Shown in pieces: positions 1-64,000 of a DNA stretch of 64,000 nucleotides. Positions within the stretch are counted from its first letter, which is position 1. Each line of letters starts with the position of its first letter. The stretch is from a virus. The stretch is from the IMG/VR virus record IMGVR_UViG_3300002835_000015, positions 94,799 through 158,798 of that record; one strand, written 5' to 3'. The notes under the pieces were generated by a model. The model was not told where the DNA came from, ran no database searches, and saw only the letters and a list, made by a program, of their open reading frames with translations. The translations under genes were made by a program, and so were the position numbers.

Positions 1-143
1 ACTGATATTACTATATACCCCTTATTATCAATAGTACCTGCGATATCTCCCGCCTTTGTATATCCCAAATTAGGATTTATTTTCCAGAATATATTTCCAG
101 TGTTGGGGTCATATAATAACATTTCTTTTAAATTATATTGCAC
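1..143 (-). CDS. HNH-type homing endonuclease, N-terminal part (runs off window start)
   Basis: Not in ORF track. GTG at 143 overlaps the nrdA stop and reads (M)QYNLKEMLLYDPNTGNIFWKINPNLGYTKAGDIAGTIDNKGYIVIS, the typical N-terminus of phage HNH/AP2 endonucleases. Confidence 0.65.
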   Translation of the reverse strand, partial: MQYNLKEMLLYDPNTGNIFWKINPNLGYTKAGDIAGTIDNKGYIVIS

Positions 144-2367
144 AAGAACCACCCTCACAGGTAGATAACAAATCTTTTTCAGTATTACCATCAGAATCTG
201 GCGTATTGCAATAATAAAAGTTCTTTACACCATATTTATACCCCTGTATCTGATCTTTGATCAAAATACTCAAAGGAATATTGCCGTCAGGATAATGGGA
301 ATAATTATAGTATAAATTAACACTTATGCTCATATCAACAAATTTTTGTAACACTGCACAAATATTTAATATTGCTTTGTTGTTTGGCATTTCCCACGCT
401 AAAGTATAGTAATTTTTACGAGAAGCATAATTTGGCACTAATTGCTTGAGGATGCCGTTCTTAGCCTTTTTATAAGACATGAGGCTACGGACAGGTTCAA
501 TTCCATTTGTGCTGTTCTGGATGACGCTAGAGGACTCACAGGGCATTATAGCAGTCAGAGTAGAGTGTCTTAGACCATGAATTTTGATCCTAGCTCTCAA
601 ACCCTCCCAATCCATAATATACTCTGGCTTAACCAGTTCGTCAACTGTTTTTTTGTACCAATCGATTGGAAGCAATCCGCGAGAATATTTAGTCTCATTA
701 AATTTATTACATGGACCCTTGAGTTCAGCAAGTTTGCAGGACTCATTTAGTAAGTACCACTGAATTTTTTCCATGATTTCATGAACTAATCTTAATGTTT
801 CGGCATCATCATATTTTAGCTTGTGCTTTGCTAAAAATGCAGCAAAATTAGTAATACCAATTCCAAGTGATCTACGATTCTTTGTAAAGTTTTCACCAGC
901 CGCTACTGGATAATCTTGATAATCAATAATAGATTCTAAAGACTTTACAGCAATAGAGCAAGCTTTTTCTATGTCCTTGTTATCTTCCAGTTCAAGTAGG
1001 TTTAATGCTGACAGAATACAAATACCAATTTCGCCTTCTTTGTCATCTATAGATGATATTGGTTTAGTTGGATGGATAATTTCTTGACATAGATTACTCA
1101 TGTAAACTGGGGCATCCCATGATCCATGCTCATTAGCATTATCAATATTCATAACATAAATGCGACCAGTTTCTAATCTCTCTTTGGTAAAAATTTCAGC
1201 AAGCTTTCTTGCGTTAATTTTCTTCTTCATCTTTACGTAGCGAGCGTTTTCATATTTTTCATATAGCTTTTTGAAGTCTTCATTATTGTTCATAGAACTA
1301 TAAAGACCACCAGTTTCATGAGGACTCATTAGTGTAATGTCTTCATTTTTAATTAAACGCTCATAGAATAACTTGTTAAACTGAACAGAATAATCTAGCT
1401 TTCTTACTCTATTATCGTCAGTTCCCGCGTTATTCTTTAATGTCATTATATCTTCAATTTCATAGTGCCAAAATGGAATATGCACAGTAGCAGAACCACC
1501 ACGAATACCATTCTGACTTGTTGCTTTAACCGTTGACTCAAATATCTTTAAGTATGGGATAAGACCAGTATGAATTACTTCGCCGCCCCTAATGCTAGAG
1601 TTAATTGGGCGAATGCGGCCAATATTTAAACCAATGCCAGCCCTTCTTGCAGTATACTTTCCAACAGCGTGTACGCTTGAAAATATAGAATCAAGATCAT
1701 CTTCAACGTCTACTAGAACACAGCTAGCAAACTGTTTGATTTTAGTTCTTACTCCAGCCATGATTGGAGTTGGAAGATTAATCTTAAATGTAGAGAAACA
1801 TTCATATGCCTCTTCTACTTCCTCTACGGTATCAAATAAAGACATAGCGATTGCTACATAAGCAAACTGTGGTGTTTCATACATCTGTCCAGTAGACCTA
1901 TTCTTAATAAGATACTTATCTATCATTTGCTGTAATCCAGCATAAGTATATAAATAATCTCTATCATGATCCACGAACTTTTCAATCTGATCTATTTGTT
2001 CTTTACTCCACTTTGATAATAGAGTTTCATCATATATTTCAGCTTTTACATTACTAGATATATGAGACAACAAACTTGGTGGAGCATCATGGTTTTCCCA
2101 GAGATCTTTTCTAAGGGACATATTCAATAGTCTAGATGCAACATATTGATAGTTTGGCTTGCTGGGAGAAGTTAGATCGTTAGCAGACTTGATTAAGATT
2201 TGATGGATTTCTTCTGTGGTTATTCCATCTTTTAAAGAGAGGTTAGCATTCATCTCTATATCTGACCAAGAAACGTTAGCGATGTCTTTTATCGCCCACT
2301 CTACAACCTTATGAATCTTCTCAACTGTATAGACTTCGAAACTACCGTTCCTTTTTTGAACGCGCAT
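133..2367 (-). CDS. nrdA: Class Ia ribonucleoside-diphosphate reductase alpha subunit with N-terminal ATP cone
   Basis: VQKRNGS ATP cone; PTPIMAG, FASCVL, SNLCQEI (thiyl Cys), MPCESSS motifs; C-terminal CxxxxC. Confidence 0.97.
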   Translation of the reverse strand: MRVQKRNGSFEVYTVEKIHKVVEWAIKDIANVSWSDIEMNANLSLKDGITTEEIHQILIKSANDLTSPSKPNYQYVASRLLNMSLRKDLWENHDAPPSLLSHISSNVKAEIYDETLLSKWSKEQIDQIEKFVDHDRDYLYTYAGLQQMIDKYLIKNRSTGQMYETPQFAYVAIAMSLFDTVEEVEEAYECFSTFKINLPTPIMAGVRTKIKQFASCVLVDVEDDLDSIFSSVHAVGKYTARRAGIGLNIGRIRPINSSIRGGEVIHTGLIPYLKIFESTVKATSQNGIRGGSATVHIPFWHYEIEDIMTLKNNAGTDDNRVRKLDYSVQFNKLFYERLIKNEDITLMSPHETGGLYSSMNNNEDFKKLYEKYENARYVKMKKKINARKLAEIFTKERLETGRIYVMNIDNANEHGSWDAPVYMSNLCQEIIHPTKPISSIDDKEGEIGICILSALNLLELEDNKDIEKACSIAVKSLESIIDYQDYPVAAGENFTKNRRSLGIGITNFAAFLAKHKLKYDDAETLRLVHEIMEKIQWYLLNESCKLAELKGPCNKFNETKYSRGLLPIDWYKKTVDELVKPEYIMDWEGLRARIKIHGLRHSTLTAIMPCESSSVIQNSTNGIEPVRSLMSYKKAKNGILKQLVPNYASRKNYYTLAWEMPNNKAILNICAVLQKFVDMSISVNLYYNYSHYPDGNIPLSILIKDQIQGYKYGVKNFYYCNTPDSDGNTEKDLLSTCEGGSCAI

Positions 2368-2393
2368 AATCCCCTCTTTCTTTTAATCAACTA

Positions 2394-3032
2394 TCAATAT
2401 TCGTTAAAAAGTTTTCTAAACAATCTTTCAAGTATAAACTTTAATATAACGGGCAAAACAACATAGATTAGCAAGAATGATAGTATAACAGACCCATGAA
2501 TTACTTCTGGATCTTGTTTTACATTAGACATTACGAAGTCTTTGCAGTCTCTTTTTAGTTGCCTCTTGCTATATTTGTCACACTCCGCAAAGTTCATTCC
2601 GCCTTGGCTAGCTATTGTAGCCCATTCGTTGCCATACTGCAAACATTTTTTGGCTAAAAAGTTTCTTTCTTCGTCTGCGTATTCAGCATCAATCTGAGCT
2701 TCTATGTCGCTAGTGTCGAAAGAACCACCAAACAGAGTTTCTGAGTTTTCATCATAGGAAAACTTGATATCTGGAAGGTATCTCAACTTTAGTGTACCAC
2801 CATCTTTACCCAAAGTCAAGCCCTGTACGTAAGCACTTAACTTTATGTACTTTTTCCAAGTGACTTTTGGGAGAGATTCAGTAAATGAAAGAATGATATT
2901 TTCAGAGGTATCTTTTATGACTTTAATATCTAATGGTTGGGGGAAACTTATATTTAGATTTTTAATGTCATAACCATTCTTTGAAAAGATAAAATCAACA
3001 ATCTGTTTAATTTGTAAAATTGGTATTGCCAT
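2394..3032 (-). CDS. Hypothetical protein with C-terminal transmembrane helix
   Basis: 212-aa ORF; hydrophobic C-terminal segment. Confidence 0.7.
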   Translation of the reverse strand: MAIPILQIKQIVDFIFSKNGYDIKNLNISFPQPLDIKVIKDTSENIILSFTESLPKVTWKKYIKLSAYVQGLTLGKDGGTLKLRYLPDIKFSYDENSETLFGGSFDTSDIEAQIDAEYADEERNFLAKKCLQYGNEWATIASQGGMNFAECDKYSKRQLKRDCKDFVMSNVKQDPEVIHGSVILSFLLIYVVLPVILKFILERLFRKLFNEY

Positions 3033-3033
3033 A

Positions 3034-3513
3034 TTAATTTTTCTGTATTAGTGACCAAGCCAAGCCCATAAATCTATCTGAGATTTTATTTTTTTCTTCA
3101 TCTGTTAGTTTATGATTGTCATCACCACCAGCGGCAGAAGTAATTAAATCTATGATAGCGACATCTAAATCTTTATACTTATCGTTCATAGCCCCTTCAA
3201 AGAATCCACTTGCAGATAATGCTAGCACATCATTTACTTGTTGTAACTGAGCGTCATAGGTTTTTACCCTACTAGCAAACTCTTGACTATATATAGCCAT
3301 CTTTGCTCTATCGGTAGGGTCAGTAATTAATGATGATACCGGTTTAACAAGTTCTATTATTTCATCGCTTGGGCGATCTATATTTAGAATAGCAACATCG
3401 GGCTTTGGAAAAACTGGAATTAAATTTAATACCGGTTTGTATAAAGCTAAACCTAGTAAAACTAGTGCTATAAGATTTCTAACCTTAAGAAACTTTTCCA
3501 TCGTTGTCCTCAA
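3034..3513 (-). CDS. Hypothetical membrane-anchored protein
   Basis: N-terminal hydrophobic helix; tight operon packing. Confidence 0.7.
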   Translation of the reverse strand: MRTTMEKFLKVRNLIALVLLGLALYKPVLNLIPVFPKPDVAILNIDRPSDEIIELVKPVSSLITDPTDRAKMAIYSQEFASRVKTYDAQLQQVNDVLALSASGFFEGAMNDKYKDLDVAIIDLITSAAGGDDNHKLTDEEKNKISDRFMGLAWSLIQKN

Positions 3514-3760
3514 TTACTTTGTTTAATAGTGGAAATACTTCGTCTAATTTCTCAGACGCTACGGTTAAATGGTATTCATCGCATTTATTTTTTAGCTGAT
3601 ACCATAAACTAACTATTTCCAAAAATCCCTCTTCTTTGTTCTCTACAACTTTGACTTTAGACTTAGCAAATAATCTAGATACCCAGTATGGAATATCTAC
3701 AAAGTTAGTTGCTAATATAAGTAAAGCAATTACAATCAACCAAACATTCCACGATTCCAT
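3485..3760 (-). CDS. Small membrane protein
   Basis: N-terminal TM segment. Confidence 0.65.
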   Translation of the reverse strand: MESWNVWLIVIALLILATNFVDIPYWVSRLFAKSKVKVVENKEEGFLEIVSLWYQLKNKCDEYHLTVASEKLDEVFPLLNKVIEDNDGKVS

Positions 3761-3764
3761 CTTA

Positions 3765-4070
3765 TTACCTCTTTAAATTAGTGGTCTTTGCATGAAATGG
3801 ACACACTGTTTTATGACCATCTCCTTGAACTATTATTCCCGTGCCTTTGCAAACGCATTTGGCTGGGTCTGGATCAGTATCCACAACGGGCTGTGGTTTT
3901 GGATCTACCTTAAAAACCTCTTTTTCTGCGTTATCAAAAGCTGCTTTACACTTCTCTTGCCACTCCGTTACGTAAGAAGAGTACATATTTGTTATATCTT
4001 CTGGATTGACAGAAAACATATTATTTGAGCATCCAGCTAATAATAATGCTAATAGTATATATTTATTCAT
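3765..4070 (-). CDS. Putative lipoprotein with C-terminal Cys cluster
   Basis: Lipobox-like LLLAGC; CVCKGTG...CPFH. Confidence 0.65.
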   Translation of the reverse strand: MNKYILLALLLAGCSNNMFSVNPEDITNMYSSYVTEWQEKCKAAFDNAEKEVFKVDPKPQPVVDTDPDPAKCVCKGTGIIVQGDGHKTVCPFHAKTTNLKR

Positions 4071-4078
4071 TGTAATTC

Positions 4079-5377
4079 CTAGTATAAAGTGAATGAAGAC
4101 AAATCAATTGTTGTTACAGTATATGAACTACCAGATCTATTATTTCTTGTCCAAAGTAGATTCATATTAGTATTTAATGTACTTATAAAATTACTATAGA
4201 ATGGTCCACTGTCTGGTCCGGTCCATGTTATTATCAAAACCAATTGATTATTGATGATTAAAAATGATGGGTTACCACTATCTCCACCGATTATTGATTC
4301 ATGAAATAATATTCTATTTGGGTATGTATTATAATAACTATTATTGGGATCAAGATAATTTTGTGTTGGTTGCTGTGTATATGCGGAACTGCCCGTTGGG
4401 TCCACGTATAGAAATTCTTTTACTAAAGCTTTTTCTTCTTGATCTAAAGATAGCATTGGAAGTCTGTAGATGGTATAAGTACCACTTTTATTTCTATAAA
4501 TTGTAGGTAAATATATAGACCAATTAGAAGGAAGTAATTTGGCAAAACTAATGGAATTTGGTACGTCAGAATCTAAAAGTCCCAAATAAATATCACTAGT
4601 CAATGTTGGCATTTTGTCTATTAATGTTCTTTCTATAACGACATTATCATTAGTAACAAATCTAACTTTAGCCCCGATATCTATTTCATAATGAGTAGCA
4701 AAAACTAAGTGACTTGGGCTAATTAGAGTTCCAGCTCTAGTATTTGATCCAGTTGTATTCCAAGGACTTATGCAAGTTAAATCTAAATCATAAGCCCAAC
4801 AATTAGTATTTCTAACGTATGTAGAAGTTGAATGGTTTTGAGTACTATAAATATCTTTTGCTATAGTTGGGTTTTTATTTAATAGTCTATTATCGACGCT
4901 ATCAGAACAATTTTTTGCTAAACTACCAGATGTAAATTCACAAAAAGCATCTATTTGTCCACCTATATTACAATTGACATTTACTTCTGCAATGTTAAAA
5001 TCAGATGTATTTATTCCACTTGCTATAATTTTTACTGCTCTTTTAGAAGTGCTTCCCGTTGGCACTCCAGAACATATATAGTTGTTAGGATTTAAATTTG
5101 ATAAAATACTGTTATCTGTACTATATACAGTAACTGATATATCATCTTGTTTATATAATATTATATTAAAATCAGTTATAGTAGATGAATTAGTAGATCT
5201 GAATACTGTAGCGTCATAATTCGTAGTATAACCAGAGCCAGTAGAAACTAATATCCTATCTTGGGGCTGTGCTGTGATTTTTACTCTATCTCCACCAATA
5301 TCTGGTTTTTTAAACAGATAAGATGAATTCTCAGATATAGAACCACAATTGAGAGGTATATTTTGAGCTTCTATCAT
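4079..5377 (-). CDS. Trypsin-like serine protease domain protein (paralog of 6691-7902)
   Basis: LISPSHLVFATHY (His), DIYLG (Asp), GGDSGNP (Ser). Confidence 0.75.
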   Translation of the reverse strand: MIEAQNIPLNCGSISENSSYLFKKPDIGGDRVKITAQPQDRILVSTGSGYTTNYDATVFRSTNSSTITDFNIILYKQDDISVTVYSTDNSILSNLNPNNYICSGVPTGSTSKRAVKIIASGINTSDFNIAEVNVNCNIGGQIDAFCEFTSGSLAKNCSDSVDNRLLNKNPTIAKDIYSTQNHSTSTYVRNTNCWAYDLDLTCISPWNTTGSNTRAGTLISPSHLVFATHYEIDIGAKVRFVTNDNVVIERTLIDKMPTLTSDIYLGLLDSDVPNSISFAKLLPSNWSIYLPTIYRNKSGTYTIYRLPMLSLDQEEKALVKEFLYVDPTGSSAYTQQPTQNYLDPNNSYYNTYPNRILFHESIIGGDSGNPSFLIINNQLVLIITWTGPDSGPFYSNFISTLNTNMNLLWTRNNRSGSSYTVTTIDLSSFTLY

Positions 5378-6681
5378 TATGGTGTTCCATAGCTAGCTTG
5401 ACAGTAATTTACTGCCGCTACCCATCTAATATTTTTAGTTGCTAATCCAGTAACTCTAATAGACAATCCTCCATTTGTAGCATCTGCTGCTACGCTGGCT
5501 AAAGCCGAAGTCATACCAGCATCTTTCCAGCTTGTTTCAGTGGGTGTTTCAATCAAAGCGGTAGTACTAGCACCAACCCCTCTTTTAATACCTCCAACAA
5601 AATTCCATACGGCTGAAGAAGTATCCGTGTCATTATAAGCACTAATTTGTATGTTAAAATTTACCGTAGTTTTATCTGGTAAAAATATAAAATTTCTTGA
5701 AGTCGTGTTACTTGGAGATGTTACTAGAGATGCAGATCCATTTGCCGTTAAAATTACATTTGATGTATTACTTGAGGTTTCAGTTCTTAGCACTATGGTT
5801 GATCGCTGTGCATCTCCAGCAGAAGCAAAACTACCACCAGCCTGTGCCACTTCTCCATATAAAGTAGTTTTTGCGGATATACCACCTAAAATAGATGAAT
5901 ATATTCCGCTAGCAATATTGTTTTGACCGTTAATGATGCTAGAATAGTTAGCAGTTGCTGTGTTTTGATTCCCATTTCCAATAAAAGTATAATCTGAAAT
6001 AGCAGAATGACCAAATCCATTTATAATAGAAGAATAAGTTCCTCTGCTCATATTAAAAGTTCCATTACATATCAACCCATAGTTAGGAGACGTTACAGTA
6101 TTTCTTAAACCAGTGATTATGGTAGCGTTACTAGAGGCTGGTGATCCAGCAGTATTTCTATCTCCATTAAGAATAGATGTATAAACACCGCTACCAACAC
6201 AGCCATTACCAGATAAAATTGTTATATTATAACCACTTGCAGTACAAGTATTAGCGTGATAAATACCATTATAGTTAAAACTTGAACCAAGCAGTGATGA
6301 AATTATTGAGTTTCCTGATCCCAAGCATAGATTTCCGCTTCCTAATATATTGTTAAATTTTGTAGTATTATTACCAGAGATTTCAACTATTGGGGATGAG
6401 ATTACTATTCCGCCAACTGTAGATCCATCACCAACATATAGTTTTTTAGTATCGGTTGTCCATAACGGTTCTGCTACCGATGGAGTTACCAATAGTCTTT
6501 CTGAATCAAGACCCTGCTTTAATTGCAAAGTTGCAGCTTGATTTAGTACAGAACTTCTTAATGTGCTGGCAGAAACTTTTTTTGTTATTGCTTGATCATT
6601 TGGGCTATCCACCATAACAAAAAGATCATCATCTGTTACAGATGATACTGATGGTAACTGCGTTATTTTTACAACACCCAT
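5377..6681 (-). CDS. Tail-fibre/receptor-binding-like protein
   Basis: N-terminal KITQLP...DDLFVMVD and major-tropism-determinant-like LQLKQG...EPLWTTDTKKLYVGDG; SIINGxxN beta-helix-like repeats. Confidence 0.7.
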   Translation of the reverse strand: MGVVKITQLPSVSSVTDDDLFVMVDSPNDQAITKKVSASTLRSSVLNQAATLQLKQGLDSERLLVTPSVAEPLWTTDTKKLYVGDGSTVGGIVISSPIVEISGNNTTKFNNILGSGNLCLGSGNSIISSLLGSSFNYNGIYHANTCTASGYNITILSGNGCVGSGVYTSILNGDRNTAGSPASSNATIITGLRNTVTSPNYGLICNGTFNMSRGTYSSIINGFGHSAISDYTFIGNGNQNTATANYSSIINGQNNIASGIYSSILGGISAKTTLYGEVAQAGGSFASAGDAQRSTIVLRTETSSNTSNVILTANGSASLVTSPSNTTSRNFIFLPDKTTVNFNIQISAYNDTDTSSAVWNFVGGIKRGVGASTTALIETPTETSWKDAGMTSALASVAADATNGGLSIRVTGLATKNIRWVAAVNYCQASYGTP

Positions 6682-6690
6682 ATTAAACTC

Positions 6691-7902
6691 CTAATAAGAT
6701 AAAAAAGATGAAAGATCTATTTCAGTTAGTTGATACCCACCGCCAAGCTGAGACATCATTGTGTTGATAGCATTTTTTCTTTGAGTTATAAATGTACCCA
6801 AACTAGAACTAGTCCAAACTGTAAGAACTACTAATTGATTGTTAATTATTAGAAATGATGGACTACCAGAATCTCCGCCAATAATATCTTCATAAAATGA
6901 TAATCTAAAAGAATTTGTCGGGCGCATCAGTACAACTTGATTAGATATTGCATATAAATCAGCAACCATAGCTTTTTTTTCTTGATCCGTTATTAAAACT
7001 GGAAGTTTTATTGGATGAGAAATAGAAGGTAAATACGATGTCCAGTTTTCTGGCAAAATTTTAGCAAATGATATACTATTAGGAACATCAGAATTTAATA
7101 CACCAATAGTTATATCTGGATAATATGGAGTGTATGAAGGATCTGTTTGCAATGTTTCAATAGTTCTATTAATAACAATATTGTCTGATGTGACATATCT
7201 TATTGTTGTTCCTACTGGTGGTTGATAGTGGGCGGCAAATAAAACATGACGAGGAGAAATAAGTACTCCCGCCATATTATTGCCACCATATGAGTTCCAT
7301 GGACTTATGCACGTTAAATCTATGTCTGAAACCCAACATCCTGTATTTCTAATATAAATATTAGATGAGTTGTTTATATTAGAAAAAATAGGTTTTGAGT
7401 AACCGGGAACTTTGTTGCTTATACGACTGTCGATGGCATCAGTAGTATTTTTTGCTAATGAATTATTAGCCCAACTGTTAAAAGAGTCTATATTTCCAGA
7501 ATATGTTTTTTGAGCATACAGTCCTATTGCTGATGTTTCACCATCATTAGATATTGCTGTAATAGTACAATATCCATCATTCTGATACGTAGCTATTCCA
7601 CCATTATTATTTATAGTTAATACAGATGGATTGGATGATGAAAATTTAACAAGGCTATTGAATGTAGATTGATTGAATATATTTTGTATAGTAAAATCTG
7701 TAACATATTCAGCACTAGTTTGCCTATTGAGCATTTTATCTTTATCATAAGCTATAGAATTAGAGCCAGACACTGTAATTCTATTTATGACATTACCTAC
7801 AATGTCAAAAGATCTATCGCTAATCCTTTTTTTAGCATAATTATTGAAGTTTACGGTTGATGCTAAACCGCAGTTAATTGGATGATTTACAGATGGATAC
7901 AT
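6691..7902 (-). CDS. Ig-like (Big_2-like) plus trypsin-like serine protease protein
   Basis: FSSSNPSVLTI...CTITA Ig-like segment; LISPRHVLFAAHY, DITIG, GGDSGSP catalytic triad motifs. Confidence 0.78.
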   Translation of the reverse strand: MYPSVNHPINCGLASTVNFNNYAKKRISDRSFDIVGNVINRITVSGSNSIAYDKDKMLNRQTSAEYVTDFTIQNIFNQSTFNSLVKFSSSNPSVLTINNNGGIATYQNDGYCTITAISNDGETSAIGLYAQKTYSGNIDSFNSWANNSLAKNTTDAIDSRISNKVPGYSKPIFSNINNSSNIYIRNTGCWVSDIDLTCISPWNSYGGNNMAGVLISPRHVLFAAHYQPPVGTTIRYVTSDNIVINRTIETLQTDPSYTPYYPDITIGVLNSDVPNSISFAKILPENWTSYLPSISHPIKLPVLITDQEKKAMVADLYAISNQVVLMRPTNSFRLSFYEDIIGGDSGSPSFLIINNQLVVLTVWTSSSLGTFITQRKNAINTMMSQLGGGYQLTEIDLSSFLSY

Positions 7903-7903
7903 A

Positions 7904-9409
7904 TTAGTTAGTAGTTAGTGTTACTCCTCTGGTTACTAATGCTTTTGCACTAGAGCCAGCTTTAATGATAGTGGCTGTGCCAGCACCAGTTGCTGTTTGA
8001 GATGATATAGTATAAGTAAATTGATTACTATTAGTTACCGTAATAACAGCATACCTGTTTGCATTTGTAGCTGTTGTAATTCCACTGACTCTTAATACAT
8101 CTCCACTGAGATATCCATGATTAGTTAAATTTACAGTACAAGTTGTACCAGAACAAACGAAATTTGAACCATTGGTAGTAATACTGCCTAAATTTGAAGG
8201 AGATGCGCTAGACCCTCCACTAATATTGATACTTCTTGCATTAGGAGATCCATAAGATGTTGTTCCATTAGTTCCATCCATGTATGCGAATGTTGCTAAT
8301 AAATTATCAACACTACTTTGATTTAGCGAAGCATTAGTTATAGACACATTCAAACCACAACTTTTCCATGTTCCAAGAGAAGGAAGAGTTAGTGTTTGTA
8401 AAACGGGGGTTGTGAATGTTATGGTACTAGAAAAAGAACTCCCTACCGCTACTATCGATGGAATAGATATTGATGTCATAGAAGACGAAGAGATATTAAA
8501 ATTTCCACCGTTGCTAGTAACAACATACTGTAATGATGGTAGAGATAAAGAGCTTAAGCTGTTTGCTGTTAAATTAAAATAATCAATAGTATTTAATAAT
8601 GGTAAGCTTATTGATGTCAAGTTTGAGCCAGTAAATAATAAATATTTTGCATAAGTGAGCTTTGGCATTTGAAAAGACGTTAGAGCATTTGCTGTTAATC
8701 CAAAATTCCCAGTAATATGTACAATTTCTGGTAATGACAGAGTTGTTAAACTATTCATCGTAGTAGAATCAAACAAATTTCCATTTATATATTTAAAATT
8801 ATTTAGTAATATGCTTGTAAGATTAGTGACAGTACCCATAGTAGAAAATAAATTACCGGTAAGACCTTCTATGTTGGATGAAATAGTAGCTATTCTACCA
8901 TCAACAAAATCTTGATTATTATAGAGGGGCCACGAACCTTCAACCCACGGTCCTGTTCCTGTTAACACATTTCCATTTATTGTCATTATGTTTTTAGGAA
9001 AAGTAATAAGGGCTGCATTCCTTGAATATATTGGAGTAGACCCTGTGATAGTCGTCGTTAGTGCAGGTATGCTTTCAGAAAAACTTATTGGCACACCTCC
9101 TTGTGTAATACCATCACCCATTCGTAATACTTTGGAGTCGGTAGCCCATAAAGGCTCACCTTCTAATGGAGTTATTGCATTAACTTCTGCTAATGTTCCT
9201 CTACGAATTTGTAAATTAGCTGGAGATGTAATATCAACCCACTGATTATTGCGGCGACCATATGTAATAGTGCCAGATGGTGCATCAACATCCTTCCATA
9301 ATATTTTTTTAGTTACAGGTGTTCCATCTGGATTATCTACCATTACCAAAACATCGTCTGGAGTTATAGAGGAACTAGATGGTAATTGGTGTATTCTTGT
9401 GACAACCAT
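7904..9409 (-). CDS. Tail-fibre/receptor-binding-like protein with Leu-rich SLPxL repeats
   Basis: Same N-terminal module as 5377-6681 (RIHQLP...DDVLVMVD; LQIRRGT...GEPLWATDSKVLRMGDG); repeated LTSISLPxL solenoid. Confidence 0.7.
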   Translation of the reverse strand: MVVTRIHQLPSSSSITPDDVLVMVDNPDGTPVTKKILWKDVDAPSGTITYGRRNNQWVDITSPANLQIRRGTLAEVNAITPLEGEPLWATDSKVLRMGDGITQGGVPISFSESIPALTTTITGSTPIYSRNAALITFPKNIMTINGNVLTGTGPWVEGSWPLYNNQDFVDGRIATISSNIEGLTGNLFSTMGTVTNLTSILLNNFKYINGNLFDSTTMNSLTTLSLPEIVHITGNFGLTANALTSFQMPKLTYAKYLLFTGSNLTSISLPLLNTIDYFNLTANSLSSLSLPSLQYVVTSNGGNFNISSSSMTSISIPSIVAVGSSFSSTITFTTPVLQTLTLPSLGTWKSCGLNVSITNASLNQSSVDNLLATFAYMDGTNGTTSYGSPNARSINISGGSSASPSNLGSITTNGSNFVCSGTTCTVNLTNHGYLSGDVLRVSGITTATNANRYAVITVTNSNQFTYTISSQTATGAGTATIIKAGSSAKALVTRGVTLTTN

Positions 9410-9410
9410 C

Positions 9411-9659
9411 TTAAACTCCTAATATGCCAGAAGATCCGGTAGTATAATAAGTAACGTCATCAAATCTATCTTTTAGTCTGTTTTCTATAGCTGTATATGA
9501 ATAAGATTTCTCATATTCAAATGGACTTATAAGAGCTTGATAATTGCCACTCCCACTAACTGGCTTTCCGAACCAGCAATATACAACGGCTGAACCGTTT
9601 TGAATTGTTTCTCTACCAGAAACTACATTAGTGATTACATCTGTTGTTGAAATTGGCAT
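9411..9659 (-). CDS. Hypothetical protein (likely virion-associated)
   Basis: 82-aa ORF in structural operon. Confidence 0.55.
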   Translation of the reverse strand: MPISTTDVITNVVSGRETIQNGSAVVYCWFGKPVSGSGNYQALISPFEYEKSYSYTAIENRLKDRFDDVTYYTTGSSGILGV

Positions 9660-9672
9660 ATTTTACCCCTTT

Positions 9673-10593
9673 TTAGAATTGATCTTTTAATGTCCAAATT
9701 ACTTTTCTTGGAGGAAAGCCGTCTACATCACTAAATACCCAAGAGCCATTCTGTGCTAACATTTCTGCTGCATCTCGTTCTCTTATCCAGAAACTTCCAT
9801 CTGGTTGATCTAAACGCTTCTCACCATTATTCCAAACCCCCCAAGAGTTTTGGACTAAGAATAGTGTTTCATTATAAATTTCATGAGTATCATCCATCCC
9901 AATCCAAGCCATCGCGTGACCCCATGATCCAGATCGGGCGGCAATACCATTCTTATCTCTTCTAGAACTAAATCCAGAATTACTGCATACACTAATAGAA
10001 TAACCGTTGGCTATTGCATCTCTGGCTTGATCTATTGTGTTAATTAAACTGATAGTCTTAACTTGATGTTTCTTTGCTGCTTTTACTAATTCTTCTGGAA
10101 CACCAGTACGACCCCATCTGCCACCAATAGCACTATATGTTGAAAGATCATAATCTCCGTACTTTTGACGAAGTAATATTCCTCCATTTTGGTGGACGAA
10201 TTTAGCAGCACCACCACAAGTCATACCTTCACCGCCGTGTCCGCGTGAACCATAAATACCTTCAGTAGCACCACGGGCCACAAACTCTTCTCGTTGTCCA
10301 TTTATAATTTCACAACTGCGTGTAATATCTACGCTATTTCGCGTTGCATGTGAAACACAATCTCCTTGGACTTGCCTTTCTGATGGACCAAAAGAGGGAT
10401 CAAACTTCAAGAGAGACTTAAACGGTAGGGATAGTTTTCCTTTTCCAGTACCATATAAATCATGTGCTGCCACACCAAATAGTGGATGTGGCAGTTCTCC
10501 TAAGAGCTTGTCCAACTCTTTTGGGTCACAGTATGATCCTACAAAGCCATCTTTATAGGCTTTTAATAAATCTTTCGGTGTCTTGAACATCAC
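9673..10593 (-). CDS. Papain-like (C1 family) cysteine peptidase
   Basis: QVQGDCVSHA (Gln/Cys), GHAMAWIG (His), QNSWG (Asn). Confidence 0.85.
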   Translation of the reverse strand: MMFKTPKDLLKAYKDGFVGSYCDPKELDKLLGELPHPLFGVAAHDLYGTGKGKLSLPFKSLLKFDPSFGPSERQVQGDCVSHATRNSVDITRSCEIINGQREEFVARGATEGIYGSRGHGGEGMTCGGAAKFVHQNGGILLRQKYGDYDLSTYSAIGGRWGRTGVPEELVKAAKKHQVKTISLINTIDQARDAIANGYSISVCSNSGFSSRRDKNGIAARSGSWGHAMAWIGMDDTHEIYNETLFLVQNSWGVWNNGEKRLDQPDGSFWIRERDAAEMLAQNGSWVFSDVDGFPPRKVIWTLKDQF

Positions 10594-10811
10594 TTTGAGT
10601 TATCCTTTGCCCATTTAACTACTGTGTTAATTAATACTACTGTAACAGGCACAATTAGTGCTGTCATGCTACCAAGATCAAGCTTAGTTAGATTTTCGCC
10701 AATATATGTTAATAGTGCGGCTAAACCAACTAATGCTGCGTTCTTACCAACTGAAATAAGATCAGTTGTATTTAATGAGAATGCTTTTGAACCTACTTTT
10801 AGATCTAACAT
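10590..10811 (-). CDS. Holin-like small protein with two TM helices
   Basis: 73 aa, two hydrophobic helices, charged C-terminus. Confidence 0.55.
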   Translation of the reverse strand: MLDLKVGSKAFSLNTTDLISVGKNAALVGLAALLTYIGENLTKLDLGSMTALIVPVTVVLINTVVKWAKDNSK

Positions 10812-10812
10812 C

Positions 10813-11406
10813 TTATATCTCCTTGAGTTGAGAAATGCTTATTAAAAATCCACCATGCTCCTTGTCATTTATCCTATATGGAAATCCCATCATTTTTACT
10901 ATCTTATCATCTACTGTTTGTACTGTTTTGACTAATTTTCTATTCATTTTTAAGCAAGATTTCAATTCATCAAAAAGATCTTCTCTATCTTCTTCTTTTA
11001 TATAATTGAGCCAATCATAACCTTCTACACTGTTAATAACTTCTTGTGTTAATTCATAAAAATTATTATTGGTCCAAGTTAGTCTACCATGATCATCTGT
11101 TTCAAATAATGCCGCATCATTATAGTGAAGTGCGGCTTTTGTTCTTTGTTCTATAACTTTTTGTCTTTTTTCCATCCTATTAACGGTAGATCTTAAGTCT
11201 ACAATAGCGTCTTTTAGGCTATTTCCACCATTAGTTGTTAGTTCTTTTTTGATTGTTTCTAATGATCTACCAACTTCTTCCTGCCCTTTAACAAATTTAA
11301 CTGTTGGTTTTATTACCTTGACCCACATTAAGCTAAAAAATGTTCCTAGACCACCAATGATAGTAAATATAAAGGTGATATGTTCTGGACTTTTTATGTC
11401 TAGCAT
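10813..11406 (-). CDS. Membrane-anchored PAS-domain protein
   Basis: N-terminal TM, coiled coil, then LFETDDHGRLTWTNNNFYELT...EGYDWLNYIKEEDRE, a PAS signature. Confidence 0.75.
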   Translation of the reverse strand: MLDIKSPEHITFIFTIIGGLGTFFSLMWVKVIKPTVKFVKGQEEVGRSLETIKKELTTNGGNSLKDAIVDLRSTVNRMEKRQKVIEQRTKAALHYNDAALFETDDHGRLTWTNNNFYELTQEVINSVEGYDWLNYIKEEDREDLFDELKSCLKMNRKLVKTVQTVDDKIVKMMGFPYRINDKEHGGFLISISQLKEI

Positions 11407-11432
11407 AATTGCCTCCGTAGGAAAAAGAAGGA

Positions 11433-11464
11433 TAAAGTGCCTTAAGATTTCTCAAAAGGCACTT
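11433..11464 (-). terminator. Hairpin downstream of 11481-12098
   Basis: AAGTGCCTT...AAGGCACTT inverted repeat followed by a T-rich run on minus. Confidence 0.5.
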
Positions 11465-11480
11465 ATCCAAAAATAACGAC

Positions 11481-12098
11481 TTATTCGTTACTATCTTTAG
11501 CCTTGTAGGCAACATTACGAGTTGGTAAAGCTGCTCCAAATCTATAGGTAAGTTCACCGGGAACTGCTCTACTAGTACTTGCAGCATCATCAACGGCTGG
11601 GAAGTTACCGCTGGTAGCTCTATAAGTTACAGCAGTACCAGCACCAGTACCTCTGGTAAGACCGGGGAAATTGCCACTAGATGGAGTTGCAAGAACATTA
11701 AATGTTCTTGTAGCATATGAACCAAACTGAGTAGTCTTTAGATTCTTATTAACTACGGCTTCTGTAGCACCACCGGGGATAGTTAAAATAGTTGAAGATG
11801 ATCCATTGATTTTACCAGCATTGGTATCACCAGCGGCCATTAATAGAAATTCGCTACCAGCGGGTGGAGTATATGCAAAAGTGCCACCCTCTTTTGCCCT
11901 TGTTACACCGTGTGGATCACGAAAATTATTTGGGGCTGTAGGTGTATCTTCAGTTACAACTGTACCATAGCCCGGAACGTCAGCTAAATTGTTGATAAGT
12001 GATAGATCTGTTAGATTTTCACTAACAGCACCGCCATTTAGAACAACGCCACCGTCATTATTGTATGCATTTGCAGAAACTGCTTTTTGGGATGCCAT
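11481..12098 (-). CDS. Probable virion structural protein
   Basis: Gly/Ala/Thr/Asn-rich, strong AGGAG RBS, preceded by GTGTATA motif and followed by a hairpin. Confidence 0.55.
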   Translation of the reverse strand: MASQKAVSANAYNNDGGVVLNGGAVSENLTDLSLINNLADVPGYGTVVTEDTPTAPNNFRDPHGVTRAKEGGTFAYTPPAGSEFLLMAAGDTNAGKINGSSSTILTIPGGATEAVVNKNLKTTQFGSYATRTFNVLATPSSGNFPGLTRGTGAGTAVTYRATSGNFPAVDDAASTSRAVPGELTYRFGAALPTRNVAYKAKDSNE

Positions 12099-12182
12099 AT
12101 TATTCTCCTTTTATTAAATAAAATTTGCAAAGTAATAATTCCGCATCCTTTTATAGTCCAGTTCCTAAAATTATATACACAT

Positions 12183-12662
12183 TTAACAGAATTTATCTTT
12201 TATGTTGTCTGCAAGTTTGTGGATTTTACGTCTAATACTTTCCCTATTTTTACCACGTTTTTCAGATATTTCTGCTATAGTCATATTGCTAAGTCTATCT
12301 TCAATCAAATCCCTATCTTCTGAATTCTTAAACTCGTCCATTAGATCAATACTAAAAAATGGATCTGTATTGGATGCTATATTTTGGTGCAACATTCCAA
12401 AAGACTTATTTTTATTGGCAAACTTAATCTCCTTCATGCACTCAATAAACACGCCCTTATATAGATAAGTTGTAAATTTAGCTCCCTTTTCTGCATTGTA
12501 GTTAACGAATGTTTTCCATAACGCATTAAGTTGGCAAGTCTTTATAGAATCAGCATCTAATTGATTTCTAAATCTCTTAGAAGCCTTATTCATAATTTTA
12601 ACAATATTTTCATCCTTAAGGGCAACCTGTATCTTATCATCTATGCAATTACTCATCATCAA
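12183..12662 (-). CDS. Phage sigma-70-family-like factor (region 2 plus C-terminal HTH)
   Basis: ALWKTFVNYNAEKGAKFTTYL resembles sigma region 2.2-2.3; MTIAEISEKRGKNRESIRRKI is region-4-like HTH. Confidence 0.72.
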   Translation of the reverse strand: MMMSNCIDDKIQVALKDENIVKIMNKASKRFRNQLDADSIKTCQLNALWKTFVNYNAEKGAKFTTYLYKGVFIECMKEIKFANKNKSFGMLHQNIASNTDPFFSIDLMDEFKNSEDRDLIEDRLSNMTIAEISEKRGKNRESIRRKIHKLADNIKDKFC

Positions 12663-13104
12663 ATTCTCCTTTTATAAGTTCTTGTTCAATATCAAATCTT
12701 ATATTCTGAAAATCAAACATCTGTCCTATACCAACAAAAAATCTATAACGACTAAAGATTTTTAGTATCTCAATACCGGGCATTTTATTGAGTTTATTTT
12801 TTATGGCTGGTGTAATATCGAAGTTTGTGTGACCAATCCAGCAGTCAAAATTAGCTAACATAGATATATCATCTATTACCTGCGGAGTGAGTGGCAACAT
12901 CTTATGCAAAGCTGCTGACATCATATCTTTTTTATTGTCTTCATCTTCATATGATTCGTCTTCATCATCGTCATCGTCTTCTTCACCCAAAATATCTTCT
13001 TCTGCTTCTGGCATCATATTCTGTATTATATTCTGTAATATGGGGCATGATAATTGTTTTTCAATATAATCTTCATATTTTTGCCATCCTATTTTTTTAG
13101 ACAT
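12649..13104 (-). CDS. Hypothetical protein with acidic tract
   Basis: EEDDDDDEDESYEDED tract; WIGHTNFDI motif. Confidence 0.65.
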   Translation of the reverse strand: MSKKIGWQKYEDYIEKQLSCPILQNIIQNMMPEAEEDILGEEDDDDDEDESYEDEDNKKDMMSAALHKMLPLTPQVIDDISMLANFDCWIGHTNFDITPAIKNKLNKMPGIEILKIFSRYRFFVGIGQMFDFQNIRFDIEQELIKGEFDDE

Positions 13105-13113
13105 ATATGACTC

Positions 13114-13485
13114 CTATTTTGTGAAAACTTCAGACGGTTTTATACAAGGTTCATCCGCCTTACTATCTTTATGCCCATTTATGATTTTTGCTTTAGTATC
13201 TTTACTAATAAGATTGAAAATTTTAATTAGACAATCTTCTCTACCTTCTTCTACAAGGGCATTTTTTACTATATTCATAGTTTCTAGTATCGCCCTATCT
13301 TCTGCTAAAGTGTCGATTATATAACACAGTGATTCAATAGATTCATCACTATAATCCTCCAGTTCTACATCCACTATCGTAGAATCTGAACCTTTAGAAA
13401 CTATATAACTTATTTTTGCTAAAACTTCATTAGGTTCTGAAACTTGTTCATTATCTGGTTTTTTCTTGAAGAAATTAAATAACAT
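13114..13485 (-). CDS. Hypothetical protein
   Basis: 123-aa ORF in operon. Confidence 0.6.
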   Translation of the reverse strand: MLFNFFKKKPDNEQVSEPNEVLAKISYIVSKGSDSTIVDVELEDYSDESIESLCYIIDTLAEDRAILETMNIVKNALVEEGREDCLIKIFNLISKDTKAKIINGHKDSKADEPCIKPSEVFTK

Positions 13486-14548
13486 TTAATATTTTTCTCC
13501 CGGTGTTTTTCCAGCTAAAATTTTTAGCAGTTGTAATTCCATATTCGTTAACAGTTAAACTATTAGTTATATTTAGTTCATGGATATTTTGCATATATTT
13601 TATAGCAATATTTTTGGCCCTATTATCTATCCTAGCCCAATTACCTTGACCGTGAAACCATTTACCGTCATATGCAGTTTCGGTTTCTTCTATAGGTATT
13701 AACAATGCATTATTAGAGTTACAAAATTCTGTATGGGCAGAATAATCTGTGGCTATTACACGTTTTCCACAAGCCATCATTTCTAATAGCTCTAAATTCC
13801 ACCCCTCTGCTCTTGCTGGAAATATTCCACAATGAGTTTGGGACATTATATTATACACTTCTTGCTGAGTGTTCTGTCGTGGAATAATATGTATTTTAGA
13901 TCCCAGTTTAGACTTTTTATATAGATTTATCCATTCATTTTGTTCCTGCTCTGTGCAGAAAGGATTTTCGCACATCATGAATAGTTCTACATTATCATCT
14001 TCGTTAAACGCTGAGTTAAATATATCAACTAATACATCATGCCCCTTTCTTATTTCCCATTTACCACAATTAAAAAATCTTGTTGGACTATTTTGTGGCA
14101 TTTCAGACGGCTGAAAAATAGATGAATCAACACCCAGCGGGACTACTATAACGTTAGATTCTTCAATAGTTGTATTATTTAATACTATTTTCTTAGCCCA
14201 TTCTGAACATACAAACACTCTATCTAAAGATTGAAGTTGATGCTTTTCAAAATCATTAAACTTATCCAACTCAAATATCGGAAACCCTATTCTGGTTCCT
14301 TTGCCAGCAAATTGTGCCATATCATGTTGATGCCATATTTTAATACATGGGGCATTATAATCATAAAACTGAGAATTTTTTATACATTTAGAGATTATGT
14401 CGGCATCTTCTTGATTTGTTACTTGAGGTTGTCCTATCATGAATAAAGAAACTTCTATGGATTTAGATAGTTCTTTGATAATGTTTAAGGATGATACGCC
14501 GTAACCAAGCTGATTAATTGGGGCCATTACATTAATTTTAGTATTCAT
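13475..14548 (-). CDS. GT-B (family 4-like) glycosyltransferase
   Basis: GKWEIRKGHD, EGWNLELLEMMACG motifs. Confidence 0.88.
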   Translation of the reverse strand: MNTKINVMAPINQLGYGVSSLNIIKELSKSIEVSLFMIGQPQVTNQEDADIISKCIKNSQFYDYNAPCIKIWHQHDMAQFAGKGTRIGFPIFELDKFNDFEKHQLQSLDRVFVCSEWAKKIVLNNTTIEESNVIVVPLGVDSSIFQPSEMPQNSPTRFFNCGKWEIRKGHDVLVDIFNSAFNEDDNVELFMMCENPFCTEQEQNEWINLYKKSKLGSKIHIIPRQNTQQEVYNIMSQTHCGIFPARAEGWNLELLEMMACGKRVIATDYSAHTEFCNSNNALLIPIEETETAYDGKWFHGQGNWARIDNRAKNIAIKYMQNIHELNITNSLTVNEYGITTAKNFSWKNTGRKILNVI

Positions 14549-15098
14549 AGTTTATTTTGTTATTCCTAAAAAAGAACCATCGTTTTAGTTTTGTTACGTC
14601 TTCTTCTTGATTTATATAGCTAAGATAGTTTAATACCTCGCTCAGAGAATTAAATATATGTTCGTGTGGCAACATAAAGAATAACCAATTGGGTGCTTGG
14701 CTTTTACCCTGTTCGCACCATATTAAAACTGGCTTTTTCTCCCTATTAGCTGTTACTATCTCTTCGTATGTTCCACAAGCATGAATATTAAGATCAATAT
14801 GAGCAATAATGAAGTCAGATATATCTACACATCGCAAATCTGCACTGCGTATTATACCAAATTTCTCTTTGATCTTTTCATACTTTTCTGTCTCTTTGTA
14901 GTATTCTATCCAGTGCCTAGTCTCTTCATCTTCAATAACCCCATTGATTGGTTTGTCGCACGGGTCAATGACAGTTACCCCTAGTTCGTTTAGATATGGA
15001 GTTATTCGCTTACGCCAAGTAGTTCCACCGTCTGGAACTCTATCCATAGCACCAACTAAATAAACTCTCATGCCAACTAAGTTATTTATTGAATCCAT
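14538..15098 (-). CDS. Nucleoside 2-deoxyribosyltransferase-like protein
   Basis: VYLVGAM...WR, DLRCVDISD, GTYEE motifs. Confidence 0.75.
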   Translation of the reverse strand: MDSINNLVGMRVYLVGAMDRVPDGGTTWRKRITPYLNELGVTVIDPCDKPINGVIEDEETRHWIEYYKETEKYEKIKEKFGIIRSADLRCVDISDFIIAHIDLNIHACGTYEEIVTANREKKPVLIWCEQGKSQAPNWLFFMLPHEHIFNSLSEVLNYLSYINQEEDVTKLKRWFFFRNNKINYEY

Positions 15099-15489
15099 TG
15101 TCTATGCTCCACCATACTTTGTTAATACCTAGAGATCTCATTATTCTATCACACTTATCGCACGGCTGACTACATCTTAATTCGCCACGCTTATTTAGTC
15201 TTATAATAACCATTTTGAGGCTATTATCTATATAATATTTACCCCATAAACGAGATATTAGATCAGTTTCTGCGTGAAAGTAAGGGTATTCACTATCTGT
15301 ATTGAACCTTTTAGCTAATACTAGTGCTTGAGTATGGGTTTTCTCTGGATTGTTTTGCCCTATTGCAAGAAGTTTATTTTTCTTGTATCCAAAAGCAAAG
15401 TGAAAAAATTTATTCTTAGTTTGTCTTTCCTCTTTGGCTTTAGGTAAAAGGCTCAGTGCTATTTCAAGTGATTGATCTATTATATTCAT
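15082..15489 (-). CDS. Zn-dependent nucleotide/nucleic-acid deaminase
   Basis: HAE ... SQPCDKC motif. Confidence 0.75.
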   Translation of the reverse strand: MNIIDQSLEIALSLLPKAKEERQTKNKFFHFAFGYKKNKLLAIGQNNPEKTHTQALVLAKRFNTDSEYPYFHAETDLISRLWGKYYIDNSLKMVIIRLNKRGELRCSQPCDKCDRIMRSLGINKVWWSIDNGFNK

Positions 15490-15986
15490 GAGAAATCTAT
15501 AGTATTGATAGTAATAAGCTTGATAAATTCTTGAATACTAGTTACTTTATGATTATCAAAAGCTTGTTTGGTTTTCTGTTTTGCTTCTGTCTTTTTGTAT
15601 CCAAGTGCTACAAGCGAACTAATACAATCATTGTAAAGTTGCTCATCTCGTACTGGTTTTGGTTTAGGGGTTGTTGTTGTTGGTGTAATAGTAGGTATGG
15701 TTGCCGGTTGATTAATGACGGGGTTATTTTTCTTAGGTTTGGGCTTATCTGCAACGGTGCGTTTTGGTACACTCTTGACAGCACAGCTTTGTGTTGGTAC
15801 AACCTTTACTTGTTTTGGTTTTTCAATATACGTGTAGTCTTCTACATATCCAATAACAAACTTATCTAGCTTGTTGAAGCTAATTGATTTGCCCTCAATG
15901 TATGCCTTATATGTATAAAAAATTGTTAAGCAAATGATAACAAATGCCCAAAAATTTCCAACGCTAGGATGTGGCTGTGGGTTCAT
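15486..15986 (-). CDS. TM protein with Pro/Thr linker and RuvA-C-terminal-like domain
   Basis: N-terminal TM; DCISSLVALGYKKTEAK resembles RuvA domain III. Confidence 0.55.
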   Translation of the reverse strand: MNPQPHPSVGNFWAFVIICLTIFYTYKAYIEGKSISFNKLDKFVIGYVEDYTYIEKPKQVKVVPTQSCAVKSVPKRTVADKPKPKKNNPVINQPATIPTITPTTTTPKPKPVRDEQLYNDCISSLVALGYKKTEAKQKTKQAFDNHKVTSIQEFIKLITINTIDFS

Positions 15987-16042
15987 AATTTTTTCCTACT
16001 GTGATCATACCATAACTATCGTCACAGTCAAGACGCAAACTT

Positions 16043-16079
16043 AAAAAAAATGGCCCGAAGCACAAGGCGACGGGCCATT
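16043..16079 (-). terminator. Rho-independent terminator after ssb
   Basis: AATGGCCCG...CGGGCCATT hairpin plus T8 on minus. Confidence 0.75.
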
Positions 16080-16103
16080 CCTTAGACAGATTGACTATCC
16101 ATT

Positions 16104-16436
16104 TCACTCTTTAGAGTCTTGCCCTACAATTCCAGACGGGCCTAAAGAAATTTCATCTGCCATTACGCAGATAGAGTTCTTTTGATTCCCATCCTTATCT
16201 TGATAATCATCAATTTTTAGCTTCCCTTGAACGCCAACCAATCTGCCCTTCTTTAGATGATCCTTTAATGCTTCAGCCATTTTTCCAAAACATAGGATAT
16301 TTAAGAATAGAGTATCTTCATTGCGACGATCATTCACGGCCATACGAAACTTTGCCATAGCAGTACCCTTTTGGGTTGTGCTTAATTCCGCATCCTTTGT
16401 TAATCTGCCACAACCTAACCATGTATTAATATTCAT
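16104..16436 (-). CDS. ssb: Single-stranded DNA-binding protein
   Basis: GRLTKDAEL, LKKGRLVGVQGKL OB-fold motifs. Confidence 0.92.
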   Translation of the reverse strand: MNINTWLGCGRLTKDAELSTTQKGTAMAKFRMAVNDRRNEDTLFLNILCFGKMAEALKDHLKKGRLVGVQGKLKIDDYQDKDGNQKNSICVMADEISLGPSGIVGQDSKE

Positions 16437-16440
16437 GCTA

Positions 16441-16776
16441 TCATACCTCCAATGCTGAACGAATTCTACCTCTTACTACCTGTGTATTGCCACGATTATA
16501 AGTGCCTAGTGTAGCACTGTATACGTTTCTAGCAATTGATCGCGGAATACCCAGAAGTCGAGCAGCGAACTCTGTATCTTCACGATTATTACGAAAAAAT
16601 CCAAACCCAGACTTGTGTGCTAAAGCAGTAATTGGATTTAATGTTACACCCTTGTAGTGACCACTTTGAATGGTGGCAACAACACGATTATGATTAATAT
16701 CCCAATGATATGCATCAGCTAGGTTTGATAGTCTGTCAAAAAATTCAGTATAATTCATATCAATCTCCTTCTTCAT
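16441..16776 (-). CDS. Hypothetical protein
   Basis: ORF track; operon context. Confidence 0.6.
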   Translation of the reverse strand: MKKEIDMNYTEFFDRLSNLADAYHWDINHNRVVATIQSGHYKGVTLNPITALAHKSGFGFFRNNREDTEFAARLLGIPRSIARNVYSATLGTYNRGNTQVVRGRIRSALEV

Positions 16777-17204
16777 TGCTATTTAATTCTTCGAAAACTT
16801 GAACATCTTTAACGCCATTTTGCACATAAGCCTTTAGTTGCTCAATCTCATTTTGAATTAAAGCCTGCTGCTTTGTCAATTCTTCAATCCTTTGAGCAAC
16901 ATTTTGCAAATGTGCTTTTGCCATTTCTACAACCGTCATATCTTTTTCTCCTTGTTCTTTCACCTTGTTATACCCATTAGTACTGTCAAAAACAATCATG
17001 GTTTTTGTTCATATGTCATATAATCTAAAACTTGAAGATGAGTCCAATTAGGTTGATAATTGTCATCTGTTCCAAGTCTAGCAATATCTATATATTCACT
17101 TTCTAGCCTGACTACTAGTTCTGCAAGAAATTCTAGCTTGTTTGAGTAAACACATTCCTCTATCATATCTAGAGTCTCTTTTACTGTGCGTTTATTATTA
17201 GTAC

Positions 17205-17630
17205 TCATGTTTGATACTCCACACATTCGACATCAGATTCATGAAATAATTCCCTTGATAATTCAAAGTCTTTTTCCCATCTATCTATTTTGTTTACGAA
17301 TGAAACTATTCTGCTTATTCCTGACTGTATTATTAAACCAGCACATCTTGGACATGGCATAAATGGGTAAGTATATAAAGTACATCCTTCTACAGATTTA
17401 TTAGCAAATAAGATTGCATTTATCTCGCCGTGTACAATAATATTATACTTTGTATCTCTCTCTTTCAGTCTATCATTATCTTCTATATGTTTAGGAAAAC
17501 CATTATATCCAACAGAGACTATTCTATTATTTTTATCAACTATGACAGCACCAACTTTAGTCGATGGATCTTTAGACCATCCAGAAATAAATTTAGCTAA
17601 ATCAAGAAACCTATAATCCCATTTAGACAT
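17205..17630 (-). CDS. dCMP deaminase
   Basis: SKDPSTKVGA, VHGEINA, PCPRC; start taken at MSKWD. Confidence 0.9.
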   Translation of the reverse strand: MSKWDYRFLDLAKFISGWSKDPSTKVGAVIVDKNNRIVSVGYNGFPKHIEDNDRLKERDTKYNIIVHGEINAILFANKSVEGCTLYTYPFMPCPRCAGLIIQSGISRIVSFVNKIDRWEKDFELSRELFHESDVECVEYQT

Positions 17631-18196
17631 TATAATTCCCAAACTATTTGATAGCCATCAAAAATAGGATCTATACCTATGTTCTTCATAAATTGTTTAA
17701 CGTATTTACCTTTACCGTGTCCATTTTCAAAATTGTCATCTACAGCAATTATAGTTCCGGCAGAACATGAAGGCCAAATACATAACAATTCCATAATATG
17801 GTGCATAGATGATGGGTGAGGATTGTTATGATCAAAATCGTAAGAATCTAGATACAAAAGATCTACTGTTTTGTTTATTTCTCTCAACTGTTTATTCATA
17901 TGAAATAAATAAGAAACTGAATCAGAACATATAAGACTTATATTTTTAGTTATACTTTTTGCTAATTCTATATTATATGGATTTATATCTATTGAATAAC
18001 ATTGACCTTTATTGTCTTGAATAAACTTATCAAATATTACAGTTGACATTCCAGCACCGTAATCATTTACTTGTCTTACACAGCCAGTTTCTATAATCAA
18101 CGGACTATCTTTTTTTGATAATTTGTCAATCATCAATTGAAAAGATTCTTTGCGTAATCCATTATTGTTTATTATTTCTTGTAATTCCAGTTCCAT
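17630..18196 (-). CDS. Class I SAM-dependent methyltransferase-like protein
   Basis: IIETG, DLLYLDS, IAVDD motifs. Confidence 0.75.
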   Translation of the reverse strand: MELELQEIINNNGLRKESFQLMIDKLSKKDSPLIIETGCVRQVNDYGAGMSTVIFDKFIQDNKGQCYSIDINPYNIELAKSITKNISLICSDSVSYLFHMNKQLREINKTVDLLYLDSYDFDHNNPHPSSMHHIMELLCIWPSCSAGTIIAVDDNFENGHGKGKYVKQFMKNIGIDPIFDGYQIVWEL

Positions 18197-19239
18197 TAAA
18201 TGCTCCTATCAAAGTGTACCCTATTAACTTTAACAAATTCTGCACATTTTGGAAGGTCTTTTATACTATCTGCCCCAACATATGCACAAGCACTTCTGAT
18301 ACCACCCAATATATCATCAATGACATCTGATACCTCACCCTTATATTCTACCGTCTTAACGCGACCTTCACTGGCCCTATAATTTTTAATTCCACCATAT
18401 TTTTCCTGTGCTGCATGGGAACTCATCCCATAGAATGTTAAAACCCTACTACCGTTTATATGACTCCATTCTCCACTGCATTCCTCTGTACCAGCAATCA
18501 TGCCTCCAAGCATAACAAAGTCTGCACCAGCAGCAAATGCTTTTACAACGTCTGCTGGAGTCCTACAGCCACCATCTGCACAAATTAGACCCAAGTGCTT
18601 GTGTTGTGCTTTTAATCCATGGGCAGCGTGAGAGCATTCATTAATTGCTGATAATTGAGGATATCCTACTCCAGCTTTTAGTCTTGTTGTACATGCTGAT
18701 CCCGGCCCAATTCCAACCTTAACAATATCAACGCCACCGTGAAGAATTAATTCATGAACCATTTCGGGAGTACATACATTGCCAGCCATTATAACGGGCC
18801 TAGTTCCAAACTTCTCCCTTATTTTTGCACAGTGGTCTACAAACTTATCTGTATATCCATTAGCAACATCAATACAGATATTTGGTATATCTTCTATTCT
18901 ATCAACTATCTTCCTAAGTTTGCTGACTTCTTCATCATTAATTCCCATGCTATACCAAAATGTATTTAGATCTTGGAGATTTTCTATATAATCTTCTATA
19001 TTATAATGTTTGTGTAGGCATGTGATACAATTTTTCTTTGATAGAGATTCTGCCATTTCGAATGTGCCAGTGGTATCCATATTCGCGGCCATTATAGGAA
19101 CACCACTCCACTCCAAAGATGAGTGAAAAAATTTAAACGTTCTTTTTACATCGACCAAGGACCGTGAGGCGGCTCGGGATCTCTGTGGAACGAGTAATAC
19201 ATCATCGAAATCAAGTTTTGTATCGTTATTAATATTCAT
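18196..19239 (-). CDS. guaC: GMP reductase
   Basis: AANMDTTG, DVANGY, KVGIGPGSACTTR, YRASEG. Confidence 0.93.
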   Translation of the reverse strand: MNINNDTKLDFDDVLLVPQRSRAASRSLVDVKRTFKFFHSSLEWSGVPIMAANMDTTGTFEMAESLSKKNCITCLHKHYNIEDYIENLQDLNTFWYSMGINDEEVSKLRKIVDRIEDIPNICIDVANGYTDKFVDHCAKIREKFGTRPVIMAGNVCTPEMVHELILHGGVDIVKVGIGPGSACTTRLKAGVGYPQLSAINECSHAAHGLKAQHKHLGLICADGGCRTPADVVKAFAAGADFVMLGGMIAGTEECSGEWSHINGSRVLTFYGMSSHAAQEKYGGIKNYRASEGRVKTVEYKGEVSDVIDDILGGIRSACAYVGADSIKDLPKCAEFVKVNRVHFDRSI

Positions 19240-19251
19240 TATTTACTCCAA

Positions 19252-19290
19252 GAAAAAACCGACAGGGGAATTTCTTCCCCCATCGGATTT
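19252..19290 (-). terminator. Terminator after rIIB
   Basis: CCGA..GGGGAA/TTCCCC..TCGG hairpin plus T6 on minus. Confidence 0.6.
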
Positions 19291-19299
19291 AACACACAA

Positions 19300-20169
19300 T
19301 CAAACACTAACAGCCTGCCTACGCTTGGAAAGAACTCTATTAAGTCTATCCATCTTTGCCGTAACCTCAACAACCCAATCCCGGTTACGCTTCTTACGAT
19401 TAACATGTTCAATATCATCACCGGTCATATGAACAACCTTATCGAAAATGCTATCAAATTCAGATACAACTTCATATCGACAAGTGCGAAGCTTTTGAAA
19501 CTTAGAGTCATTTGGTACGCTAACAACATCGCGTGGATTAACCTTGCAAATCATTAGACGATTGCCACCGCCATCATTATCGTTATCAATATCAATGCCG
19601 CCATAACTCTTAGCATAATCAATAGCACCAACGTGTAGACCCTTACCACAACCGTTGTCACGATTGCTGTCTACCTTACTACGCTGGACTTCGCAAATAG
19701 AACCAACGCGATTGTCAAAAGTGCCGGAATAAATATCCTTGTAGTCTTCGCGTACAGCCTTATAGGACAAGAAACAACCATCATATGTGATAGGCATGTT
19801 CTTGTTTTCCATAAAGTCGAACAACTCAATAACAGCATGGTCAGATGGATTCTGACTAAGATTATCAAGGAAATTCAACATAGGCTCAAAAGGAAAACCT
19901 TGCTTAATCATATCAAGGATTGTTCCAGTAAACATATCGGGCATCTTAATTCCATCCCAACTCAAGCCACCATCTTGGCAATTTACATATCCATCGCAGT
20001 AAGCATTAACATGCGAAATGATATCGTAAGAAGCCTCAAAGTGTTCGACATTGTTATTCTTAAGATGATTAATTAACTTATTATAGTTAGGGTGGGACTT
20101 GCCGAAGCAGTATGCCTGACCACTAACAACCGCAGTAACAGTACCGTCATTTGCAATAATGTATTTCAT
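19300..20169 (-). CDS. rIIB: RIIB-like lysis-inhibition protein
   Basis: DGCFLSYKAV, CGKGLHVG, KVNPRDVVSVP, KLRTCRYEVV. Confidence 0.88.
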   Translation of the reverse strand: MKYIIANDGTVTAVVSGQAYCFGKSHPNYNKLINHLKNNNVEHFEASYDIISHVNAYCDGYVNCQDGGLSWDGIKMPDMFTGTILDMIKQGFPFEPMLNFLDNLSQNPSDHAVIELFDFMENKNMPITYDGCFLSYKAVREDYKDIYSGTFDNRVGSICEVQRSKVDSNRDNGCGKGLHVGAIDYAKSYGGIDIDNDNDGGGNRLMICKVNPRDVVSVPNDSKFQKLRTCRYEVVSEFDSIFDKVVHMTGDDIEHVNRKKRNRDWVVEVTAKMDRLNRVLSKRRQAVSV

Positions 20170-20197
20170 GTTATGTCTCCTTAAACTTATTATAGCG

Positions 20198-22330
20198 TCA
20201 CAGTGAGTTAAGAACAGTTTGGGCCTTCAGGCCCGATTCAATAGTATCGATATAGTCAGCAACAAGCTTCCTATCAGCATCATTCCAAGGAATCGAAAGC
20301 AGTCTGAGCATAGGATACTTCTTCATTTCCTTGTCAAACTTGCTAGCGAACTTATTATCATCGAGTTTCACATCGCTAAAACTAACCTTCTCAACATTGG
20401 GCAACATCTTTGACATGCTGTAAATCATATTCATTTCTGTTGCAATGTTATTAATGTTGGAGCAATATTCGTTGTATTCATTAATGATGTTCTTGACTTC
20501 GCTATTAGAAGTCATCGTAATGATATCCTTCCATCGATCATATCGCTCATTTGAAAGTGGAACCCTACGATTAACATTAATAATATTTTGCTTGTTGGTC
20601 TTTGTGGCATGATCAAAAACTTTTTCAAGTACGTTAACACCACGGGTCCAGTTACCACGCTCATCAAGCTTCCTATTCTTTACAACGGATGGCTTGACAA
20701 TATAAAACGTAGCATCTTCAACCATGTCAGAGTGATTCTTGCAAACATATTCAAGTACATTTTCAAGAAAACTGACATCAACTTCGTGAGAATCAATTTC
20801 AACAGAACCCTTAGACTCTGTGAAATAGTGAGCATTCTCATACTTTACGCTCATGTTGCAATCCTCAAAGCGACCAGTTTCTTCATTGAAAACCCGTGCC
20901 TGTACAACTGGACCAGAGTTTGTAAACCCATAACTAGAACGATTGTAATTAACTTTATCAAGAGTTGAAGTCAAGACAACATCTGTCCGATCAGCATCAC
21001 CAAGGATACCATACAAACGGCAGTTGTCAATAGTCTCGCTTTCCTTAAGCTTGTAGACATAGCAAGCCTGAGAGCCACCGTTCTCTTTCATGTACTGACG
21101 AATTCGACTAACTCCACCCCTAGTAAGGTTATCAATAAAAAACTTTGTGTGAGTATTAAAGACAATACGCTCAACACCGTACTTAATATCAACCTTAGAA
21201 CGATACTGGGACTTTTCCATCAAGTTAATACCACTATCTTTAGCATTGATATACTCTCCAGCAACGCTATCAAAAAGCTTCATATCATTCCAAGTGATAG
21301 ACTTTTGAAGAGACTGAACAGCAGTATTGATAGACGAACACTGATTGCTAATCTGAACATACTTCATACGGGCCTTAAACAAAGAAGGCTGGCTAGCAAT
21401 TTGTTCTTCAATCTTAACAGCAATCTCGTTAATGATATTATCAATCATGCTAAGAATATTCTTTTTAGTGTCTCGACTATATGAAAGAGACTCACGACTA
21501 GGAGTAATGTCAACATCTCCAATATTCACAAAGATTCTCAGTCCGTTAGAATACTCAATAAATTCACGATGACGTTGGAAAGACTTGTCACCATTAGCAG
21601 TAAACTGGTTAACGTCAATTGGGTATGAGATCTGACCCATCACAATAAGATTCTCTCTGGCATTGTCATCAAAGTACCAGTTGGTTCCAGCCAGAACCTT
21701 ATCAATGCTACGGAATGAGGGCTTATAAGCCACAAAGTTTGGCTTTACCTTGAAATGTTCATAAACATGGTGCGATTCATGTTGAAATCGGTTGATATCA
21801 TACTCATTCACATTGATAGAAACCTTGATACCATTCTGTTCGCTGGTATCAGACTCGTCCATCAAAGAGAAGACGGGACTGCCGCTCTCATCCTTATAGG
21901 CAGTATAAAGCCTACGAGTACCATCAAGATAAGCCTCAACGGTAAAACTATCGGAGTATGCAAAGGGAGCCTTGCTACCCAGACCAAGACAACCAACCGC
22001 ATCATTGCTATTATTTCGGGTGCTACGGAAATACGTAGTATAGAGTTGCATACAGTTTTCATGATCCATGCTAGTGCCGTAGTCACGAATAGAGAATACG
22101 GGCGAGATGGCGGTGGGGATATGAACGTCAAAAGGTACGTTTGCCTTGCCAGCCTCAACGTGAGAATCGTAGGCATTAGTAGAGAGTTCACGAACAACTG
22201 CGAGAATCTTGTTAGAATAAAGACCGTCAGAAAGGATAAAGAATGCCTTAGACGATGCTTCGATGCTGAACTTGGACTCTTCAAACTGACCGGACTTCTC
22301 AATAACGTTCGTACTAGCGTGAAGTTTCAT
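20198..22330 (-). CDS. rIIA: RIIA-like protein (GHKL ATPase N-terminus)
   Basis: LYSNKILAVVRELSTNAYDSH, IRDYGTSM, GCLGLGSKAPFAY; adjacent to rIIB. Confidence 0.88.
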   Translation of the reverse strand: MKLHASTNVIEKSGQFEESKFSIEASSKAFFILSDGLYSNKILAVVRELSTNAYDSHVEAGKANVPFDVHIPTAISPVFSIRDYGTSMDHENCMQLYTTYFRSTRNNSNDAVGCLGLGSKAPFAYSDSFTVEAYLDGTRRLYTAYKDESGSPVFSLMDESDTSEQNGIKVSINVNEYDINRFQHESHHVYEHFKVKPNFVAYKPSFRSIDKVLAGTNWYFDDNARENLIVMGQISYPIDVNQFTANGDKSFQRHREFIEYSNGLRIFVNIGDVDITPSRESLSYSRDTKKNILSMIDNIINEIAVKIEEQIASQPSLFKARMKYVQISNQCSSINTAVQSLQKSITWNDMKLFDSVAGEYINAKDSGINLMEKSQYRSKVDIKYGVERIVFNTHTKFFIDNLTRGGVSRIRQYMKENGGSQACYVYKLKESETIDNCRLYGILGDADRTDVVLTSTLDKVNYNRSSYGFTNSGPVVQARVFNEETGRFEDCNMSVKYENAHYFTESKGSVEIDSHEVDVSFLENVLEYVCKNHSDMVEDATFYIVKPSVVKNRKLDERGNWTRGVNVLEKVFDHATKTNKQNIINVNRRVPLSNERYDRWKDIITMTSNSEVKNIINEYNEYCSNINNIATEMNMIYSMSKMLPNVEKVSFSDVKLDDNKFASKFDKEMKKYPMLRLLSIPWNDADRKLVADYIDTIESGLKAQTVLNSL

Positions 22331-22375
22331 AATTGCTAATCTCCTAAAAAGTGCTTAAGTGCTGTGTGTACTTTG

Positions 22376-22415
22376 AGTATACCAGAGTTATCGGCAGTGT
22401 CAAGCGGCCAGTTTA
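22376..22415 (-). promoter_or_regulatory. Nested sigma70-like (TTGACA-N16-TATACT) and sigma28-like (TAAA-N16-GCCGATAA) promoter of rIIA
   Basis: Minus strand TTAAACTGGCCGCTTGACACTGCCGATAACTCTGGTATACT. Confidence 0.75.
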
Positions 22416-22423
22416 ATTTTTTT

Positions 22424-22732
22424 TCAACGGTTGTCTTCTACACAGAAAGATATGGGTTCTAATGCAAAGTCAACTAAATGACCATCAATATATTCTGCCC
22501 ATTCATCAATAAAAGATCCTATGGTATCTATATCATCTGTGCAATATCTATATGAATTATAATCGTTTATAGAATCATCCCAAATCACTATAGAGTCATT
22601 GGTCACTTCTACATTCTTTATATTTTCTTTGAAGTGCTTTGCTGCTAATAACTCAAGTGGTGAATACCTATTATCACGCATAGCACGAATAATATCACTT
22701 TCACTCATTTCAAGCTTGATTTTCATTTCCAA
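22424..22732 (-). CDS. Hypothetical protein
   Basis: ORF track. Confidence 0.55.
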   Translation of the reverse strand: MEMKIKLEMSESDIIRAMRDNRYSPLELLAAKHFKENIKNVEVTNDSIVIWDDSINDYNSYRYCTDDIDTIGSFIDEWAEYIDGHLVDFALEPISFCVEDNR

Positions 22733-23358
22733 TCCAAAGCCTCACTAATTGTAGGGAATTGTTGTACAAAAATTTCTTTGCATCCATTCGCTATATCCAT
22801 ATGTTCCTTCTGAGTACCGCTTTTTTCTCTTAGTGCTATATACGTAATCCATGATCTGACATTTCCAGAAACATAAAGTCTGGTAGGAGTTGCTAGTGGT
22901 AATACAAACCTAGCACACTCTTTAGCCACCCCGTCTTTAATCATGTCATCGTATATTGATTTTGTTTTAGCGAAATGCTCACGAATTTTTGTATTCCATT
23001 TAACTCGTACTTCATCGCTAATGTCATCTATACTGTTTTGTCTATTTTTAGTATCTTGACGGCGAAGTTCAAATAACGGAATGTCTTCTGCTAACAATGC
23101 TGTATCGGCATAACGTTGGCTAAACTCTTGAAAAGTAAAGCTTCTGTGTCTTAGAATCTGAGCAGCAATACCTCTTGTTGTATTAATTTCAACAGTCATA
23201 AAGCCGTGCTCAAAAATACTCCAATGCTGATGCTCAATACAATATTTCAAAAGTTTAGCATAGTTATCGTTATCTTGTCCTTTTGGATTTGATACTCTAG
23301 CACAATATGCCATTAATTTTTCTGCATCGGGAGTAACGCTAATTAATTTTACATTCAT
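22723..23358 (-). CDS. thyX: Flavin-dependent thymidylate synthase
   Basis: HWSIFE, QILRHRSFTFQEFSQRY ThyX motif. Confidence 0.96.
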   Translation of the reverse strand: MNVKLISVTPDAEKLMAYCARVSNPKGQDNDNYAKLLKYCIEHQHWSIFEHGFMTVEINTTRGIAAQILRHRSFTFQEFSQRYADTALLAEDIPLFELRRQDTKNRQNSIDDISDEVRVKWNTKIREHFAKTKSIYDDMIKDGVAKECARFVLPLATPTRLYVSGNVRSWITYIALREKSGTQKEHMDIANGCKEIFVQQFPTISEALDWK

Positions 23359-23855
23359 GTTTTTTCTCTATTAAATTTATCTGTTCTAGTTTCCCACCAA
23401 AAATGCGCCATTGTTGTATCGCCATCAAAATATATTGGACAAAAATCTGGACGAAAAACGCTATTAAGATCACAGGCTATGCAAGTAAAAAATAATTGAG
23501 ATCTTGGATAACCATAATCTAAAAGTTTTTGTTCTATTTTCTTAAAATTATTTCCACTGAGACATCCGCTATCTACTACAATTAAGATATAGTATGGATC
23601 TAATTGATTTGGATGAATAAATGCTTCAAACTCATCTTTATATGGAATATTAACGGGTTCTATATCTATAGGCTCATCTTTATTTGATAATTTATGAGAT
23701 ATTAATTGAGCCACAAGCCCAGAATATTCATAACTTAATTGTAATATACCTATGCGACTAGACAAGTTAATAAGACTATTATGACGAATTTCATCGCATA
23801 TTTTATCTATACATTTGGTTTCCCATTCTCTATCAATAAATAAACTATTTTTCAT
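23355..23855 (-). CDS. Phosphoribosyltransferase-like protein
   Basis: LIVVDSGCLSGNNF resembles the PRPP-binding loop. Confidence 0.5.
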   Translation of the reverse strand: MKNSLFIDREWETKCIDKICDEIRHNSLINLSSRIGILQLSYEYSGLVAQLISHKLSNKDEPIDIEPVNIPYKDEFEAFIHPNQLDPYYILIVVDSGCLSGNNFKKIEQKLLDYGYPRSQLFFTCIACDLNSVFRPDFCPIYFDGDTTMAHFWWETRTDKFNREKT

Positions 23856-24393
23856 TATACTCTCTTTGGTGATCTAGCCACTTACCATTCGTATGATGAT
23901 TAAATATTGCCCTAGCCAGTTTACTAACGCTTGGAGCAGCACCGCTACCGCTAATAGAATTATCACTAGATTTTGCCCAATAATACTGAGCATCGTCTTT
24001 ATCTTTAATAGTCTCATATCCAAGACCTTTGGCCCACGATCTTATTTCTGTCCAAGTCATTTTTGTAATTGGTCTTCTGACCTTACCTTTTGCTTGTGGG
24101 AATACCCACTAGAAAATCCAGACATAAATGCTTCTTTTAAAAGCGGAATATCACTCTTCATTATGTTCTGGTTTTGTAGCCAATCGATGAACATTTTATC
24201 TTCGTCGCAAAGTTCTGGCCCACATAATTCATTATACCTATACTTTATGGTATTAAACATACTGTCTATGCATATAAAGTAGAAGTCATCTTTTATACAA
24301 GAATTTTCAAAATTCTGATGCCATCCAGATATTACCACAATATCTCCAGAATGGGTGTAAATTTTATCACCAATTTTTATACGCAAGGCTTCT

Positions 24394-25041
24394 TTAAATA
24401 TCATATAATTTTTCTTTTGCTATTATCTCATAATATTCTGGAGTAAATTCGCCTTTTCTCATAGCTTCATTGTACCAAGGCGTATCTTGTTTGTCAAACA
24501 GTATTCTGTGTTGCATACTGCTATTTAATCTTTTAGACCCATTTACCTCAAATTCCCAAGGGTTTTCTGAACCGTGGTTGATCAAGCAAGATTTAAAAAA
24601 CTCTTTATTCCATATAGAAGCTTGCATTGATATTGTATATAAACTATGCTGACGCAATGCATACATGTTTCCTATTATATGAAACTTATTATATAATCTA
24701 CTATCTTCATGAATTCCTAATCTATTTATTCCCTGCCGACATATTTGAATATACATATCAAATTGTGACTTTGGTATAGTTTTTCTCAAAAAATAATCAT
24801 CCTGTAACCATAATACGTACTCTGTATCGACTCTATCTAGAGCATACTTTAGACAATCTGAATAAGGTATTTTGCCCGGTAAAATAGATTTAAAACCATA
24901 GTCGTTAAATTCTAGGGTTTCTGATAAAAAATATCTTGGAATATCTATATTGTGGTCCCAGTATCTGTTGAATAATAGACCAAATTTGTTCCATAGGAAA
25001 TTGTATTTATCGCAAGTGCCGACTAATAAAGTAATGTCCAT
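24394..25041 (-). CDS. GT-A-like glycosyltransferase
   Basis: EYVLWLQDDYFL (DxD-like), SIWNK, PWEFE. Confidence 0.65.
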   Translation of the reverse strand: MDITLLVGTCDKYNFLWNKFGLLFNRYWDHNIDIPRYFLSETLEFNDYGFKSILPGKIPYSDCLKYALDRVDTEYVLWLQDDYFLRKTIPKSQFDMYIQICRQGINRLGIHEDSRLYNKFHIIGNMYALRQHSLYTISMQASIWNKEFFKSCLINHGSENPWEFEVNGSKRLNSSMQHRILFDKQDTPWYNEAMRKGEFTPEYYEIIAKEKLYDI

Positions 25042-25102
25042 ATTGATTTTCGTGTATAATTGTAATGAGTACTCGATTTTAGAACCTTATAAGGAGATTT
25101 TT

Positions 25103-25471
25103 ATGCCTTTTTCACCAACACAATCTGGTAACATGTTTCCCGGCAGAAACGTATTCTTCCCCGGCATTATAGCTGGTCCATCTACTGTCACTGGTACTAG
25201 TGGCATATTCATCCCATTTGCCGCATTAGAAAGTTATAATGTTGGTAATAGTGGTGAAATCGGAGAATTAGTATATTCAATAGTAGATAAGTTTGTAACT
25301 GGTTTAAACAATTTATCTGGTGTTCCTACGCTTGCAGATGATCTCCCAAGTAAGTTTAGTGCTTCAAGACAAACATCGTTAACTTCAGATAACACTGCCA
25401 CAAAAACATACTCAATGAGTTTTGATCTTAATGTTTCAAGTGCCAAGTATGATCTACAAAGCGAAGCATGA
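25103..25471 (+). CDS. Hypothetical (probable structural) protein, lone plus-strand gene
   Basis: AAGGAG RBS before ATG 25103; GTGTATAAT at 25052. Confidence 0.65.
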   Translation: MPFSPTQSGNMFPGRNVFFPGIIAGPSTVTGTSGIFIPFAALESYNVGNSGEIGELVYSIVDKFVTGLNNLSGVPTLADDLPSKFSASRQTSLTSDNTATKTYSMSFDLNVSSAKYDLQSEA

Positions 25472-25523
25472 TGGATAGGGTTTGATAGAGAACATACGTA
25501 TGTTTGGTTAAGAGGGCGAACTT

Positions 25524-26288
25524 TTAGTTCGCTCTCTTTTTTTGTATATGTGTCTTGATCCAATCTAAGAAGTTACTAATCCTCGTATGACAACCATCAT
25601 CATTATACGTTGAGTCTGGCTTTTTGTCAAGGGTTGTGACACAAGAATTTATACCAGCCAATTTGCCATCTATAAATAAACCGCCGCCGCTATCCCCGCT
25701 ACCTATTAAGAATTCAAGCTCTGTTCTATTTAATATAGAAGGACTGCAAATTAAAAGATCATTTTCTATTCTATCTATTTTATTTGATCCGCCCCTTTTT
25801 TTCTTGTCTCCATTCTGTATTCCAGTTATAAAAGTACCAGTTTTACCATAGCCAGCAATAGCGCATATTTTGTCAACTTCATTTGATTCTTCGTATAGCT
25901 TTGGATAAAATTCAAGCTCTATGTCTGATGTTGTATGACATAATGCTATATCTGCAAATCCAAATTGCTTCTCTTCAAAGTTTTCATGGCATATAATTTC
26001 ATCTATAACTATGATCTGTTTTTTCTTTTCGCTGTGTAAGAAAGCAAACTTAGAGTCTTTCACAACATGAGCCGCCGTTAATACCCAACGAGAATCTATA
26101 GCAACAGCAGAGGCTGAGAATAAACCATCATTATTATAAGAACCCATTATCTCTAATACGCAATCAAATTTTTTACCATATTCAATATATTTTTCATCTG
26201 GAGTATTGGGGTCTATTGTGCCAGCATATATATTAGATATTAAACCAATAAGAAATCCAACTACGAGGTTGTTGATAAGTTTGTTCAT
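25524..26288 (-). CDS. Secreted trypsin-like (S1) serine protease
   Basis: Signal peptide; WVLTAAHV, DIAL, GDSGGG. Confidence 0.88.
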   Translation of the reverse strand: MNKLINNLVVGFLIGLISNIYAGTIDPNTPDEKYIEYGKKFDCVLEIMGSYNNDGLFSASAVAIDSRWVLTAAHVVKDSKFAFLHSEKKKQIIVIDEIICHENFEEKQFGFADIALCHTTSDIELEFYPKLYEESNEVDKICAIAGYGKTGTFITGIQNGDKKKRGGSNKIDRIENDLLICSPSILNRTELEFLIGSGDSGGGLFIDGKLAGINSCVTTLDKKPDSTYNDDGCHTRISNFLDWIKTHIQKKRAN

Positions 26289-26595
26289 TATATGGCCTAT
26301 TCTTGATTTTGAGTGATATTTGTTCACAGTCAGTGACTACATTTGTATTCCAGCTTTTGTAGTCCATCAAATGGCCCAATAATAGATGACAATCAGAGCA
26401 TAATGTGATTAAATTATCTGGATTTAATTCATTACTTGGATCTAAATGATATGGTATTATGTGATGAACTTGTAGATCGTTTTTTCTCCTACACGCCTGA
26501 CAAATTGATTGATGTTTTAAATGTTCCTTCCTGACGTTAGACCACTTGGGCGATCTAGAATAGTCAGATATTTTATCTCTTAACCAATTAAACAT
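26233..26595 (-). CDS. HNH endonuclease
   Basis: CQAC...VHHI...NLITLCSDCH. Confidence 0.85.
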   Translation of the reverse strand: MFNWLRDKISDYSRSPKWSNVRKEHLKHQSICQACRRKNDLQVHHIIPYHLDPSNELNPDNLITLCSDCHLLLGHLMDYKSWNTNVVTDCEQISLKIKNRPYNEQTYQQPRSWISYWFNI

Positions 26596-26641
26596 AATTT
26601 TCCCATAAGATTAAAAAAACCCTTATATATATACACTAAAT

Positions 26642-26669
26642 AAAAAAGGGGGCAGCTTTCGCCACCCCC
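26642..26669 (-). terminator. Rho-independent terminator
   Basis: GC-rich hairpin (plus GGGGGCAGCTTTCGCCACCCCC) followed by T6 on minus. Confidence 0.55.
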
Positions 26670-26698
26670 TGATTCATTACTTATTAGGTAACTATTGT

Positions 26699-26992
26699 TC
26701 ACTCTTCACGAACAAAAGCCACGCCAAATTCACCCGGTGCTACGGGAGGTACAGTATCAACAGCAGTAAACTCCACGGTGGCTGGCGAACTTACATTGCC
26801 AGCATCGTCAACGTCTACTAAGGTTAAAACAACACTATCATTATCTGAGAATGATAGCTCACCAAAACTGGTGGTATTTGCTGGGAAGGGCGATGTTGAA
26901 CGAACTTCACCATTAACAGCCACTGAAAGTCTACGCTCTGAAACGTCACTATCAACAACTGGGCCAGCGGTTACATTATAAACTAGTGCCAT
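26699..26992 (-). CDS. Small Ig/FN3-like protein
   Basis: VDVDDAGNVS...DTVPPVAP motif; GAGG RBS before MALVYN. Confidence 0.6.
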   Translation of the reverse strand: MALVYNVTAGPVVDSDVSERRLSVAVNGEVRSTSPFPANTTSFGELSFSDNDSVVLTLVDVDDAGNVSSPATVEFTAVDTVPPVAPGEFGVAFVREE

Positions 26993-27518
26993 AGAAAATT
27001 CCTCTCTGTATAAAAAATCACACTTAAATGCTATAGGATAGATACTACGCATATCCATCTTTCGCAAAACTTTTAGATATCTATTAAATAGTCTGTCATT
27101 TAGCCATAAAAACATAAATCTACTCTGCTTTGTATGTTAGCTCATCTACCTTTTCCATTATTATACTCATCTTGTGCTCATTTACACTGTGGCTCTGATT
27201 AATTTCATTAAGTATGTCAATATATAGTAAATTTACCGATAAAGATGATACTAATATTGAAAGTAATAATGCTACAAATGTATATTTCATGAATAAACTC
27301 CTTAAGGTGGGATATTTTAGGTAGGCTACCATTTTATACACCAACCGGGGGGTTTATCGTTGTCTAAAATGGCTTTTCTTTCTTCTCTAAGTAGGGCTAT
27401 TTCTTTTCTTTGGGTTTTTACTTCCAGTTTTAATGATTCTACTATATTTTTAAGGGATTCTATATCCCTCAACAGTTTATTTATATAGTCATCTATATCT
27501 ACTGGAAAGTCATTTATA

Positions 27519-28103
27519 TTAATCTTCATCTATTGATCCATAATGTTTTACTGCCGCCCTAGCATTTTGCTTGTGGGTTACTCTCTCTAAATTATCAAGG
27601 CTATTATTAGACTTATTGTGATCTATATGATTGACGATGAATAACTCTCTTAGAAATACTTTGATAGATTCTGGAGTCTTTTTATAGTCTTTTGCATTAA
27701 TTTCTTTTGGTAGATTTTGATCAAATGGCTTCCAGCTATCAATTACTAATTTATGAACTCGACAATTTAATGATTGTCTTTTAGCTCCATATCTTCCTTT
27801 TGAGCTATATTCATAATCAAAAGTACCACAATCAAATGAAATATCCACCTTATTATATCCTTGCTTACATATACGAGGTTTTAAAAGTTTTTTATATGAA
27901 GTATCAATAATGCAAATACGATAACCACTTTTTTCCTCATTAATTCTTTTAAAATGAGAGTATATATTACCACTTTTTGAAACGCTGTATTCTTTTATTG
28001 GAATTCCATTCAAGATTACTGTGGTTAACTCTTCTTCATCGTCTACTTGATCTTCTGAAAAATCAAACTCTAGTTGATTCATTTGCATATAAAGCCCTCC
28101 CAA
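27519..28103 (-). CDS. HNH homing endonuclease (NUMOD4-like plus HNH)
   Basis: YSVSKSGNI, RVHKLV, VNHIDHNKSNNSLDNLERVT. Confidence 0.85.
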   Translation of the reverse strand: MGGLYMQMNQLEFDFSEDQVDDEEELTTVILNGIPIKEYSVSKSGNIYSHFKRINEEKSGYRICIIDTSYKKLLKPRICKQGYNKVDISFDCGTFDYEYSSKGRYGAKRQSLNCRVHKLVIDSWKPFDQNLPKEINAKDYKKTPESIKVFLRELFIVNHIDHNKSNNSLDNLERVTHKQNARAAVKHYGSIDED

Positions 28104-28378
28104 GTGCTATTCTAACACCAAGTTTCTTATCATAGTTATCTTCTGTGCTACAAATAGCAAGTCCATGAAAACGTTCGCCAGTAGGAGAATCAATAATAAC
28201 TTCGGTAGAGCCACCCTTGGTATCTGGGCCAATAATTCCATCAGTATAACCATAGACTCTCTTACCGTTTTGCCAAGCATGATATCCATTATAAAGACGG
28301 TTGTGAAAAACTTTTACTTTGTATCCATTGTCTTGCAATTCTTTGACAGTCATTATTCAACCTTTCATAAAAAAGTAA

Positions 28379-28465
28379 CGGAAGAAGTAGGATTCGAACC
28401 CACGGAAGTTTTTACGCTTCTTCTGATTAGTAATCAGATGCATTAGTCCACTCTGCCATTCTTCC
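28379..28465 (-). tRNA. tRNA-Ser(ACT)
   Basis: Cloverleaf with long variable arm, anticodon arm TCTGA-TT-ACT-AA-TCAGA, G73; own TTGACA-N17-TACAAT promoter at 28471-28499. Confidence 0.85.
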
Positions 28466-28500
28466 TACTAATTGTATCTCTATTAGTTGCTATTGTCAAG

Positions 28501-28848
28501 TGGAGGCGGCGAGAATCGAACTCGCGTCCAGAATAATTTCAATATAAACATCTACATCCTTAGTTAGTTGTTCTCGCACAGCTAACAAAGCTAACAGAAT
28601 TATCTGTGTCAGATTGAATACAATCATTACCCCCATTTATGTTTGGTGAGGATACCATATCCGATTATCGGAGTCAGCATGATTGGGCAATACGGTTCAT
28701 GCCACCGCACTCTTGCCTAACTAGGTCAGGCAGCGAGAGCGAAACGAGTTTCGCCAACTAACATTTTAATCGACTTTTATACTGGCCGGTCGATTAACCA
28801 GTGGATGCCATCTATATATCCGTTTACCTGTCGATACCTTTCGCCCCC
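28501..28848 (-). ncRNA. ssrA: tmRNA; tag (A)GETRFALAA at 28726-28755
   Basis: 5' GGGGGCGAAAGGTATCGAC and 3' GCGAGTTCGATTCTCGCCGCCTCCA form an Ala acceptor stem with G3.U and a T arm; internal ORF ends ALAA-stop. Confidence 0.93.
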
Positions 28849-29190
28849 TTATTTTAAGAAGTTTATTAAACCGCTTGGCCCATTATAGCCAATCTTCCTT
28901 CCCTTCTCTTTACCGTTTTCGAAAACCACAAAGGCAGGGATCGTCTTTATATTGTAGCCTTCAACGATGTCTTTGTCAACATCAAAATCTACGTCTACGA
29001 TGGTATAATTTTTTACAATCTCTGATAGTTGTGGGTCATTCTTCATATCATTCTTAGCTATGTGGCAGTATTTACACCAATCGGCGGAAAATATGATTAA
29101 AACCTTTTCGTTTGTATTATCAAAAGCAAAAACAGAAGCGATAGATATTAAACACGAAATCAAAAGGATAGATACTAGTGTATTTCTCAT
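28849..29190 (-). CDS. Secreted thioredoxin-family protein
   Basis: Signal peptide; FSADWCKYC, IPAF cis-Pro. Confidence 0.85.
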   Translation of the reverse strand: MRNTLVSILLISCLISIASVFAFDNTNEKVLIIFSADWCKYCHIAKNDMKNDPQLSEIVKNYTIVDVDFDVDKDIVEGYNIKTIPAFVVFENGKEKGRKIGYNGPSGLINFLK

Positions 29191-30212
29191 GCTATAACCC
29201 TCCAGTTGGTAAATAATATATTCTACCTTGAATATATATACACTTTTTAATCAATCATTATTATCAACACCACCCTCGTATGTTAACTTGGGTATTAAAT
29301 CATCATTTGTTTGTTCTACCTTTTTGATGGTGATCACCAAGAATGTATCTCCTTGGTGATTTCCACCATCCAGTAATTTTTTCAGAGCATTACATACCTT
29401 TTCGCATGTAAGTTCTGGATTTATTTTAAAGCAAATCATCTTTTCTCAATTTGACAGATTATTACTGTGACTATTGCACATATAATATATACTATACCCA
29501 ATATTGTCCAAGCGGTTGGTTCATTCATTTAAATCGACCTCAATTTCTGCACCATCAAATACCCAATGATCTATACTATCTATATAGTTGTGGGTTGGAA
29601 TTGGTTCATTTACAATTTTGAATTTAACGTCAAAAATTCCACTTATTCCTTGATTTTGATAAAGATACTTTATAATAGCATCCTTAACATCTTCATCGCT
29701 CATAGTTATATGAGTCTTGTTATTAATCTTCATGGTTCTCCATAACAAATTTTTTGCTTTGCTCATTAAATAGTTTAGATATTAGATAGAATCTTTCATT
29801 TTCTAAGTATTGAATTTGTTCGTTTATGAAATCTATTCGTTTCTTAGTATCTTGTATACCTATACTGTTTTCGTACTTTTCTTTCATATACTCATTTAGT
29901 TGTTGTTCTCTTTTACTCATTGGTTATTGCCTTTAGCTTTTTTGTGATATTCTCTATAGTTTTAATAACCGGTGCTGTTAATGCATAGTCTTTTTTATAT
30001 GCCTGTATAGCATCTATAATCTTCCAAGCCTCATTTTTAGAAATATCAATGTTCATACAAATAACCTGTCCTTTAGCAATTCTGCAATAGTTTCATTAAT
30101 ATTTATTCCGTTTACAACTATATCTTTGTTAGAATCATATTCATCAATTTCCATATATTTCATGGCATTATTGAAACACCAAAAGATAGCAAACTTTTGT
30201 TCTTTTGTGAGA

Positions 30213-30572
30213 TTACCATTCATTTCTATAAATTCCCGGTTGTAATCTTGGCTCATAAGGTTTAACAGTCCATCCCATCATCATTAAATCTAATTTAATT
30301 TCATCAGTAACAACCCCTTCGTTGCCAGAACAATACCAATCCATATATTCTCCACTATTGATTATATCAGCTACTATGCCGCCAGACATTCTCCATGAGC
30401 AAGTCCACTCTTTATCACCATAAAAGAATCTGTTATTGCACAAAGCCCCATATAGGTCTGTGCAATAGACTTGGCTATTAATACATTTGGCTACTATACG
30501 TTCATTATTAATGAGATCATATTCTAAGTCTGGCTTATCAAAAACTGCTTTTAGTGTACCATTTAAGTCCAT
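30213..30572 (-). CDS. Hypothetical phage protein
   Basis: ORF track; YMDWYCSGNEG motif. Confidence 0.6.
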   Translation of the reverse strand: MDLNGTLKAVFDKPDLEYDLINNERIVAKCINSQVYCTDLYGALCNNRFFYGDKEWTCSWRMSGGIVADIINSGEYMDWYCSGNEGVVTDEIKLDLMMMGWTVKPYEPRLQPGIYRNEW

Positions 30573-31294
30573 AGCGAACTCCTAATCTTAATTAGTTCAA
30601 TTAGTTTTTCAGTATCTTCTTCGTCATACTTATGCTCCATCTCATCAATTTTGCGATAGTAATACTTTCCGTCTTTTTCTTTAGTGAACAGATCATATGG
30701 ATTCGCCCTGTAGTCTCTATCTAGCCACCAATTGTAAAGTTCCAAAATCTTTTGAGAGGCTATTGCTTGTGCTGTTGCCTTATTGTAATCTTCATCATCT
30801 GGATTAAAACCATTATCTTCATTAAGTTTAAGGTCACAGGCCCAATTTAAATAGTCTAATCCTGCTTGTTTGCATCTTCCGTTAACAAACTTATAGTTAC
30901 GCTCTGGATATGCTTTCATCAAATGAGCCTGATCACTCTCAACAAAAAGAACTAACTCATTAAAAAGACCATGAAGAATACGATAGTCAAGATCATAATA
31001 CTTCCCCGGCTTTAGTCCTGTTCGTAAATAATGAAGTTTGTCAATATATCTGTTACGAACATAAACTTCTATGGTATAGTAAATATCCATAGGAAGATGC
31101 ACAATGTCCTGTAAAAAGTTTAGAACTTCTTCAGCAATCCAGTGTCGTAAAGGGTGTTTTGTTTTAGATTCTTGTCTCCAAGTTTCCCATTCATCTAAAC
31201 CTAATGCTAATGGCTTAGTGTTTCCCCTAATAAGGTCAGCGAAATGTGAGCAACTCCAGTAATTAATTCGGGATTGTTTTATAATTTTAAACAT
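30563..31294 (-). CDS. Hypothetical phage protein
   Basis: 243-aa ORF ending LIKIRSSLWT. Confidence 0.65.
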   Translation of the reverse strand: MFKIIKQSRINYWSCSHFADLIRGNTKPLALGLDEWETWRQESKTKHPLRHWIAEEVLNFLQDIVHLPMDIYYTIEVYVRNRYIDKLHYLRTGLKPGKYYDLDYRILHGLFNELVLFVESDQAHLMKAYPERNYKFVNGRCKQAGLDYLNWACDLKLNEDNGFNPDDEDYNKATAQAIASQKILELYNWWLDRDYRANPYDLFTKEKDGKYYYRKIDEMEHKYDEEDTEKLIELIKIRSSLWT

Positions 31295-31516
31295 TATAGA
31301 TCAATATTCACTTCATAATTGTTAAGTATTCTGTAAAACTCTTCTCTTATTTTGACTACAGCATCACGGGCATCTGTAAATGGATCACCATATTTTTCCC
31401 ATGTGCGTAATGCTTCGCTTAAATCCCATAATACTTTTTGCATACGGATTGCTTGATTCATTACGTCATACTCACGCTGATCTTCTGGAAGATCAAATTC
31501 AAATGTAGCTTTCATA

Positions 31517-31765
31517 TTATTCCTTAAATTTAACCATTAAATATGTACCAAGAAACGCTCCAGACGCTAGCGGGATTAAGTAATAAATGTTCTTACTATA
31601 TGATACTACGCCAAATGCCAGTAGACTGTAGATTATACTAGTCAAAACTGCTGCTGTAAAGGCCCGCTTTTTGTTAACGCTCATAATGTACCAAGCGTAT
31701 AACATATCAATTGCAACATAAGTAACAAAGATTGTTAGTGCGGTTATGTAAGAAAAATCATTCAT
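31517..31765 (-). CDS. Small three-TM membrane protein
   Basis: Hydrophobic helices; GAFLGTY. Confidence 0.6.
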   Translation of the reverse strand: MNDFSYITALTIFVTYVAIDMLYAWYIMSVNKKRAFTAAVLTSIIYSLLAFGVVSYSKNIYYLIPLASGAFLGTYLMVKFKE

Positions 31766-32785
31766 GGGAAATATCTCTTTCCATTTAAAGGATCATGATC
31801 ATATGGGTAATTGAATCCCCCTAAAACTTTTCGTTTTTTATCTTTGATAAAATGTAATACTTCAGTAAAACAATCTTCACACAAATCAATATCATACTCC
31901 ATACCATCATCCTTGCAACCATAACCCCAAGTAGCACCAAGACTAGCCCATGATGGCCCCATATTTATGGTATCACAAGATTGACCACAGCAATCGCAAA
32001 TGACATTATCAATTGCTTTTCTAATTTCTTCTTTGTATGTTTTCATCTTTTAACTTTACTTACTATGTAAAGTATAGATCGTGCCAATAATATGCCACAA
32101 CATACTTCAAATATTTTAAGCAGACTTGCTGACAACATCATATTTAACGTCCTGTTGATGAATCTTTGGCTTTTTATAGCCCATAAATACTTGGCTAGTA
32201 ATAACCCCCATACCAGTTATGAGAGTTACTACTATACCCACGATAAATATGGTAAAATTGTTCATTTGAATAAATTTCCTAAAGAAAGTATACTTGGAAC
32301 CCACAATCCTACGAATAGTGCCTGTTGCCTATTAAGGTCACTATCTCCTGCAAACCATAGTGTAACACTAAAAACAAAACTAGCAAATGCGGCAACAATA
32401 AAATAATTTCGACTGTTCATAATATTCCTTTTTGTTAAATTTGAAACCCCTTTAATATATCTAATATTCGTCGGGCTAACGCAGCGCCGCCGACAATTCT
32501 ACCATCAGTATAATCTTCACCATATCCAGCAGAAGATTCGTGATCTTTTTGATCTTGAACTTTTTCACTACACAGTTTGATAATCTCAAGTATTCTATCT
32601 TTTTGTTTCTGATTCATTTATATTAATACCTTGATTGTATCCTTCGTCATATGCTGCTTTTAGCCAATCTTTTATTTGTAACCAATTATCCACAGGATCT
32701 TTGGGGCATTTTACAAGATCATCGTATATTCTCTCCATTCGTAAAGAAAATGATTCGACTTCTTCTAGCCATTCATTAAAAGTCA

Positions 32786-33199
32786 TTATACCACCGTATT
32801 GTCAGTTGTCAACTCTCCATTACGAACAACATAATAAATAGGCTTGCCGGATGATCTAACATATTTTCGTCCACCATCAATCATATTACCATTATCAAAT
32901 GCTTTATAATCGTGATGGAATTGAGAATATTGTAAATTACCATCATCGTCTTCTATCATGCCAAAAGTTAGTGATTCTACGCCATCAGCATTACTAATGT
33001 AAGCTTTTCCATAATGCGGTCTTAATGAAAAATATCTGTTACCAAAATCTGGATGTGGAGTTTCCCTATAAAATATATCTGCTGGATTGTCATCGCTATT
33101 TATATCAGTAGTGCAAACATATTTAATAGGAACACCATCTCTTTGAGAATAATGCTCTACAATCTTATTTATATCGTTAATAGGAAAATGTTTTATCAT
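32786..33199 (-). CDS. Hypothetical phage protein
   Basis: ORF track; HHDY...IDGGRKY. Confidence 0.6.
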   Translation of the reverse strand: MIKHFPINDINKIVEHYSQRDGVPIKYVCTTDINSDDNPADIFYRETPHPDFGNRYFSLRPHYGKAYISNADGVESLTFGMIEDDDGNLQYSQFHHDYKAFDNGNMIDGGRKYVRSSGKPIYYVVRNGELTTDNTVV

Positions 33200-33601
33200 A
33201 GTAGTTTTTCTAGTTTTTTCTTAAGATCATTCATAACTTCTAATTCGATCTTCATGCATTCGGAAAGACCTTCCGGGCCACCGTGTATATCATCAAAGCT
33301 ATCTTCAATTAACCAAAGTATAACATCTATCTCGTCTTCTGTCAAGACTAGGTTTTTCATAAAATTTTGTGCTGTTTCAATATTTTATATAGATCTTTAA
33401 GCTCACTAATATCTATTCTCAGTTCATGTGGATCGCTATTATTATAACTGAAAACTCTCACAAGATAAGGTTTGTTTTTTAATTTTTTGTTATAGTGAAT
33501 TTCTATTAAGTCATATTCAAGGACTATGGTGCGAAATAGTGTCATAATGAGATACCTAGCCAACTACTAAAAACTTCATTGGCTAGGCAATCTCACTAAA
33601 T

Positions 33602-33811
33602 TCAGTTACAGCAACTGCTGCCGCACTGGCGACTCTGCCTAGCCTTCTTTACAATACGAAATGGTGCTGTTAGAACACGCTTTGTTACGCTCACAACCGT
33701 TGATCCAGCCTTCCTAACTGGATTAGTCGAACATGACCCGCTGCAACAATCTGCACTAGCAAGTGTAGCAGACCCAAGAACAATTGCAACCGCACAAATT
33801 AGATTCTTCAT
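33602..33811 (-). CDS. Secreted Cys-rich basic peptide (paralog of 38774-39103)
   Basis: Signal peptide, CCSGSC, PVRK...VLTAPFR, terminal CC; AGGAG RBS. Confidence 0.65.
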   Translation of the reverse strand: MKNLICAVAIVLGSATLASADCCSGSCSTNPVRKAGSTVVSVTKRVLTAPFRIVKKARQSRQCGSSCCN

Positions 33812-34690
33812 AAATTCTCCTTAATTAGAAATTAAAACAAAAGAATAGGTAAGGCGGGCCAATGGTTAAATTATCCCGCCCTACCATATTCAACAATTAT
33901 AATTGAACAAAGAGTTCGCCTTTTGGTCTAAGCCAAGGACTAACCTTTGACAATTTTACCATCTTGTTGATTCTACCACGATTGTCTTTGTGGCGACCAA
34001 TAATATGGATTTCTCCTTCAACGTCTTTTTGTGTCCAAGTATAGTTATTGATTACGCTATTTGGATCAACGTTATCATCACCGTAGATTTCACCTTGAAC
34101 ATGAAATTTTACAACTCTGTCAAATATTTTAGCCATGATACACCTCTCTTTATTTATGATTATATAGTTTGTCGGGCCTTACGAGAAAATTCTGATCCTT
34201 TTCCCACTACAGATTCTACAATATGATCTTCTAAAACTTCTGGACAGAATTTATTGATTTCACTTTGTAGAGTATCAACTGGATAGTTGATTTTCTCCTT
34301 GAAGAAGTAATCTTTAAATTCTTCTAGTAGCTCTAGGTTATCCATTCTACTTGTAATGTAGTCTGTATACCTTCTAACAACATAGGGTTTATTATCTTCC
34401 GTAATTGTCATTATACGTTTCATGATTACCTCCCACTCTTTGTTAAAGTGGCTGGGCCTTTCATGTCTTCCCAATTATCCACTAGCACATCTGGTGCTTC
34501 GTGTCTAATCTCTGCCTCTAACGCAGAAACGGAAGAATGATCTTTCTCGACCTCTAGATAATCTCTTAGTCTATCTTTAATCTCCATAAAGTTTAAAGAT
34601 CCTAAAATATGGTCGATATACTTACGTTGAAACTCAGTCCTATTCTGTTCTGTTAAAACTTTAGTCTTCATAAATCACCTCATAGAAAAA

Positions 34691-34800
34691 GTTAGATACC
34701 TTTCTATGATTCCTTTGTTCTCCGTAGTTCCACCACAGCTAACTCAGGCTTCGTAGTAACATCGAAAGATGTTTAAGCGGCAGATTCCCACCGCATCTAA
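34691..34800 (-). ncRNA. Candidate structured small RNA
   Basis: Intergenic; closing helix TTAGATGC/GTATCTAA; hairpins GCGGTGG-GAAT-CTGCCGC and AACATC-TTTC-GATGTT; TATAAT just upstream. Confidence 0.4.
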
Positions 34801-36544
34801 ATTATTATAGCCCCTAACCTTTTTCAGACACACTAATTTTTTCTACAGGTGTAGGATTATTTTCTTATTTTATAAGTTAGGAAAATAGTTCATTCTTGAG
34901 GAACAATCTTATTGTCATCAACAACACACTGTCTCAAAAGATTAACAGCAGTTTCCAATAAGGAATTGGTTGTTTTCAAATCATCAGCAAGAGTATGTTC
35001 TATATTACCACCATTAAGAAGTCCTAACATAAAAAGTCTTTCTTCATAATCAAGCAAGAACTCTTGAACATCTTTTCTGAGTTTATCGTTCATTCTTCAT
35101 TCTCTCTATACAAAGGATAGTCTTGTTCATTCTTTAGTAGTTTTTCGGCCAATCCCAATATCTCCCGCTCACTCCAACCACTAAAATATCCCCTCATATA
35201 AATTTGGGTCAATTCATTACGAGGAGTATTCTCATAATATTTCTGCACAGATTCTATCCAAGTTTTGGTGGCTTGTTGTAGACGATTCATTTGTTATACT
35301 CAACTATCCTATCTATAAATTTTAGACATTGCATAAATGCAATAAAATAAAGAAGATAATATTCCCAACGAGGTATAGTTATCATTAGTTATTCTCCAAA
35401 TATTCACAAATCATACTACTCAAACCTATTGGCACAATTACTACAAAAAACAAAAATCCCAAAATCAATAGTGAGTATACTATAATATCCTCTTTAGTTA
35501 GTTTCATTTCTTTTCCTCAAAGACTTTCATAAAATTTTCTTTCTGTTCTTTAGTGGGTCTTAAAATCACAGGGTTGTCTTTAGGATTCGCCCACAATGGA
35601 ATAATATGTCCATCAGAACAGTTATTTCGATGAGCAACTGCTTGATGATATGATACAAAAACAGAATAAGAATCTGGTTGCATAACGGCCCATGCCATAG
35701 GCTCTCGTTCAATCATCATTTCTTTTCCCTGCAAAAAAAGTTTCGTTCCATACAAATCCTAACAAAAATCCAACAGATAGCATATTAATCAAAGGATCGC
35801 TCCAAACTAAAAGAGAACATATAAAAATAGCAGTGCTAAAATAGACTATTACTACTTTATGTATTATAGTCCAATCCATAATTACTTATTCTCCAAATCA
35901 GTTGGTCGATAACAACCGCCATATACTAGCATTGTTTTATCAGCACATTGTTCCCATAACACTTCTCGTTCTTTTAGTCTACGAATCTCTGCAATTAATT
36001 GTCCAACAACTTCATCACCAGGAGGAGGAAGCAAATGTCTACAAATATCCATGCGACCTATTTCATCTTGTTCCATTAGTTATTCTCCAATAGTTTCTTC
36101 TAACAGACTAATAGCCGTTTCTAAAAACAAATCATAATCGGCCAATCCCATAGTCTCATCATCAATAGTATTATCCCAACTAACAATAAAGTTCTTGATT
36201 CTATCCTTGAGTTCGTTAGTCATTATTTTTCTCCAAATTTTACTTTTTAAACTTAATAGTAATCTTGTCAATATTCTCTCTTAGTTTCAATAGATCGTCC
36301 ATAGTCAAGAACTTGATCCTTTTAATAGTTTGGAACTTCACATGATCTTTTGTTCGTTCAAAATCTATTTGATAAGTTTTCCCCTCATCAAGAGTATAAA
36401 TGGTAGGTTCGATCATTTTGTGGGTTTCATAGGATTTTACTCTGATGGTAGTTTACCATAACATCGTCACTTGTCAATAGCAATCTTGAGCGTTTTTTAG
36501 GGTAAAAGTTGAGTTTTGGTGTAAAAATATTGAGTGAGGAATTT

Positions 36545-37066
36545 ATGAAAAAAACTTGTTATAAATGTAAAATAGAAAAAGATAGATTAACAGACTTTTA
36601 TTTAAATGCTTCTGCTTGCAAGAAATGTTCTATCGAAAGAGGTAAAGAATACTATCAAAAAAATAAAGATAAGTTTAAGGAATATAAACATAATAATATT
36701 GAGAAATTTAGAGAATACCAAAGAAACTATTGGAATGAAAGAAGAAGAAAAGATCCAACATTAAGATTAATTCATAATCATAGAACAAGAGTTAGACAAG
36801 CATTAAATGGTATTTATAAATCTGAAAGTTCATTAGTATTATTAGGATGCAAAACAGAAGAACTTAAAAAGCATATTGAGTCATTGTTTATGGAAGGAAT
36901 GAACTGGTTAAATTATGGAGAATGGGAAATTGACCATATTCGCCCATGTTCCTCTTTTGACTTATCTGATCCAAAACAACAAGAAGAATGTTTTCACTAT
37001 ACTAATTTACAGCCTTTATGGAAGCATGATAATCGGCTAAAAAGTGATAAAACAGATTCTATTTGA
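36545..37066 (+). CDS. HNH/endonuclease-VII-like homing endonuclease
   Basis: CxxC pairs; WEIDHIRP...HYTNLQPLW; GAGG RBS; opposite strand to its neighbours. Confidence 0.82.
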   Translation: MKKTCYKCKIEKDRLTDFYLNASACKKCSIERGKEYYQKNKDKFKEYKHNNIEKFREYQRNYWNERRRKDPTLRLIHNHRTRVRQALNGIYKSESSLVLLGCKTEELKKHIESLFMEGMNWLNYGEWEIDHIRPCSSFDLSDPKQQEECFHYTNLQPLWKHDNRLKSDKTDSI

Positions 37067-38629
37067 TTAGCGGTTCATTTCCCACAATTAACCTTTTCAT
37101 TTGGTTGAGTTTGGGCTTCTAACCCATTAATATGCCTAATCAATATATGAATATTAATACTGTCATTCGGTCTATTAAGCAAAGAGTCCTTCAAAATTTG
37201 CTCCAATAGAACACTTTCTTTCTGTGAAATTAGGATACTCTTATACATTCCAAAACCTTCATTTTCCCCGTTAAATATTAAGAAAAATACCAATACCACA
37301 ATGAACCAGTATACCAGAGAAAGCACTGGTTGTCAATAGGGTATATCGGCCATTTCCATAACCGGCCTTTAACCATTTTCCATCACGGCCATAAGCAATA
37401 AGTAAAAATTGTTCACATTTAATAGTAAACAAGATCTATTAGCTTTTATTCAGCCACTTTTGCCGTATTATAGGATGGACTTGATGTATATTCAGGGGTA
37501 TTTGGGGCTTGTGAAAATGATTTATAAATAAAATAATGAGCAGAAGCCATAGAAACTATAGTGACAAATGCAATTATGAATAAACTTTTGATAAAAGGAA
37601 CATGAAATTGATTCTTTTTCATTTTTCGCCCTTTGAGATAAGAATGGTGAAAATAGTACAAAATATGTAAAGGACTCCCATGAAAATCCAGACTGTTAAT
37701 TCCTGACTACTCACAAGGATACCCGTATGTTTGTTGCAGATAGTTAATTGATAGGCCATATAATATTAATGAACAATATAAAATGATCAAACCATAATCC
37801 TGTAATATTCCTAATTCATTATCGGCCATAATATTTCATTATCCTGTATAGGGCGTATATGGAAAGTATTAGTAGTAGTGATGATAGTATCATTGCTGTG
37901 TTCTTATCTTTTATTAAGACGGGCAATAATGGTTTTCTAACTATGATATTACTCAATAGATTCATAGAGCCCAATGTATCCATAAATTCTTGAGTCGTGT
38001 TAACAATGATGGAAATCGGAATTCTTGATTATTTATACTATGAATATTCTCAACCACTTTTACTTTTCTTTTTTTACCAATTCTTGTTGGTATTTTAGTC
38101 ATAAAATTTCCCCGTTTTGACTGACTGTTCCCATAAATCCCAAATCCAGAAGTTTAGGTGAGACTATATGGAATATGATACAGATTATAATAAAATCAAT
38201 TGAATAAAAAACAAGCTGACTACATAATCTCGCTGACTATTTCCATAATTTCCAAATCCGGAATATTAGGTGAGACTATCGGGATGGTATTCTATCTTGG
38301 GAATATGATTATCACCACCATCAACCGTTTGTATAATATCTATAACCAAAATTGATTGTGGTAGATTCCCACCATCTTGTTGAAACTTAGTGACTAGTTT
38401 CTGAATCTGCTGACAAATATATTCACATTCAATATTCTTATTAAGAGCAATTGCAAACTTCATAATCTATCGCTGACTGTTTCTATAATTTTCAAATCGA
38501 GAAGTTTAGGTGTGACTAAGGGGTATAGAAAAAGTTCTGACTATAATAATCCCACTGACTGTTATCATAAAAATCGACCCGAAAAGATAGCCTGAGACAA
38601 ATCAGACTATCATAATTGACTTATAAAAA

Positions 38630-38702
38630 AGCAACAAGCGGGATTCGAACCCGCGACAGCCAGATTGGAAATCTAGTACTCTACCAACTGAGTTATTGTT
38701 GC
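38630..38702 (-). tRNA. tRNA-Gly(TCC)
   Basis: Cloverleaf; CTAGA-TT-TCC-AA-TCTGG. Confidence 0.9.
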
Positions 38703-38773
38703 ATCTAAGGAAAAACCCCGAATACATTGTTAAGAGGTATCCGGGGCATTTTCCCTAAATTTTGTTAGTTAAT

Positions 38774-39103
38774 TCACTGACAGCAACTTACAGTTGTGGA
38801 ACGATTAACAAGACGGCGCCTTAGTGGTTGATACTTTACAACTTCCTTTGTTGAAGTTGAACCACAGTTACAGACTGGGGCACAGTTACAAACATCAACA
38901 GATGCTACTGTTTCAGTACAACTCTTTGGGGCAGCAACTACTGCTACCGCACGAACAGGAGCAAGAACAATGTTCTTACTAATAGTTACAACCTTACGAA
39001 CTGGCTGAAGTGGGGCACGGCAAACACCGTTAGCACAATCACCAGCATAAGATGAACTAACAAAACCGAAAACTAGCATAAGTGCAATAATAGCATTCTT
39101 CAT
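38774..39103 (-). CDS. Secreted Cys-rich peptide
   Basis: Signal peptide; CANGVC, PVRK...VLAPVR, terminal CC. Confidence 0.7.
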   Translation of the reverse strand: MKNAIIALMLVFGFVSSSYAGDCANGVCRAPLQPVRKVVTISKNIVLAPVRAVAVVAAPKSCTETVASVDVCNCAPVCNCGSTSTKEVVKYQPLRRRLVNRSTTVSCCQ

Positions 39104-39695
39104 AAAATCTCCTTAGTTAAAGTTACAATCCATAATAAAAGAAAGGGTCAAGTTAGCAACCTGACTACTTCTTGTCTTCTTCCTCCTGAAGAAGTTCTTT
39201 TGATATCTCGTTATAGAGAATATCAGAGTTCTGTTGTTTTATATAAGAGTATGGGTCCAAGTTAATATCTTTAGTGGTATATTGATAAGAATCTTGTAAC
39301 AGAATAGTTTCAGTATGTTGCCAAGCTTTCTCATGAAGAGAAGGAACACCTGTTACAGTTTTATCAAATGATAGTGTTATAGTTAGTACTAATGGCAATA
39401 TCATATACTAATATCAGTTATTATAAAACCCGCTAGCAAAACCAAAGCACATACCAACGATCAGACATAGTTCAATCATACATGTCTCCAAAATGGTTAC
39501 GATCACACCACCATTGTAACACAAGTGACACTCGACGCAAGTGCTTGTCTCTTAACGACTTACGATACTTGGTACTATTACTTAAAAATTTGATCCTTGA
39601 CAAGACCCCTGAAATGTATTATATTTATGCAGCTGGGTAGATATATTATATACTCTATCACCCATCCCTATAGTTAATAATCAGGAGAATTTAGT

Positions 39696-39860
39696 ATGGA
39701 TGATCTTATATTTTCAACAGTTGGAAAATTATATATTGAATTAATAAGAGTTCAAAAAATAGCAGAAGTACAACAAGCCAGAATAGCAGAATTAGAGGGA
39801 ATAATTAGTAATCAAAGTTCTACACAAAAACAATCAGCAAAAGACGGCGGAAAACCATAG
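39696..39860 (+). CDS. 54-aa coiled-coil-like peptide (below ORF-track cutoff)
   Basis: AGGAG RBS; TTGACA at 39597. Confidence 0.5.
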   Translation: MDDLIFSTVGKLYIELIRVQKIAEVQQARIAELEGIISNQSSTQKQSAKDGGKP

Positions 39861-39870
39861 TTAGAATGTG

Positions 39871-40068
39871 CTAAATGTTTTTAAGATCCAAGTTCCATTT
39901 TTTCTTAGCAAATCTTTTCAATGGATGAATCGCCCGTTCACCAACATGTAAAGAATAAAATGGTTGACTATGATCAAAAGGATAAATCTTAGCAATACTA
40001 CCATTACCATATTCAATTACAAAACCTTTTTTCTCCAAAGCTTTCATAATCTGATTAATATTTTTCAC
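39871..40068 (-). CDS. HicA-like small protein
   Basis: IMKALEKKGFVIEYGNGSIAKI resembles the HicA fold, but the catalytic His of GSH is replaced. Confidence 0.35.
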   Translation of the reverse strand: MKNINQIMKALEKKGFVIEYGNGSIAKIYPFDHSQPFYSLHVGERAIHPLKRFAKKKWNLDLKNI

Positions 40069-40840
40069 AACCTTGTGCCTCCGTAATTATACAGAAGAAA
40101 TCCAGAAGCTATAAAAGACACATAGAACAAAATCATTAGTATAGTAATCATTCTAACTCCGTAATACTCTCTATATTTTCTGGCCCAAAATCCCCAAAGA
40201 ACTCAGGATCAATATAAAGTTGATCACTTAAATATTTAGCAATCTTCTCTTTGTCATAAGATTTACTATCGGTGCTATGATCATATAAACAATATTCATC
40301 ATCAACACCCAGTTCAATCACAACCTTAATAAGCTTCATATAAGGACTCCCATAACAACCCAGACTACTCTTGACTACTCCATATAGCAAAATATTTTTA
40401 GGGAATAAATAATCGTTATATAATATTCCACCAGTTTATTATCCTGCATCACACTACCATTGTACCATACGTTACTATTTGACGCAAGTTGTTGTGTTTC
40501 ATAGGGTTACGACAAGTCTACCATATTACTATTTCGGAATATTGGCTGACTATCAGCAACGACAGCAAATCTGGTGGATTACATAGGACAAAAGAATAGG
40601 AATAAGATATATTGTAATAAGACTCACACTAAAAATATCAAATATCATTCTTGTCCTAACTCCTTACAGGATCAGCACTTACATCCATTGTATCGTCATT
40701 CCATCCATTCGTCTATAGGGCCGGTTTGAGATACTTTCGCTAAGTCTAGTAGCCACAAGAGTTTACGACAAAGTTTCGCGGCCCCGTTTTTCGCAAAGTC
40801 TTGTCCCATAAGGGTTTACGTCGAGTGGTCTAAATATCAA

Positions 40841-40879
40841 AAGAAGAACCGCCGCAGGATTGCTCCCACGGCGGTTCCC
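40841..40879 (-). terminator. Terminator after DUF932 gene
   Basis: GAACCGCCG...CGGCGGTTC hairpin plus T-rich tail on minus. Confidence 0.7.
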
Positions 40880-40902
40880 CTCAGATCACCCTGCCACGAA
40901 GA

Positions 40903-41850
40903 TCAAACGGCGTTCGCAAACTCCATCGCCTTTTCCAAGGCCTTGATATTGTCGTTAGCATTAGCACCGAACCAGAGAGAGTCGAGGCGATTATCCTCAG
41001 TTCGACCCTTATTATAGTTCAGATATTCATTGTAACCATTATAAGCAGCCCACCAAGTACCACGCACATTCGTGGCCGATTGCTTCGGGCCTTCAACGAG
41101 GGCCAGAATCTCGTCCATGATATTACGGGTACGAGTCTTAATATCATCATCAACAGTACCTTCGATACCAAGCATCGTCTTTACATAGCGACGAATATCG
41201 CCCTGATTAAAGTTCTTCGACGCAAGAAATCGGAACTGCTCCGCAGTAGCCTCAAACTGTGAGTTGATATTATCCATGATATCACGAACCTGTTCCAGAT
41301 TATTCTTGCTGGAACGAGTATGGCGAATCCTAATAAGTTGGCTACTCTTATTATTATGGGCCATAGCCAGAGTATTCACGCATACGACACGAATAGGCGT
41401 ATAGCCAACACGAATCGCGGTCGTACCATCGTGCGAGTTACTAAGTAGAATAAACTTACTAACATCATCACCCGGAACAATCTCGCTGCTATCACGGTTG
41501 AGTTGTGCGAGAACCCAAACCTTTTGACCACTGTGAAGCGAACCAGCGGTATGGATGCCACACTCGCCAGCATCAATAAATGGCTGGAACCAATCAAAAG
41601 AATCCTTATTCTGGAGCGGCGTATAACGCGGCCCCACAACACCAAGGATACTACCGTCAGTCTTACGGTATGTAGCACGATGCGAAACCGGAACACCGTC
41701 AACGGTTTGCAGATCCTTAAGTCCAACTTCCCAATCCAGACCAGCAGCGACAATAGCATCTTCGACGCCAATATCAGCATCGACCTTATTGCCAAGACCG
41801 TGCCAAGGGGTAGCACCAACAAACATCATCTGTTCAACAGCAGCAGGCAT
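40903..41850 (-). CDS. DUF932-family phage/plasmid protein
   Basis: TPWHGLG, LLSNSHDG, TPIRVVCVNT, GTWWAAYN. Confidence 0.88.
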   Translation of the reverse strand: MPAAVEQMMFVGATPWHGLGNKVDADIGVEDAIVAAGLDWEVGLKDLQTVDGVPVSHRATYRKTDGSILGVVGPRYTPLQNKDSFDWFQPFIDAGECGIHTAGSLHSGQKVWVLAQLNRDSSEIVPGDDVSKFILLSNSHDGTTAIRVGYTPIRVVCVNTLAMAHNNKSSQLIRIRHTRSSKNNLEQVRDIMDNINSQFEATAEQFRFLASKNFNQGDIRRYVKTMLGIEGTVDDDIKTRTRNIMDEILALVEGPKQSATNVRGTWWAAYNGYNEYLNYNKGRTEDNRLDSLWFGANANDNIKALEKAMEFANAV

Positions 41851-41892
41851 ATCTAACTCCTTCGTGTAGGTTTCTCGTTCTCTGATGCACTG

Positions 41893-41920
41893 ATTATACA
41901 GTATGTTATCGGCGTGTCAA
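41893..41920 (-). promoter_or_regulatory. Consensus sigma70 promoter with GCCGATAA in the spacer
   Basis: Minus strand TTGACACGCCGATAACATACTGTATAAT. Confidence 0.8.
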
Positions 41921-42018
41921 GGGCCAAACTTGCGAAAAAATCTATTCGTCGTAAGTCGTTTTGCAGCAAGAGTTTACGTCGCGGCCGGGCCAGCAGGCTC
42001 ATCGTAAAGTCTTATGGG

Positions 42019-42513
42019 CTATAGATTTAGGAGAGGCAGTCCCAAGTCACGCTCACAAAGTTTAGAACCTTCATGGTCATCAGGATATCCACACTCTTCG
42101 GGCAGATAGCAATATACACCCAATGCTCTCGCTCTTGGATATTCTTCTTTAATAGTATCCGTAATATGCTTTATCGTTTTTCCAGAGCAAATAAGATCAT
42201 CAATAACCACATACCTAAAAGGAGCAACCCCCTCAGTTGTAAAATCGCTATATCTTCTTTCATCTTTTCTTACCACCAAAATGTTTTTGTTAAGAATCTC
42301 AGCAATCTGTGGAACAACCATCAGACCACTTACTCCGCAACAAGCGATACTGTCAAAGTCTTTACTAATCTTTCGCAGATCACAAACAGCCTTAATAATA
42401 ATCTTATTTCTAATCTTATGATTCAATACATGGCAAGTGTGGCTAGCACCTTGAATGATTCCGCCATCGGTATTACGAACTTCTTCGATTTGCATTTCGT
42501 TTAACGATTTCAT
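42019..42513 (-). CDS. Type I phosphoribosyltransferase
   Basis: VVIDDLICSGKTI PRPP-binding motif. Confidence 0.82.
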   Translation of the reverse strand: MKSLNEMQIEEVRNTDGGIIQGASHTCHVLNHKIRNKIIIKAVCDLRKISKDFDSIACCGVSGLMVVPQIAEILNKNILVVRKDERRYSDFTTEGVAPFRYVVIDDLICSGKTIKHITDTIKEEYPRARALGVYCYLPEECGYPDDHEGSKLCERDLGLPLLNL

Positions 42514-42516
42514 AAA

Positions 42517-42600
42517 TACGGACGGTACGATTCGAACGTACTAGAAGAGAGAAAGGATAATCCTTATAATAGATACTTGTCCCACCAAGTCGCATCCGTA
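42517..42600 (-). ncRNA. Non-canonical tRNA-like element
   Basis: 8-bp acceptor TACGGATG/CGTCCGTA, T arm GTACG-TTCGAAT-CGTAC, D-like ACTTG/CAAGT; atypical middle region. Confidence 0.55.
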
Positions 42601-42610
42601 ACGAGAGAGT

Positions 42611-42769
42611 TTATTCATCATCCAGTTCGTTAGCGATAGAGTGATAATCAAACTCCCAAGAGTTTTTCATATCTTCAATATCGTTATCATCCTCAAAAAC
42701 GAGATCGTCATCGTACAACTCGTCGATGTTGCTAGAATCATAATAATCACGATCATCATAATAAAGCAT
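42611..42769 (-). CDS. 52-aa highly acidic peptide
   Basis: GGAGAGG RBS; own TTGACA/TAGAAT promoter; 21 of 52 residues are D/E. Confidence 0.65.
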   Translation of the reverse strand: MLYYDDRDYYDSSNIDELYDDDLVFEDDNDIEDMKNSWEFDYHSIANELDDE

Positions 42770-42820
42770 AATACCTCTCCTTCAACCACTATTCTACACC
42801 AACGATCAACGATTGTCAAG

Positions 42821-42893
42821 TGGGGCCTGTGGGACTCGAACCCACGACCAAAGGTTTAAAAGACCCTTGCTCTACCAACTGAGCTAAAGCCCC
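42821..42893 (-). tRNA. tRNA-Lys(TTT)
   Basis: Cloverleaf; AGGGT-CT-TTT-AA-ACCTT. Confidence 0.92.
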
Positions 42894-43414
42894 AACTTAG
42901 CCGTATTATAACGGCATTTTTTCAGTTGTCAACCCCTACATTTTCGTAAGAGAAGGACTCTATTGGATACCCAGTTTTTTGAGATAGCACATCGAACATA
43001 TCATTCAAATCAATATCTTCTGGTACACTCAACCGGCACTCTGTCATAATCTTTTCAGAACCAATAGCAGTTTCACTAAACATATTATAGAAACGAATGG
43101 TTTTCATACTCTCTCCTTTGGTGGGATTCTACTCTAGAGCTATCGACTTGTCAAGAGGTCAAACTATAGTTTTTCTCGCTGACTATCTTCCACAATCGCA
43201 AATCCGTAGGATTAGGTAATCCAGTGGGTGTTTTTGTTTGGGCAGAACACCAAAAACTGCTCAGAACGCCAGCCTCCGTTTTGGTATTGTACTCTAGTTA
43301 TCGGCACTTGTCAATAGGATTCTTTAACTTGGTCTAAGTGCTTATACATAAAGAGTTTATAACAAAACCGGCCGCCAGCGTTTGACGTAAAGTCTTATGT
43401 CTCAATACTTTAAG

Positions 43415-43485
43415 CAAAGGCGGGTGGAATTGCACCACCATCTACGGTTTTGGAGACCGTCGTTCTACTATTGAACTACGCCAAT
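43415..43485 (-). tRNA. tRNA-Trp(CCA), acceptor stem with two T-T mismatches
   Basis: ACGGT-CT-CCA-AA-ACCGT; T loop TGCAATT. Confidence 0.75.
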
Positions 43486-43488
43486 GTA

Positions 43489-43573
43489 CGGCTGGAACAA
43501 GATTCGAACTTGTGGAGGATTTCTCCTCGTCGGTTTAGTAAACCGGTGCATTAGACCGCTCTGCCATCCAGCC
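43489..43573 (-). tRNA. tRNA-Ser(ACT), second copy
   Basis: Long variable arm GAGGAGAAATCCTC, CGGT-TT-ACT-AA-ACCG, G73. Confidence 0.85.
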
Positions 43574-43576
43574 AAA

Positions 43577-43648
43577 CTGGCAAGACAAGATTCGAACTTG
43601 TAACCTAGCGGTTAACAGCCGCTTGCACTACCGTTGTGCTACTTGCCA
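43577..43648 (-). tRNA. tRNA-Asn(GTT)
   Basis: AGCGG-CT-GTT-AA-CCGCT. Confidence 0.9.
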
Positions 43649-43653
43649 ATCAA

Positions 43654-43726
43654 ATGCCCGAAGAGGAATCGAACCTCTAACCAGCTGATCCAAAGTCAGC
43701 CGCTCTACCAGTTAAGCTATCGGGCA
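43654..43726 (-). tRNA. tRNA-Gln(TTG)
   Basis: GCTGA-CT-TTG-GA-TCAGC. Confidence 0.9.
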
Positions 43727-43730
43727 ATAA

Positions 43731-43802
43731 AGCCGACAGAGGGAATCGAACCCCCGACAGGTTGTTTACAAAACAACTACTCTACCACTGAGTTACGTCG
43801 GC
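43731..43802 (-). tRNA. tRNA-Thr(TGT)
   Basis: GTTGT-TT-TGT-AA-ACAAC. Confidence 0.9.
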
Positions 43803-44009
43803 AATCATCCTATTATACTCAATAATCATGATCCTCGCAAGCCCTACGCTTTTGGGCCGAACGAGTACGCTGACGCTTGGGACGATTATCGAACACGGTA
43901 AACTTGTGTTCCTGATGTCCCTGACGCATCTCCCAAGGCATAACTTTCTTGATTTTGATTACGTTGTGGTTGCGTCGAGGACGCATATCGTCGTTGTTGT
44001 GGAGGGTAA

Positions 44010-44633
44010 TCATGTTTGTATTCTATCGGACTTGTTGTTGTTTGTCAAGCCGTACTCACTAGCCCATTTAAAAATCGTAGTACGAGATACTTTAAGTTTT
44101 TTTGTCAGTTCTATATAAGTATAATCTTTTAATAGATTTTGTAAATATACTTTAGTTGGTTTGTTTAGTATTTTACTTTTTGCAAAACATTTGGGTGAAC
44201 AATATAGTTTGTTCTTCGTCTTATTTTCGCACACTGCACATTTTATAGTCTTGCGATATTTTTTTGGCTCATATTTAAACTCATTTTTGGATTCCACATG
44301 AGTTTCTCTATGACAGTTAGCACACAGAAGATCGCATTTATCTACTTCTTTTTTTAAGATATCTTTAGAATATTTTGTCATATTCATGCCACATATATCA
44401 AACAGTTTTTGAGATGGATCTTTATGATGAAACTCTAAAACTTCTGAATATTTAGCATACCCACATTTACAACATTTTCCTCCAGCATAGTCTATAAGTT
44501 CTTTTCTTATTCTAATACGACGATATTTAGTGGCCTCGCCAGAACATTTTAAACAACGATAGTATTTTCTATCATTAATAAGACTATGTTTTACAAAACC
44601 ATGTTTTTTACATTCTTTTATTTGATGTTTCAT
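44010..44633 (-). CDS. HNH endonuclease with C-terminal HTH
   Basis: CCKCGY...LEFHH...KCDLLCANCH; AAGGAG RBS before MKHQ. Confidence 0.85.
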   Translation of the reverse strand: MKHQIKECKKHGFVKHSLINDRKYYRCLKCSGEATKYRRIRIRKELIDYAGGKCCKCGYAKYSEVLEFHHKDPSQKLFDICGMNMTKYSKDILKKEVDKCDLLCANCHRETHVESKNEFKYEPKKYRKTIKCAVCENKTKNKLYCSPKCFAKSKILNKPTKVYLQNLLKDYTYIELTKKLKVSRTTIFKWASEYGLTNNNKSDRIQT

Positions 44634-45577
44634 GCTGTATCTCCTTCGGATACATAGATATACACCAAATGTCATCTTTTTGATGATACTGTACTATATT
44701 TTCTTTGTTCTGGCGGAAAATCGTACCATTGACCATTTTCATGTTGATAAAAAACTTTGTTTACGTTAGGATCATACGCCATTAAACAGTATTGTACCGG
44801 ATAAACTACCTTTGTCAACTCTTTTTGTTGAGTCAACTCTGGGATTTTTATATTCCCACTTTGATAATCTTTTACACCATTATAGGCCAACCCTAACAGG
44901 GCAATAAGCACACCAACCCATTGTAGCATTGTTCCGTTCCTTGTCAAGACCCGCTTCTCATCCATAGAGTATTTATCGGTCAAAAGGCCCGACCAACTTT
45001 AGAAAATCCTAAACCCTTACTCTGCAACACTTTACGACAAATCGCCGCGGCCCGCCTTGATGCAAAGTCTTATGCACCAAGGACTTATGGCTATTCAATC
45101 ATCATCCCGTGAAAGTTCCCACCCTGCGGCCCTAACTATACTTTTTGTAGCGATTACATTAGTTTTAGGAGTAGCACTAATATAATCTCTATATCCCTGT
45201 TCATCCACATAAAAGTGCTCGTCGATAGTATCGAACTTATTTGTTAGCAACAAACCACAAATAGCCGCTTCTAGAGCATTAGGTTGAGACAGAATAACTT
45301 CTAGTGTGCCGCTCTTTACATAGTATTTAGCCATGATCAACTCCCTAAAGAAATAACTACGGTATTATCATACTCACCAAAGTCTAAATCAACGATGAAG
45401 TCATTATCATCCAGAATAGACTCTAGTGTTTCTTGGCTAATCAAAGTGTCAGTATTAGTACCAAAACTAACGTCACTATTACAAATAGCATCCATTACAT
45501 CGCTATAGTTCAACTTATTATGTTCGCAGACTTCTCGTAGGTCGAGATATGTCCAAGCATAACTTTTCATATTATCC

Positions 45578-46285
45578 TCAGTGTGATGGAAACAACACGT
45601 TAGCCAAACCCTTGACGCACAAGTTACAGTCTACACTACCCTCGGTCGGTGTGCAAGTCACAACGCCACGACCACGACGGATTTCGGGGCAAGTGATAAA
45701 CTTTGTATCATTCAGCACAACCAGTTTAGGTAGACTCTTACGCCACACTTCCGCCGCTGCTTTACGCTTAGGACGTTTCTTGGCAATCTTTTCGTCGCTA
45801 TCGCACCACGCGAACAGTTTGAAACCTTGAGCCTTTGCCTCATTCATATCATTATCATTATGAACACTGGCATATACATTCATATACTTTTCCATAGCCA
45901 CAAGCCGACTATCATAGATATGAGTATAAAACCACATATCGGGCAGACTAGTACCATCGGCAAGAATACTCTCACAAGCCCACGTTACATTAGCAACATA
46001 GTCAAGGTCGAGTTGACCATCCTTGAACCAATCACCACGCTCATGCCAACGAATAGACTTCTCTTTACGAATCGCTTCCAGAATCATCGCTCTAATACGA
46101 TTCTTCTCGGTGATAAGATTTTGCATACCGGCAGGACGAACATTAGGATACATCTTCTCGGTTTGCTCAGCATAGCAACCGTCGCCCAAATAAACACAAG
46201 TAGGGGGACAAGTATCGCCAACGGGCCGACTCACGACCAAACAACCCTTGCCCAACTTATCGTTACCGTTTGCAACTTTCATCAT
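45578..46285 (-). CDS. Phage gp88-like Cys-containing protein
   Basis: GNDKLG, TCPPTC...CYA, IRWHERGD, WFYTH, TCPE. Confidence 0.6.
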   Translation of the reverse strand: MMKVANGNDKLGKGCLVVSRPVGDTCPPTCVYLGDGCYAEQTEKMYPNVRPAGMQNLITEKNRIRAMILEAIRKEKSIRWHERGDWFKDGQLDLDYVANVTWACESILADGTSLPDMWFYTHIYDSRLVAMEKYMNVYASVHNDNDMNEAKAQGFKLFAWCDSDEKIAKKRPKRKAAAEVWRKSLPKLVVLNDTKFITCPEIRRGRGVVTCTPTEGSVDCNLCVKGLANVLFPSH

Positions 46286-46452
46286 GTTTCTCCTATGCTA
46301 ACGATTCTATACTACAGTATCGTCATTGTCAAGAGAAAACTTTATAGGTTGTTGCAGAAAACGAAACAACTTGTAAGTGCTTGTGCTACAAGAGTTTACG
46401 TCGATCCCTGCGGCCCCGATTTGACGCAAAGTCTTATGATACAAGGATTTAG

Positions 46453-46526
46453 CGAGAATGACGGGACTCGAACCCGCAACCTCTAGCGTGACAGGCTAGC
46501 GATCTAACCGATTGATCTACATTCCC
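46453..46526 (-). tRNA. tRNA-Asp(GTC)
   Basis: CTAGC-CT-GTC-AC-GCTAG. Confidence 0.92.
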
Positions 46527-46529
46527 AAA

Positions 46530-46601
46530 TAGCCCCAAGAGGAATCGAACCTCTAACTAGACTTTAGAAGAGTCCTGTTATCTCCATTTAACTATGGGGC
46601 C
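46530..46601 (-). tRNA. tRNA-Arg(TCT)
   Basis: GGACT-CT-TCT-AA-AGTCT. Confidence 0.9.
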
Positions 46602-47223
46602 GTGTATCTATTATATCGTACTCATTCAATGCCGCAAGCCCCCACGGTTTCCCGTGGAGGCTGAAGCGGTTTGATGATAGAATCAGTCGATCAAGCCTCG
46701 ACCGTTTCCTTTTCGGTCTTAGACTTCTTAGGATTCGCAGAGTCGCCCGCAGCCTCGGCAGTCACACCAGTAACACGGGCACGCCACACCTTATAACCCT
46801 GCTCAGAAAAACTCTTGACCTCGCCAGCCTTGACATTCGCATGAACATCACCGGGCAGGGCATCATTCAGGGCAGCGGTCAGACTCTCCACAACCGAATC
46901 ACGATCCAGTTCGCTGGCAACAATATCAACATTGAAAGTAAACTTTTGCATAGTAATCTTCTCCAAAAAGTGTAATCGAACCAAGTAAAGTAATCATACC
47001 CAAACCATCATCACTTGTCAAGGTCTGATCCGAACTTTTCTTGTTTCGTGATCGGTCAGAGTCTTGTCGTGTGATGCTATCAGTATACCTTAGTTATCGG
47101 CACTGTCAACCCCTTTCCATTAGTATTTTTCACGATTGTTCCTAAGTCGTTATACGATAAGAGTTTACGTTGAACCGCCGCGGCCGTCCTCGCCGCAAAG
47201 TCTTATGCGGCAAGGCTTTAGGC

Positions 47224-47607
47224 TCAGGAGAGAAAACCCTCACAACCCTTGTCAACAAGGTCACGCAGCAGATTCTCAGCCGCTTCGGGAGTACTGAGAG
47301 TGACGCTGTTCTTTGTGCCTGGAGTTGCAGGAACGAAAGTATCGTACTTCCAGCCACCAACCAGAACATCGCTCCAATCCTTGGCTTCCTTCAAACCCCA
47401 TCCGGTGTGAGTTCGGATAGCCTTGATGCAGTAGATACGATTATCCAGAGTCATACCGCCAGTGATAGTAACGGTCTTGTTCCGATTCACCTTAAGAGCA
47501 TCCTCAAAGGCGATGGAGATCTTGTCGTAGATCGTATCATAGGATTCAATCTTAGAAAGAATCCACAGAGCCTCACGAACAGTCAGAGACACACTAATCA
47601 TATTCAA
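47224..47607 (-). CDS. Protein with ribosomal L7/L12 C-terminal-like domain
   Basis: RIYCIKAIRTHTGWGLKEAKDW matches the L7/L12 KI.VIK.VR..TGLGLKEAK motif. Confidence 0.7.
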   Translation of the reverse strand: MNMISVSLTVREALWILSKIESYDTIYDKISIAFEDALKVNRNKTVTITGGMTLDNRIYCIKAIRTHTGWGLKEAKDWSDVLVGGWKYDTFVPATPGTKNSVTLSTPEAAENLLRDLVDKGCEGFLS

Positions 47608-48053
47608 ACCCTTTCTTCCAAAATGTATACTTGTTTGCCGTTAGTTAGTAAAGTGGCGTATTCGGTATTGTCCCAAATAAACTCATTGCTATCGCTTTCT
47701 CGTCGCCAGTGCGGATCTCTCAATGGATTGTAGTATAACTTCTCAAGATTGTCAATAGGTAGAGCAGGATGAAAATCCTTCCTCAACATAACTTCTTCAC
47801 ACCGTACCCACCCACTAACATCATGCACACCAGCCTCAAATACCTGTTTAGCCTTATTTGGCCTATTCCACAGGATACAACTCCTCATTTCCAACTGGTA
47901 TTCTTTGGGGTCATAATAATACACATCAACAGTTTCTCCACCCTGCTTAACTTTAACTTGCCAAAACATATAGTGAGGCCCGTTACTCAGGTGGAATCGC
48001 ACTTCGCCATGTAGTGGTTTCTGTTTCATGTTTATAGTATACCTTATCGGCAA
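47604..48053 (-). CDS. Hypothetical protein
   Basis: ORF track. Confidence 0.55.
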   Translation of the reverse strand: MPIRYTINMKQKPLHGEVRFHLSNGPHYMFWQVKVKQGGETVDVYYYDPKEYQLEMRSCILWNRPNKAKQVFEAGVHDVSGWVRCEEVMLRKDFHPALPIDNLEKLYYNPLRDPHWRRESDSNEFIWDNTEYATLLTNGKQVYILEERV

Positions 48054-50110
48054 TCGTTTGTCAAGAACCTAAAACTTTTCTGTGAAATCCGAAGAAATAC
48101 CCATTTGTTCTTGAACATCTCCGTCTGTCAGAGTATCACTATCCATCATAAAATCCAGATCATCAAAAAATATCTCAATATCCGGATTGTCGCACATTAA
48201 ACTAGCAAAGTTAAAAATCATAAAATAGGCTGTTGCCTGAACCCAAGAAGCACACAAACCAGAATGAAGTTCAATAGTATCCCTATTGTTATAAACGTAC
48301 TCAATACAAGACTGTTTTGTATTATCACTCATGTTATTCCATACAGGAATATCAAACTTATTAAGTTCATAAGATAACTCACCCTTAGATTGTGTCATCC
48401 AATCATTACGATAAGCATCATACGTTTCCTCAATCATGCCAATAGCAATCTTTCGACTTTGCATAAAATCTCCTTTTCGGGCATTGTACCTTATCGACCA
48501 AACCTTGTCAATACCTTAAAAAATGTACCTATACTGGTCTAACGTCCAGTGGTGTTTTAGACTTCCACCGCTTATAAAGTACACATATTCTCGCTGACTA
48601 CAGCCACCCCAGCCAAATCCGTAGGATTAGGAAAAACAATGTCGGCTTCCGCCATACTCGACCAACATTTCAGATAGCCTCTTTTGATATCATTGTGGCT
48701 ATCCCCGTCCATTGTTTCCCTAAGTATATCTCTATTATCGGGCGTTGTCAAGAGTTTTCTTTAAAAAATCCTAAATGGTTGAACCATAAGACTTTACGTC
48801 AAGTCTCTGTCGCCCCCCTTATCCTAAACTCTTGCGAGTAAAGGACTTAGGAGTTCTTATAAACTAGATCAACATACTTATCGACCAGTTCACTTACCGA
48901 TATCTCATGTAATCCAATCAACTCTTTAGCCTTGTCTACATTATGCTTATTTACAGCGGCCATTCTATTCTTGAAAAAACTAAGAATATAAATCATAGCC
49001 TTTGTACGATCTTCATTCATGATGGATAATCCTTTGGGTAATCGTTTTCTGGTCGTTTTGGTTTTGGCTGTCCCTCATATGGCATCCACCACGGAGCATC
49101 CATACGATCTACTATACCGGGACTTTCTTCACAAATCAAGATATGTTCACTTACCGGATCATCCTTATGAATCTCATACCTTCCCTGCCACACCCCAATA
49201 TACTCGCCAAAGTAATAAACCTTTTGGCCGTTGATGGGGCGACGAGGACCAAAAAAACTAATCCATTCCATTACTCACCCCCATAACTACGATATATCTC
49301 GTAGCATTTTTCGATAGTCTCATCAGACTCATCATCATTTTTTACAGAGATACCATTCTCATACTTATGAAACAGTTCGCTAAAAAGTCCGTAAAGTTTT
49401 CTTTCCTGTTGTCTACACTTTTCAATATTCATTATTTTCCCCTCGTAATAATCAAACACATTGTACCAGTATCACTATCGGTATATCTCACAGTCTCATG
49501 AGGCCCGTAATACCAAGCATCATTCTTGGAGAAGTTGAATACAACCTCATCGGTCTTGAGTTGAGTATCATTATACCCACCCTCATACCCAAGAGTCAAT
49601 ACCCTCATATCACCGGGATAACCCTTCAACTGCTCAATCAGTTCATTAACGGTCATTCTTCATTCTCCGGAGGAAACATATTGTTCCAAGATTCATCATC
49701 GTTACCGCTCAACAGAATCTCACGCTGTTCAGCATTAAGATGAGGAAAGCACTGTTGAAGATAACCACCATTAAGCCACTCGTTAGCAGCACTCAGTTTA
49801 ACAGTGATACTAAACGGCTTAGCACTCATGGTGTAACCTGAAAAAGTAAGATTCTCACCATCAACCGTTCGGGTCACCTTATCACTCAGACAATACCGCT
49901 CAAAGCCAATCATAGTTTTTCTCCTTGTGCTACCATTCTACACTAGTATTATCGGCTTGTCAATAGGCTTTTCTTTAGCAATCCTAAGTTGTTGGTGGGT
50001 AAGACTTTACGACGAATGTGGCCGCGTCAGTTTGTCCTAAACTCTTAGAGGATAAGCATTTAGAGCGAACCCCTTTTGAATATGGTATACCGGCTGTTAA
50101 TGGATCGACT

Positions 50111-50188
50111 TAGTGGATAGATGGATTCGAACCATCAACTCCTCTTGTATTTAAACAAGTGGAACTCTACCTTTGAGTTATACCCACC
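50111..50188 (-). tRNA. tRNA-like RNA with extended (22-nt) anticodon arm
   Basis: Canonical acceptor, D (ACTC-AAAGGTA-GAGT) and T (GATGG-TTCGAAT-CCATC) arms; anticodon arm CCACTTGT-TTAAAT-ACAAGAGG. Confidence 0.65.
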
Positions 50189-50199
50189 GATAGTTTTAC

Positions 50200-50445
50200 A
50201 AATAGTGTCCGGTATCACGCACTATTCAACCCTAACGGCTCTCGCAGTCTTAGGTTTCTATCCGACCCCTGTTTGTTACCAGCGAACCTTTTACGCCCCG
50301 ATTCTTACCCTCACCAGTATGGAGCGACCATACCGATTTGGAACCGCCCACGCTCACTTTCGTCCAGTTGCGAACTGGCTCAGGCAAGAGGCGACGGCTA
50401 CTGGTTGTATTGCTCGTGGTGAGGATGCCATCCCTCATAGATTGG
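50200..50445 (-). ncRNA. Candidate ~245-nt multi-helix ncRNA
   Basis: Promoter TTGACA-N16-TATAGT at 50450-50477; at least five complementary helices (see findings). Confidence 0.5.
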
Positions 50446-50935
50446 TATCACTATACAGTATATAACCCTACTGTCAACCCCGGCGATGATTACGTCTTCG
50501 CTGAACGGGAGGTTTATCGTGATAGGTTATCCAATCTAGTCCCGTCGCATGGACCCACGGATGTTTGTTAGATTTTTTGCCTTCGTCGTATTTCGTCAGA
50601 GCAATAGCAGATTTCATCAGCATAGTAGCCATAGTTCGGCTGGTCAGGCCATGCTTTCAAAACTTCCCTACAATCTTTAATCGTAAAAAGAAGTTCAGAA
50701 TAAGTCATCTTCTTAACCTTTTTAGCGTAAGCCGCATGATCCATAAACTTAGTGGCAAACATCTTTGTCTCCTGTGTCATGATTATACACTCCTATTATC
50801 GGTCTGTCAAGAGCATATTCTGTAGAAAAAACTTTTTGATGCAAGTCTATAGGAGATAAGAGTTTACGTCGAATCCGGCCGCGGCGGTTTGCCCTAAACT
50901 CTTGGTAGTCAAGAACTTAGAGCGAACCAGCCTTT

Positions 50936-51439
50936 TTAGGCTTCTACCTCATCATCAGAGAAAAACTCTGCCAGATTATAATCTTCCCATACCTGAACAG
51001 GAATCAACCCCTTATCATCCCCATATTCAGTATACAAATCATCTCCATCCTTCCAAATGCCACAATAACCCATACCCGGTTCAAAATAGGACGCAATCAC
51101 CCTAAAACCCCTCAATACCAGTTCCTCATACAGTCCAATAGGCGGCGACCACGCACTATCAAAACTCATAGTGGCCTCATTATCCACAATGGTAGGATTC
51201 AATCCATGAACTTCTCCGTTATCACTACCAATATCCCATTTAGTTCCCCAGTTATTTACACACCAGTTATACCAATAATCAGGATTAGATTCGTCGGTAA
51301 TAAGTTCGCCCTGCTCATCTTTTGGTACGGGCAAATAATGTTCACAAGCCTTACCTTCCTTATAGGCAAGAACAAACTCCATAACCTTAGACCGATCCTC
51401 ATGGCTAATCGTCAACTTATTCAAACACCAGTTAGGCAT
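50936..51439 (-). CDS. DUF1281/YubB ferredoxin-like protein
   Basis: MPNWC, WYNWCVNNWGTKWD, FDSAWSPP, YFEPGMGYCG. Confidence 0.8.
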   Translation of the reverse strand: MPNWCLNKLTISHEDRSKVMEFVLAYKEGKACEHYLPVPKDEQGELITDESNPDYWYNWCVNNWGTKWDIGSDNGEVHGLNPTIVDNEATMSFDSAWSPPIGLYEELVLRGFRVIASYFEPGMGYCGIWKDGDDLYTEYGDDKGLIPVQVWEDYNLAEFFSDDEVEA

Positions 51440-51553
51440 AACTGTCTCCTTTAGTGCGATTCTACTCTTATCTTATCGGTTGTCAAGAGTCTAAACTTTT
51501 GGCTGACTATACCCACTCAGCCCAAATCCGTAGGATTACCTGATACAAGCCAA

Positions 51554-51625
51554 TGACCCCACGGAGAATCGAACTCCGATCTCCACCGTGAAAGGGTGGC
51601 GTACTAGCCGTTATACAATGGGGCC
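51554..51625 (-). tRNA. tRNA-Glu(TTC)
   Basis: CCACC-CT-TTC-AC-GGTGG. Confidence 0.92.
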
Positions 51626-52085
51626 AATATATTCACCAGACTACCTTCTCAATCCTGAGATCACTACCATACTTATCTTTAGCCTTTCTCCAAGCGTCAT
51701 ACTGGCTAAACGATACCACATAGCCCACAAATCGGCCATGTTGGAACACTCTCCACGACATTCCTGCGAGACATTGGGTTGTAGTCATAAACTTTCTCCT
51801 TAGTCGCATTATACACATTATCGACCAGTTGTCAATACCATCTTTAGTTTTTCTCTAAATCCTTATCCCATAAGACTTTATATCAAATCGGGCCGCCCAT
51901 CATTGTCCTAAACTCTTATTCACAAACACTTTAGGTCAACACAATATCATCCCCCGATACATAATACTGATCGTCAGCATGATTCAATACAAGATACATA
52001 GGAGGATTAGTTTTATCCGATACGTCAATAATAACAACATCCTCATCCTGCATAATATCATGAACAATATTGCCAATCTTATACA

Positions 52086-52553
52086 TCATACCCTCTTATA
52101 AACTGTAGTGATAATATCTTGATTATTCTTATAGAACGTCCGCACCTTCACAGACGATTTAATCTGATCTTTCGGATACTTCTGAATATATTCCCAAGCA
52201 TCCTTAATATGTTCGCTTGTCCAAATCCGGTCAACAAACTCACCAACCCGTACAGTAAACGCAATATCAACAGTTCCGTTCTTGCTAATCACCAGAAACA
52301 AGAACACAATATGCTTCTGTTCATCAGTTATATCATGATACTTACTAGGGTCAATCCATTGCAAGTCCTGTTGCTTTTTACATTCGACCAAACATCCCAA
52401 CAAATCATTGGAATAATCATACAGAATATGGCTATCTCTTTTCCAGCCACTATGCCGTGTGAGAATATCATGAAGCATCTGCTCTTTTCCTCCCCTACCT
52501 TTTAGGTTAATGGAAGAAATAGCCTCTACGTTGATACTGCTAATAGGACACAT
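52086..52553 (-). CDS. Possible PD-(D/E)xK nuclease-fold protein
   Basis: LYDY...LVECKKQ motif. Confidence 0.35.
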   Translation of the reverse strand: MCPISSINVEAISSINLKGRGGKEQMLHDILTRHSGWKRDSHILYDYSNDLLGCLVECKKQQDLQWIDPSKYHDITDEQKHIVFLFLVISKNGTVDIAFTVRVGEFVDRIWTSEHIKDAWEYIQKYPKDQIKSSVKVRTFYKNNQDIITTVYKRV

Positions 52554-52744
52554 GATTTCACCAAGTGTGATTGGTTAGCAGTCGCCAATATACTGTCAGT
52601 ATCGGGTTTTGTCAATAGAATGCTTGAGATTTTTCTAAGTCTATGGCAGATAAGACTTTACGTCAATCCCATGCGGAGTGCCTCGCCCTAAACTCTTGGC
52701 TTGCAAGAACTTAGAGCGAGGTCACTTCACCACCACGAGAAATA

Positions 52745-53152
52745 TCAGAAGAGAAGGTTTGCCAAACCCGTCTTGAATGCTGCACCAGCCAACAGCGGCC
52801 TACGGCAGTTCACGGTACGTTCAGCGTAGAAGTTGCGAATCTTACCGTCCGCAGTCTGGCACGTTACCAGATGATTGCTACGCTGAAAGTTGCTATCGTT
52901 GCGACGATATGCACTACGAGCATTCAGCCTGCGAATAGCATTATCGTCCAGCACATGAACACTCAGCACCTTTGCCAGATAACGCTCAGGGTCACCAGCA
53001 TTAGGCTGGAGATATTCAAAGTTATAGAACTCTCCGGCCTTTGCCGTTGACAGCGACCCATGAGCACCACCATAGATGCCATAAGCAGCAAACATAGCAA
53101 GGCAGCAAACAACAACCGTAGCAATCGAACCAAAAAGAAGAACATCGTTCAT
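52745..53152 (-). CDS. Membrane-anchored hypothetical protein
   Basis: Start at MNDVLL downstream of promoter 53199-53226; N-terminal TM. Confidence 0.6.
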   Translation of the reverse strand: MNDVLLFGSIATVVVCCLAMFAAYGIYGGAHGSLSTAKAGEFYNFEYLQPNAGDPERYLAKVLSVHVLDDNAIRRLNARSAYRRNDSNFQRSNHLVTCQTADGKIRNFYAERTVNCRRPLLAGAAFKTGLANLLF

Positions 53153-54850
53153 AAAAATCCCTTTCGTGTAGTGAAGACCAACCAAACCAGATAGCCCCAG
53201 TATACATCTATTATCGGCATTGTCAAGCCCTATCCTTGAAGAAATCTTTTTGCCACAAGTCCTTATGCCACAACAGTTTGTGAAAAACGCCTGCGGCCAC
53301 CCATGCTGCAAAGTCTTATGCAGCAAGGGTTTATGGCTCATTCAAAATCCACGAAGATAATCTGATTGTATCCTCGCGGCTTCACGGTATAACCATCACC
53401 ATAGTCGTAGGTATCGGCCTTTACCGCAGTCATATTCGCCAGAGACTTAGCCTGTCGAATAACGCTACGCTGAGACTCAGCATTACGAGGCTGAAACTCA
53501 TACCGCTTCACCCAACCATAGTTAGCCTCACCGCCAAACGTATCAGTAACCGTCACAACACACTTCGTCATTTTCACTGTCTCCTTTGGTTTTATCTTAT
53601 CACACAATCAAACGTTGTCAAGCATACGGATTCAAGATATCAGCAGCCCAATCCTCAATACGGTTACCAGCAGCACCACGGCTACTGTCTTTCCTGATAG
53701 ATATCTTGCGAACATCATCCGCAAAAAACGTACCACATTCTCCCATGCTACAGTTGTCGAGGGTAACAATAAGAAACTCGTTACCATTGTCGATAACAGC
53801 ATGAGACATGGTGCCAAGAGCATCAGCAGCAGCGAGTCTCATTTCCTGAAGGGTAATCATGTTATTTCCAGTTGTTACGGCGACATTCTTCAGCCCATTC
53901 AGCATCTTCACGACGAGTACGATCATTGTACCCATAACCACCATTAGTCAGGTAGTTATCTTTCACAGCATCATAGCCATCATCACTATCCACAAACGGC
54001 TCGCAATGTTCCTTGCAACGCGAGCAAATATCACCACGATAGATCGTCACACCACAGCAGTCACTCAACATTTTTCACTCTCTTTCTTACTCTTTATATC
54101 GGTATTCTACCAGCCTAAACTTTAGAAGTCAAGCATATTTTTTTGAAAATCGTAAGTTGTTGTGTCTCAATAGTTTGCGTCAAATGCGGCCGCTGGGCCT
54201 TGGCGTAAACTCTTACGCATCAAGGCTTTAGATCACTTGGTCTTAGAGTCGTTCATTTTCTTTAAGGCTTCCACAATCATAGGGATTCCAGAAAACATTT
54301 TTTACCCCATAAGAAAAGTTGCGATACAACCACAAACAAACGCCACAGACAGGACAATCTTATCCTTAATGGTCATTTTATTTCCTTAATGGAAAAACAA
54401 GATCACAAACAAACCAAGCACAACCAAGGCCAACAACAAATCCCACACTGAAACTATTCCAGTCTAGATATATATCGGCCATCCGTAGCCCTTTCCTTTA
54501 GTTATACTTCATCCGAATCATCATCTGAACAATCTCAGGACGAGTCATGATACACTCCCACATATACCAATCACAGAAGTTGAGCCAACCCTGCTCAGTA
54601 ATCTGCCCACGCTGAAACATAGTCCACATGGTTTGATACATTTTACCACCGTTTTCCTTATTAGCATTCTACACTACTATTATCGACTTGTCAAGCCCCA
54701 GTCTTCAATATTTCTAAGTCCTTACTGCACAACAGTTTGCGTCAAACGCTGGCGGCGGGCCTTGGCGTAAAGTGTTACGCTTCAAGGCTTTAGGTCACCA
54801 CCGGCCAGTACCATACCATTTCAATAGTTCATAGACATTTATTGCATACA

Positions 54851-55156
54851 TCACACCACCATGCCTTCCATAAAAGGATATTCCTTACCATTTACAGTCA
54901 CGAACCACTCATACTTGTGCTGATGCACACGAACGGGGCTATACTGGTTGATTCTATCTTTGGTAGTGCTGGTTTGCCATCCCCCCGTTTGCAGGGTATA
55001 GGTATTGTCAGCATGAATCTTTACCACATAGGTACTGTGGAGCAAAATACCAACCGATCCACATGGTAGGATTTCAGCGTAGGTGTTGTTTCCTACCTTG
55101 CGGCTATCCTTATTCCGCTTGCCACGAACCATAGAAACTGCTTCGGCGTGAGTCAT
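54851..55156 (-). CDS. Hypothetical phage early protein
   Basis: GGWQTSTTKDRIN motif; RBS. Confidence 0.6.
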   Translation of the reverse strand: MTHAEAVSMVRGKRNKDSRKVGNNTYAEILPCGSVGILLHSTYVVKIHADNTYTLQTGGWQTSTTKDRINQYSPVRVHQHKYEWFVTVNGKEYPFMEGMVV

Positions 55157-55625
55157 ATTCTTTCCTTTGGTGGTGATGATGTTAGGATTCTACGCTATAA
55201 AACTTATTCTGTCAAGTCTCAACAAAATCAGTAAGTTCATTCTGATTGAAAAGCCCAAACTGGCCATTCTCATCCTTGACGAAAAACATGATCAGCGGCT
55301 TTCCGTTTTCGATGATAACGTCGAAACTGTTGACCACAACCTTAGTACCGGAAAGAGTCTTTGCGGTCATGGTTACTACGTTGGTGATATCATTGGTGAT
55401 CATGTTTTCTCCTTTGTTCTTATATCGACATTATACAGTCCGTTCTTTAGGCTGTCAACAAGAAAATAAAAGATTCTTGATTTGTTCTAAGGTCTTGAAT
55501 CTAAAGAGTTTACGTCAAGTCTGTGCGGCCCGATTCGTCGTAAAGTCTTATGCGACAAGTAGTTAGATTATTATGATATTGGTGTATAAACCATAGTCTA
55601 CATTTCCATACCGGAGACGAGTACT

Positions 55626-56024
55626 ATGGCAAAATATGATCCACAAGAATATCAGCGAAATAAAGAGTCTTACAAGATTAGAAACCAAAGATACAAGAGC
55701 AAACATAGGTCTATGGTGAACCAAAAACAATCGGAATATAGATCAAAAACAAAAGATAAAATCAATCAGTATTCTAAAAGTCGTAGAAATAAAATAAGGA
55801 TTCTATATGATGAATACATGAAAGATAAATCTTGCTTACATTGTGGATATGATGATTCTCGCTCTCTCGTATGGCATCATACCGACCCATCACAAAAGAA
55901 AAATGGAGTTGTTCAGTTGGTTGGTAAAAAACACGGGTGGGATACTATCATGACAGAAATAAACAAATGTATATGCTTATGCCATAATTGTCATAATATA
56001 TTACATAATCACCAGTCACCATAG
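55626..56024 (+). CDS. HNH endonuclease
   Basis: CLHCGY...LVWHH...KCICLCHNCH; opposite strand; GGTGTATAAA at 55581. Confidence 0.85.
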   Translation: MAKYDPQEYQRNKESYKIRNQRYKSKHRSMVNQKQSEYRSKTKDKINQYSKSRRNKIRILYDEYMKDKSCLHCGYDDSRSLVWHHTDPSQKKNGVVQLVGKKHGWDTIMTEINKCICLCHNCHNILHNHQSP

Positions 56025-56308
56025 TCATCCATTGAAGGATTATAGTATTCATCTTCGGCCCAGCCTACTGACCCCATAGCGCTGTCGTGATCTCCATCCA
56101 TGCTGTCATCATAGTGATCATCGTAATCATCATCGTGGTCATCATCCAACTGGCTCTCAATCTCATGATCGGCATCGGCATGATAGGCTGAACTATCCTC
56201 GCCATAGAAAGCGTCATGGTAATCGTAGTTATAATCGTCAAAGTGGCTGCTCATAGTATCTTCCTCATAAGAGTTTTCGGGATCGAACAAAGGATCAGGA
56301 TGACTCAT
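56009..56308 (-). CDS. Asp/His/Tyr-rich acidic protein
   Basis: Start at MSHPDP; DDDHDDDYDDHYDD tract. Confidence 0.65.
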   Translation of the reverse strand: MSHPDPLFDPENSYEEDTMSSHFDDYNYDYHDAFYGEDSSAYHADADHEIESQLDDDHDDDYDDHYDDSMDGDHDSAMGSVGWAEDEYYNPSMDDYGDW

Positions 56309-59300
56309 CTTTTTACTCTTTTGCAATGGTACAGAAACAAAGCCCAACATAGGCCACAACGAACAGCATAGCACTAAACATAGTTTTTGTCAAGCCTCCA
56401 CGATTTCGGGATAAATATCTTCGACCAGAATCTCAGCCAGACCCGTAACCTCTGCCCAATCCATCGGGTGGCAGTCGGGTTCGTCAATCGGCTCTACCAT
56501 AGGCTCGATGATACCCTGCTCTGCAAGGTAACTCAGTTGGCTGTTTGCTTCGTCTAAGTCGTGAAACATTTTCGAGCCCTCGTTGGTTGTGATCATCATG
56601 CCACGATTATACACATAATATCGGCCAATGCAAGTGGAGATATGAATCTTTTTCCTTACAATGCTGCAAGTTTCGCAACTCGTTGACGGATAAGAGTTTA
56701 CGTCAAACGCGGGCGGCGGGCCTCGTCTCAAAGTCTTATGCGGCAAGGCTTTAGGTCAACCCCTCCAACCGAAGGGTGAAACTTCCTCGCCCGATGCCAT
56801 AATGGCAGCATACTGGTCGGCCAACGCTGCCTTACGCTCAGCCGAACCGGGCTTGCCAACGGGTACAATCATGGTATCCTCTCCCCCATTGTAGCGAGAG
56901 TCAACCTTTTCCGCCTTAGCCTTACTACCCTTGCGGAGAGCCTTGCGATTGAACTTGTGAATCTTTTCACTGTGAATCGGGCCATACAATCCATCGGCAA
57001 GGGACGGCTGATGCCGAGTGGCCATACCAACAAAGCACATGCGAACCTGACGCTTGGCATCTTCGATAATCTTGAACTTGGTAGCCATTTTCTTTTTCCT
57101 CTTGGTGATGAACGTATTTTACAGAAACTTTTTTGTCTTGTCAACCCCTCTAGTGGGGGTCATGAGACGCCCATCCAAGAGGCTTTTTCCATACAGAAGT
57201 TATAGAACATATCGTTCAGCATTTCTTCGTAGTTGCTTTCCGTGAGTCTACGCCGATCATTCGTCGCCTCGCACTCAGCAAACAGTTTACCGTCTGCCGT
57301 ATACAGTAGCACCACATTGTACGTTTCGCTACCCCAAATCTGACGCAAAGCATTTTTGATTTCGTTGGATATCATTTTGTTTCCTCTTTCTCTTATATCG
57401 TCATTATACAGGGTATTTCTTAGAGATCAAGCAAAAAGTTTCCTTAAAAGATCGCAAGGTTCGTAAGTCGTTATGCGACAAGACTTTGCGAAAAACCGAG
57501 CCGCCACCGCTCGACGTAAAGTCTTGCGGCTATTGAGTTTACGTTGCGTGAATGAATACCTTTTCGCTCGTGGTCTTATTTGTGATCGTCACAATCCAGT
57601 TACGACCACTACCATCCTCACGCATGATGCCATTCACAAGGCCAGCATAAACCCTACCCTTCGGATCGATCACACTAGTATACTTACCAGCGATCATGGA
57701 CGAGAAGATAGTATTGAGGCTGTTCTGTCGATTGGCGTAGGCGGTTCCGAACATTTTCTTTTTCCTTGTGGTGATGATGAAGTTATTTTACAGAAACTTT
57801 TTTGCTTGTCAATCCCCTCTATCGTAGGGTAATCAAGCCATTGAAGTGCGAGAAGGTAAGAGTAAGAGTCTTGCCAGGATACTTCTGGTCGATATACGCT
57901 TGAGCGGTACTCTTGCGATTATCGGTAGCGGCAACGTGTTGCACTACCATACCATTCTCATCCGTAACCTTCCAAACTTTCTTTTCCACAATCCTAGGAA
58001 GGGTGCCGATGAAGTCGTTGATATGAGTTGCTTGTTCCATCTTCTTTCTCTCTTTCTTGTGATTCTATTCTATCAAAACTTTTTCGTATCGTCAACCCCC
58101 TCAAATGGCGAAGGTGTTCATAAACCTTTCGGCCTCATATGAACTCTTGAACGTAGCAAGCAGTTGACGGTGATATCCATTCGGATACTTCTTTTCCCGA
58201 TAAACCTTATACTTACCCTTCACAACGATCAGAACCAGATTTTCCATTTCTTTCTCTCTTTCCTTTTCTCTTATATCGACATTATACCATCCATACTTTA
58301 GAAGTCAACAAAAATCTTTCCTTACAATATCGTAAGATTTCTTACAGCAAATATCATGCCAAAACTCTGCTTATCTTAAGTTGTTATGCTGTAAGAGTTT
58401 GCGTCAAGCCCCTGCGCCCCGCCTCGCCGTAAAGTGTTATGTAGCAAGGATTTACGTCGAGTGCATACCTCTAGTGGGGGGTTAGCCCACCTTGAACATG
58501 AAAACCCTAGAAATCCCACATGACGATACCCCCCAACTGGGGCAATCATACAGCCAATCGGGCAACCCCTTACAATGGGGAGGATGATAGCCGTCAACGT
58601 GTAGCGTATTATTATCATCCGGCAACCGCTGTACGATCAGGCCATGAGATTCTAGTTTGCAAATCATTTCAGAAACAGACATTATTTTTTCCTTGGGTTG
58701 CATATCATATCCAAGATTATACTTTTTTCGCAAGTATCTTACCTTATCCTTAGTAGCATTTGCGTCCATTCCAATCCGATTCAATCTTGCAAAACTATTC
58801 ATTTTCTTTCCTTGTGAGAGTATTCTATATAATCTCCTTACTGGGGAGATTAGATTCCCTCTCCATCGTCAAGACCGGGAATGTAATCGATATCAGCATG
58901 AGAAACATAGTCGGCGTTGAGCCGACCAACGTTGCCTTCCTCGTCGCGTACAGTAAGGGTATTATCGTCGTTCACCGACTCGACTCGATAAACCGGATAG
59001 TTCTCACAATCAAGCCCATATTCTTCATCACTCTCAACCCAATCGCCAACTGAAAAACTGCCGATCATTTTCTTTTCCTTTTCTCTTCTGTCTTACTTCT
59101 TATATCGACATTATACAGACATATCTTTAGGTTGCAAGCGAAATCTTTTATTTTTTTTATTTTTTTTAGAGAATATATTATTCTTTATTCTTTGGCATAG
59201 CATTTGCTAGGGTCATTTAACGTAAGTCCTTATCCCATAAGAGTTTAGGGCAACTTTTGCGGCCATAACTCGTCGTAAAGTCTTACGCCACAACACTTTA

Positions 59301-59609
59301 GGGCAAGAGGGGGTTTTTTCGTTTTATATCAAGGGGTTTAGAAAATCGCCATACCTTGCGGGTGGTCCAAAAACAATAAGGACCATCATAACAAATTGGC
59401 CAGTTTATTAGCCATTTTCCCCTATAATAATCTTTTATAAATCATCTTTGTGCCGATACAAGTATCAATAATGAGCCCAGTAGCATCGATTCTAAAAAAA
59501 ATGGCCGGGTCATCATATCAATTGGCCAGTTTCCACCAACTAACAATCAACCCTGCACCATATTTTATTCATCTACAGATTACTTACTATATATTAGCCG
59601 AATTCCCCC

Positions 59610-59921
59610 CTAGTATCTATAAACATTATATCCATAGAAATTAGGAGCAGTCGGAACAGGACTATAAAGGAGATAAGCTGGATAAATTACTGTCTGAACA
59701 GGTACTACCTGAGTATTTACTACTGGCTGATAAACTATTGTTGGAACATAGGTAACAGTATTCTGTTGAACATAAGACCATGATACAACTGGTTGAAACT
59801 GCCGAACAGGAGCATAAACTGGCTGAGTATGAATATTTCTTGCTCTTGTCCATTCACAAGCATTACTACTATTTCCAATACAACAATATAAACCACAAAC
59901 TAATAGCATAAAAATTTTCAT
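59610..59921 (-). CDS. Secreted Val/Tyr/Pro-rich protein
   Basis: Signal peptide; AGGAG RBS. Confidence 0.6.
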   Translation of the reverse strand: MKIFMLLVCGLYCCIGNSSNACEWTRARNIHTQPVYAPVRQFQPVVSWSYVQQNTVTYVPTIVYQPVVNTQVVPVQTVIYPAYLLYSPVPTAPNFYGYNVYRY

Positions 59922-60054
59922 TATTAATCTCCTAAAGGTATTTTTGACTTCATGTCACCTTATTATAACGGCCAACCCCCATAAAAACAACAACGGCCAC
60001 AACTAATTTCTTAGCTATGGCCGCCGTTATAATCAATTTTTAATTAAAATAACT

Positions 60055-60300
60055 TTAAGAAAGCACACTCTGCTCAACCTGAATATTCGTTGATGCTGTA
60101 GTAGCAGGCTTTGTCTTTCGTGGACGTCCTCTGCTCTTCTTTAGTGATAACTTTCTTCGCTGTCTACGAACCATGGCAGTACTAATGTTTTGTCCAGTTA
60201 TTTTGCTTAGTGATGCTGCTAAACTCTCATCACATAATACATTATGATTATTTTGAATATAGTCCAATTCTGAGGGTGCCCACTTTTTATAATTAGCCAT
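60055..60300 (-). CDS. Small DNA-binding protein (HTH-like plus AT-hook)
   Basis: KKWAPSELDYI...; KSRGRPRK AT-hook. Confidence 0.65.
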   Translation of the reverse strand: MANYKKWAPSELDYIQNNHNVLCDESLAASLSKITGQNISTAMVRRQRRKLSLKKSRGRPRKTKPATTASTNIQVEQSVLS

Positions 60301-60531
60301 AAAATACTCCTATACTTATTAATTGTTGACAATCATCCATCAAAACATATTATAATAACAGTTGACAAGTTTAGCGCAAGGATAAACATATGACATTTTC
60401 AAATTTAAATTCGCCCAATTTTCCAACCATTACTGATAGCGTACTATCTATAAAAGCTTCTGGATCAGTAAATGATGAAGTTATTAATGATTTATTATTA
60501 GATAACGGAAAGAGCATAGCAGAATTACTAA

Positions 60532-61188
60532 ATGACCAAAAAACAACAGAACAAAGATAAATTGCCCAATGGCGTAGAAACAGAAGAATTTTTATTAGTT
60601 TTGGATAATATTACTAAAAGATTAGCTAATAAATTCAGATTCGCCTATCATAGCATAGAAGATATGAAGCAACAAGCTGCTATTTTTGCTTTGGAAGGAT
60701 TAAAAAATTATGACAAGAAAAGGCCCCTGGAAAACTTTCTTTGGACCCATGTTCGTAATAGACTATTTAATTACAAACGTAATAACTATCAAAGGCCCGA
60801 CAAACCTTGTTTAACTTGTCCATTTTTTGATAAAGGTTGTAAAGTGAGCATTAATCAGTGTGAACAATATAAAAATAAAAATGATTGTGAACTATATGCA
60901 GCATGGGCAAAAAGAAATGAGGCCAAAAAGAATATTATTCAACCAGGTTATATTGAGAATAACACCTCATTAGGCCCATCTCTTCCTGCACCACTATTAG
61001 AAAACCAAGAGTTAATTAAATTTTTAGATTCTAACATACAAAGTGATTATAGAGAAAGTTATTTAAAACTAAAACATGGAACTAAAATTAATAAGACCGA
61101 GCTTAAAAAACTCAAAGCTCATATTCAAAAAATAATGGAGGAAAACAATTGGAAAATAGAAACATTCCAAGAAAACGAGGACAACTAA
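60532..61188 (+). CDS. Second sigma-70-region-2-like phage transcription factor with Cys insert
   Basis: LANKF...EDMKQQAAIFALEGLKNYD...NFLWTHVRNRL; CxxC...C...C insert. Confidence 0.65.
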   Translation: MTKKQQNKDKLPNGVETEEFLLVLDNITKRLANKFRFAYHSIEDMKQQAAIFALEGLKNYDKKRPLENFLWTHVRNRLFNYKRNNYQRPDKPCLTCPFFDKGCKVSINQCEQYKNKNDCELYAAWAKRNEAKKNIIQPGYIENNTSLGPSLPAPLLENQELIKFLDSNIQSDYRESYLKLKHGTKINKTELKKLKAHIQKIMEENNWKIETFQENEDN

Positions 61189-61964
61189 GTTTAGAAGAAG
61201 AAAAATACATTCGTGATAACTATAGTTCAATACCATTACAGCAAATTGCTGATGCTCTAAACAGAAACTTAGCTCCAGTAGAAAGATACGTTAATGAGAA
61301 TCAATTATCTGTGGTTAATAATTCACAAGATGATCAGATACTAAAACAAAAATTACACAGTAAAACCTTTTGGTTAGAAATACTAAGACAATTTGATAAA
61401 GAGAGCGGTGAACTAGAATATTTTGAAAGTACCTGGGTTAATTTAGTCAAACAATTTCGTGAAGATGTTTTACCCGCCGAAGAACTTCAGATTAAACAAT
61501 TTATAACTATTGATATTCTGATTAATCGAAGTATGAAAGAACGAAAGCGTCATATTGCTGAAACTGAAAAATTACAAAAGCAAGTTGACAAAGAATATGA
61601 AAAAAGTGAAGATCAAAGAGACATACCGAAATTGGCTAATTTAGAAACTCAATTAAGTTTTGCTCGTAACAGTATTGCAAACTATACTAACGAATATACT
61701 AAACTTTTAAATGAACAACAAAAGATTAGCAAAGACCTTAAAGCTACTCGTGAACAGCGTATCAAAAGAATAGAAGATGGTAAAAGCAGTTGGACAGGAT
61801 TAATACGCATGTTGGAAGACGAAGAAACACGAGAAAAAGAAGGACGTCAAATGGAGATTATCAGTTTAGCTACCGAAAAATACAAACAGCAATTAGCTGG
61901 CTATCATTCTTTTCAGGATAATACTGTAGATAAACCTCTTTTAACACCAGATACTGTGGAGTAA
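61149..61964 (+). CDS. HTH plus coiled-coil protein (terminase-small-subunit candidate)
   Basis: LQQIADALNR HTH; long coiled coil; upstream of terL. Confidence 0.45.
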   Translation: MENRNIPRKRGQLSLEEEKYIRDNYSSIPLQQIADALNRNLAPVERYVNENQLSVVNNSQDDQILKQKLHSKTFWLEILRQFDKESGELEYFESTWVNLVKQFREDVLPAEELQIKQFITIDILINRSMKERKRHIAETEKLQKQVDKEYEKSEDQRDIPKLANLETQLSFARNSIANYTNEYTKLLNEQQKISKDLKATREQRIKRIEDGKSSWTGLIRMLEDEETREKEGRQMEIISLATEKYKQQLAGYHSFQDNTVDKPLLTPDTVE

Positions 61965-61966
61965 AT

Positions 61967-62962
61967 ATGAAAACAGCAATTGTTACGGGAATAACAGGTC
62001 AAGATGGTAGTTATTTAGCAGAAAATTTATTAGACAAAGATTACAAAGTTATTGGATTATACAGAAGATCCAGTACCAATACCTTCAATAGAATCAAACA
62101 TATAGATAATCCTAATTTTATTTTGCAAGAATATGACATTACTGATCCTAGCGGATGCATATCTTTAATATCATATATCCAACCTGATGAATTTTATAAT
62201 TTGGCGGCCCAAAGTCATGTGGCCACAAGTTTCAAACAACCAACTACAACATTTGAAATTAATGCTATTGGTGTTATTAATGTTTTGGAGGCTATTCGAC
62301 TATTTTCAAAACATACTAAGTTTTATCAGGCTAGTACTAGCGAAATGTTTGGGCGAAATTACTCAGTTGATAGTGATGGTAACAAATATCAAAATGAAGA
62401 AACCTCCTTATTGCCACAAAGTCCTTATGCTGTAGCTAAGTTAGCTAGTCATCGAATGGTTCAAATATACAGAGAGGCTTATAACTTATATTGTTGTAGT
62501 GGAATACTATTTAATCATGAAAGTCCACGACGCGGCGAAAACTTTGTAACGCGTAAGATTACCAGATATATTGGTCGATTAGTTAATAACAAACTACAGC
62601 CAGATGAGAAATTGCGATTAGGAAACATAAAAGCAGTTAGAGACTGGGGACATGCTAAAGACTATGTTGAAGCTATGAGACTAATGCTAAATAACAATAT
62701 AGCCGCAAATGATTTTGTTATTAGCACCGGACAATGCTATAGTGTTGAGCAGTTTTTGCAAATAGCTTTTGGTCTAATAAATAAAGATTGGAATAATTAT
62801 GTTGTTATAGATCCTGAATTCTACAGACCAGCCGAAGTAGATTATCTGAGAGGAAACTCTGATAAAGCTAAAAAGTTACTAGGTTGGGAGCCTAAAATAC
62901 CATTCGAAGATTTAGTCAAAGATATGGTAAATCAAGATATTGAGATAACAAAGAATGATTAG
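61967..62962 (+). CDS. gmd: GDP-mannose 4,6-dehydratase
   Basis: TGITGQDGSYL, YNLAAQSHV, YQASTSE, YAVAK, FNHESPRRG. Confidence 0.96.
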   Translation: MKTAIVTGITGQDGSYLAENLLDKDYKVIGLYRRSSTNTFNRIKHIDNPNFILQEYDITDPSGCISLISYIQPDEFYNLAAQSHVATSFKQPTTTFEINAIGVINVLEAIRLFSKHTKFYQASTSEMFGRNYSVDSDGNKYQNEETSLLPQSPYAVAKLASHRMVQIYREAYNLYCCSGILFNHESPRRGENFVTRKITRYIGRLVNNKLQPDEKLRLGNIKAVRDWGHAKDYVEAMRLMLNNNIAANDFVISTGQCYSVEQFLQIAFGLINKDWNNYVVIDPEFYRPAEVDYLRGNSDKAKKLLGWEPKIPFEDLVKDMVNQDIEITKND

Positions 62963-63227
62963 AAACTTTGATGATCCTGAGTATAAAAAATGGAGAAATA
63001 AAATTTATGCAAGGGATAATCATACTTGTCAATGGCCAGGATGTTCTAATAAGAAAAAATTGAATGCTCATCATATTCGTCGTTGGGCTGATTTTCCAGG
63101 ACTACGGTTCGCTGTTGATAATGGAATAACATTGTGTAAAGATCATCATAAAGCAATTACTGGTGTAGAAACTTATTATGAGGCTGTTTTTTATAACATA
63201 GTAAAACAGAAAAATAATGACAAATAA
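62955..63227 (+). CDS. HNH endonuclease
   Basis: RDNHTCQ...AHHI...NGITLCKDHH. Confidence 0.85.
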   Translation: MIRNFDDPEYKKWRNKIYARDNHTCQWPGCSNKKKLNAHHIRRWADFPGLRFAVDNGITLCKDHHKAITGVETYYEAVFYNIVKQKNNDK

Positions 63228-63708
63228 TAATACTTATAATAATTTTACCATTATAATAGACACGCGCGAACAACAGCCGTGGAATTTTGAGAGTTATACA
63301 ACGGCACATAAGAAACTTGATACTGGAGATTATAGTATCGAAGGACTGGAAAGCATTCTTACCATCGAAAGAAAAAAGAGCGCTAGTGAATTTGCTACAA
63401 ATATAGTGGAAAGTCGATTCAAAGATGTTATTATGCGCTTGAGTCAATTTAAATATTCATTTTTATTATTAGAATTTGACTTAGAGGACCTACTAATATA
63501 TCCGATAGGCAGTACTGTTCCTAAAAAAATGTGGGATAAAGTTAAAATTACTCCAGCTTTTTTAGTTAAAAATATACTTGAATTACAATTAAATCATAAT
63601 ATCAAAGTAATATTTTGTGGTAATGCAACTAGTGCTGAAAAAATAGCTGAATTTATATTTAAAAAAATACACTATATCGAAATGGTAAAAAAAACAGATG
63701 CCCAATAA
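63217..63708 (+). CDS. ERCC4-family nuclease
   Basis: IIDTREQQP, GDYS, IERK. Confidence 0.88.
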   Translation: MTNNNTYNNFTIIIDTREQQPWNFESYTTAHKKLDTGDYSIEGLESILTIERKKSASEFATNIVESRFKDVIMRLSQFKYSFLLLEFDLEDLLIYPIGSTVPKKMWDKVKITPAFLVKNILELQLNHNIKVIFCGNATSAEKIAEFIFKKIHYIEMVKKTDAQ

Positions 63709-64000
63709 TACTGATATAATATTTGACGATGCATGGTTGGGCTTGGGTGATCTATCAGCCCTGAGTTTGCCTAATAATGTAATGATACACAGGTCTGAGA
63801 AAGATATAGAATTTCCAGATCTTCATTTGATGCGTATATTAAAAAATCCTAAATATATTGGTAGTATGGTTAAATTACTATTTAATATAGAATTACATCC
63901 TATGCAAGTTGTAATTTTACAAGAATTTTGGATACGACCATTTCCAATGTATATTGCTAGTCGTGGTTGGGGAAAATCATTCTTATTAGCTTTGTATTGT
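63698..64000 (+). CDS. terL: Terminase large subunit, N-terminal part (runs off window end)
   Basis: Not in ORF track; MPNNTD...LHPMQVVIL...IASRGWGKSFLLA (Q motif plus Walker A). Confidence 0.8.
   Translation, partial: MPNNTDIIFDDAWLGLGDLSALSLPNNVMIHRSEKDIEFPDLHLMRILKNPKYIGSMVKLLFNIELHPMQVVILQEFWIRPFPMYIASRGWGKSFLLALYC

Follow-up and report, generated by a model that had tools for sequence, protein, structure and literature searches.

A 78-bp Twin-Palindrome Element Punctuates the Early Region

The window, the whole 64,000-nucleotide stretch analyzed here (positions 94,799 to 158,798 of IMG/VR record IMGVR_UViG_3300002835_000015), belongs to the genome of an uncultured ~159-kb phage (158,798 bp), in which 19 copies of a 78-bp twin-palindrome element (E1 to E19) separate early gene cassettes. 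The copies, their weight-matrix scores and their neighbors are as follows.

40741..40818, plus: E1, last of the array, 76.5 bits; only a weak promoter (9/12) after it
40882-40841: strong intrinsic terminator, before E1 on the coding strand
41952..42029, plus: E2, 77.0 bits; contains the stop of ORF 42019-42513; promoter TTGACA-16-TATAAT at 41920-41893 (minus)
43335..43412, plus: E3, 75.4 bits; 2 nt from the 3' end of tRNA-Trp; promoter 43314-43286 (minus)
45010..45087, plus: E4, 85.5 bits; promoter 44947-44920 (minus), gap 62 bp
46374..46451, plus: E5, 92.3 bits; 1 nt from the 3' end of tRNA-Asp; promoter 46332-46304 (minus), gap 41 bp
47143..47220, plus: E6, 100.2 bits; hairpin variant GCCGC/GCGGC; promoter 47109-47082 (minus)
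48772..48849, plus: E7, 77.3 bits; ORF 48847-49020 ends on its terminal TAA; promoter 48751-48723 (minus), gap 20 bp
49985..50062, plus: E8, 73.0 bits; promoter 49963-49935 (minus), gap 21 bp
50842..50919, plus: E9, 84.0 bits; promoter 50810-50782 (minus), 12/12
51856..51933, plus: E10, 74.9 bits; ORF 51931-52089 ends on its terminal TAA; promoter 51835-51808 (minus), 12/12
52636..52713, plus: E11, 75.8 bits; promoter 52615-52587 (minus), gap 20 bp
53256..53333, plus: E12, 86.4 bits; hairpin variant GCTGC/GCAGC; promoter 53226-53199 (minus)
54153..54230, plus: E13, 90.6 bits; promoter 54132-54104 (minus)
54715..54792, plus: E14, 95.8 bits; promoter 54694-54666 (minus), gap 20 bp
55488..55565, plus: E15, 83.3 bits; ORF 55563-55730 ends on its terminal TAA; promoter 55458-55430 (minus), 12/12
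56676..56753, plus: E16, 98.9 bits; only a weaker promoter (9/12) after it, gap 41 bp
57464..57541, plus: E17, 83.8 bits; ORF 57539-57754 ends on its terminal TAA; promoter 57430-57403 (minus)
58377..58454, plus: E18, 98.9 bits; promoter 58308-58281 (minus), gap 68 bp
59223..59300, plus: E19, first of the array in the direction of transcription, 77.9 bits; promoter 59137-59110 (minus)

All 19 starts claimed in an earlier note on this DNA were recovered. A repeat search grouped 17 of them into a single family and assigned those at 49985 and 50842 to a second family that overlaps it. A weight matrix derived from all 19 scored them at 73-100 bits and exceeded 20 bits at exactly those 19 places in the whole 158,798-bp genome, the full-genome scan that the note had called for thus yielding no further copy, and base shuffles of the genome never scored above -7 bits. 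The rigid, indel-free geometry also stood: the 9-7-9 / 28 / 9-7-9 layout was gapless in 19/19 copies and in 170 copies from 20 IMG/VR loci, and a MAFFT alignment of 91 copies gave 78 columns with zero gaps. When the inner gap was allowed to vary from 14 to 42 bp, 28 was the sole gap in every listed contig with several copies, and single hits were scattered across all gap lengths, as by chance. Two 25-bp palindromes, comprising four TAAnnnCTT half-sites whose ends, TAA and TT, are the invariant columns, lie on either side of a G+C-rich core, in which GCGGCC is usually present (GCGGCC/GGCCGC in 77/142 linkers versus about 10 expected). The palindrome centers lie 53 bp, or five helical turns, apart and hence on the same face of the helix. 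In agreement with its description as a loose inverted repeat, the whole unit scored 50-80 bits on the reverse strand. The N7 spacers, said to diverge freely, do differ between copies, but the right-hand one is constrained (consensus ATGCnnC) and covaries with the end of the linker.

Elements Lie Between Gene Ends and Strong Promoters

As the earlier note had proposed, elements adjoin the end of the preceding gene, with an ORF stop or tRNA 3' end -10 to +8 bp away in 11/19 copies; in four, the stop codon is the element's last TAA. The element is followed by an A/T-rich stretch, which we take to resemble an UP element, and then by a near-consensus sigma70 promoter. Such promoters, matching at least 10/12 consensus positions in the gene direction, followed 116 of 141 unique copies, compared with 6 in the opposite direction. 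The distance from element to promoter was concentrated at 20-21, 29-33, 40-41, and 62 bp (resultant length 0.74 for a period of 10.5), although members of a gap class share sequence, so that descent and 10-bp A-tract modules, as opposed to selection on phase, may account for part of this helical phasing. Terminator-like sites were not enriched in the array (17 versus 13.7 +/- 4.2). Counting against a protein-binding site, the element's center lies at about -69 to -135 from already near-consensus promoters, which is unusual for a simple repressor, and only 19 of the about 38 strong promoters of the array have an element.

A Second Element Type Occupies an Orthologous Junction

The geometry is conserved in relatives, with more than 470 further gapless copies found in arrays on related contigs of uncultured phages. 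No copy was found in cultured phages, and no Rfam family matches the element. The double site was absent from the roughly 185,000 bacterial and archaeal genomes scanned, in which the single palindrome occurred at about chance level, plus at one conserved Pseudomonas locus.

New to this analysis is a second rigid twin palindrome in related genomes, type B (CTGCCAWWWTGGCAG-14 nt-CTGCCAWWWTGGCAG), which replaces the 78-bp type at an orthologous gene-end/promoter junction; in G011 it stands in place of E6. Type B differs in palindrome sequence and size (15 bp, 6-3-6) and in unit length (44 bp), yet it resembles the 78-bp type in being rigid, in its position (stop codon, element, A/T-rich stretch, promoter), and in the GCGGCC/GGCCGC carried by most type B linkers. 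All five complete genomes (5/5) contained one element type each, and nearly identical modules bear different types. One type per genome, together with the swap at an orthologous junction, is what would be expected from a genome-specific trans-acting reader.

The Palindromes Are Conserved as Sequence

Of the cells in the 9-7-9 palindromes, 79.1% were paired, against 79.9 +/- 0.4% after shuffling; covariation scored lower than in the shuffles, and column composition fully accounted for the pairing. Because base-pair covariation is absent, the palindromes are conserved as sequence, which fits a double-stranded site read by a protein, and not a hairpin or attC. An additional GC hairpin in the gene-proximal half (columns 46-54/65-73) covaried above every shuffle, with 65.7% of cells paired versus 60.9 +/- 0.8%, 47 double changes versus 28, and the compensated variants GCCGC/GCGGC, GCTGC/GCAGC, and GTCGC/GCGAC. 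This covariation, real though partial, weighs against a protein-site reading.

The helix could belong to an element that is transcribed at the tail of each unit and acts in RNA to terminate or attenuate transcription, direct processing, or stabilize the 3' end, much as a REP element or the stem-loop of the promoter-early stem-loop (PeSL) units of T4-type phages would. Elements begin a few bases from stop codons and tRNA 3' ends, where a terminator would be expected; canonical terminators are almost lacking from an array with about 38 strong promoters; and PeSL stem-loops terminate transcription (PMC2839356). Nevertheless, we consider this unlikely. Only some 30% of copies have at least 4/5 pairs of the helix, the mirror-image position in the opposite half of the element gave no signal, and the best-conserved parts, the half-sites, do not covary. 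No U tract follows the helix, and wobble pairs favor neither strand. Predicted RNA folds are weak, differ between copies, and have energies barely below those of shuffles (mean z -1.3 and -1.4 for the two strands). A hairpin, moreover, needs neither the exact 78-bp length nor the 53-bp spacing.

Cassette Seams Are Enriched at Elements, and No Tyrosine or Serine Recombinase Is Found

The earlier note had suggested recombination sites that shuffle accessory genes. This was supported only as an evolutionary pattern. Related genomes differ by whole-cassette insertions and deletions, including an additional cassette at the E13 position in L001, and by one permutation (L016), with junctions inside elements. 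Ends of homology blocks fell in elements in 27/112 cases versus 10 expected (2.7-fold excess, p about 2e-6), and the whole array has been exchanged between phages with backbones only about 45% identical at the protein level. A dedicated recombination or mobility substrate (attC-, lox/dif- or MITE-like) that moves cassettes or elements would also accord with the 9-7-9 geometry, which is that of lambda-type core sites, and with one type per genome and a precise swap, as if elements were replaced in concert. We regard such a system as quite unlikely. The lack of an integrase reported for the window extends to the whole genome, rated 100% complete by CheckV, in which no tyrosine or serine recombinase domain was found. 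The 7-bp spacers differ between copies, and classical tyrosine recombinases do not tolerate spacer differences between partner sites. Block ends within elements were spread from -3 to +80 without a single crossover point, 73/112 (65%) lay outside elements, and gene order was largely syntenic. The element is also tied to promoters at set distances and is absent from the bacterial genomes scanned.

Genes at the Head of the Array and Candidate Readers

The array adjoins a control hub whose neighborhood is conserved in relatives:

59987..60030, minus: strong intrinsic terminator, 20-pair stem and T run, making the HTH gene its own unit
60055..60300, minus: gene at the array head, encoding an HTH protein of 81 aa with three helices and an AT-hook (RGRPRK) at its C terminus
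60532..61188, plus: gene for a 218-aa sigma-like protein, divergently transcribed

AlphaFold2 predicted three helices for the HTH/AT-hook protein (pLDDT about 90 over residues 11-50); its best fold matches, none significant, were HTH DNA-binding domains, and the helix TAM(V/I)RRQRRK is nearly invariant. Across 80 loci, 305 elements lay downstream of this gene and 0 upstream. As a reader of the palindromes it was rejected, the tree of this conserved gene not following element type; it is a candidate binder of the GC core shared by both types. The sigma-like protein (Sigma70_r2, E=1.8e-4, 21.6 bits, just under the cut-off) likewise did not covary with element type, and this lack of covariation in both array-adjoining genes counts against a protein site. 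The sole ORF exclusive to type A genomes encodes an acidic protein of too rare a family. HU, ParB, and HTH_3 domains were not found in the genome.

No phage protein that tracks element type was found, as might be expected if the elements were bound by a global regulator, nucleoid protein, or gyrase that the phage borrows from its host, the two types then reflecting different hosts. The promoters are of the host sigma70 type with A/T-rich upstream stretches, and the GC core, set in an AT-rich phage genome, is reminiscent of BIME elements, which gyrase binds. We judge this quite unlikely, given the results of the bacterial and archaeal scans for both the double site and the single palindrome, and since nearly identical modules with different types would require frequent host switches.

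A Putative Docking Site and Seam for Cassette Swaps

On balance, we lean toward the 78-bp unit being a composite protein-binding site on double-stranded DNA at the boundaries of early transcription units. The tandem-operator alternative of the earlier note accords with conservation of sequence rather than pairing, with the rigid geometry, and with the few discrete distances to the A/T-rich stretch and sigma70 promoter. The element is most likely a docking site for a putative protein as well as a seam for cassette swaps between related phages. A multimeric factor, for example a dimer per palindrome, may occupy all 19 sites; once bound, it could insulate each strong promoter from upstream read-through or coordinately control, and most likely shut down, early transcription by the host polymerase. 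Because it is repeated about 19 times, the unit with its promoter would also serve as a homology patch through which ordinary homologous recombination could add, remove, reorder, and exchange cassettes between phages.

Comparison with Known Systems

The system had been called undescribed, and within the literature searched its only close published parallel is the PeSL cassettes of T4-type phages (Arbiol et al. 2010, PMC2839356; Comeau et al. 2014, PMC4122927). The upstream part of a PeSL is a G/C-rich stem-loop for which transcription termination was shown (PMC2839356), and cassette exchange via PeSLs has been proposed (PMC2839356, PMC4122927). Like the unit described here, a PeSL is small and composite and recurs many times among small early genes, most of them uncharacterized, with the same succession of end-of-gene element, A/T-rich stretch, and strong promoter of the sigma70 type. 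In either system, the insertions, deletions, and replacements that distinguish related phages have seams at the units, and no dedicated recombinase is encoded. Unlike the PeSL stem-loop, the element here has a rigid 78 bp and four conserved half-sites without covariation, with a hairpin in about a third of copies; the phage is not recognizably T4-like, and its lineage has two interchangeable element types.

Many copies in short intergenic gaps, in one direction of transcription, are also typical of the stoperators of cluster A mycobacteriophages, which number in the dozens and are bound by one protein (L5 gp71); in L5 they reportedly halt elongating polymerase and thereby silence many units together. 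Stoperators are single asymmetric 13-bp sites with a known repressor in a temperate phage, whereas here a 78-bp twin palindrome with a putative reader lies at fixed distances from promoters, and no sign of lysogeny genes was seen in the phage. Stanley and colleagues are said to have described, in 2019, a very strong early anti-CRISPR promoter with nearby inverted repeats and a small HTH protein, Aca, encoded beside it; Aca reportedly shuts the promoter down after a burst, from sites that overlap or abut that single promoter. Very strong early promoters near inverted repeats, with a small HTH gene alongside, recur here, but the double site is distal and common to 19 promoters, and the adjoining HTH protein does not track palindrome type.

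The suggested likeness to integron attC sites failed, since conservation does not extend to structure, length does not vary, and every cassette is equipped with a promoter. In attC, structure and not sequence is conserved, length varies from 57 to 141 bp, an adjacent IntI is needed, and cassettes lack promoters; the 78-bp element departs from all four traits. What the two have in common are imperfect inverted repeats at cassette 3' ends, a one-directional array, and a similar cassette density.

A rigid 78-bp unit recurs throughout the array

The record is a single contig of 158,798 bp (35.8% G+C), the last 64 kb of which form the window. All 19 copies of the 78-bp twin palindrome reported in the earlier note (E1 to E19, window 40741-59300, numbered against transcription so that E19 is transcribed first) were recovered at the same starts; a repeat search placed 17 of them in one group and assigned those at 49985 and 50842 to a second group that overlaps it. 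The layout of 9-7-9, 28 bp, and 9-7-9 was in register in all 19. From outside inwards, the half-sites read TAAGTCsTT, TAAACTCTT, TAAAGTCTT, and TAAAgCCTT, in which TAA (positions 1-3) and TT (positions 8-9) were almost invariant. A weight matrix built from these copies found only the same 19 sites above 20 bits genome-wide, all in one orientation and scoring 73 to 100 bits, with genome base shuffles staying at or below -7 bits. The elements also scored 50 to 80 bits on the reverse strand, hence the 78-bp unit is a loose inverted repeat, as had been proposed. Elsewhere in the genome, the single 25-bp palindrome was limited to two weak sites just beyond E1 (39538-39562, 18.8 bits; 40657-40681, 13.9 bits), which scored inside the shuffle range and may be decayed elements.

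An exact-pattern scan of IMG/VR returned 20 loci with the element, and applying the matrix to these related contigs, a comparison suggested in the earlier note, revealed 170 further gapless copies, arranged in arrays at a spacing of 0.4 to 1.9 kb. When the inner gap was allowed to range from 14 to 42 bp, all listed multi-copy contigs had a gap of 28, and the lengths of single, chance-level matches scattered flat. MAFFT alignment of 91 copies, including a distant clade, gave 78 columns and zero gaps; the indel-free geometry first described for the 19 copies therefore holds well beyond them. The element was not found in cultured phages using megablast or blastn, matched no Rfam family, and the double-palindrome pattern had zero matches in about 185,000 bacterial and archaeal genomes. 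In bacterial genomes, the single palindrome was about as frequent as chance predicts, apart from one conserved Pseudomonas locus, which was uninformative. These results confirm the element far beyond chance; it is rigid, and what is conserved is its sequence.

Conservation of sequence rather than structure

Within the 9-7-9 palindromes, 79.1% of cells were standard-paired, compared to 79.9 +/- 0.4% when partners were shuffled among sequences, and both double changes and the covariation score were lower than in shuffles. Palindrome pairing thus follows from conservation of the sequence, and conservation of this type points to a protein reading double-stranded DNA. In the absence of covariation, a hairpin or attC-type structure for these palindromes was ruled out. 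Integron attC sites show the reverse, whereby the folded structure is kept while sequence and length vary; here sequence is kept without covariation and length is fixed at 78 bp. A long hairpin over the whole unit (column i with column 79-i) was also rejected, the observed pairing equaling the column-composition expectation. Fold energies were only 1.3 to 1.4 SD below shuffles on either strand, and predicted folds varied from copy to copy. The linker is non-random, given that GCGGCC or GGCCGC was present in 77 of 142 linkers against ~10 expected by composition. Restriction-site avoidance of GCGGCC outside the elements was not seen in the genome, and a flip of the central segment behind the 21/58 and 38/41 couplings was ruled out, as the couplings were unlinked to each other.

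A scan of all column pairs identified one segment, columns 46-54 with 65-73, that paired above composition expectation (65.7% versus 60.9 +/- 0.8%, a level reached by 0 of 500 shuffles; 47 double changes versus 28 expected) and displayed the compensated variants GCCGC/GCGGC, GCTGC/GCAGC, and GTCGC/GCGAC. This partial hairpin covariation keeps alive an alternative in which the element acts at the RNA level, as a 3' element, which we nevertheless consider unlikely. At least four of the five core pairs were present in ~30% of copies only, and no pairing signal was seen at the corresponding mirror position; the G/C hairpin in the gene-proximal half is therefore an optional extra, and no T run (U tract) follows it. 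PeSLs (promoter-early stem-loops), the repeated early units of T4-type phages, contain a stable G/C stem-loop as terminator or attenuator. In the element, the main palindromes lack covariation, a covarying GC helix is found in ~30% of copies, and there is no U tract. Intrinsic (Rho-independent) terminators consist of a G/C hairpin and then a U tract, whereas only three terminator-like patterns, all weak, were located within the elements, and terminator-like sites in the array were no commoner than in shuffles.

Elements lie between gene ends and early promoters

The array is a G+C island (37 to 46%, compared to 31 to 35% around it; window 40000-60000) at the start of a leftward transcription unit. 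On the genome, the plus strand from 0 to 64 kb encodes large genes without family matches, taken to be structural, and the minus strand from 65 to 154.5 kb encodes replication, nucleotide-metabolism, and early genes, including RNR, RIIA, a DnaB-like helicase, and DNA polymerase. Genes of the array region are on the minus strand, and most cassette ORFs are orphans without Pfam or PHROG matches, those with matches being:

47224-47607 (-), short L7/L12 C-terminal-like stretch
54851-55156 (-), Kyanoviridae Gp96
45578-46285 (-), GP88/DUF7227
40903-41850 (-), DUF932

Consistent with the initial description of elements abutting the previous stop codon or tRNA end and being followed by a promoter, 11 of 19 copies had an upstream ORF stop or tRNA 3' end between -10 and +8 bp of the element, and in 4 of 19 the terminal TAA of the element was itself the stop codon. 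A TTGACA/TATAAT promoter in gene direction, matching at least 10 of 12 positions, was found at 116 of 141 unique copies, compared to six in the opposite direction, and the 20-kb array contained ~38 minus-strand promoters at the same threshold. Gaps between element and promoter clustered at 20-21 bp (37 copies), 29-33 bp (53), 40-41 bp (5), and 62 bp (8), and were phased with a period of 10.5 bp (resultant length 0.74), part of which may be accounted for by descent because the gap classes share sequence. Gaps of the 30-bp class resemble those of the 20-bp class extended by CGACAAAAAA. The sequence between element and -35 is A/T-rich (e.g., GATTTTTTCAAGAAAA) and resembles an UP element. Both the strong sigma70-like early promoter in a repeated unit and the A/T-rich region ahead of the -35 are shared with PeSLs. 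Integron cassettes, in contrast, are promoterless, whereas nearly every cassette here has a near-consensus promoter.

On balance, we lean toward the element being a composite protein-binding boundary site (operator/insulator) that separates a gene end from the following promoter and the A/T-rich stretch ahead of it. Such a site would resemble a PeSL in role and, as a side effect, would guide homologous exchange of cassettes.

Cassette shuffling in related genomes

The earlier note had also raised the possibility that the elements are recombination sites, and comparison of related genomes for cassette gain, loss, or reordering, as it advised, supported this only as an evolutionary pattern. Cassettes were mostly syntenic, with a mosaic of identities whereby 100% occurred beside 50 to 60% against the same contig. 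Whole-cassette indels were found among relatives, for example an extra cassette at E13 in relative L001, together with one permutation, in locus L016, where cassette 5 precedes cassette 4 and every junction is inside E4, E5, and E6. Unique homology-block ends were enriched in elements (27/112 versus 10 expected, 2.7-fold, p about 2e-6). PeSL units likewise flank small orphan genes in a hyperplastic region and coincide with indel or replacement breakpoints, and recombination between them yields mini-circles. However, 73 of the 112 ends were elsewhere, and those inside elements were scattered from -3 to +80.

A dedicated recombination or mobility system is nonetheless quite unlikely. Tyrosine-recombinase core sites of the lox/FRT/dif/lambda core type have inverted arms and a 6-8 bp spacer, and every copy here has the 9-7-9 arrangement. 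However, partner sites of that type have the same spacer and a cognate recombinase is encoded, whereas the 7-bp spacers varied between copies (columns 10-16 and 63-69 were among the most variable) and the whole genome (CheckV 100% complete) had no match to the serine recombinase family PF00239 or, at E <= 1, to the tyrosine recombinase family PF00589, for which a full-genome search had been proposed. Integrons differ in the same way, having an adjacent IntI tyrosine recombinase. Given the differing spacers and the absence of a detectable recombinase domain, we read the shuffling as homologous exchange at repeated conserved units and not as site-specific recombination. Homologous exchange at repeated units has been argued for PeSLs (PMC2839356, PMC4122927).

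Two element types share one control hub

Two divergent genes are located at the head of the array:

60055-60300 (-), HTH/AT-hook gene, 81 aa
60532-61188 (+), sigma-like gene, 218 aa

The HTH/AT-hook gene is the first leftward gene and forms its own unit, closed by a 20-pair terminator (60030-59987). AlphaFold2 predicted three helices in its product (pLDDT about 90 at residues 11-50), whose nearest folds, none of them significant, were HTH DNA-binding domains, namely those of ArgR, GcrA, and Fur and the small-terminase N-terminal domain. The basic tail contains the AT-hook RGRPRK, and TAM(V/I)RRQRRK, the third helix, hardly varies. This unnamed, entirely metagenomic family comprises >380 clusters, and the gene is encoded on 224 viral contigs. 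In the 80 best HTH loci, 305 elements were downstream of the gene and none upstream; as for loci without an element within 10 kb, the array begins just past an inserted gene block in three related genomes (G006, G007, and G009). The sigma-like gene adjoins the HTH gene in all relatives, and its 218-aa product, in which a Cys-rich stretch comes after a near-threshold Sigma70_r2 match, may be a phage sigma factor.

Two of the complete relatives, G008 (224 kb) and G011 (150 kb), have kept the HTH gene and lack the 78-bp element (type A). Their arrays instead contain two copies of CTGCCAWWWTGGCAG separated by a 14-nt linker, forming a 44-bp twin palindrome (type B) that is followed by an A/T-rich stretch and a sigma70 promoter. 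Type B is also rigid, the linker being 14 nt in 16 of 17 copies; this linker looks like WWWWCGCGGCCC, is asymmetric, and occurs in either orientation. Spurious ORFs over the type B unit translate as LPKWQ. Type B arrays were located at:

L280:12000-20195, related locus
L317:11800-19600, related locus
G008, 21.9-41.9 kb
G011, 0.2-14 kb

Each of five complete genomes had one element type. At the E6 junction, the gene end (87% identical protein) and promoter of the genome studied here (G000) align with those of the orthologous junction in G011, the 78-bp unit being replaced by the 44-bp unit, with CGCGGCC in the middle of both.

The HTH recognition helix was identical in type A and type B genomes. 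In alignments of the HTH and sigma-like proteins, each of the three type B loci compared was nearest to type A loci (78 to 89% identity), with zero type-specific residues. Given that the trees ignore type and the helix is the same, neither protein can read the palindromes, ruling out the HTH/AT-hook protein as palindrome reader and its sigma-like neighbor as type-specific reader. Operator/stoperator arrays similarly comprise many sequence-conserved intergenic copies of one site; these have a cognate phage binder that matches the specificity of the site. Here an HTH/AT-hook gene heads the array, with the same recognition helix in genomes of the other type. The HTH/AT-hook protein is a reasonable candidate for binding the A/T tract and GCGGCC core that both types share. 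Presence and absence over the five complete genomes identified an acidic 86-aa ORF (49653-49913) as the sole type A-exclusive ORF; with just 25 clusters, its family is too rare to supply a general reader. Seemingly type B-exclusive ORFs were rejected as readers, since they were also present in type A loci. No HU/TF1, ParB, or HTH_3 domains were found in the genome. The reader may be host-encoded, although we regard its being a borrowed host factor as quite unlikely.

Apparent exchange of the early module between distant phages

Large backbone proteins of G000 were 27 to 67% identical to those of all four complete relatives (mean about 44-46%). Nucleotide similarity to relatives was almost limited to 136-158.8 kb of G000, where 24 to 100% of each 4-kb bin aligned with the related genome G001 at 78 to 92% identity, with more than half aligned from 140 kb on. 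The early array and hub form a compositionally distinct module, and given the disparity between backbone (~45%) and array (78 to 92%, against G001) identity, the whole early module appears to move between distantly related phages.

In large lytic phages, takeover and anti-defence genes, which evolve fast, are kept as small early cassettes arranged in arrays. Regulation and reshuffling of such arrays have, to our knowledge, been studied mainly in T4-type phages, in the form of PeSLs. The widespread uncultured group described here (at least 224 viral contigs; >380 HTH clusters) appears to use a rigid protein-type DNA site and not a stem-loop, with two site types that replace each other at the same junctions and an array module that is exchanged over very distant backbones. 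A more speculative and unlikely extension is that the twin palindromes are swappable "address labels" of a new protein-dependent boundary system, with a type-specific reader and a shared GCGGCC core. As part of the exchangeable early module itself, such a reader would sit at all cassette junctions, both insulating or terminating transcription with no RNA terminator and allowing the labels to be replaced in concert. The GCGGCC core would be a common chassis read by the conserved HTH/AT-hook protein, and the whole 20-kb early module could move across backbones ~45% identical. If found, the reader would open co-ordinate early-gene control and transcriptional insulation to experimental testing and would show how accessory cassettes travel between phages, and site and reader together could serve as an orthogonal insulator part.

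Other features of the window

A second repeat family of ~51 nt and several RNA and nuclease genes were also identified:

40540-40590, 43173-43223, 48588-48638, 51497-51547, the four copies of the ~51-nt repeat
28379-28465, tRNA-Ser (anticodon ACT)
43488-43574, tRNA-Ser (anticodon ACT)
50111-50188, tRNA-like, with an abnormal anticodon arm
28500-28848, phage tmRNA
61967-62962, GDP-mannose 4,6-dehydratase gene, adjoining the nuclease pair
62955-63708 (+), small HNH endonuclease gene, then ERCC4-type nuclease gene

The tag encoded by the phage tmRNA is GETRFALAA. On the minus strand, the ~51-nt repeat includes a short hairpin, TAATCC-TACG-GGATT, whose loop is of the UNCG type. It ends short units that have no 78-bp element, directly ahead of the next promoter, and may represent either an alternative 3' element or a small RNA.

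Follow-up and report, generated by a model that had tools for sequence, protein, structure and literature searches.

The promoter-early stem-loops (PeSLs) of T4-like phages (Arbiol et al. 2010, PMC2839356; Comeau et al. 2014, PMC4122927) are intergenic cassettes that recur in a plastic, ORFan- and tRNA-rich region; they combine an upstream stop codon with a stem-loop, an AT-rich stretch and a near-consensus sigma70 early promoter followed by an SD and a start codon, and mosaic joints fall inside the repeats. All of these properties are shared by the early array of an uncultured 159-kb phage, of which a stretch of 64,000 nucleotides (in the following, the window) was analyzed. A repeat search and nhmmer revealed an ungapped 84-nt repeat (element A), 19 full copies of which are present in the window, all on the minus strand and restricted to the early array (positions 40737-59302): Each follows the end of an early cassette and precedes the strong promoter of the cassette after it.

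The element is composed of four TAA-N4-TTA boxes, 15, 38 and 15 bp apart, around a G+C core of 12-14 bp; near-2-bit columns are present in each of the four boxes, and the pairwise likeness among copies amounts to 60-80%. According to the model coordinates, the length was exactly 84 nt in 19/19 window copies and 296/296 copies of the first related set, and in 299 of the 307 copies from further loci, divergent variants included. The reverse strand scored almost equal to the forward strand, which indicates dyad symmetry of the element, and the orientation relative to transcription was constant across the copies. The distance from box 1 to box 3, and likewise from box 2 to box 4, is 53 bp in all copies, and boxes 1-2 and 3-4 are separated by 15 bp (approximately 1.4 turns); in consequence, only alternate boxes lie on a common DNA face. 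The proposal of the first-pass annotation that the sites share one face thus applies to alternate boxes and fails for those 15 bp apart.

With promoters called on the minus strand by the highest-scoring TTGACA-N16-18-TATAAT match, the 15 element-to--35 distances of that annotation (its "first palindrome" coordinate being the copy start + 4) were reproduced exactly in 15/15 cases. A distance of 21 bp was found for the copies at 43331..43414 (-35 at 43309-43314; adjoining the 3' end of tRNA-Trp, 43414/5-43485), 48768..48851 (48746-48751; the upstream gene ends with the TAA in the first box), 51852..51935 (51830-51835), 52632..52715 (52610-52615), 54149..54232 (TTGACT, 54127-54132) and 54711..54794 (54689-54694), and one of 22 bp for 49981..50064 (49958-49963). 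The copies at 53252..53335 (53221-53226) and 55484..55567 (55453-55458) are located at 30 bp, those at 41948..42031 (TTGACA, 41915-41920; the stop of the upstream ORF overlaps the element) and 50838..50921 (50805-50810; type B hairpin with box 1 and box 2 paired) at 32 bp, and the reference copy at 47139..47222 (47104-47109; strong upstream-half hairpin, -19.5 kcal/mol) and 57460..57543 (TTGATC, 57425-57430; spacer with a CCTTGCGA...TTAAGG module) at 34 bp. They are followed by 46370..46453 at 42 bp (46327-46332; adjoining tRNA-Asp, 46452/3-46526) and 56672..56755 at 42/43 bp (-35-like TTGCAT, 56628-56633). Four further copies were added to the 15: 45006..45089 (63 bp; sigma70 -35 at 44942-44947), which retains the TAAAG-N17-CGATAA motif where the 21-bp class typically has it; 58373..58456 (69 bp; TTGACT, 58303-58308), with a sigma54-like TGGCAT-N5-TTGCT (from 58361) and a CTTACGA...TGTAAGG module in its spacer; 59219..59302 (86 bp; -35-like TTGCAA, 59132-59137), the head of the array; and 40737..40820, its distal end, the nearest promoter-like site of which is weak (TAGACG/TACAAT, -35 at 40710-40715, 26 bp) and just upstream of which a canonical terminator is located (40841-40882).

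The 19 window distances were phased with a period of 10.5-11 bp (Rayleigh R=0.62, p~3e-4; 0.002 when periods were scanned and a uniform null was used), and with distinct distances only, R decreased to 0.43 (p=0.16); as the cassettes are related, the window alone is not decisive. The analysis was extended to 143 non-redundant copies from 38 loci of related viral contigs, 123 of them with a promoter: Distances of 20-22 bp occurred in 35 copies, of 29-35 bp in 63, of 41-45 bp in 8 and of 62-63 bp in 6, and none at 23-28, 36-40 or 46-61 bp. When spacers were collapsed to 26 or 14 sequence families, R was 0.62-0.64 at 10.5 bp (p=1e-5 and 2e-3, respectively). The steps of about 10.5 bp described earlier are thus recovered, as steps of approximately 10.5-11 bp, in the relatives as well. 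The second class (29-35 bp) is loose, covering about two thirds of a turn, and a single spacer family drifts from 29 to 33 bp. Among the divergent variants, of which 84 promoter-bearing copies were analyzed, the spread was wider and phasing weak (R=0.25, p=0.005), and extra modules are carried by a 36-bp distance class and by many long spacers. Preferred distances about one DNA turn apart suggest a bound protein acting on the promoter. However, the spacer classes are descent families between which an A-tract or the duplication of a 10-bp module makes the difference, so that the 10-11-bp steps could originate from this modular make-up instead of selection for a helical face.

The two halves of the element behave differently at the RNA level. 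The upstream half forms a stable stem-loop at element positions ~6-37, its mean MFE being -9.9 kcal/mol versus -5.3 in column shuffles (z = -31); two alternative architectures exist, with loop centers at positions 22 and 15, pair 13-30 covaries (C-G, T-A, A-T), and the sense strand was the more stable one in 86 copies, the antisense strand in 56 (Wilcoxon p = 1e-4). Based on the covariation and the sense-strand bias, the stem-loop is regarded as real and the element as functioning partly at the transcript level. An assignment of the hairpin as a canonical intrinsic terminator was rejected, as the U-tract after it is absent. The promoter-side half showed neither a hairpin excess (z ~0) nor base-pair covariation and is conserved in sequence only; for the whole element, no consensus structure was found by RNAalifold and no match in Rfam. 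The rigid length, the conserved boxes and the non-covarying promoter-side half fit a protein on duplex DNA with a defined face relative to RNA polymerase.

The element starts where the upstream cassette ends, at a stop codon or a tRNA 3' end (stop codon at -4 to +3 of the element start in 67/114 cases; two window copies adjoin tRNA 3' ends), and an A/T-rich, UP-like spacer and a near-consensus sigma70 promoter follow. The spacers are homologous at their promoter end (TTTTTYAAGAAA), the promoter-proximal 16-17 nt being common to families, and the classes are distinguished by an A6GA or CTTACGA unit. The array contains approximately 38 strong minus-strand promoters, 19 of which are preceded by the element; the earlier description of it as lying upstream of each early promoter is thus to be reduced to about half of them. 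Only one strong canonical terminator is present in the array, at its far end. The cassettes contain ORFans and tRNAs, and 13 of the 55 mosaic breakpoints identified against relatives fall inside elements (expected 10.6%), breakpoints being enriched at other promoters also.

It is possible, though rather doubtful, that the repeat is a transcript-level and recombination module only, the helical face of which is sensed by no protein: The stem-loop would attenuate or stabilize the upstream RNA, the conserved sequence would provide homology for cassette shuffling, and the ~10.5-bp steps would derive from a few founder spacers composed of UP-element subsites (proximal with or without distal) and 10-bp duplications. 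Such an origin is consistent with the covarying, sense-biased stem-loop, the element start at the stop codon, the breakpoint enrichment in elements and other promoters, the homologous spacer families with their A6GA or CTTACGA differences, the weak phasing in divergent relatives and the precedent of the T4-like PeSLs, in which stop codon and stem-loop are likewise combined with an AT-rich region and a sigma70 promoter (PMC2839356, PMC4122927). However, it leaves unexplained why hundreds of copies adhere strictly to 84 bp and why the non-pairing promoter-side half and the G+C core are conserved; the 23-28 and 36-40 bp bins are empty despite 1-2-bp indels within families, and 60-80% homology over 84 bp is a poor substrate for homologous recombination. 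An RNA-level function of another kind, considered improbable, would be the folding of the 84 nt of read-through RNA into a long irregular hairpin (box 2 with box 3, box 1 with box 4), which RNase III would cut as between the early genes of phage T7, freeing mRNAs and tRNAs from multi-promoter transcripts. Indeed, in register i+j=83 of the consensus, 65% of the opposing positions of the two halves can form WC or GU pairs (runs of 5-11 pairs), the long fold is seen in several copies, and both the single strong terminator and the copies adjoining tRNAs would be in accordance with processing; but for long-range pairs between the halves, covariation was negative (sum z = -13.6; z = -3.6 for pair 23-60) at the variable positions of this register, a preferred C.C or G.G mismatch among them, column shuffles folded equally well as the real copies, formation of the local hairpin competes with that of the long one, and the phasing with the -35 box would have no reason.

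The first-pass annotation had proposed that a host IHF, HU-family or other nucleoid protein bends the DNA at the YAA-N4-TTR boxes, the element serving as enhancer, anti-silencer or sink, which appears unlikely. The CAA/TAA-N4-TTR core is common to the boxes and the IHF site (WATCAANNNNTTR), although this pattern is of low information content; phasing with the -35 is present, and a sigma54-like TGGCAY-N5-TTGCW adjoins two copies and recurs in the spacers of relatives. Sigma54-type motifs often function with IHF. In contrast to the IHF site, however, the element lacks the WATC part, and most boxes begin with T, not C: The full consensus occurred 13 times in the window (8.4 expected) but inside none of the element copies, TAA boxes outnumber CAA boxes, and the A/T tract that characterizes strong IHF sites is missing from the box flanks. 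Judged from sequence, the 84-bp repeat is not a recognizable IHF site. In addition, no HU/IHF-family gene and no enhancer-binding ATPase gene were found in the phage, half of the promoters lack the element, and the repeat was absent from 185,579 bacterial species (one genome each), with three pattern matches of <=14.5 bits compared with 44-74 bits for true copies (best strand). A mobility system, i.e. an integron attC-like site, a REP/BIME-like unit or a MITE carrying cassettes, is highly improbable. It would account for the imperfect double palindrome with four boxes directly 3' of each cassette's stop codon, the ORFan and tRNA contents and the breakpoints at elements, but a tyrosine recombinase is absent from the genome, every cassette has its own promoter, conservation resides in sequence and not in structure, the copies are 60-80% alike and limited to one array, and no target-site duplications were seen.

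The explanation tentatively favored here is a PeSL-like cassette boundary that would combine a transcript-end hairpin with a face-specific platform for a putative protein at the next promoter. In minus-strand sense, this boundary consists of the upstream stop or tRNA 3' end, the stem-loop, the 12-14-bp G+C core, the non-hairpin half (TTGACGTAAACTCTTAT-N5-AA-N-GACTTAGGA), the UP-like spacer and the near-consensus sigma70 promoter. At the RNA level, the stem-loop may mark where the upstream transcript ends, acting as attenuator or 3'-end stabilizer; at the DNA level, the four boxes at 15/38/15 bp may bind a putative oligomeric protein, which is more likely phage-encoded than host IHF. The quantized spacers place the center of the promoter-proximal box near -60.5, -71 (+/-2), -82 and -102, which correspond to the face and positions used by class I activators to contact the RNA polymerase alpha-CTD. 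As a result of this location, the complex could stimulate or insulate the early promoter beside it, or shut it off later; we infer such an effect, including its sign, from the geometry. As the module is repeated, it would also be a preferred recombination joint between cassettes. Counting against the boundary model are the half of the array's strong promoters that work without the element, and the weak phasing (R = 0.25) and 36-bp class in divergent relatives. A candidate DNA binder only, as judged from its predicted features, is the 81-aa product of the first gene of the leftward array (60055..60300, minus strand), in which a three-helix HTH is combined with an invariant RGRP AT-hook; its homologues are also encoded in loci without the element within 10 kb downstream of the gene.

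Upstream activator sites that function on one DNA face only include the CRP class I sites at -61.5/-71.5/-82.5/-92.5, the Fis sites of rrnB P1 and the K-boxes of ComK. The same applies to the p4 sites of phi29 (PMC3100819). The element resembles these face-specific sites in the proximal box centers stepping by one turn (-60.5, -71, -82, -102), in the A/T-rich, UP-like tract between element and -35 and, like the ComK tetramer on two AT-boxes or the four p4 sites, in several dyad boxes at fixed spacing; in contrast to CRP, Fis, ComK and p4 sites, its box sequence is dissimilar, its tolerance is wider (29-35 bp), and it has in addition a transcript-level hairpin and marks gene ends. The REP/BIME units of enterobacteria, G+C-rich hairpins dispersed over the chromosome for which mRNA 3' protection and binding of IHF or gyrase have been reported, are likewise extragenic palindromic units at gene 3' ends and inverted pairs around a short linker, but the boxes of the element are A/T-rich and its linker G+C-rich, and its copies are found in one phage array, each preceding a promoter. 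The early/tRNA region of phage T5 (NC_005859) shares with the array small minus-strand ORFs, tRNAs, stable RNAs and many strong sigma70 promoters, some of which overlap annotated terminators in T5; the repeats of T5 are, however, the promoters themselves, the upstream 84-bp element being absent (no nhmmer match). A weak D5-like regulator match adjoins the element array. With respect to the PeSLs, the stem-loop of the array constitutes the first third of a rigid 84-bp, dyad- and direct-symmetric four-box element with a G+C core, which is positioned at quantized distances from the -35 box, whereas the PeSL stem-loops are found at varied positions, mostly within the promoter.

The window comprises the final 64 kb of a 158,798-bp IMG/VR phage record, and the genes of the region are directed along the minus strand. 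Among its genes are those for rIIA, NrdA, 12 tRNAs and a tmRNA; megablast revealed no close relative among cultured phages, blastn returned tRNA matches alone, and the majority of the proteins of the array are without family. An ungapped 84-nt repeat (Element A) was recovered in 16-18 copies by repeat search and in 19 copies by a genome-wide profile search, every one within window positions 40737-59302. Its consensus in transcription direction (ccTAAA.CCTTg..gCaTAAGACTTTACG.CgAggc.gg.CGcccg.gtTTGaCGTAAACTCTTat.....AA.gACTTA.ga) comprises four TAA-N4-TTA-like boxes placed about a G+C-rich core; they are numbered from the stop-codon end to the promoter-proximal end, with start-to-start distances of 15, 38 and 15 bp. 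As each copy also obtained a profile score of 34-58 bits on the opposite strand, the element is quasi-palindromic. The internal spacing of 53 bp described in the first-pass annotation was recovered between boxes 1 and 3 as well as between boxes 2 and 4; the accompanying statement that the sites lie on one DNA face applies to alternate boxes only, because neighbouring boxes (the 15-bp pairs) are 1.4 turns apart. A pattern scan of IMG/VR detected the element in 51 stretches of approximately 35 viral contigs, on which nhmmer delimited 296 copies, all 84 nt long by model coordinates and nearly always of one orientation per locus; a 90% identity cut-off left 143 non-redundant copies.

In 67 of 114 cases the preceding ORF has its stop codon between -4 and +3 relative to the start of the element, frequently as a TGA directly abutting the element or as the TAA of box 1, and two window copies adjoin the 3' ends of tRNAs (tRNA-Trp and tRNA-Asp). 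The promoters that follow matched the sigma70 consensus hexamers at 10-12 of 12 positions in 17 of the 19 copies. Of approximately 38 strong minus-strand promoters in the array, 19 are situated downstream of an element; the earlier proposal that it precedes each early promoter is thus not tenable. The spacer between element and promoter is A/T-rich, possesses a common promoter-proximal stretch (TTTTTYAAGAAA) and resembles an UP element; the longer spacer class contains an extra A6GA or a duplicated CTTACGA unit.

All 15 distances between -35 hexamer and element listed in the first-pass annotation were reproduced exactly, and the four additional copies gave 26 (weak promoter), 63, 69 and 86 bp. 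With the window copies treated as independent, phasing was apparent (R = 0.62, p ~3e-4; 0.002 with period scanning); with distinct distance values only, it lost significance (p = 0.16). The larger set (123 copies with a promoter of at least 10/12 within 170 nt) displayed distances of 20-22 bp (n = 35), 29-35 bp (n = 63), 41-45 bp (n = 8) and 62-63 bp (n = 6), with a few longer ones and not a single copy at 23-28, 36-40 or 46-61 bp. The spacers are grouped into homologous families, and the cassette might accordingly be a promoter-early stem-loop (PeSL) cassette as in T4-like phages and nothing more, its phasing being inherited; we regard this as unlikely, albeit worth serious consideration. The drift from 29 to 33 bp inside one spacer family and the width of the second distance class (7 bp) qualify the phasing, as does the divergent set (124 copies, 84 with promoters, found via loci encoding a conserved neighbouring protein), in which the spread was broad, a 36-bp class was present and R decreased to 0.25. 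When each spacer family obtained by alignment-based clustering contributed one value, phasing at 10.5 bp persisted (R = 0.62-0.64; p = 1e-5 and 2e-3 for 26 and 14 families, respectively), and the uniform spread in a larger set that had been named as the outcome contrary to phasing was not observed. The phasing of the distances is therefore real and beyond chance in the closest relatives. Activator sites of class I type are centred at approximately -61.5, -72, -82 and so on from the promoter; according to the distance classes, the centre of the proximal box is positioned at approximately -60.5, -69.5 to -74.5, -80.5 to -84.5 and -102, i.e. at whole helical turns from the promoter, with a looser arrangement in the divergent relatives.

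The two halves of the element differed in their folding behavior when the within-copy complementarity was scored against shuffles preserving every alignment column. The upstream half (positions 6-37) reached a mean MFE of -9.9 kcal/mol versus -5.3 kcal/mol for column shuffles (z = -31), and 71% of the copies attained -8 kcal/mol or lower with the flanks included; neither the promoter-side half (z ~0) nor the whole element (z = -1.6) folded better than the shuffles. Covariation was detected in register i+j = 43 (sum z = 16.3; pair 13-30 uses C-G, T-A and A-T) and was absent from slid control registers, and the sense strand was more stable than its complement in 86 copies and less stable in 56 (p = 1e-4). 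In consequence, a stable hairpin just after the stop codon is under selection as such, most likely at the RNA level, whatever its exact form: a stem flanking box 2 was found in 61 copies, and box 1 paired with box 2 in 26. RNAalifold yielded no common fold for the 19 copies, and Rfam 15 at gathering score matched only tRNAs and the tmRNA in the window. A hairpin of the whole element, or an RNase III-like fold, was dismissed, since covariation between the halves was absent and the signal rather negative: the variable positions of register i+j = 83 disfavored pairing (sum z = -13.6), and pair 23-60 showed a preference for a C.C or G.G mismatch. The G+C core is not a terminator hairpin either, as its column shuffles fold better than the real copies; a terminator scan gave 17 sites versus 13.6 expected, of which two touch elements, both in the core. 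G+C-rich sequence instead of a U-tract follows the stem-loop, which does not qualify as an intrinsic (Rho-independent) terminator. A sigma70 promoter hidden inside the element (TTGACG) was also rejected, as inspection showed no -10 hexamer at 16-18 bp. Conservation in the boxes and the promoter-side half, and of the length of the core, thus concerns sequence and geometry and not pairs, a pattern characteristic of protein sites on duplex DNA.

Regarding the protein in question, the suggestion that the half-sites are bound by IHF was not borne out: the 13-bp consensus WATCAANNNNTTR occurred 13 times in the window (8.4 expected) and in none of the 19 elements, the majority of boxes start with TAA, and no HU/IHF gene (PF00216) was found in the phage. 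The element was absent from bacteria (185,579 species, one genome each), and three pattern matches in 596 Gb of bacterial genomes correspond to chance level and do not represent host copies. A natural candidate for the A/T-rich boxes is an 81-aa protein encoded by the leading gene of the leftward array (60055-60300, minus strand), for which a three-helix HTH is predicted (pLDDT >90 over residues 10-50) together with an invariant AT-hook (RRQRRKL..KK.RGRP). It belongs to no Pfam family, gave weak HTH-type matches only with Foldseek and has more than 380 homologous metagenome clusters at 60-90% identity. As a specific binder it was rejected, because its family is broader than that of the element and homologues occur in element-free loci; at one locus of a related contig (L075), the gene is present and the repeat array is absent within 10 kb. 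Two genes divergent from the array on the plus strand encode candidates for an early-to-late switch, namely a 218-aa sigma-like protein (60532-61188; sub-threshold Sigma70_r2 match) and a 271-aa protein (61149-61964) with a weak PHROG match to the T5 D5-like transcriptional regulator; the D5-like identity was not accepted, as the PHROG match (E = 3.5e-4) stood without tblastn or Pfam matches.

Further signals surround the element-linked promoters. A bipartite motif YTAAAG-N17/18-CGATA(W), also present in relatives, was located on the minus strand at 43326, 45001, 46344, 48763, 49977, 51846, 54124, 55449, 57422, 58300 and 59129; the genome contains 14 matches with a spacing of 17-18, and spacings of 14-16 and 19-23 gave none. 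In 116 of the 123 promoters linked to an element, CGATA was positioned at -26..-23 (within the sigma70 spacer) or at -5/-4, the two registers being separated by 21 bp, and copy 45006 has kept the bipartite motif with a decayed sigma70 -35. Either an operator or an overlapping promoter read by the phage sigma-like protein could account for this motif. The long spacers of divergent copies include extra modules, i.e. a CCTTACGA...TGTAAGG hairpin and sigma54-like motifs. A hairpin module of the form CCTTACGA-N3-5-T(T/G)TAAGGAAAC occupies the interval from element to -35 hexamer in spacers of the 33-36-bp class (57431-57459, 58309-58345 and relatives); its first arm is a repetition, 10 bp downstream, of the element's last box. 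Sigma54-like motifs (TGGCAY-N5-T[TG]GCW) were found at window positions 58361 (-), 59193 (+), 41805 (-) and 32097 (-) and at genome positions 27662, 52643 and 93265 (+), that is seven in the genome versus 0.44 in shuffles; two adjoin elements, and the spacers of two related loci (L107 and L127) contain clusters of alternating orientation. A gene for a sigma54-activator ATPase was not found in the phage (best match E = 0.048).

The 18.5-kb array contains a sole strong canonical terminator (40841-40882, minus strand; 19-bp stem and T-run), located after a DUF932 gene at its far end, which suggests long read-through transcription over the cassettes. Among 55 distinct homology breakpoints versus relatives in the array, 13 fell in elements (10.6% expected) and a further six in the spacer or promoter next to an element (6.6% expected); the remainder include some at element-free promoters. 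An integron attC site is not a suitable explanation, as each cassette possesses its own promoter, the long-range pairing is without covariation and no tyrosine recombinase (PF00589) was matched in the genome. Two tRNA-Ser genes (28379-28465 and 43488-43574, minus strand; anticodon ACT per ARAGORN) were also observed, as was a 51-nt repeat with a AATCCTACGGATT hairpin (40540-40590, 43173-43223, 48588-48638 and 51497-51547; in L127 at 14793-14858 and 18546-18611) in non-coding stretches flanked by promoters and adjoining tRNAs; this repeat is possibly a small stable RNA, comparable to the functionally uncharacterised RNAs of T5.

The early "host-takeover" regions of large phages contain many unknown genes, and their expression and shuffling are poorly understood. 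The element provides a sharply defined, testable handle on such a region: hundreds of copies of fixed length with four boxes, in an uncultured phage clade, which always border cassettes and occupy preferred helical positions ahead of very strong promoters. A face-specific DNA-bound factor, as envisaged in the first-pass annotation, is still the best explanation of the promoter-side geometry, provided that it is combined with the transcript-end hairpin which had been overlooked. We tentatively favor such a composite, in which the hairpin would mark the transcript end of one cassette and a predicted factor would occupy the promoter side of the element. A more far-reaching interpretation, which we consider improbable, is that a nucleoprotein complex dedicated to this purpose and made by the phage docks on the element; this complex would link the end of one cassette's transcript to face-specific control of the next promoter, as enhancer or timed shut-off, and would also set the joints where early cassettes exchange. 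If so, the element would act as a "punctuation mark" for regulation and recombination, confined to a large clade of uncultured phages of 160-230 kb and without described counterpart. If a protein reads the element, it would constitute a new phage transcription control module and a part for synthetic biology (insulator plus strong promoter); if none does, the PeSL idea of mobile terminator-promoter cassettes extends past the T4-like phages.

A described equivalent of the element was not found in the literature. Among published concepts, the PeSL of T4-like phages comes closest, and its sequence-level features are present in the cassette: an early sigma70 promoter close to consensus, an AT-rich region upstream of it and an adjacent stable stem-loop. 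The placement of the stop codon, the array proteins without family and the breakpoints in elements likewise agree with a PeSL-type cassette; PeSLs are further characterised by a stem-loop that terminates transcription and by recombination of cassette pairs into mini-circles. In contrast to PeSLs, however, the present cassette contains a rigid four-box element at quantised distance. The early/tRNA region of T5 is similarly organised, but its repeats are promoters only, and T5 was discarded as a model because it has no such element. The geometry is akin to that of class I activator sites, Fis sites, ComK K-boxes and phi29 p4 sites, a likeness to be understood as functional analogy and not as membership.
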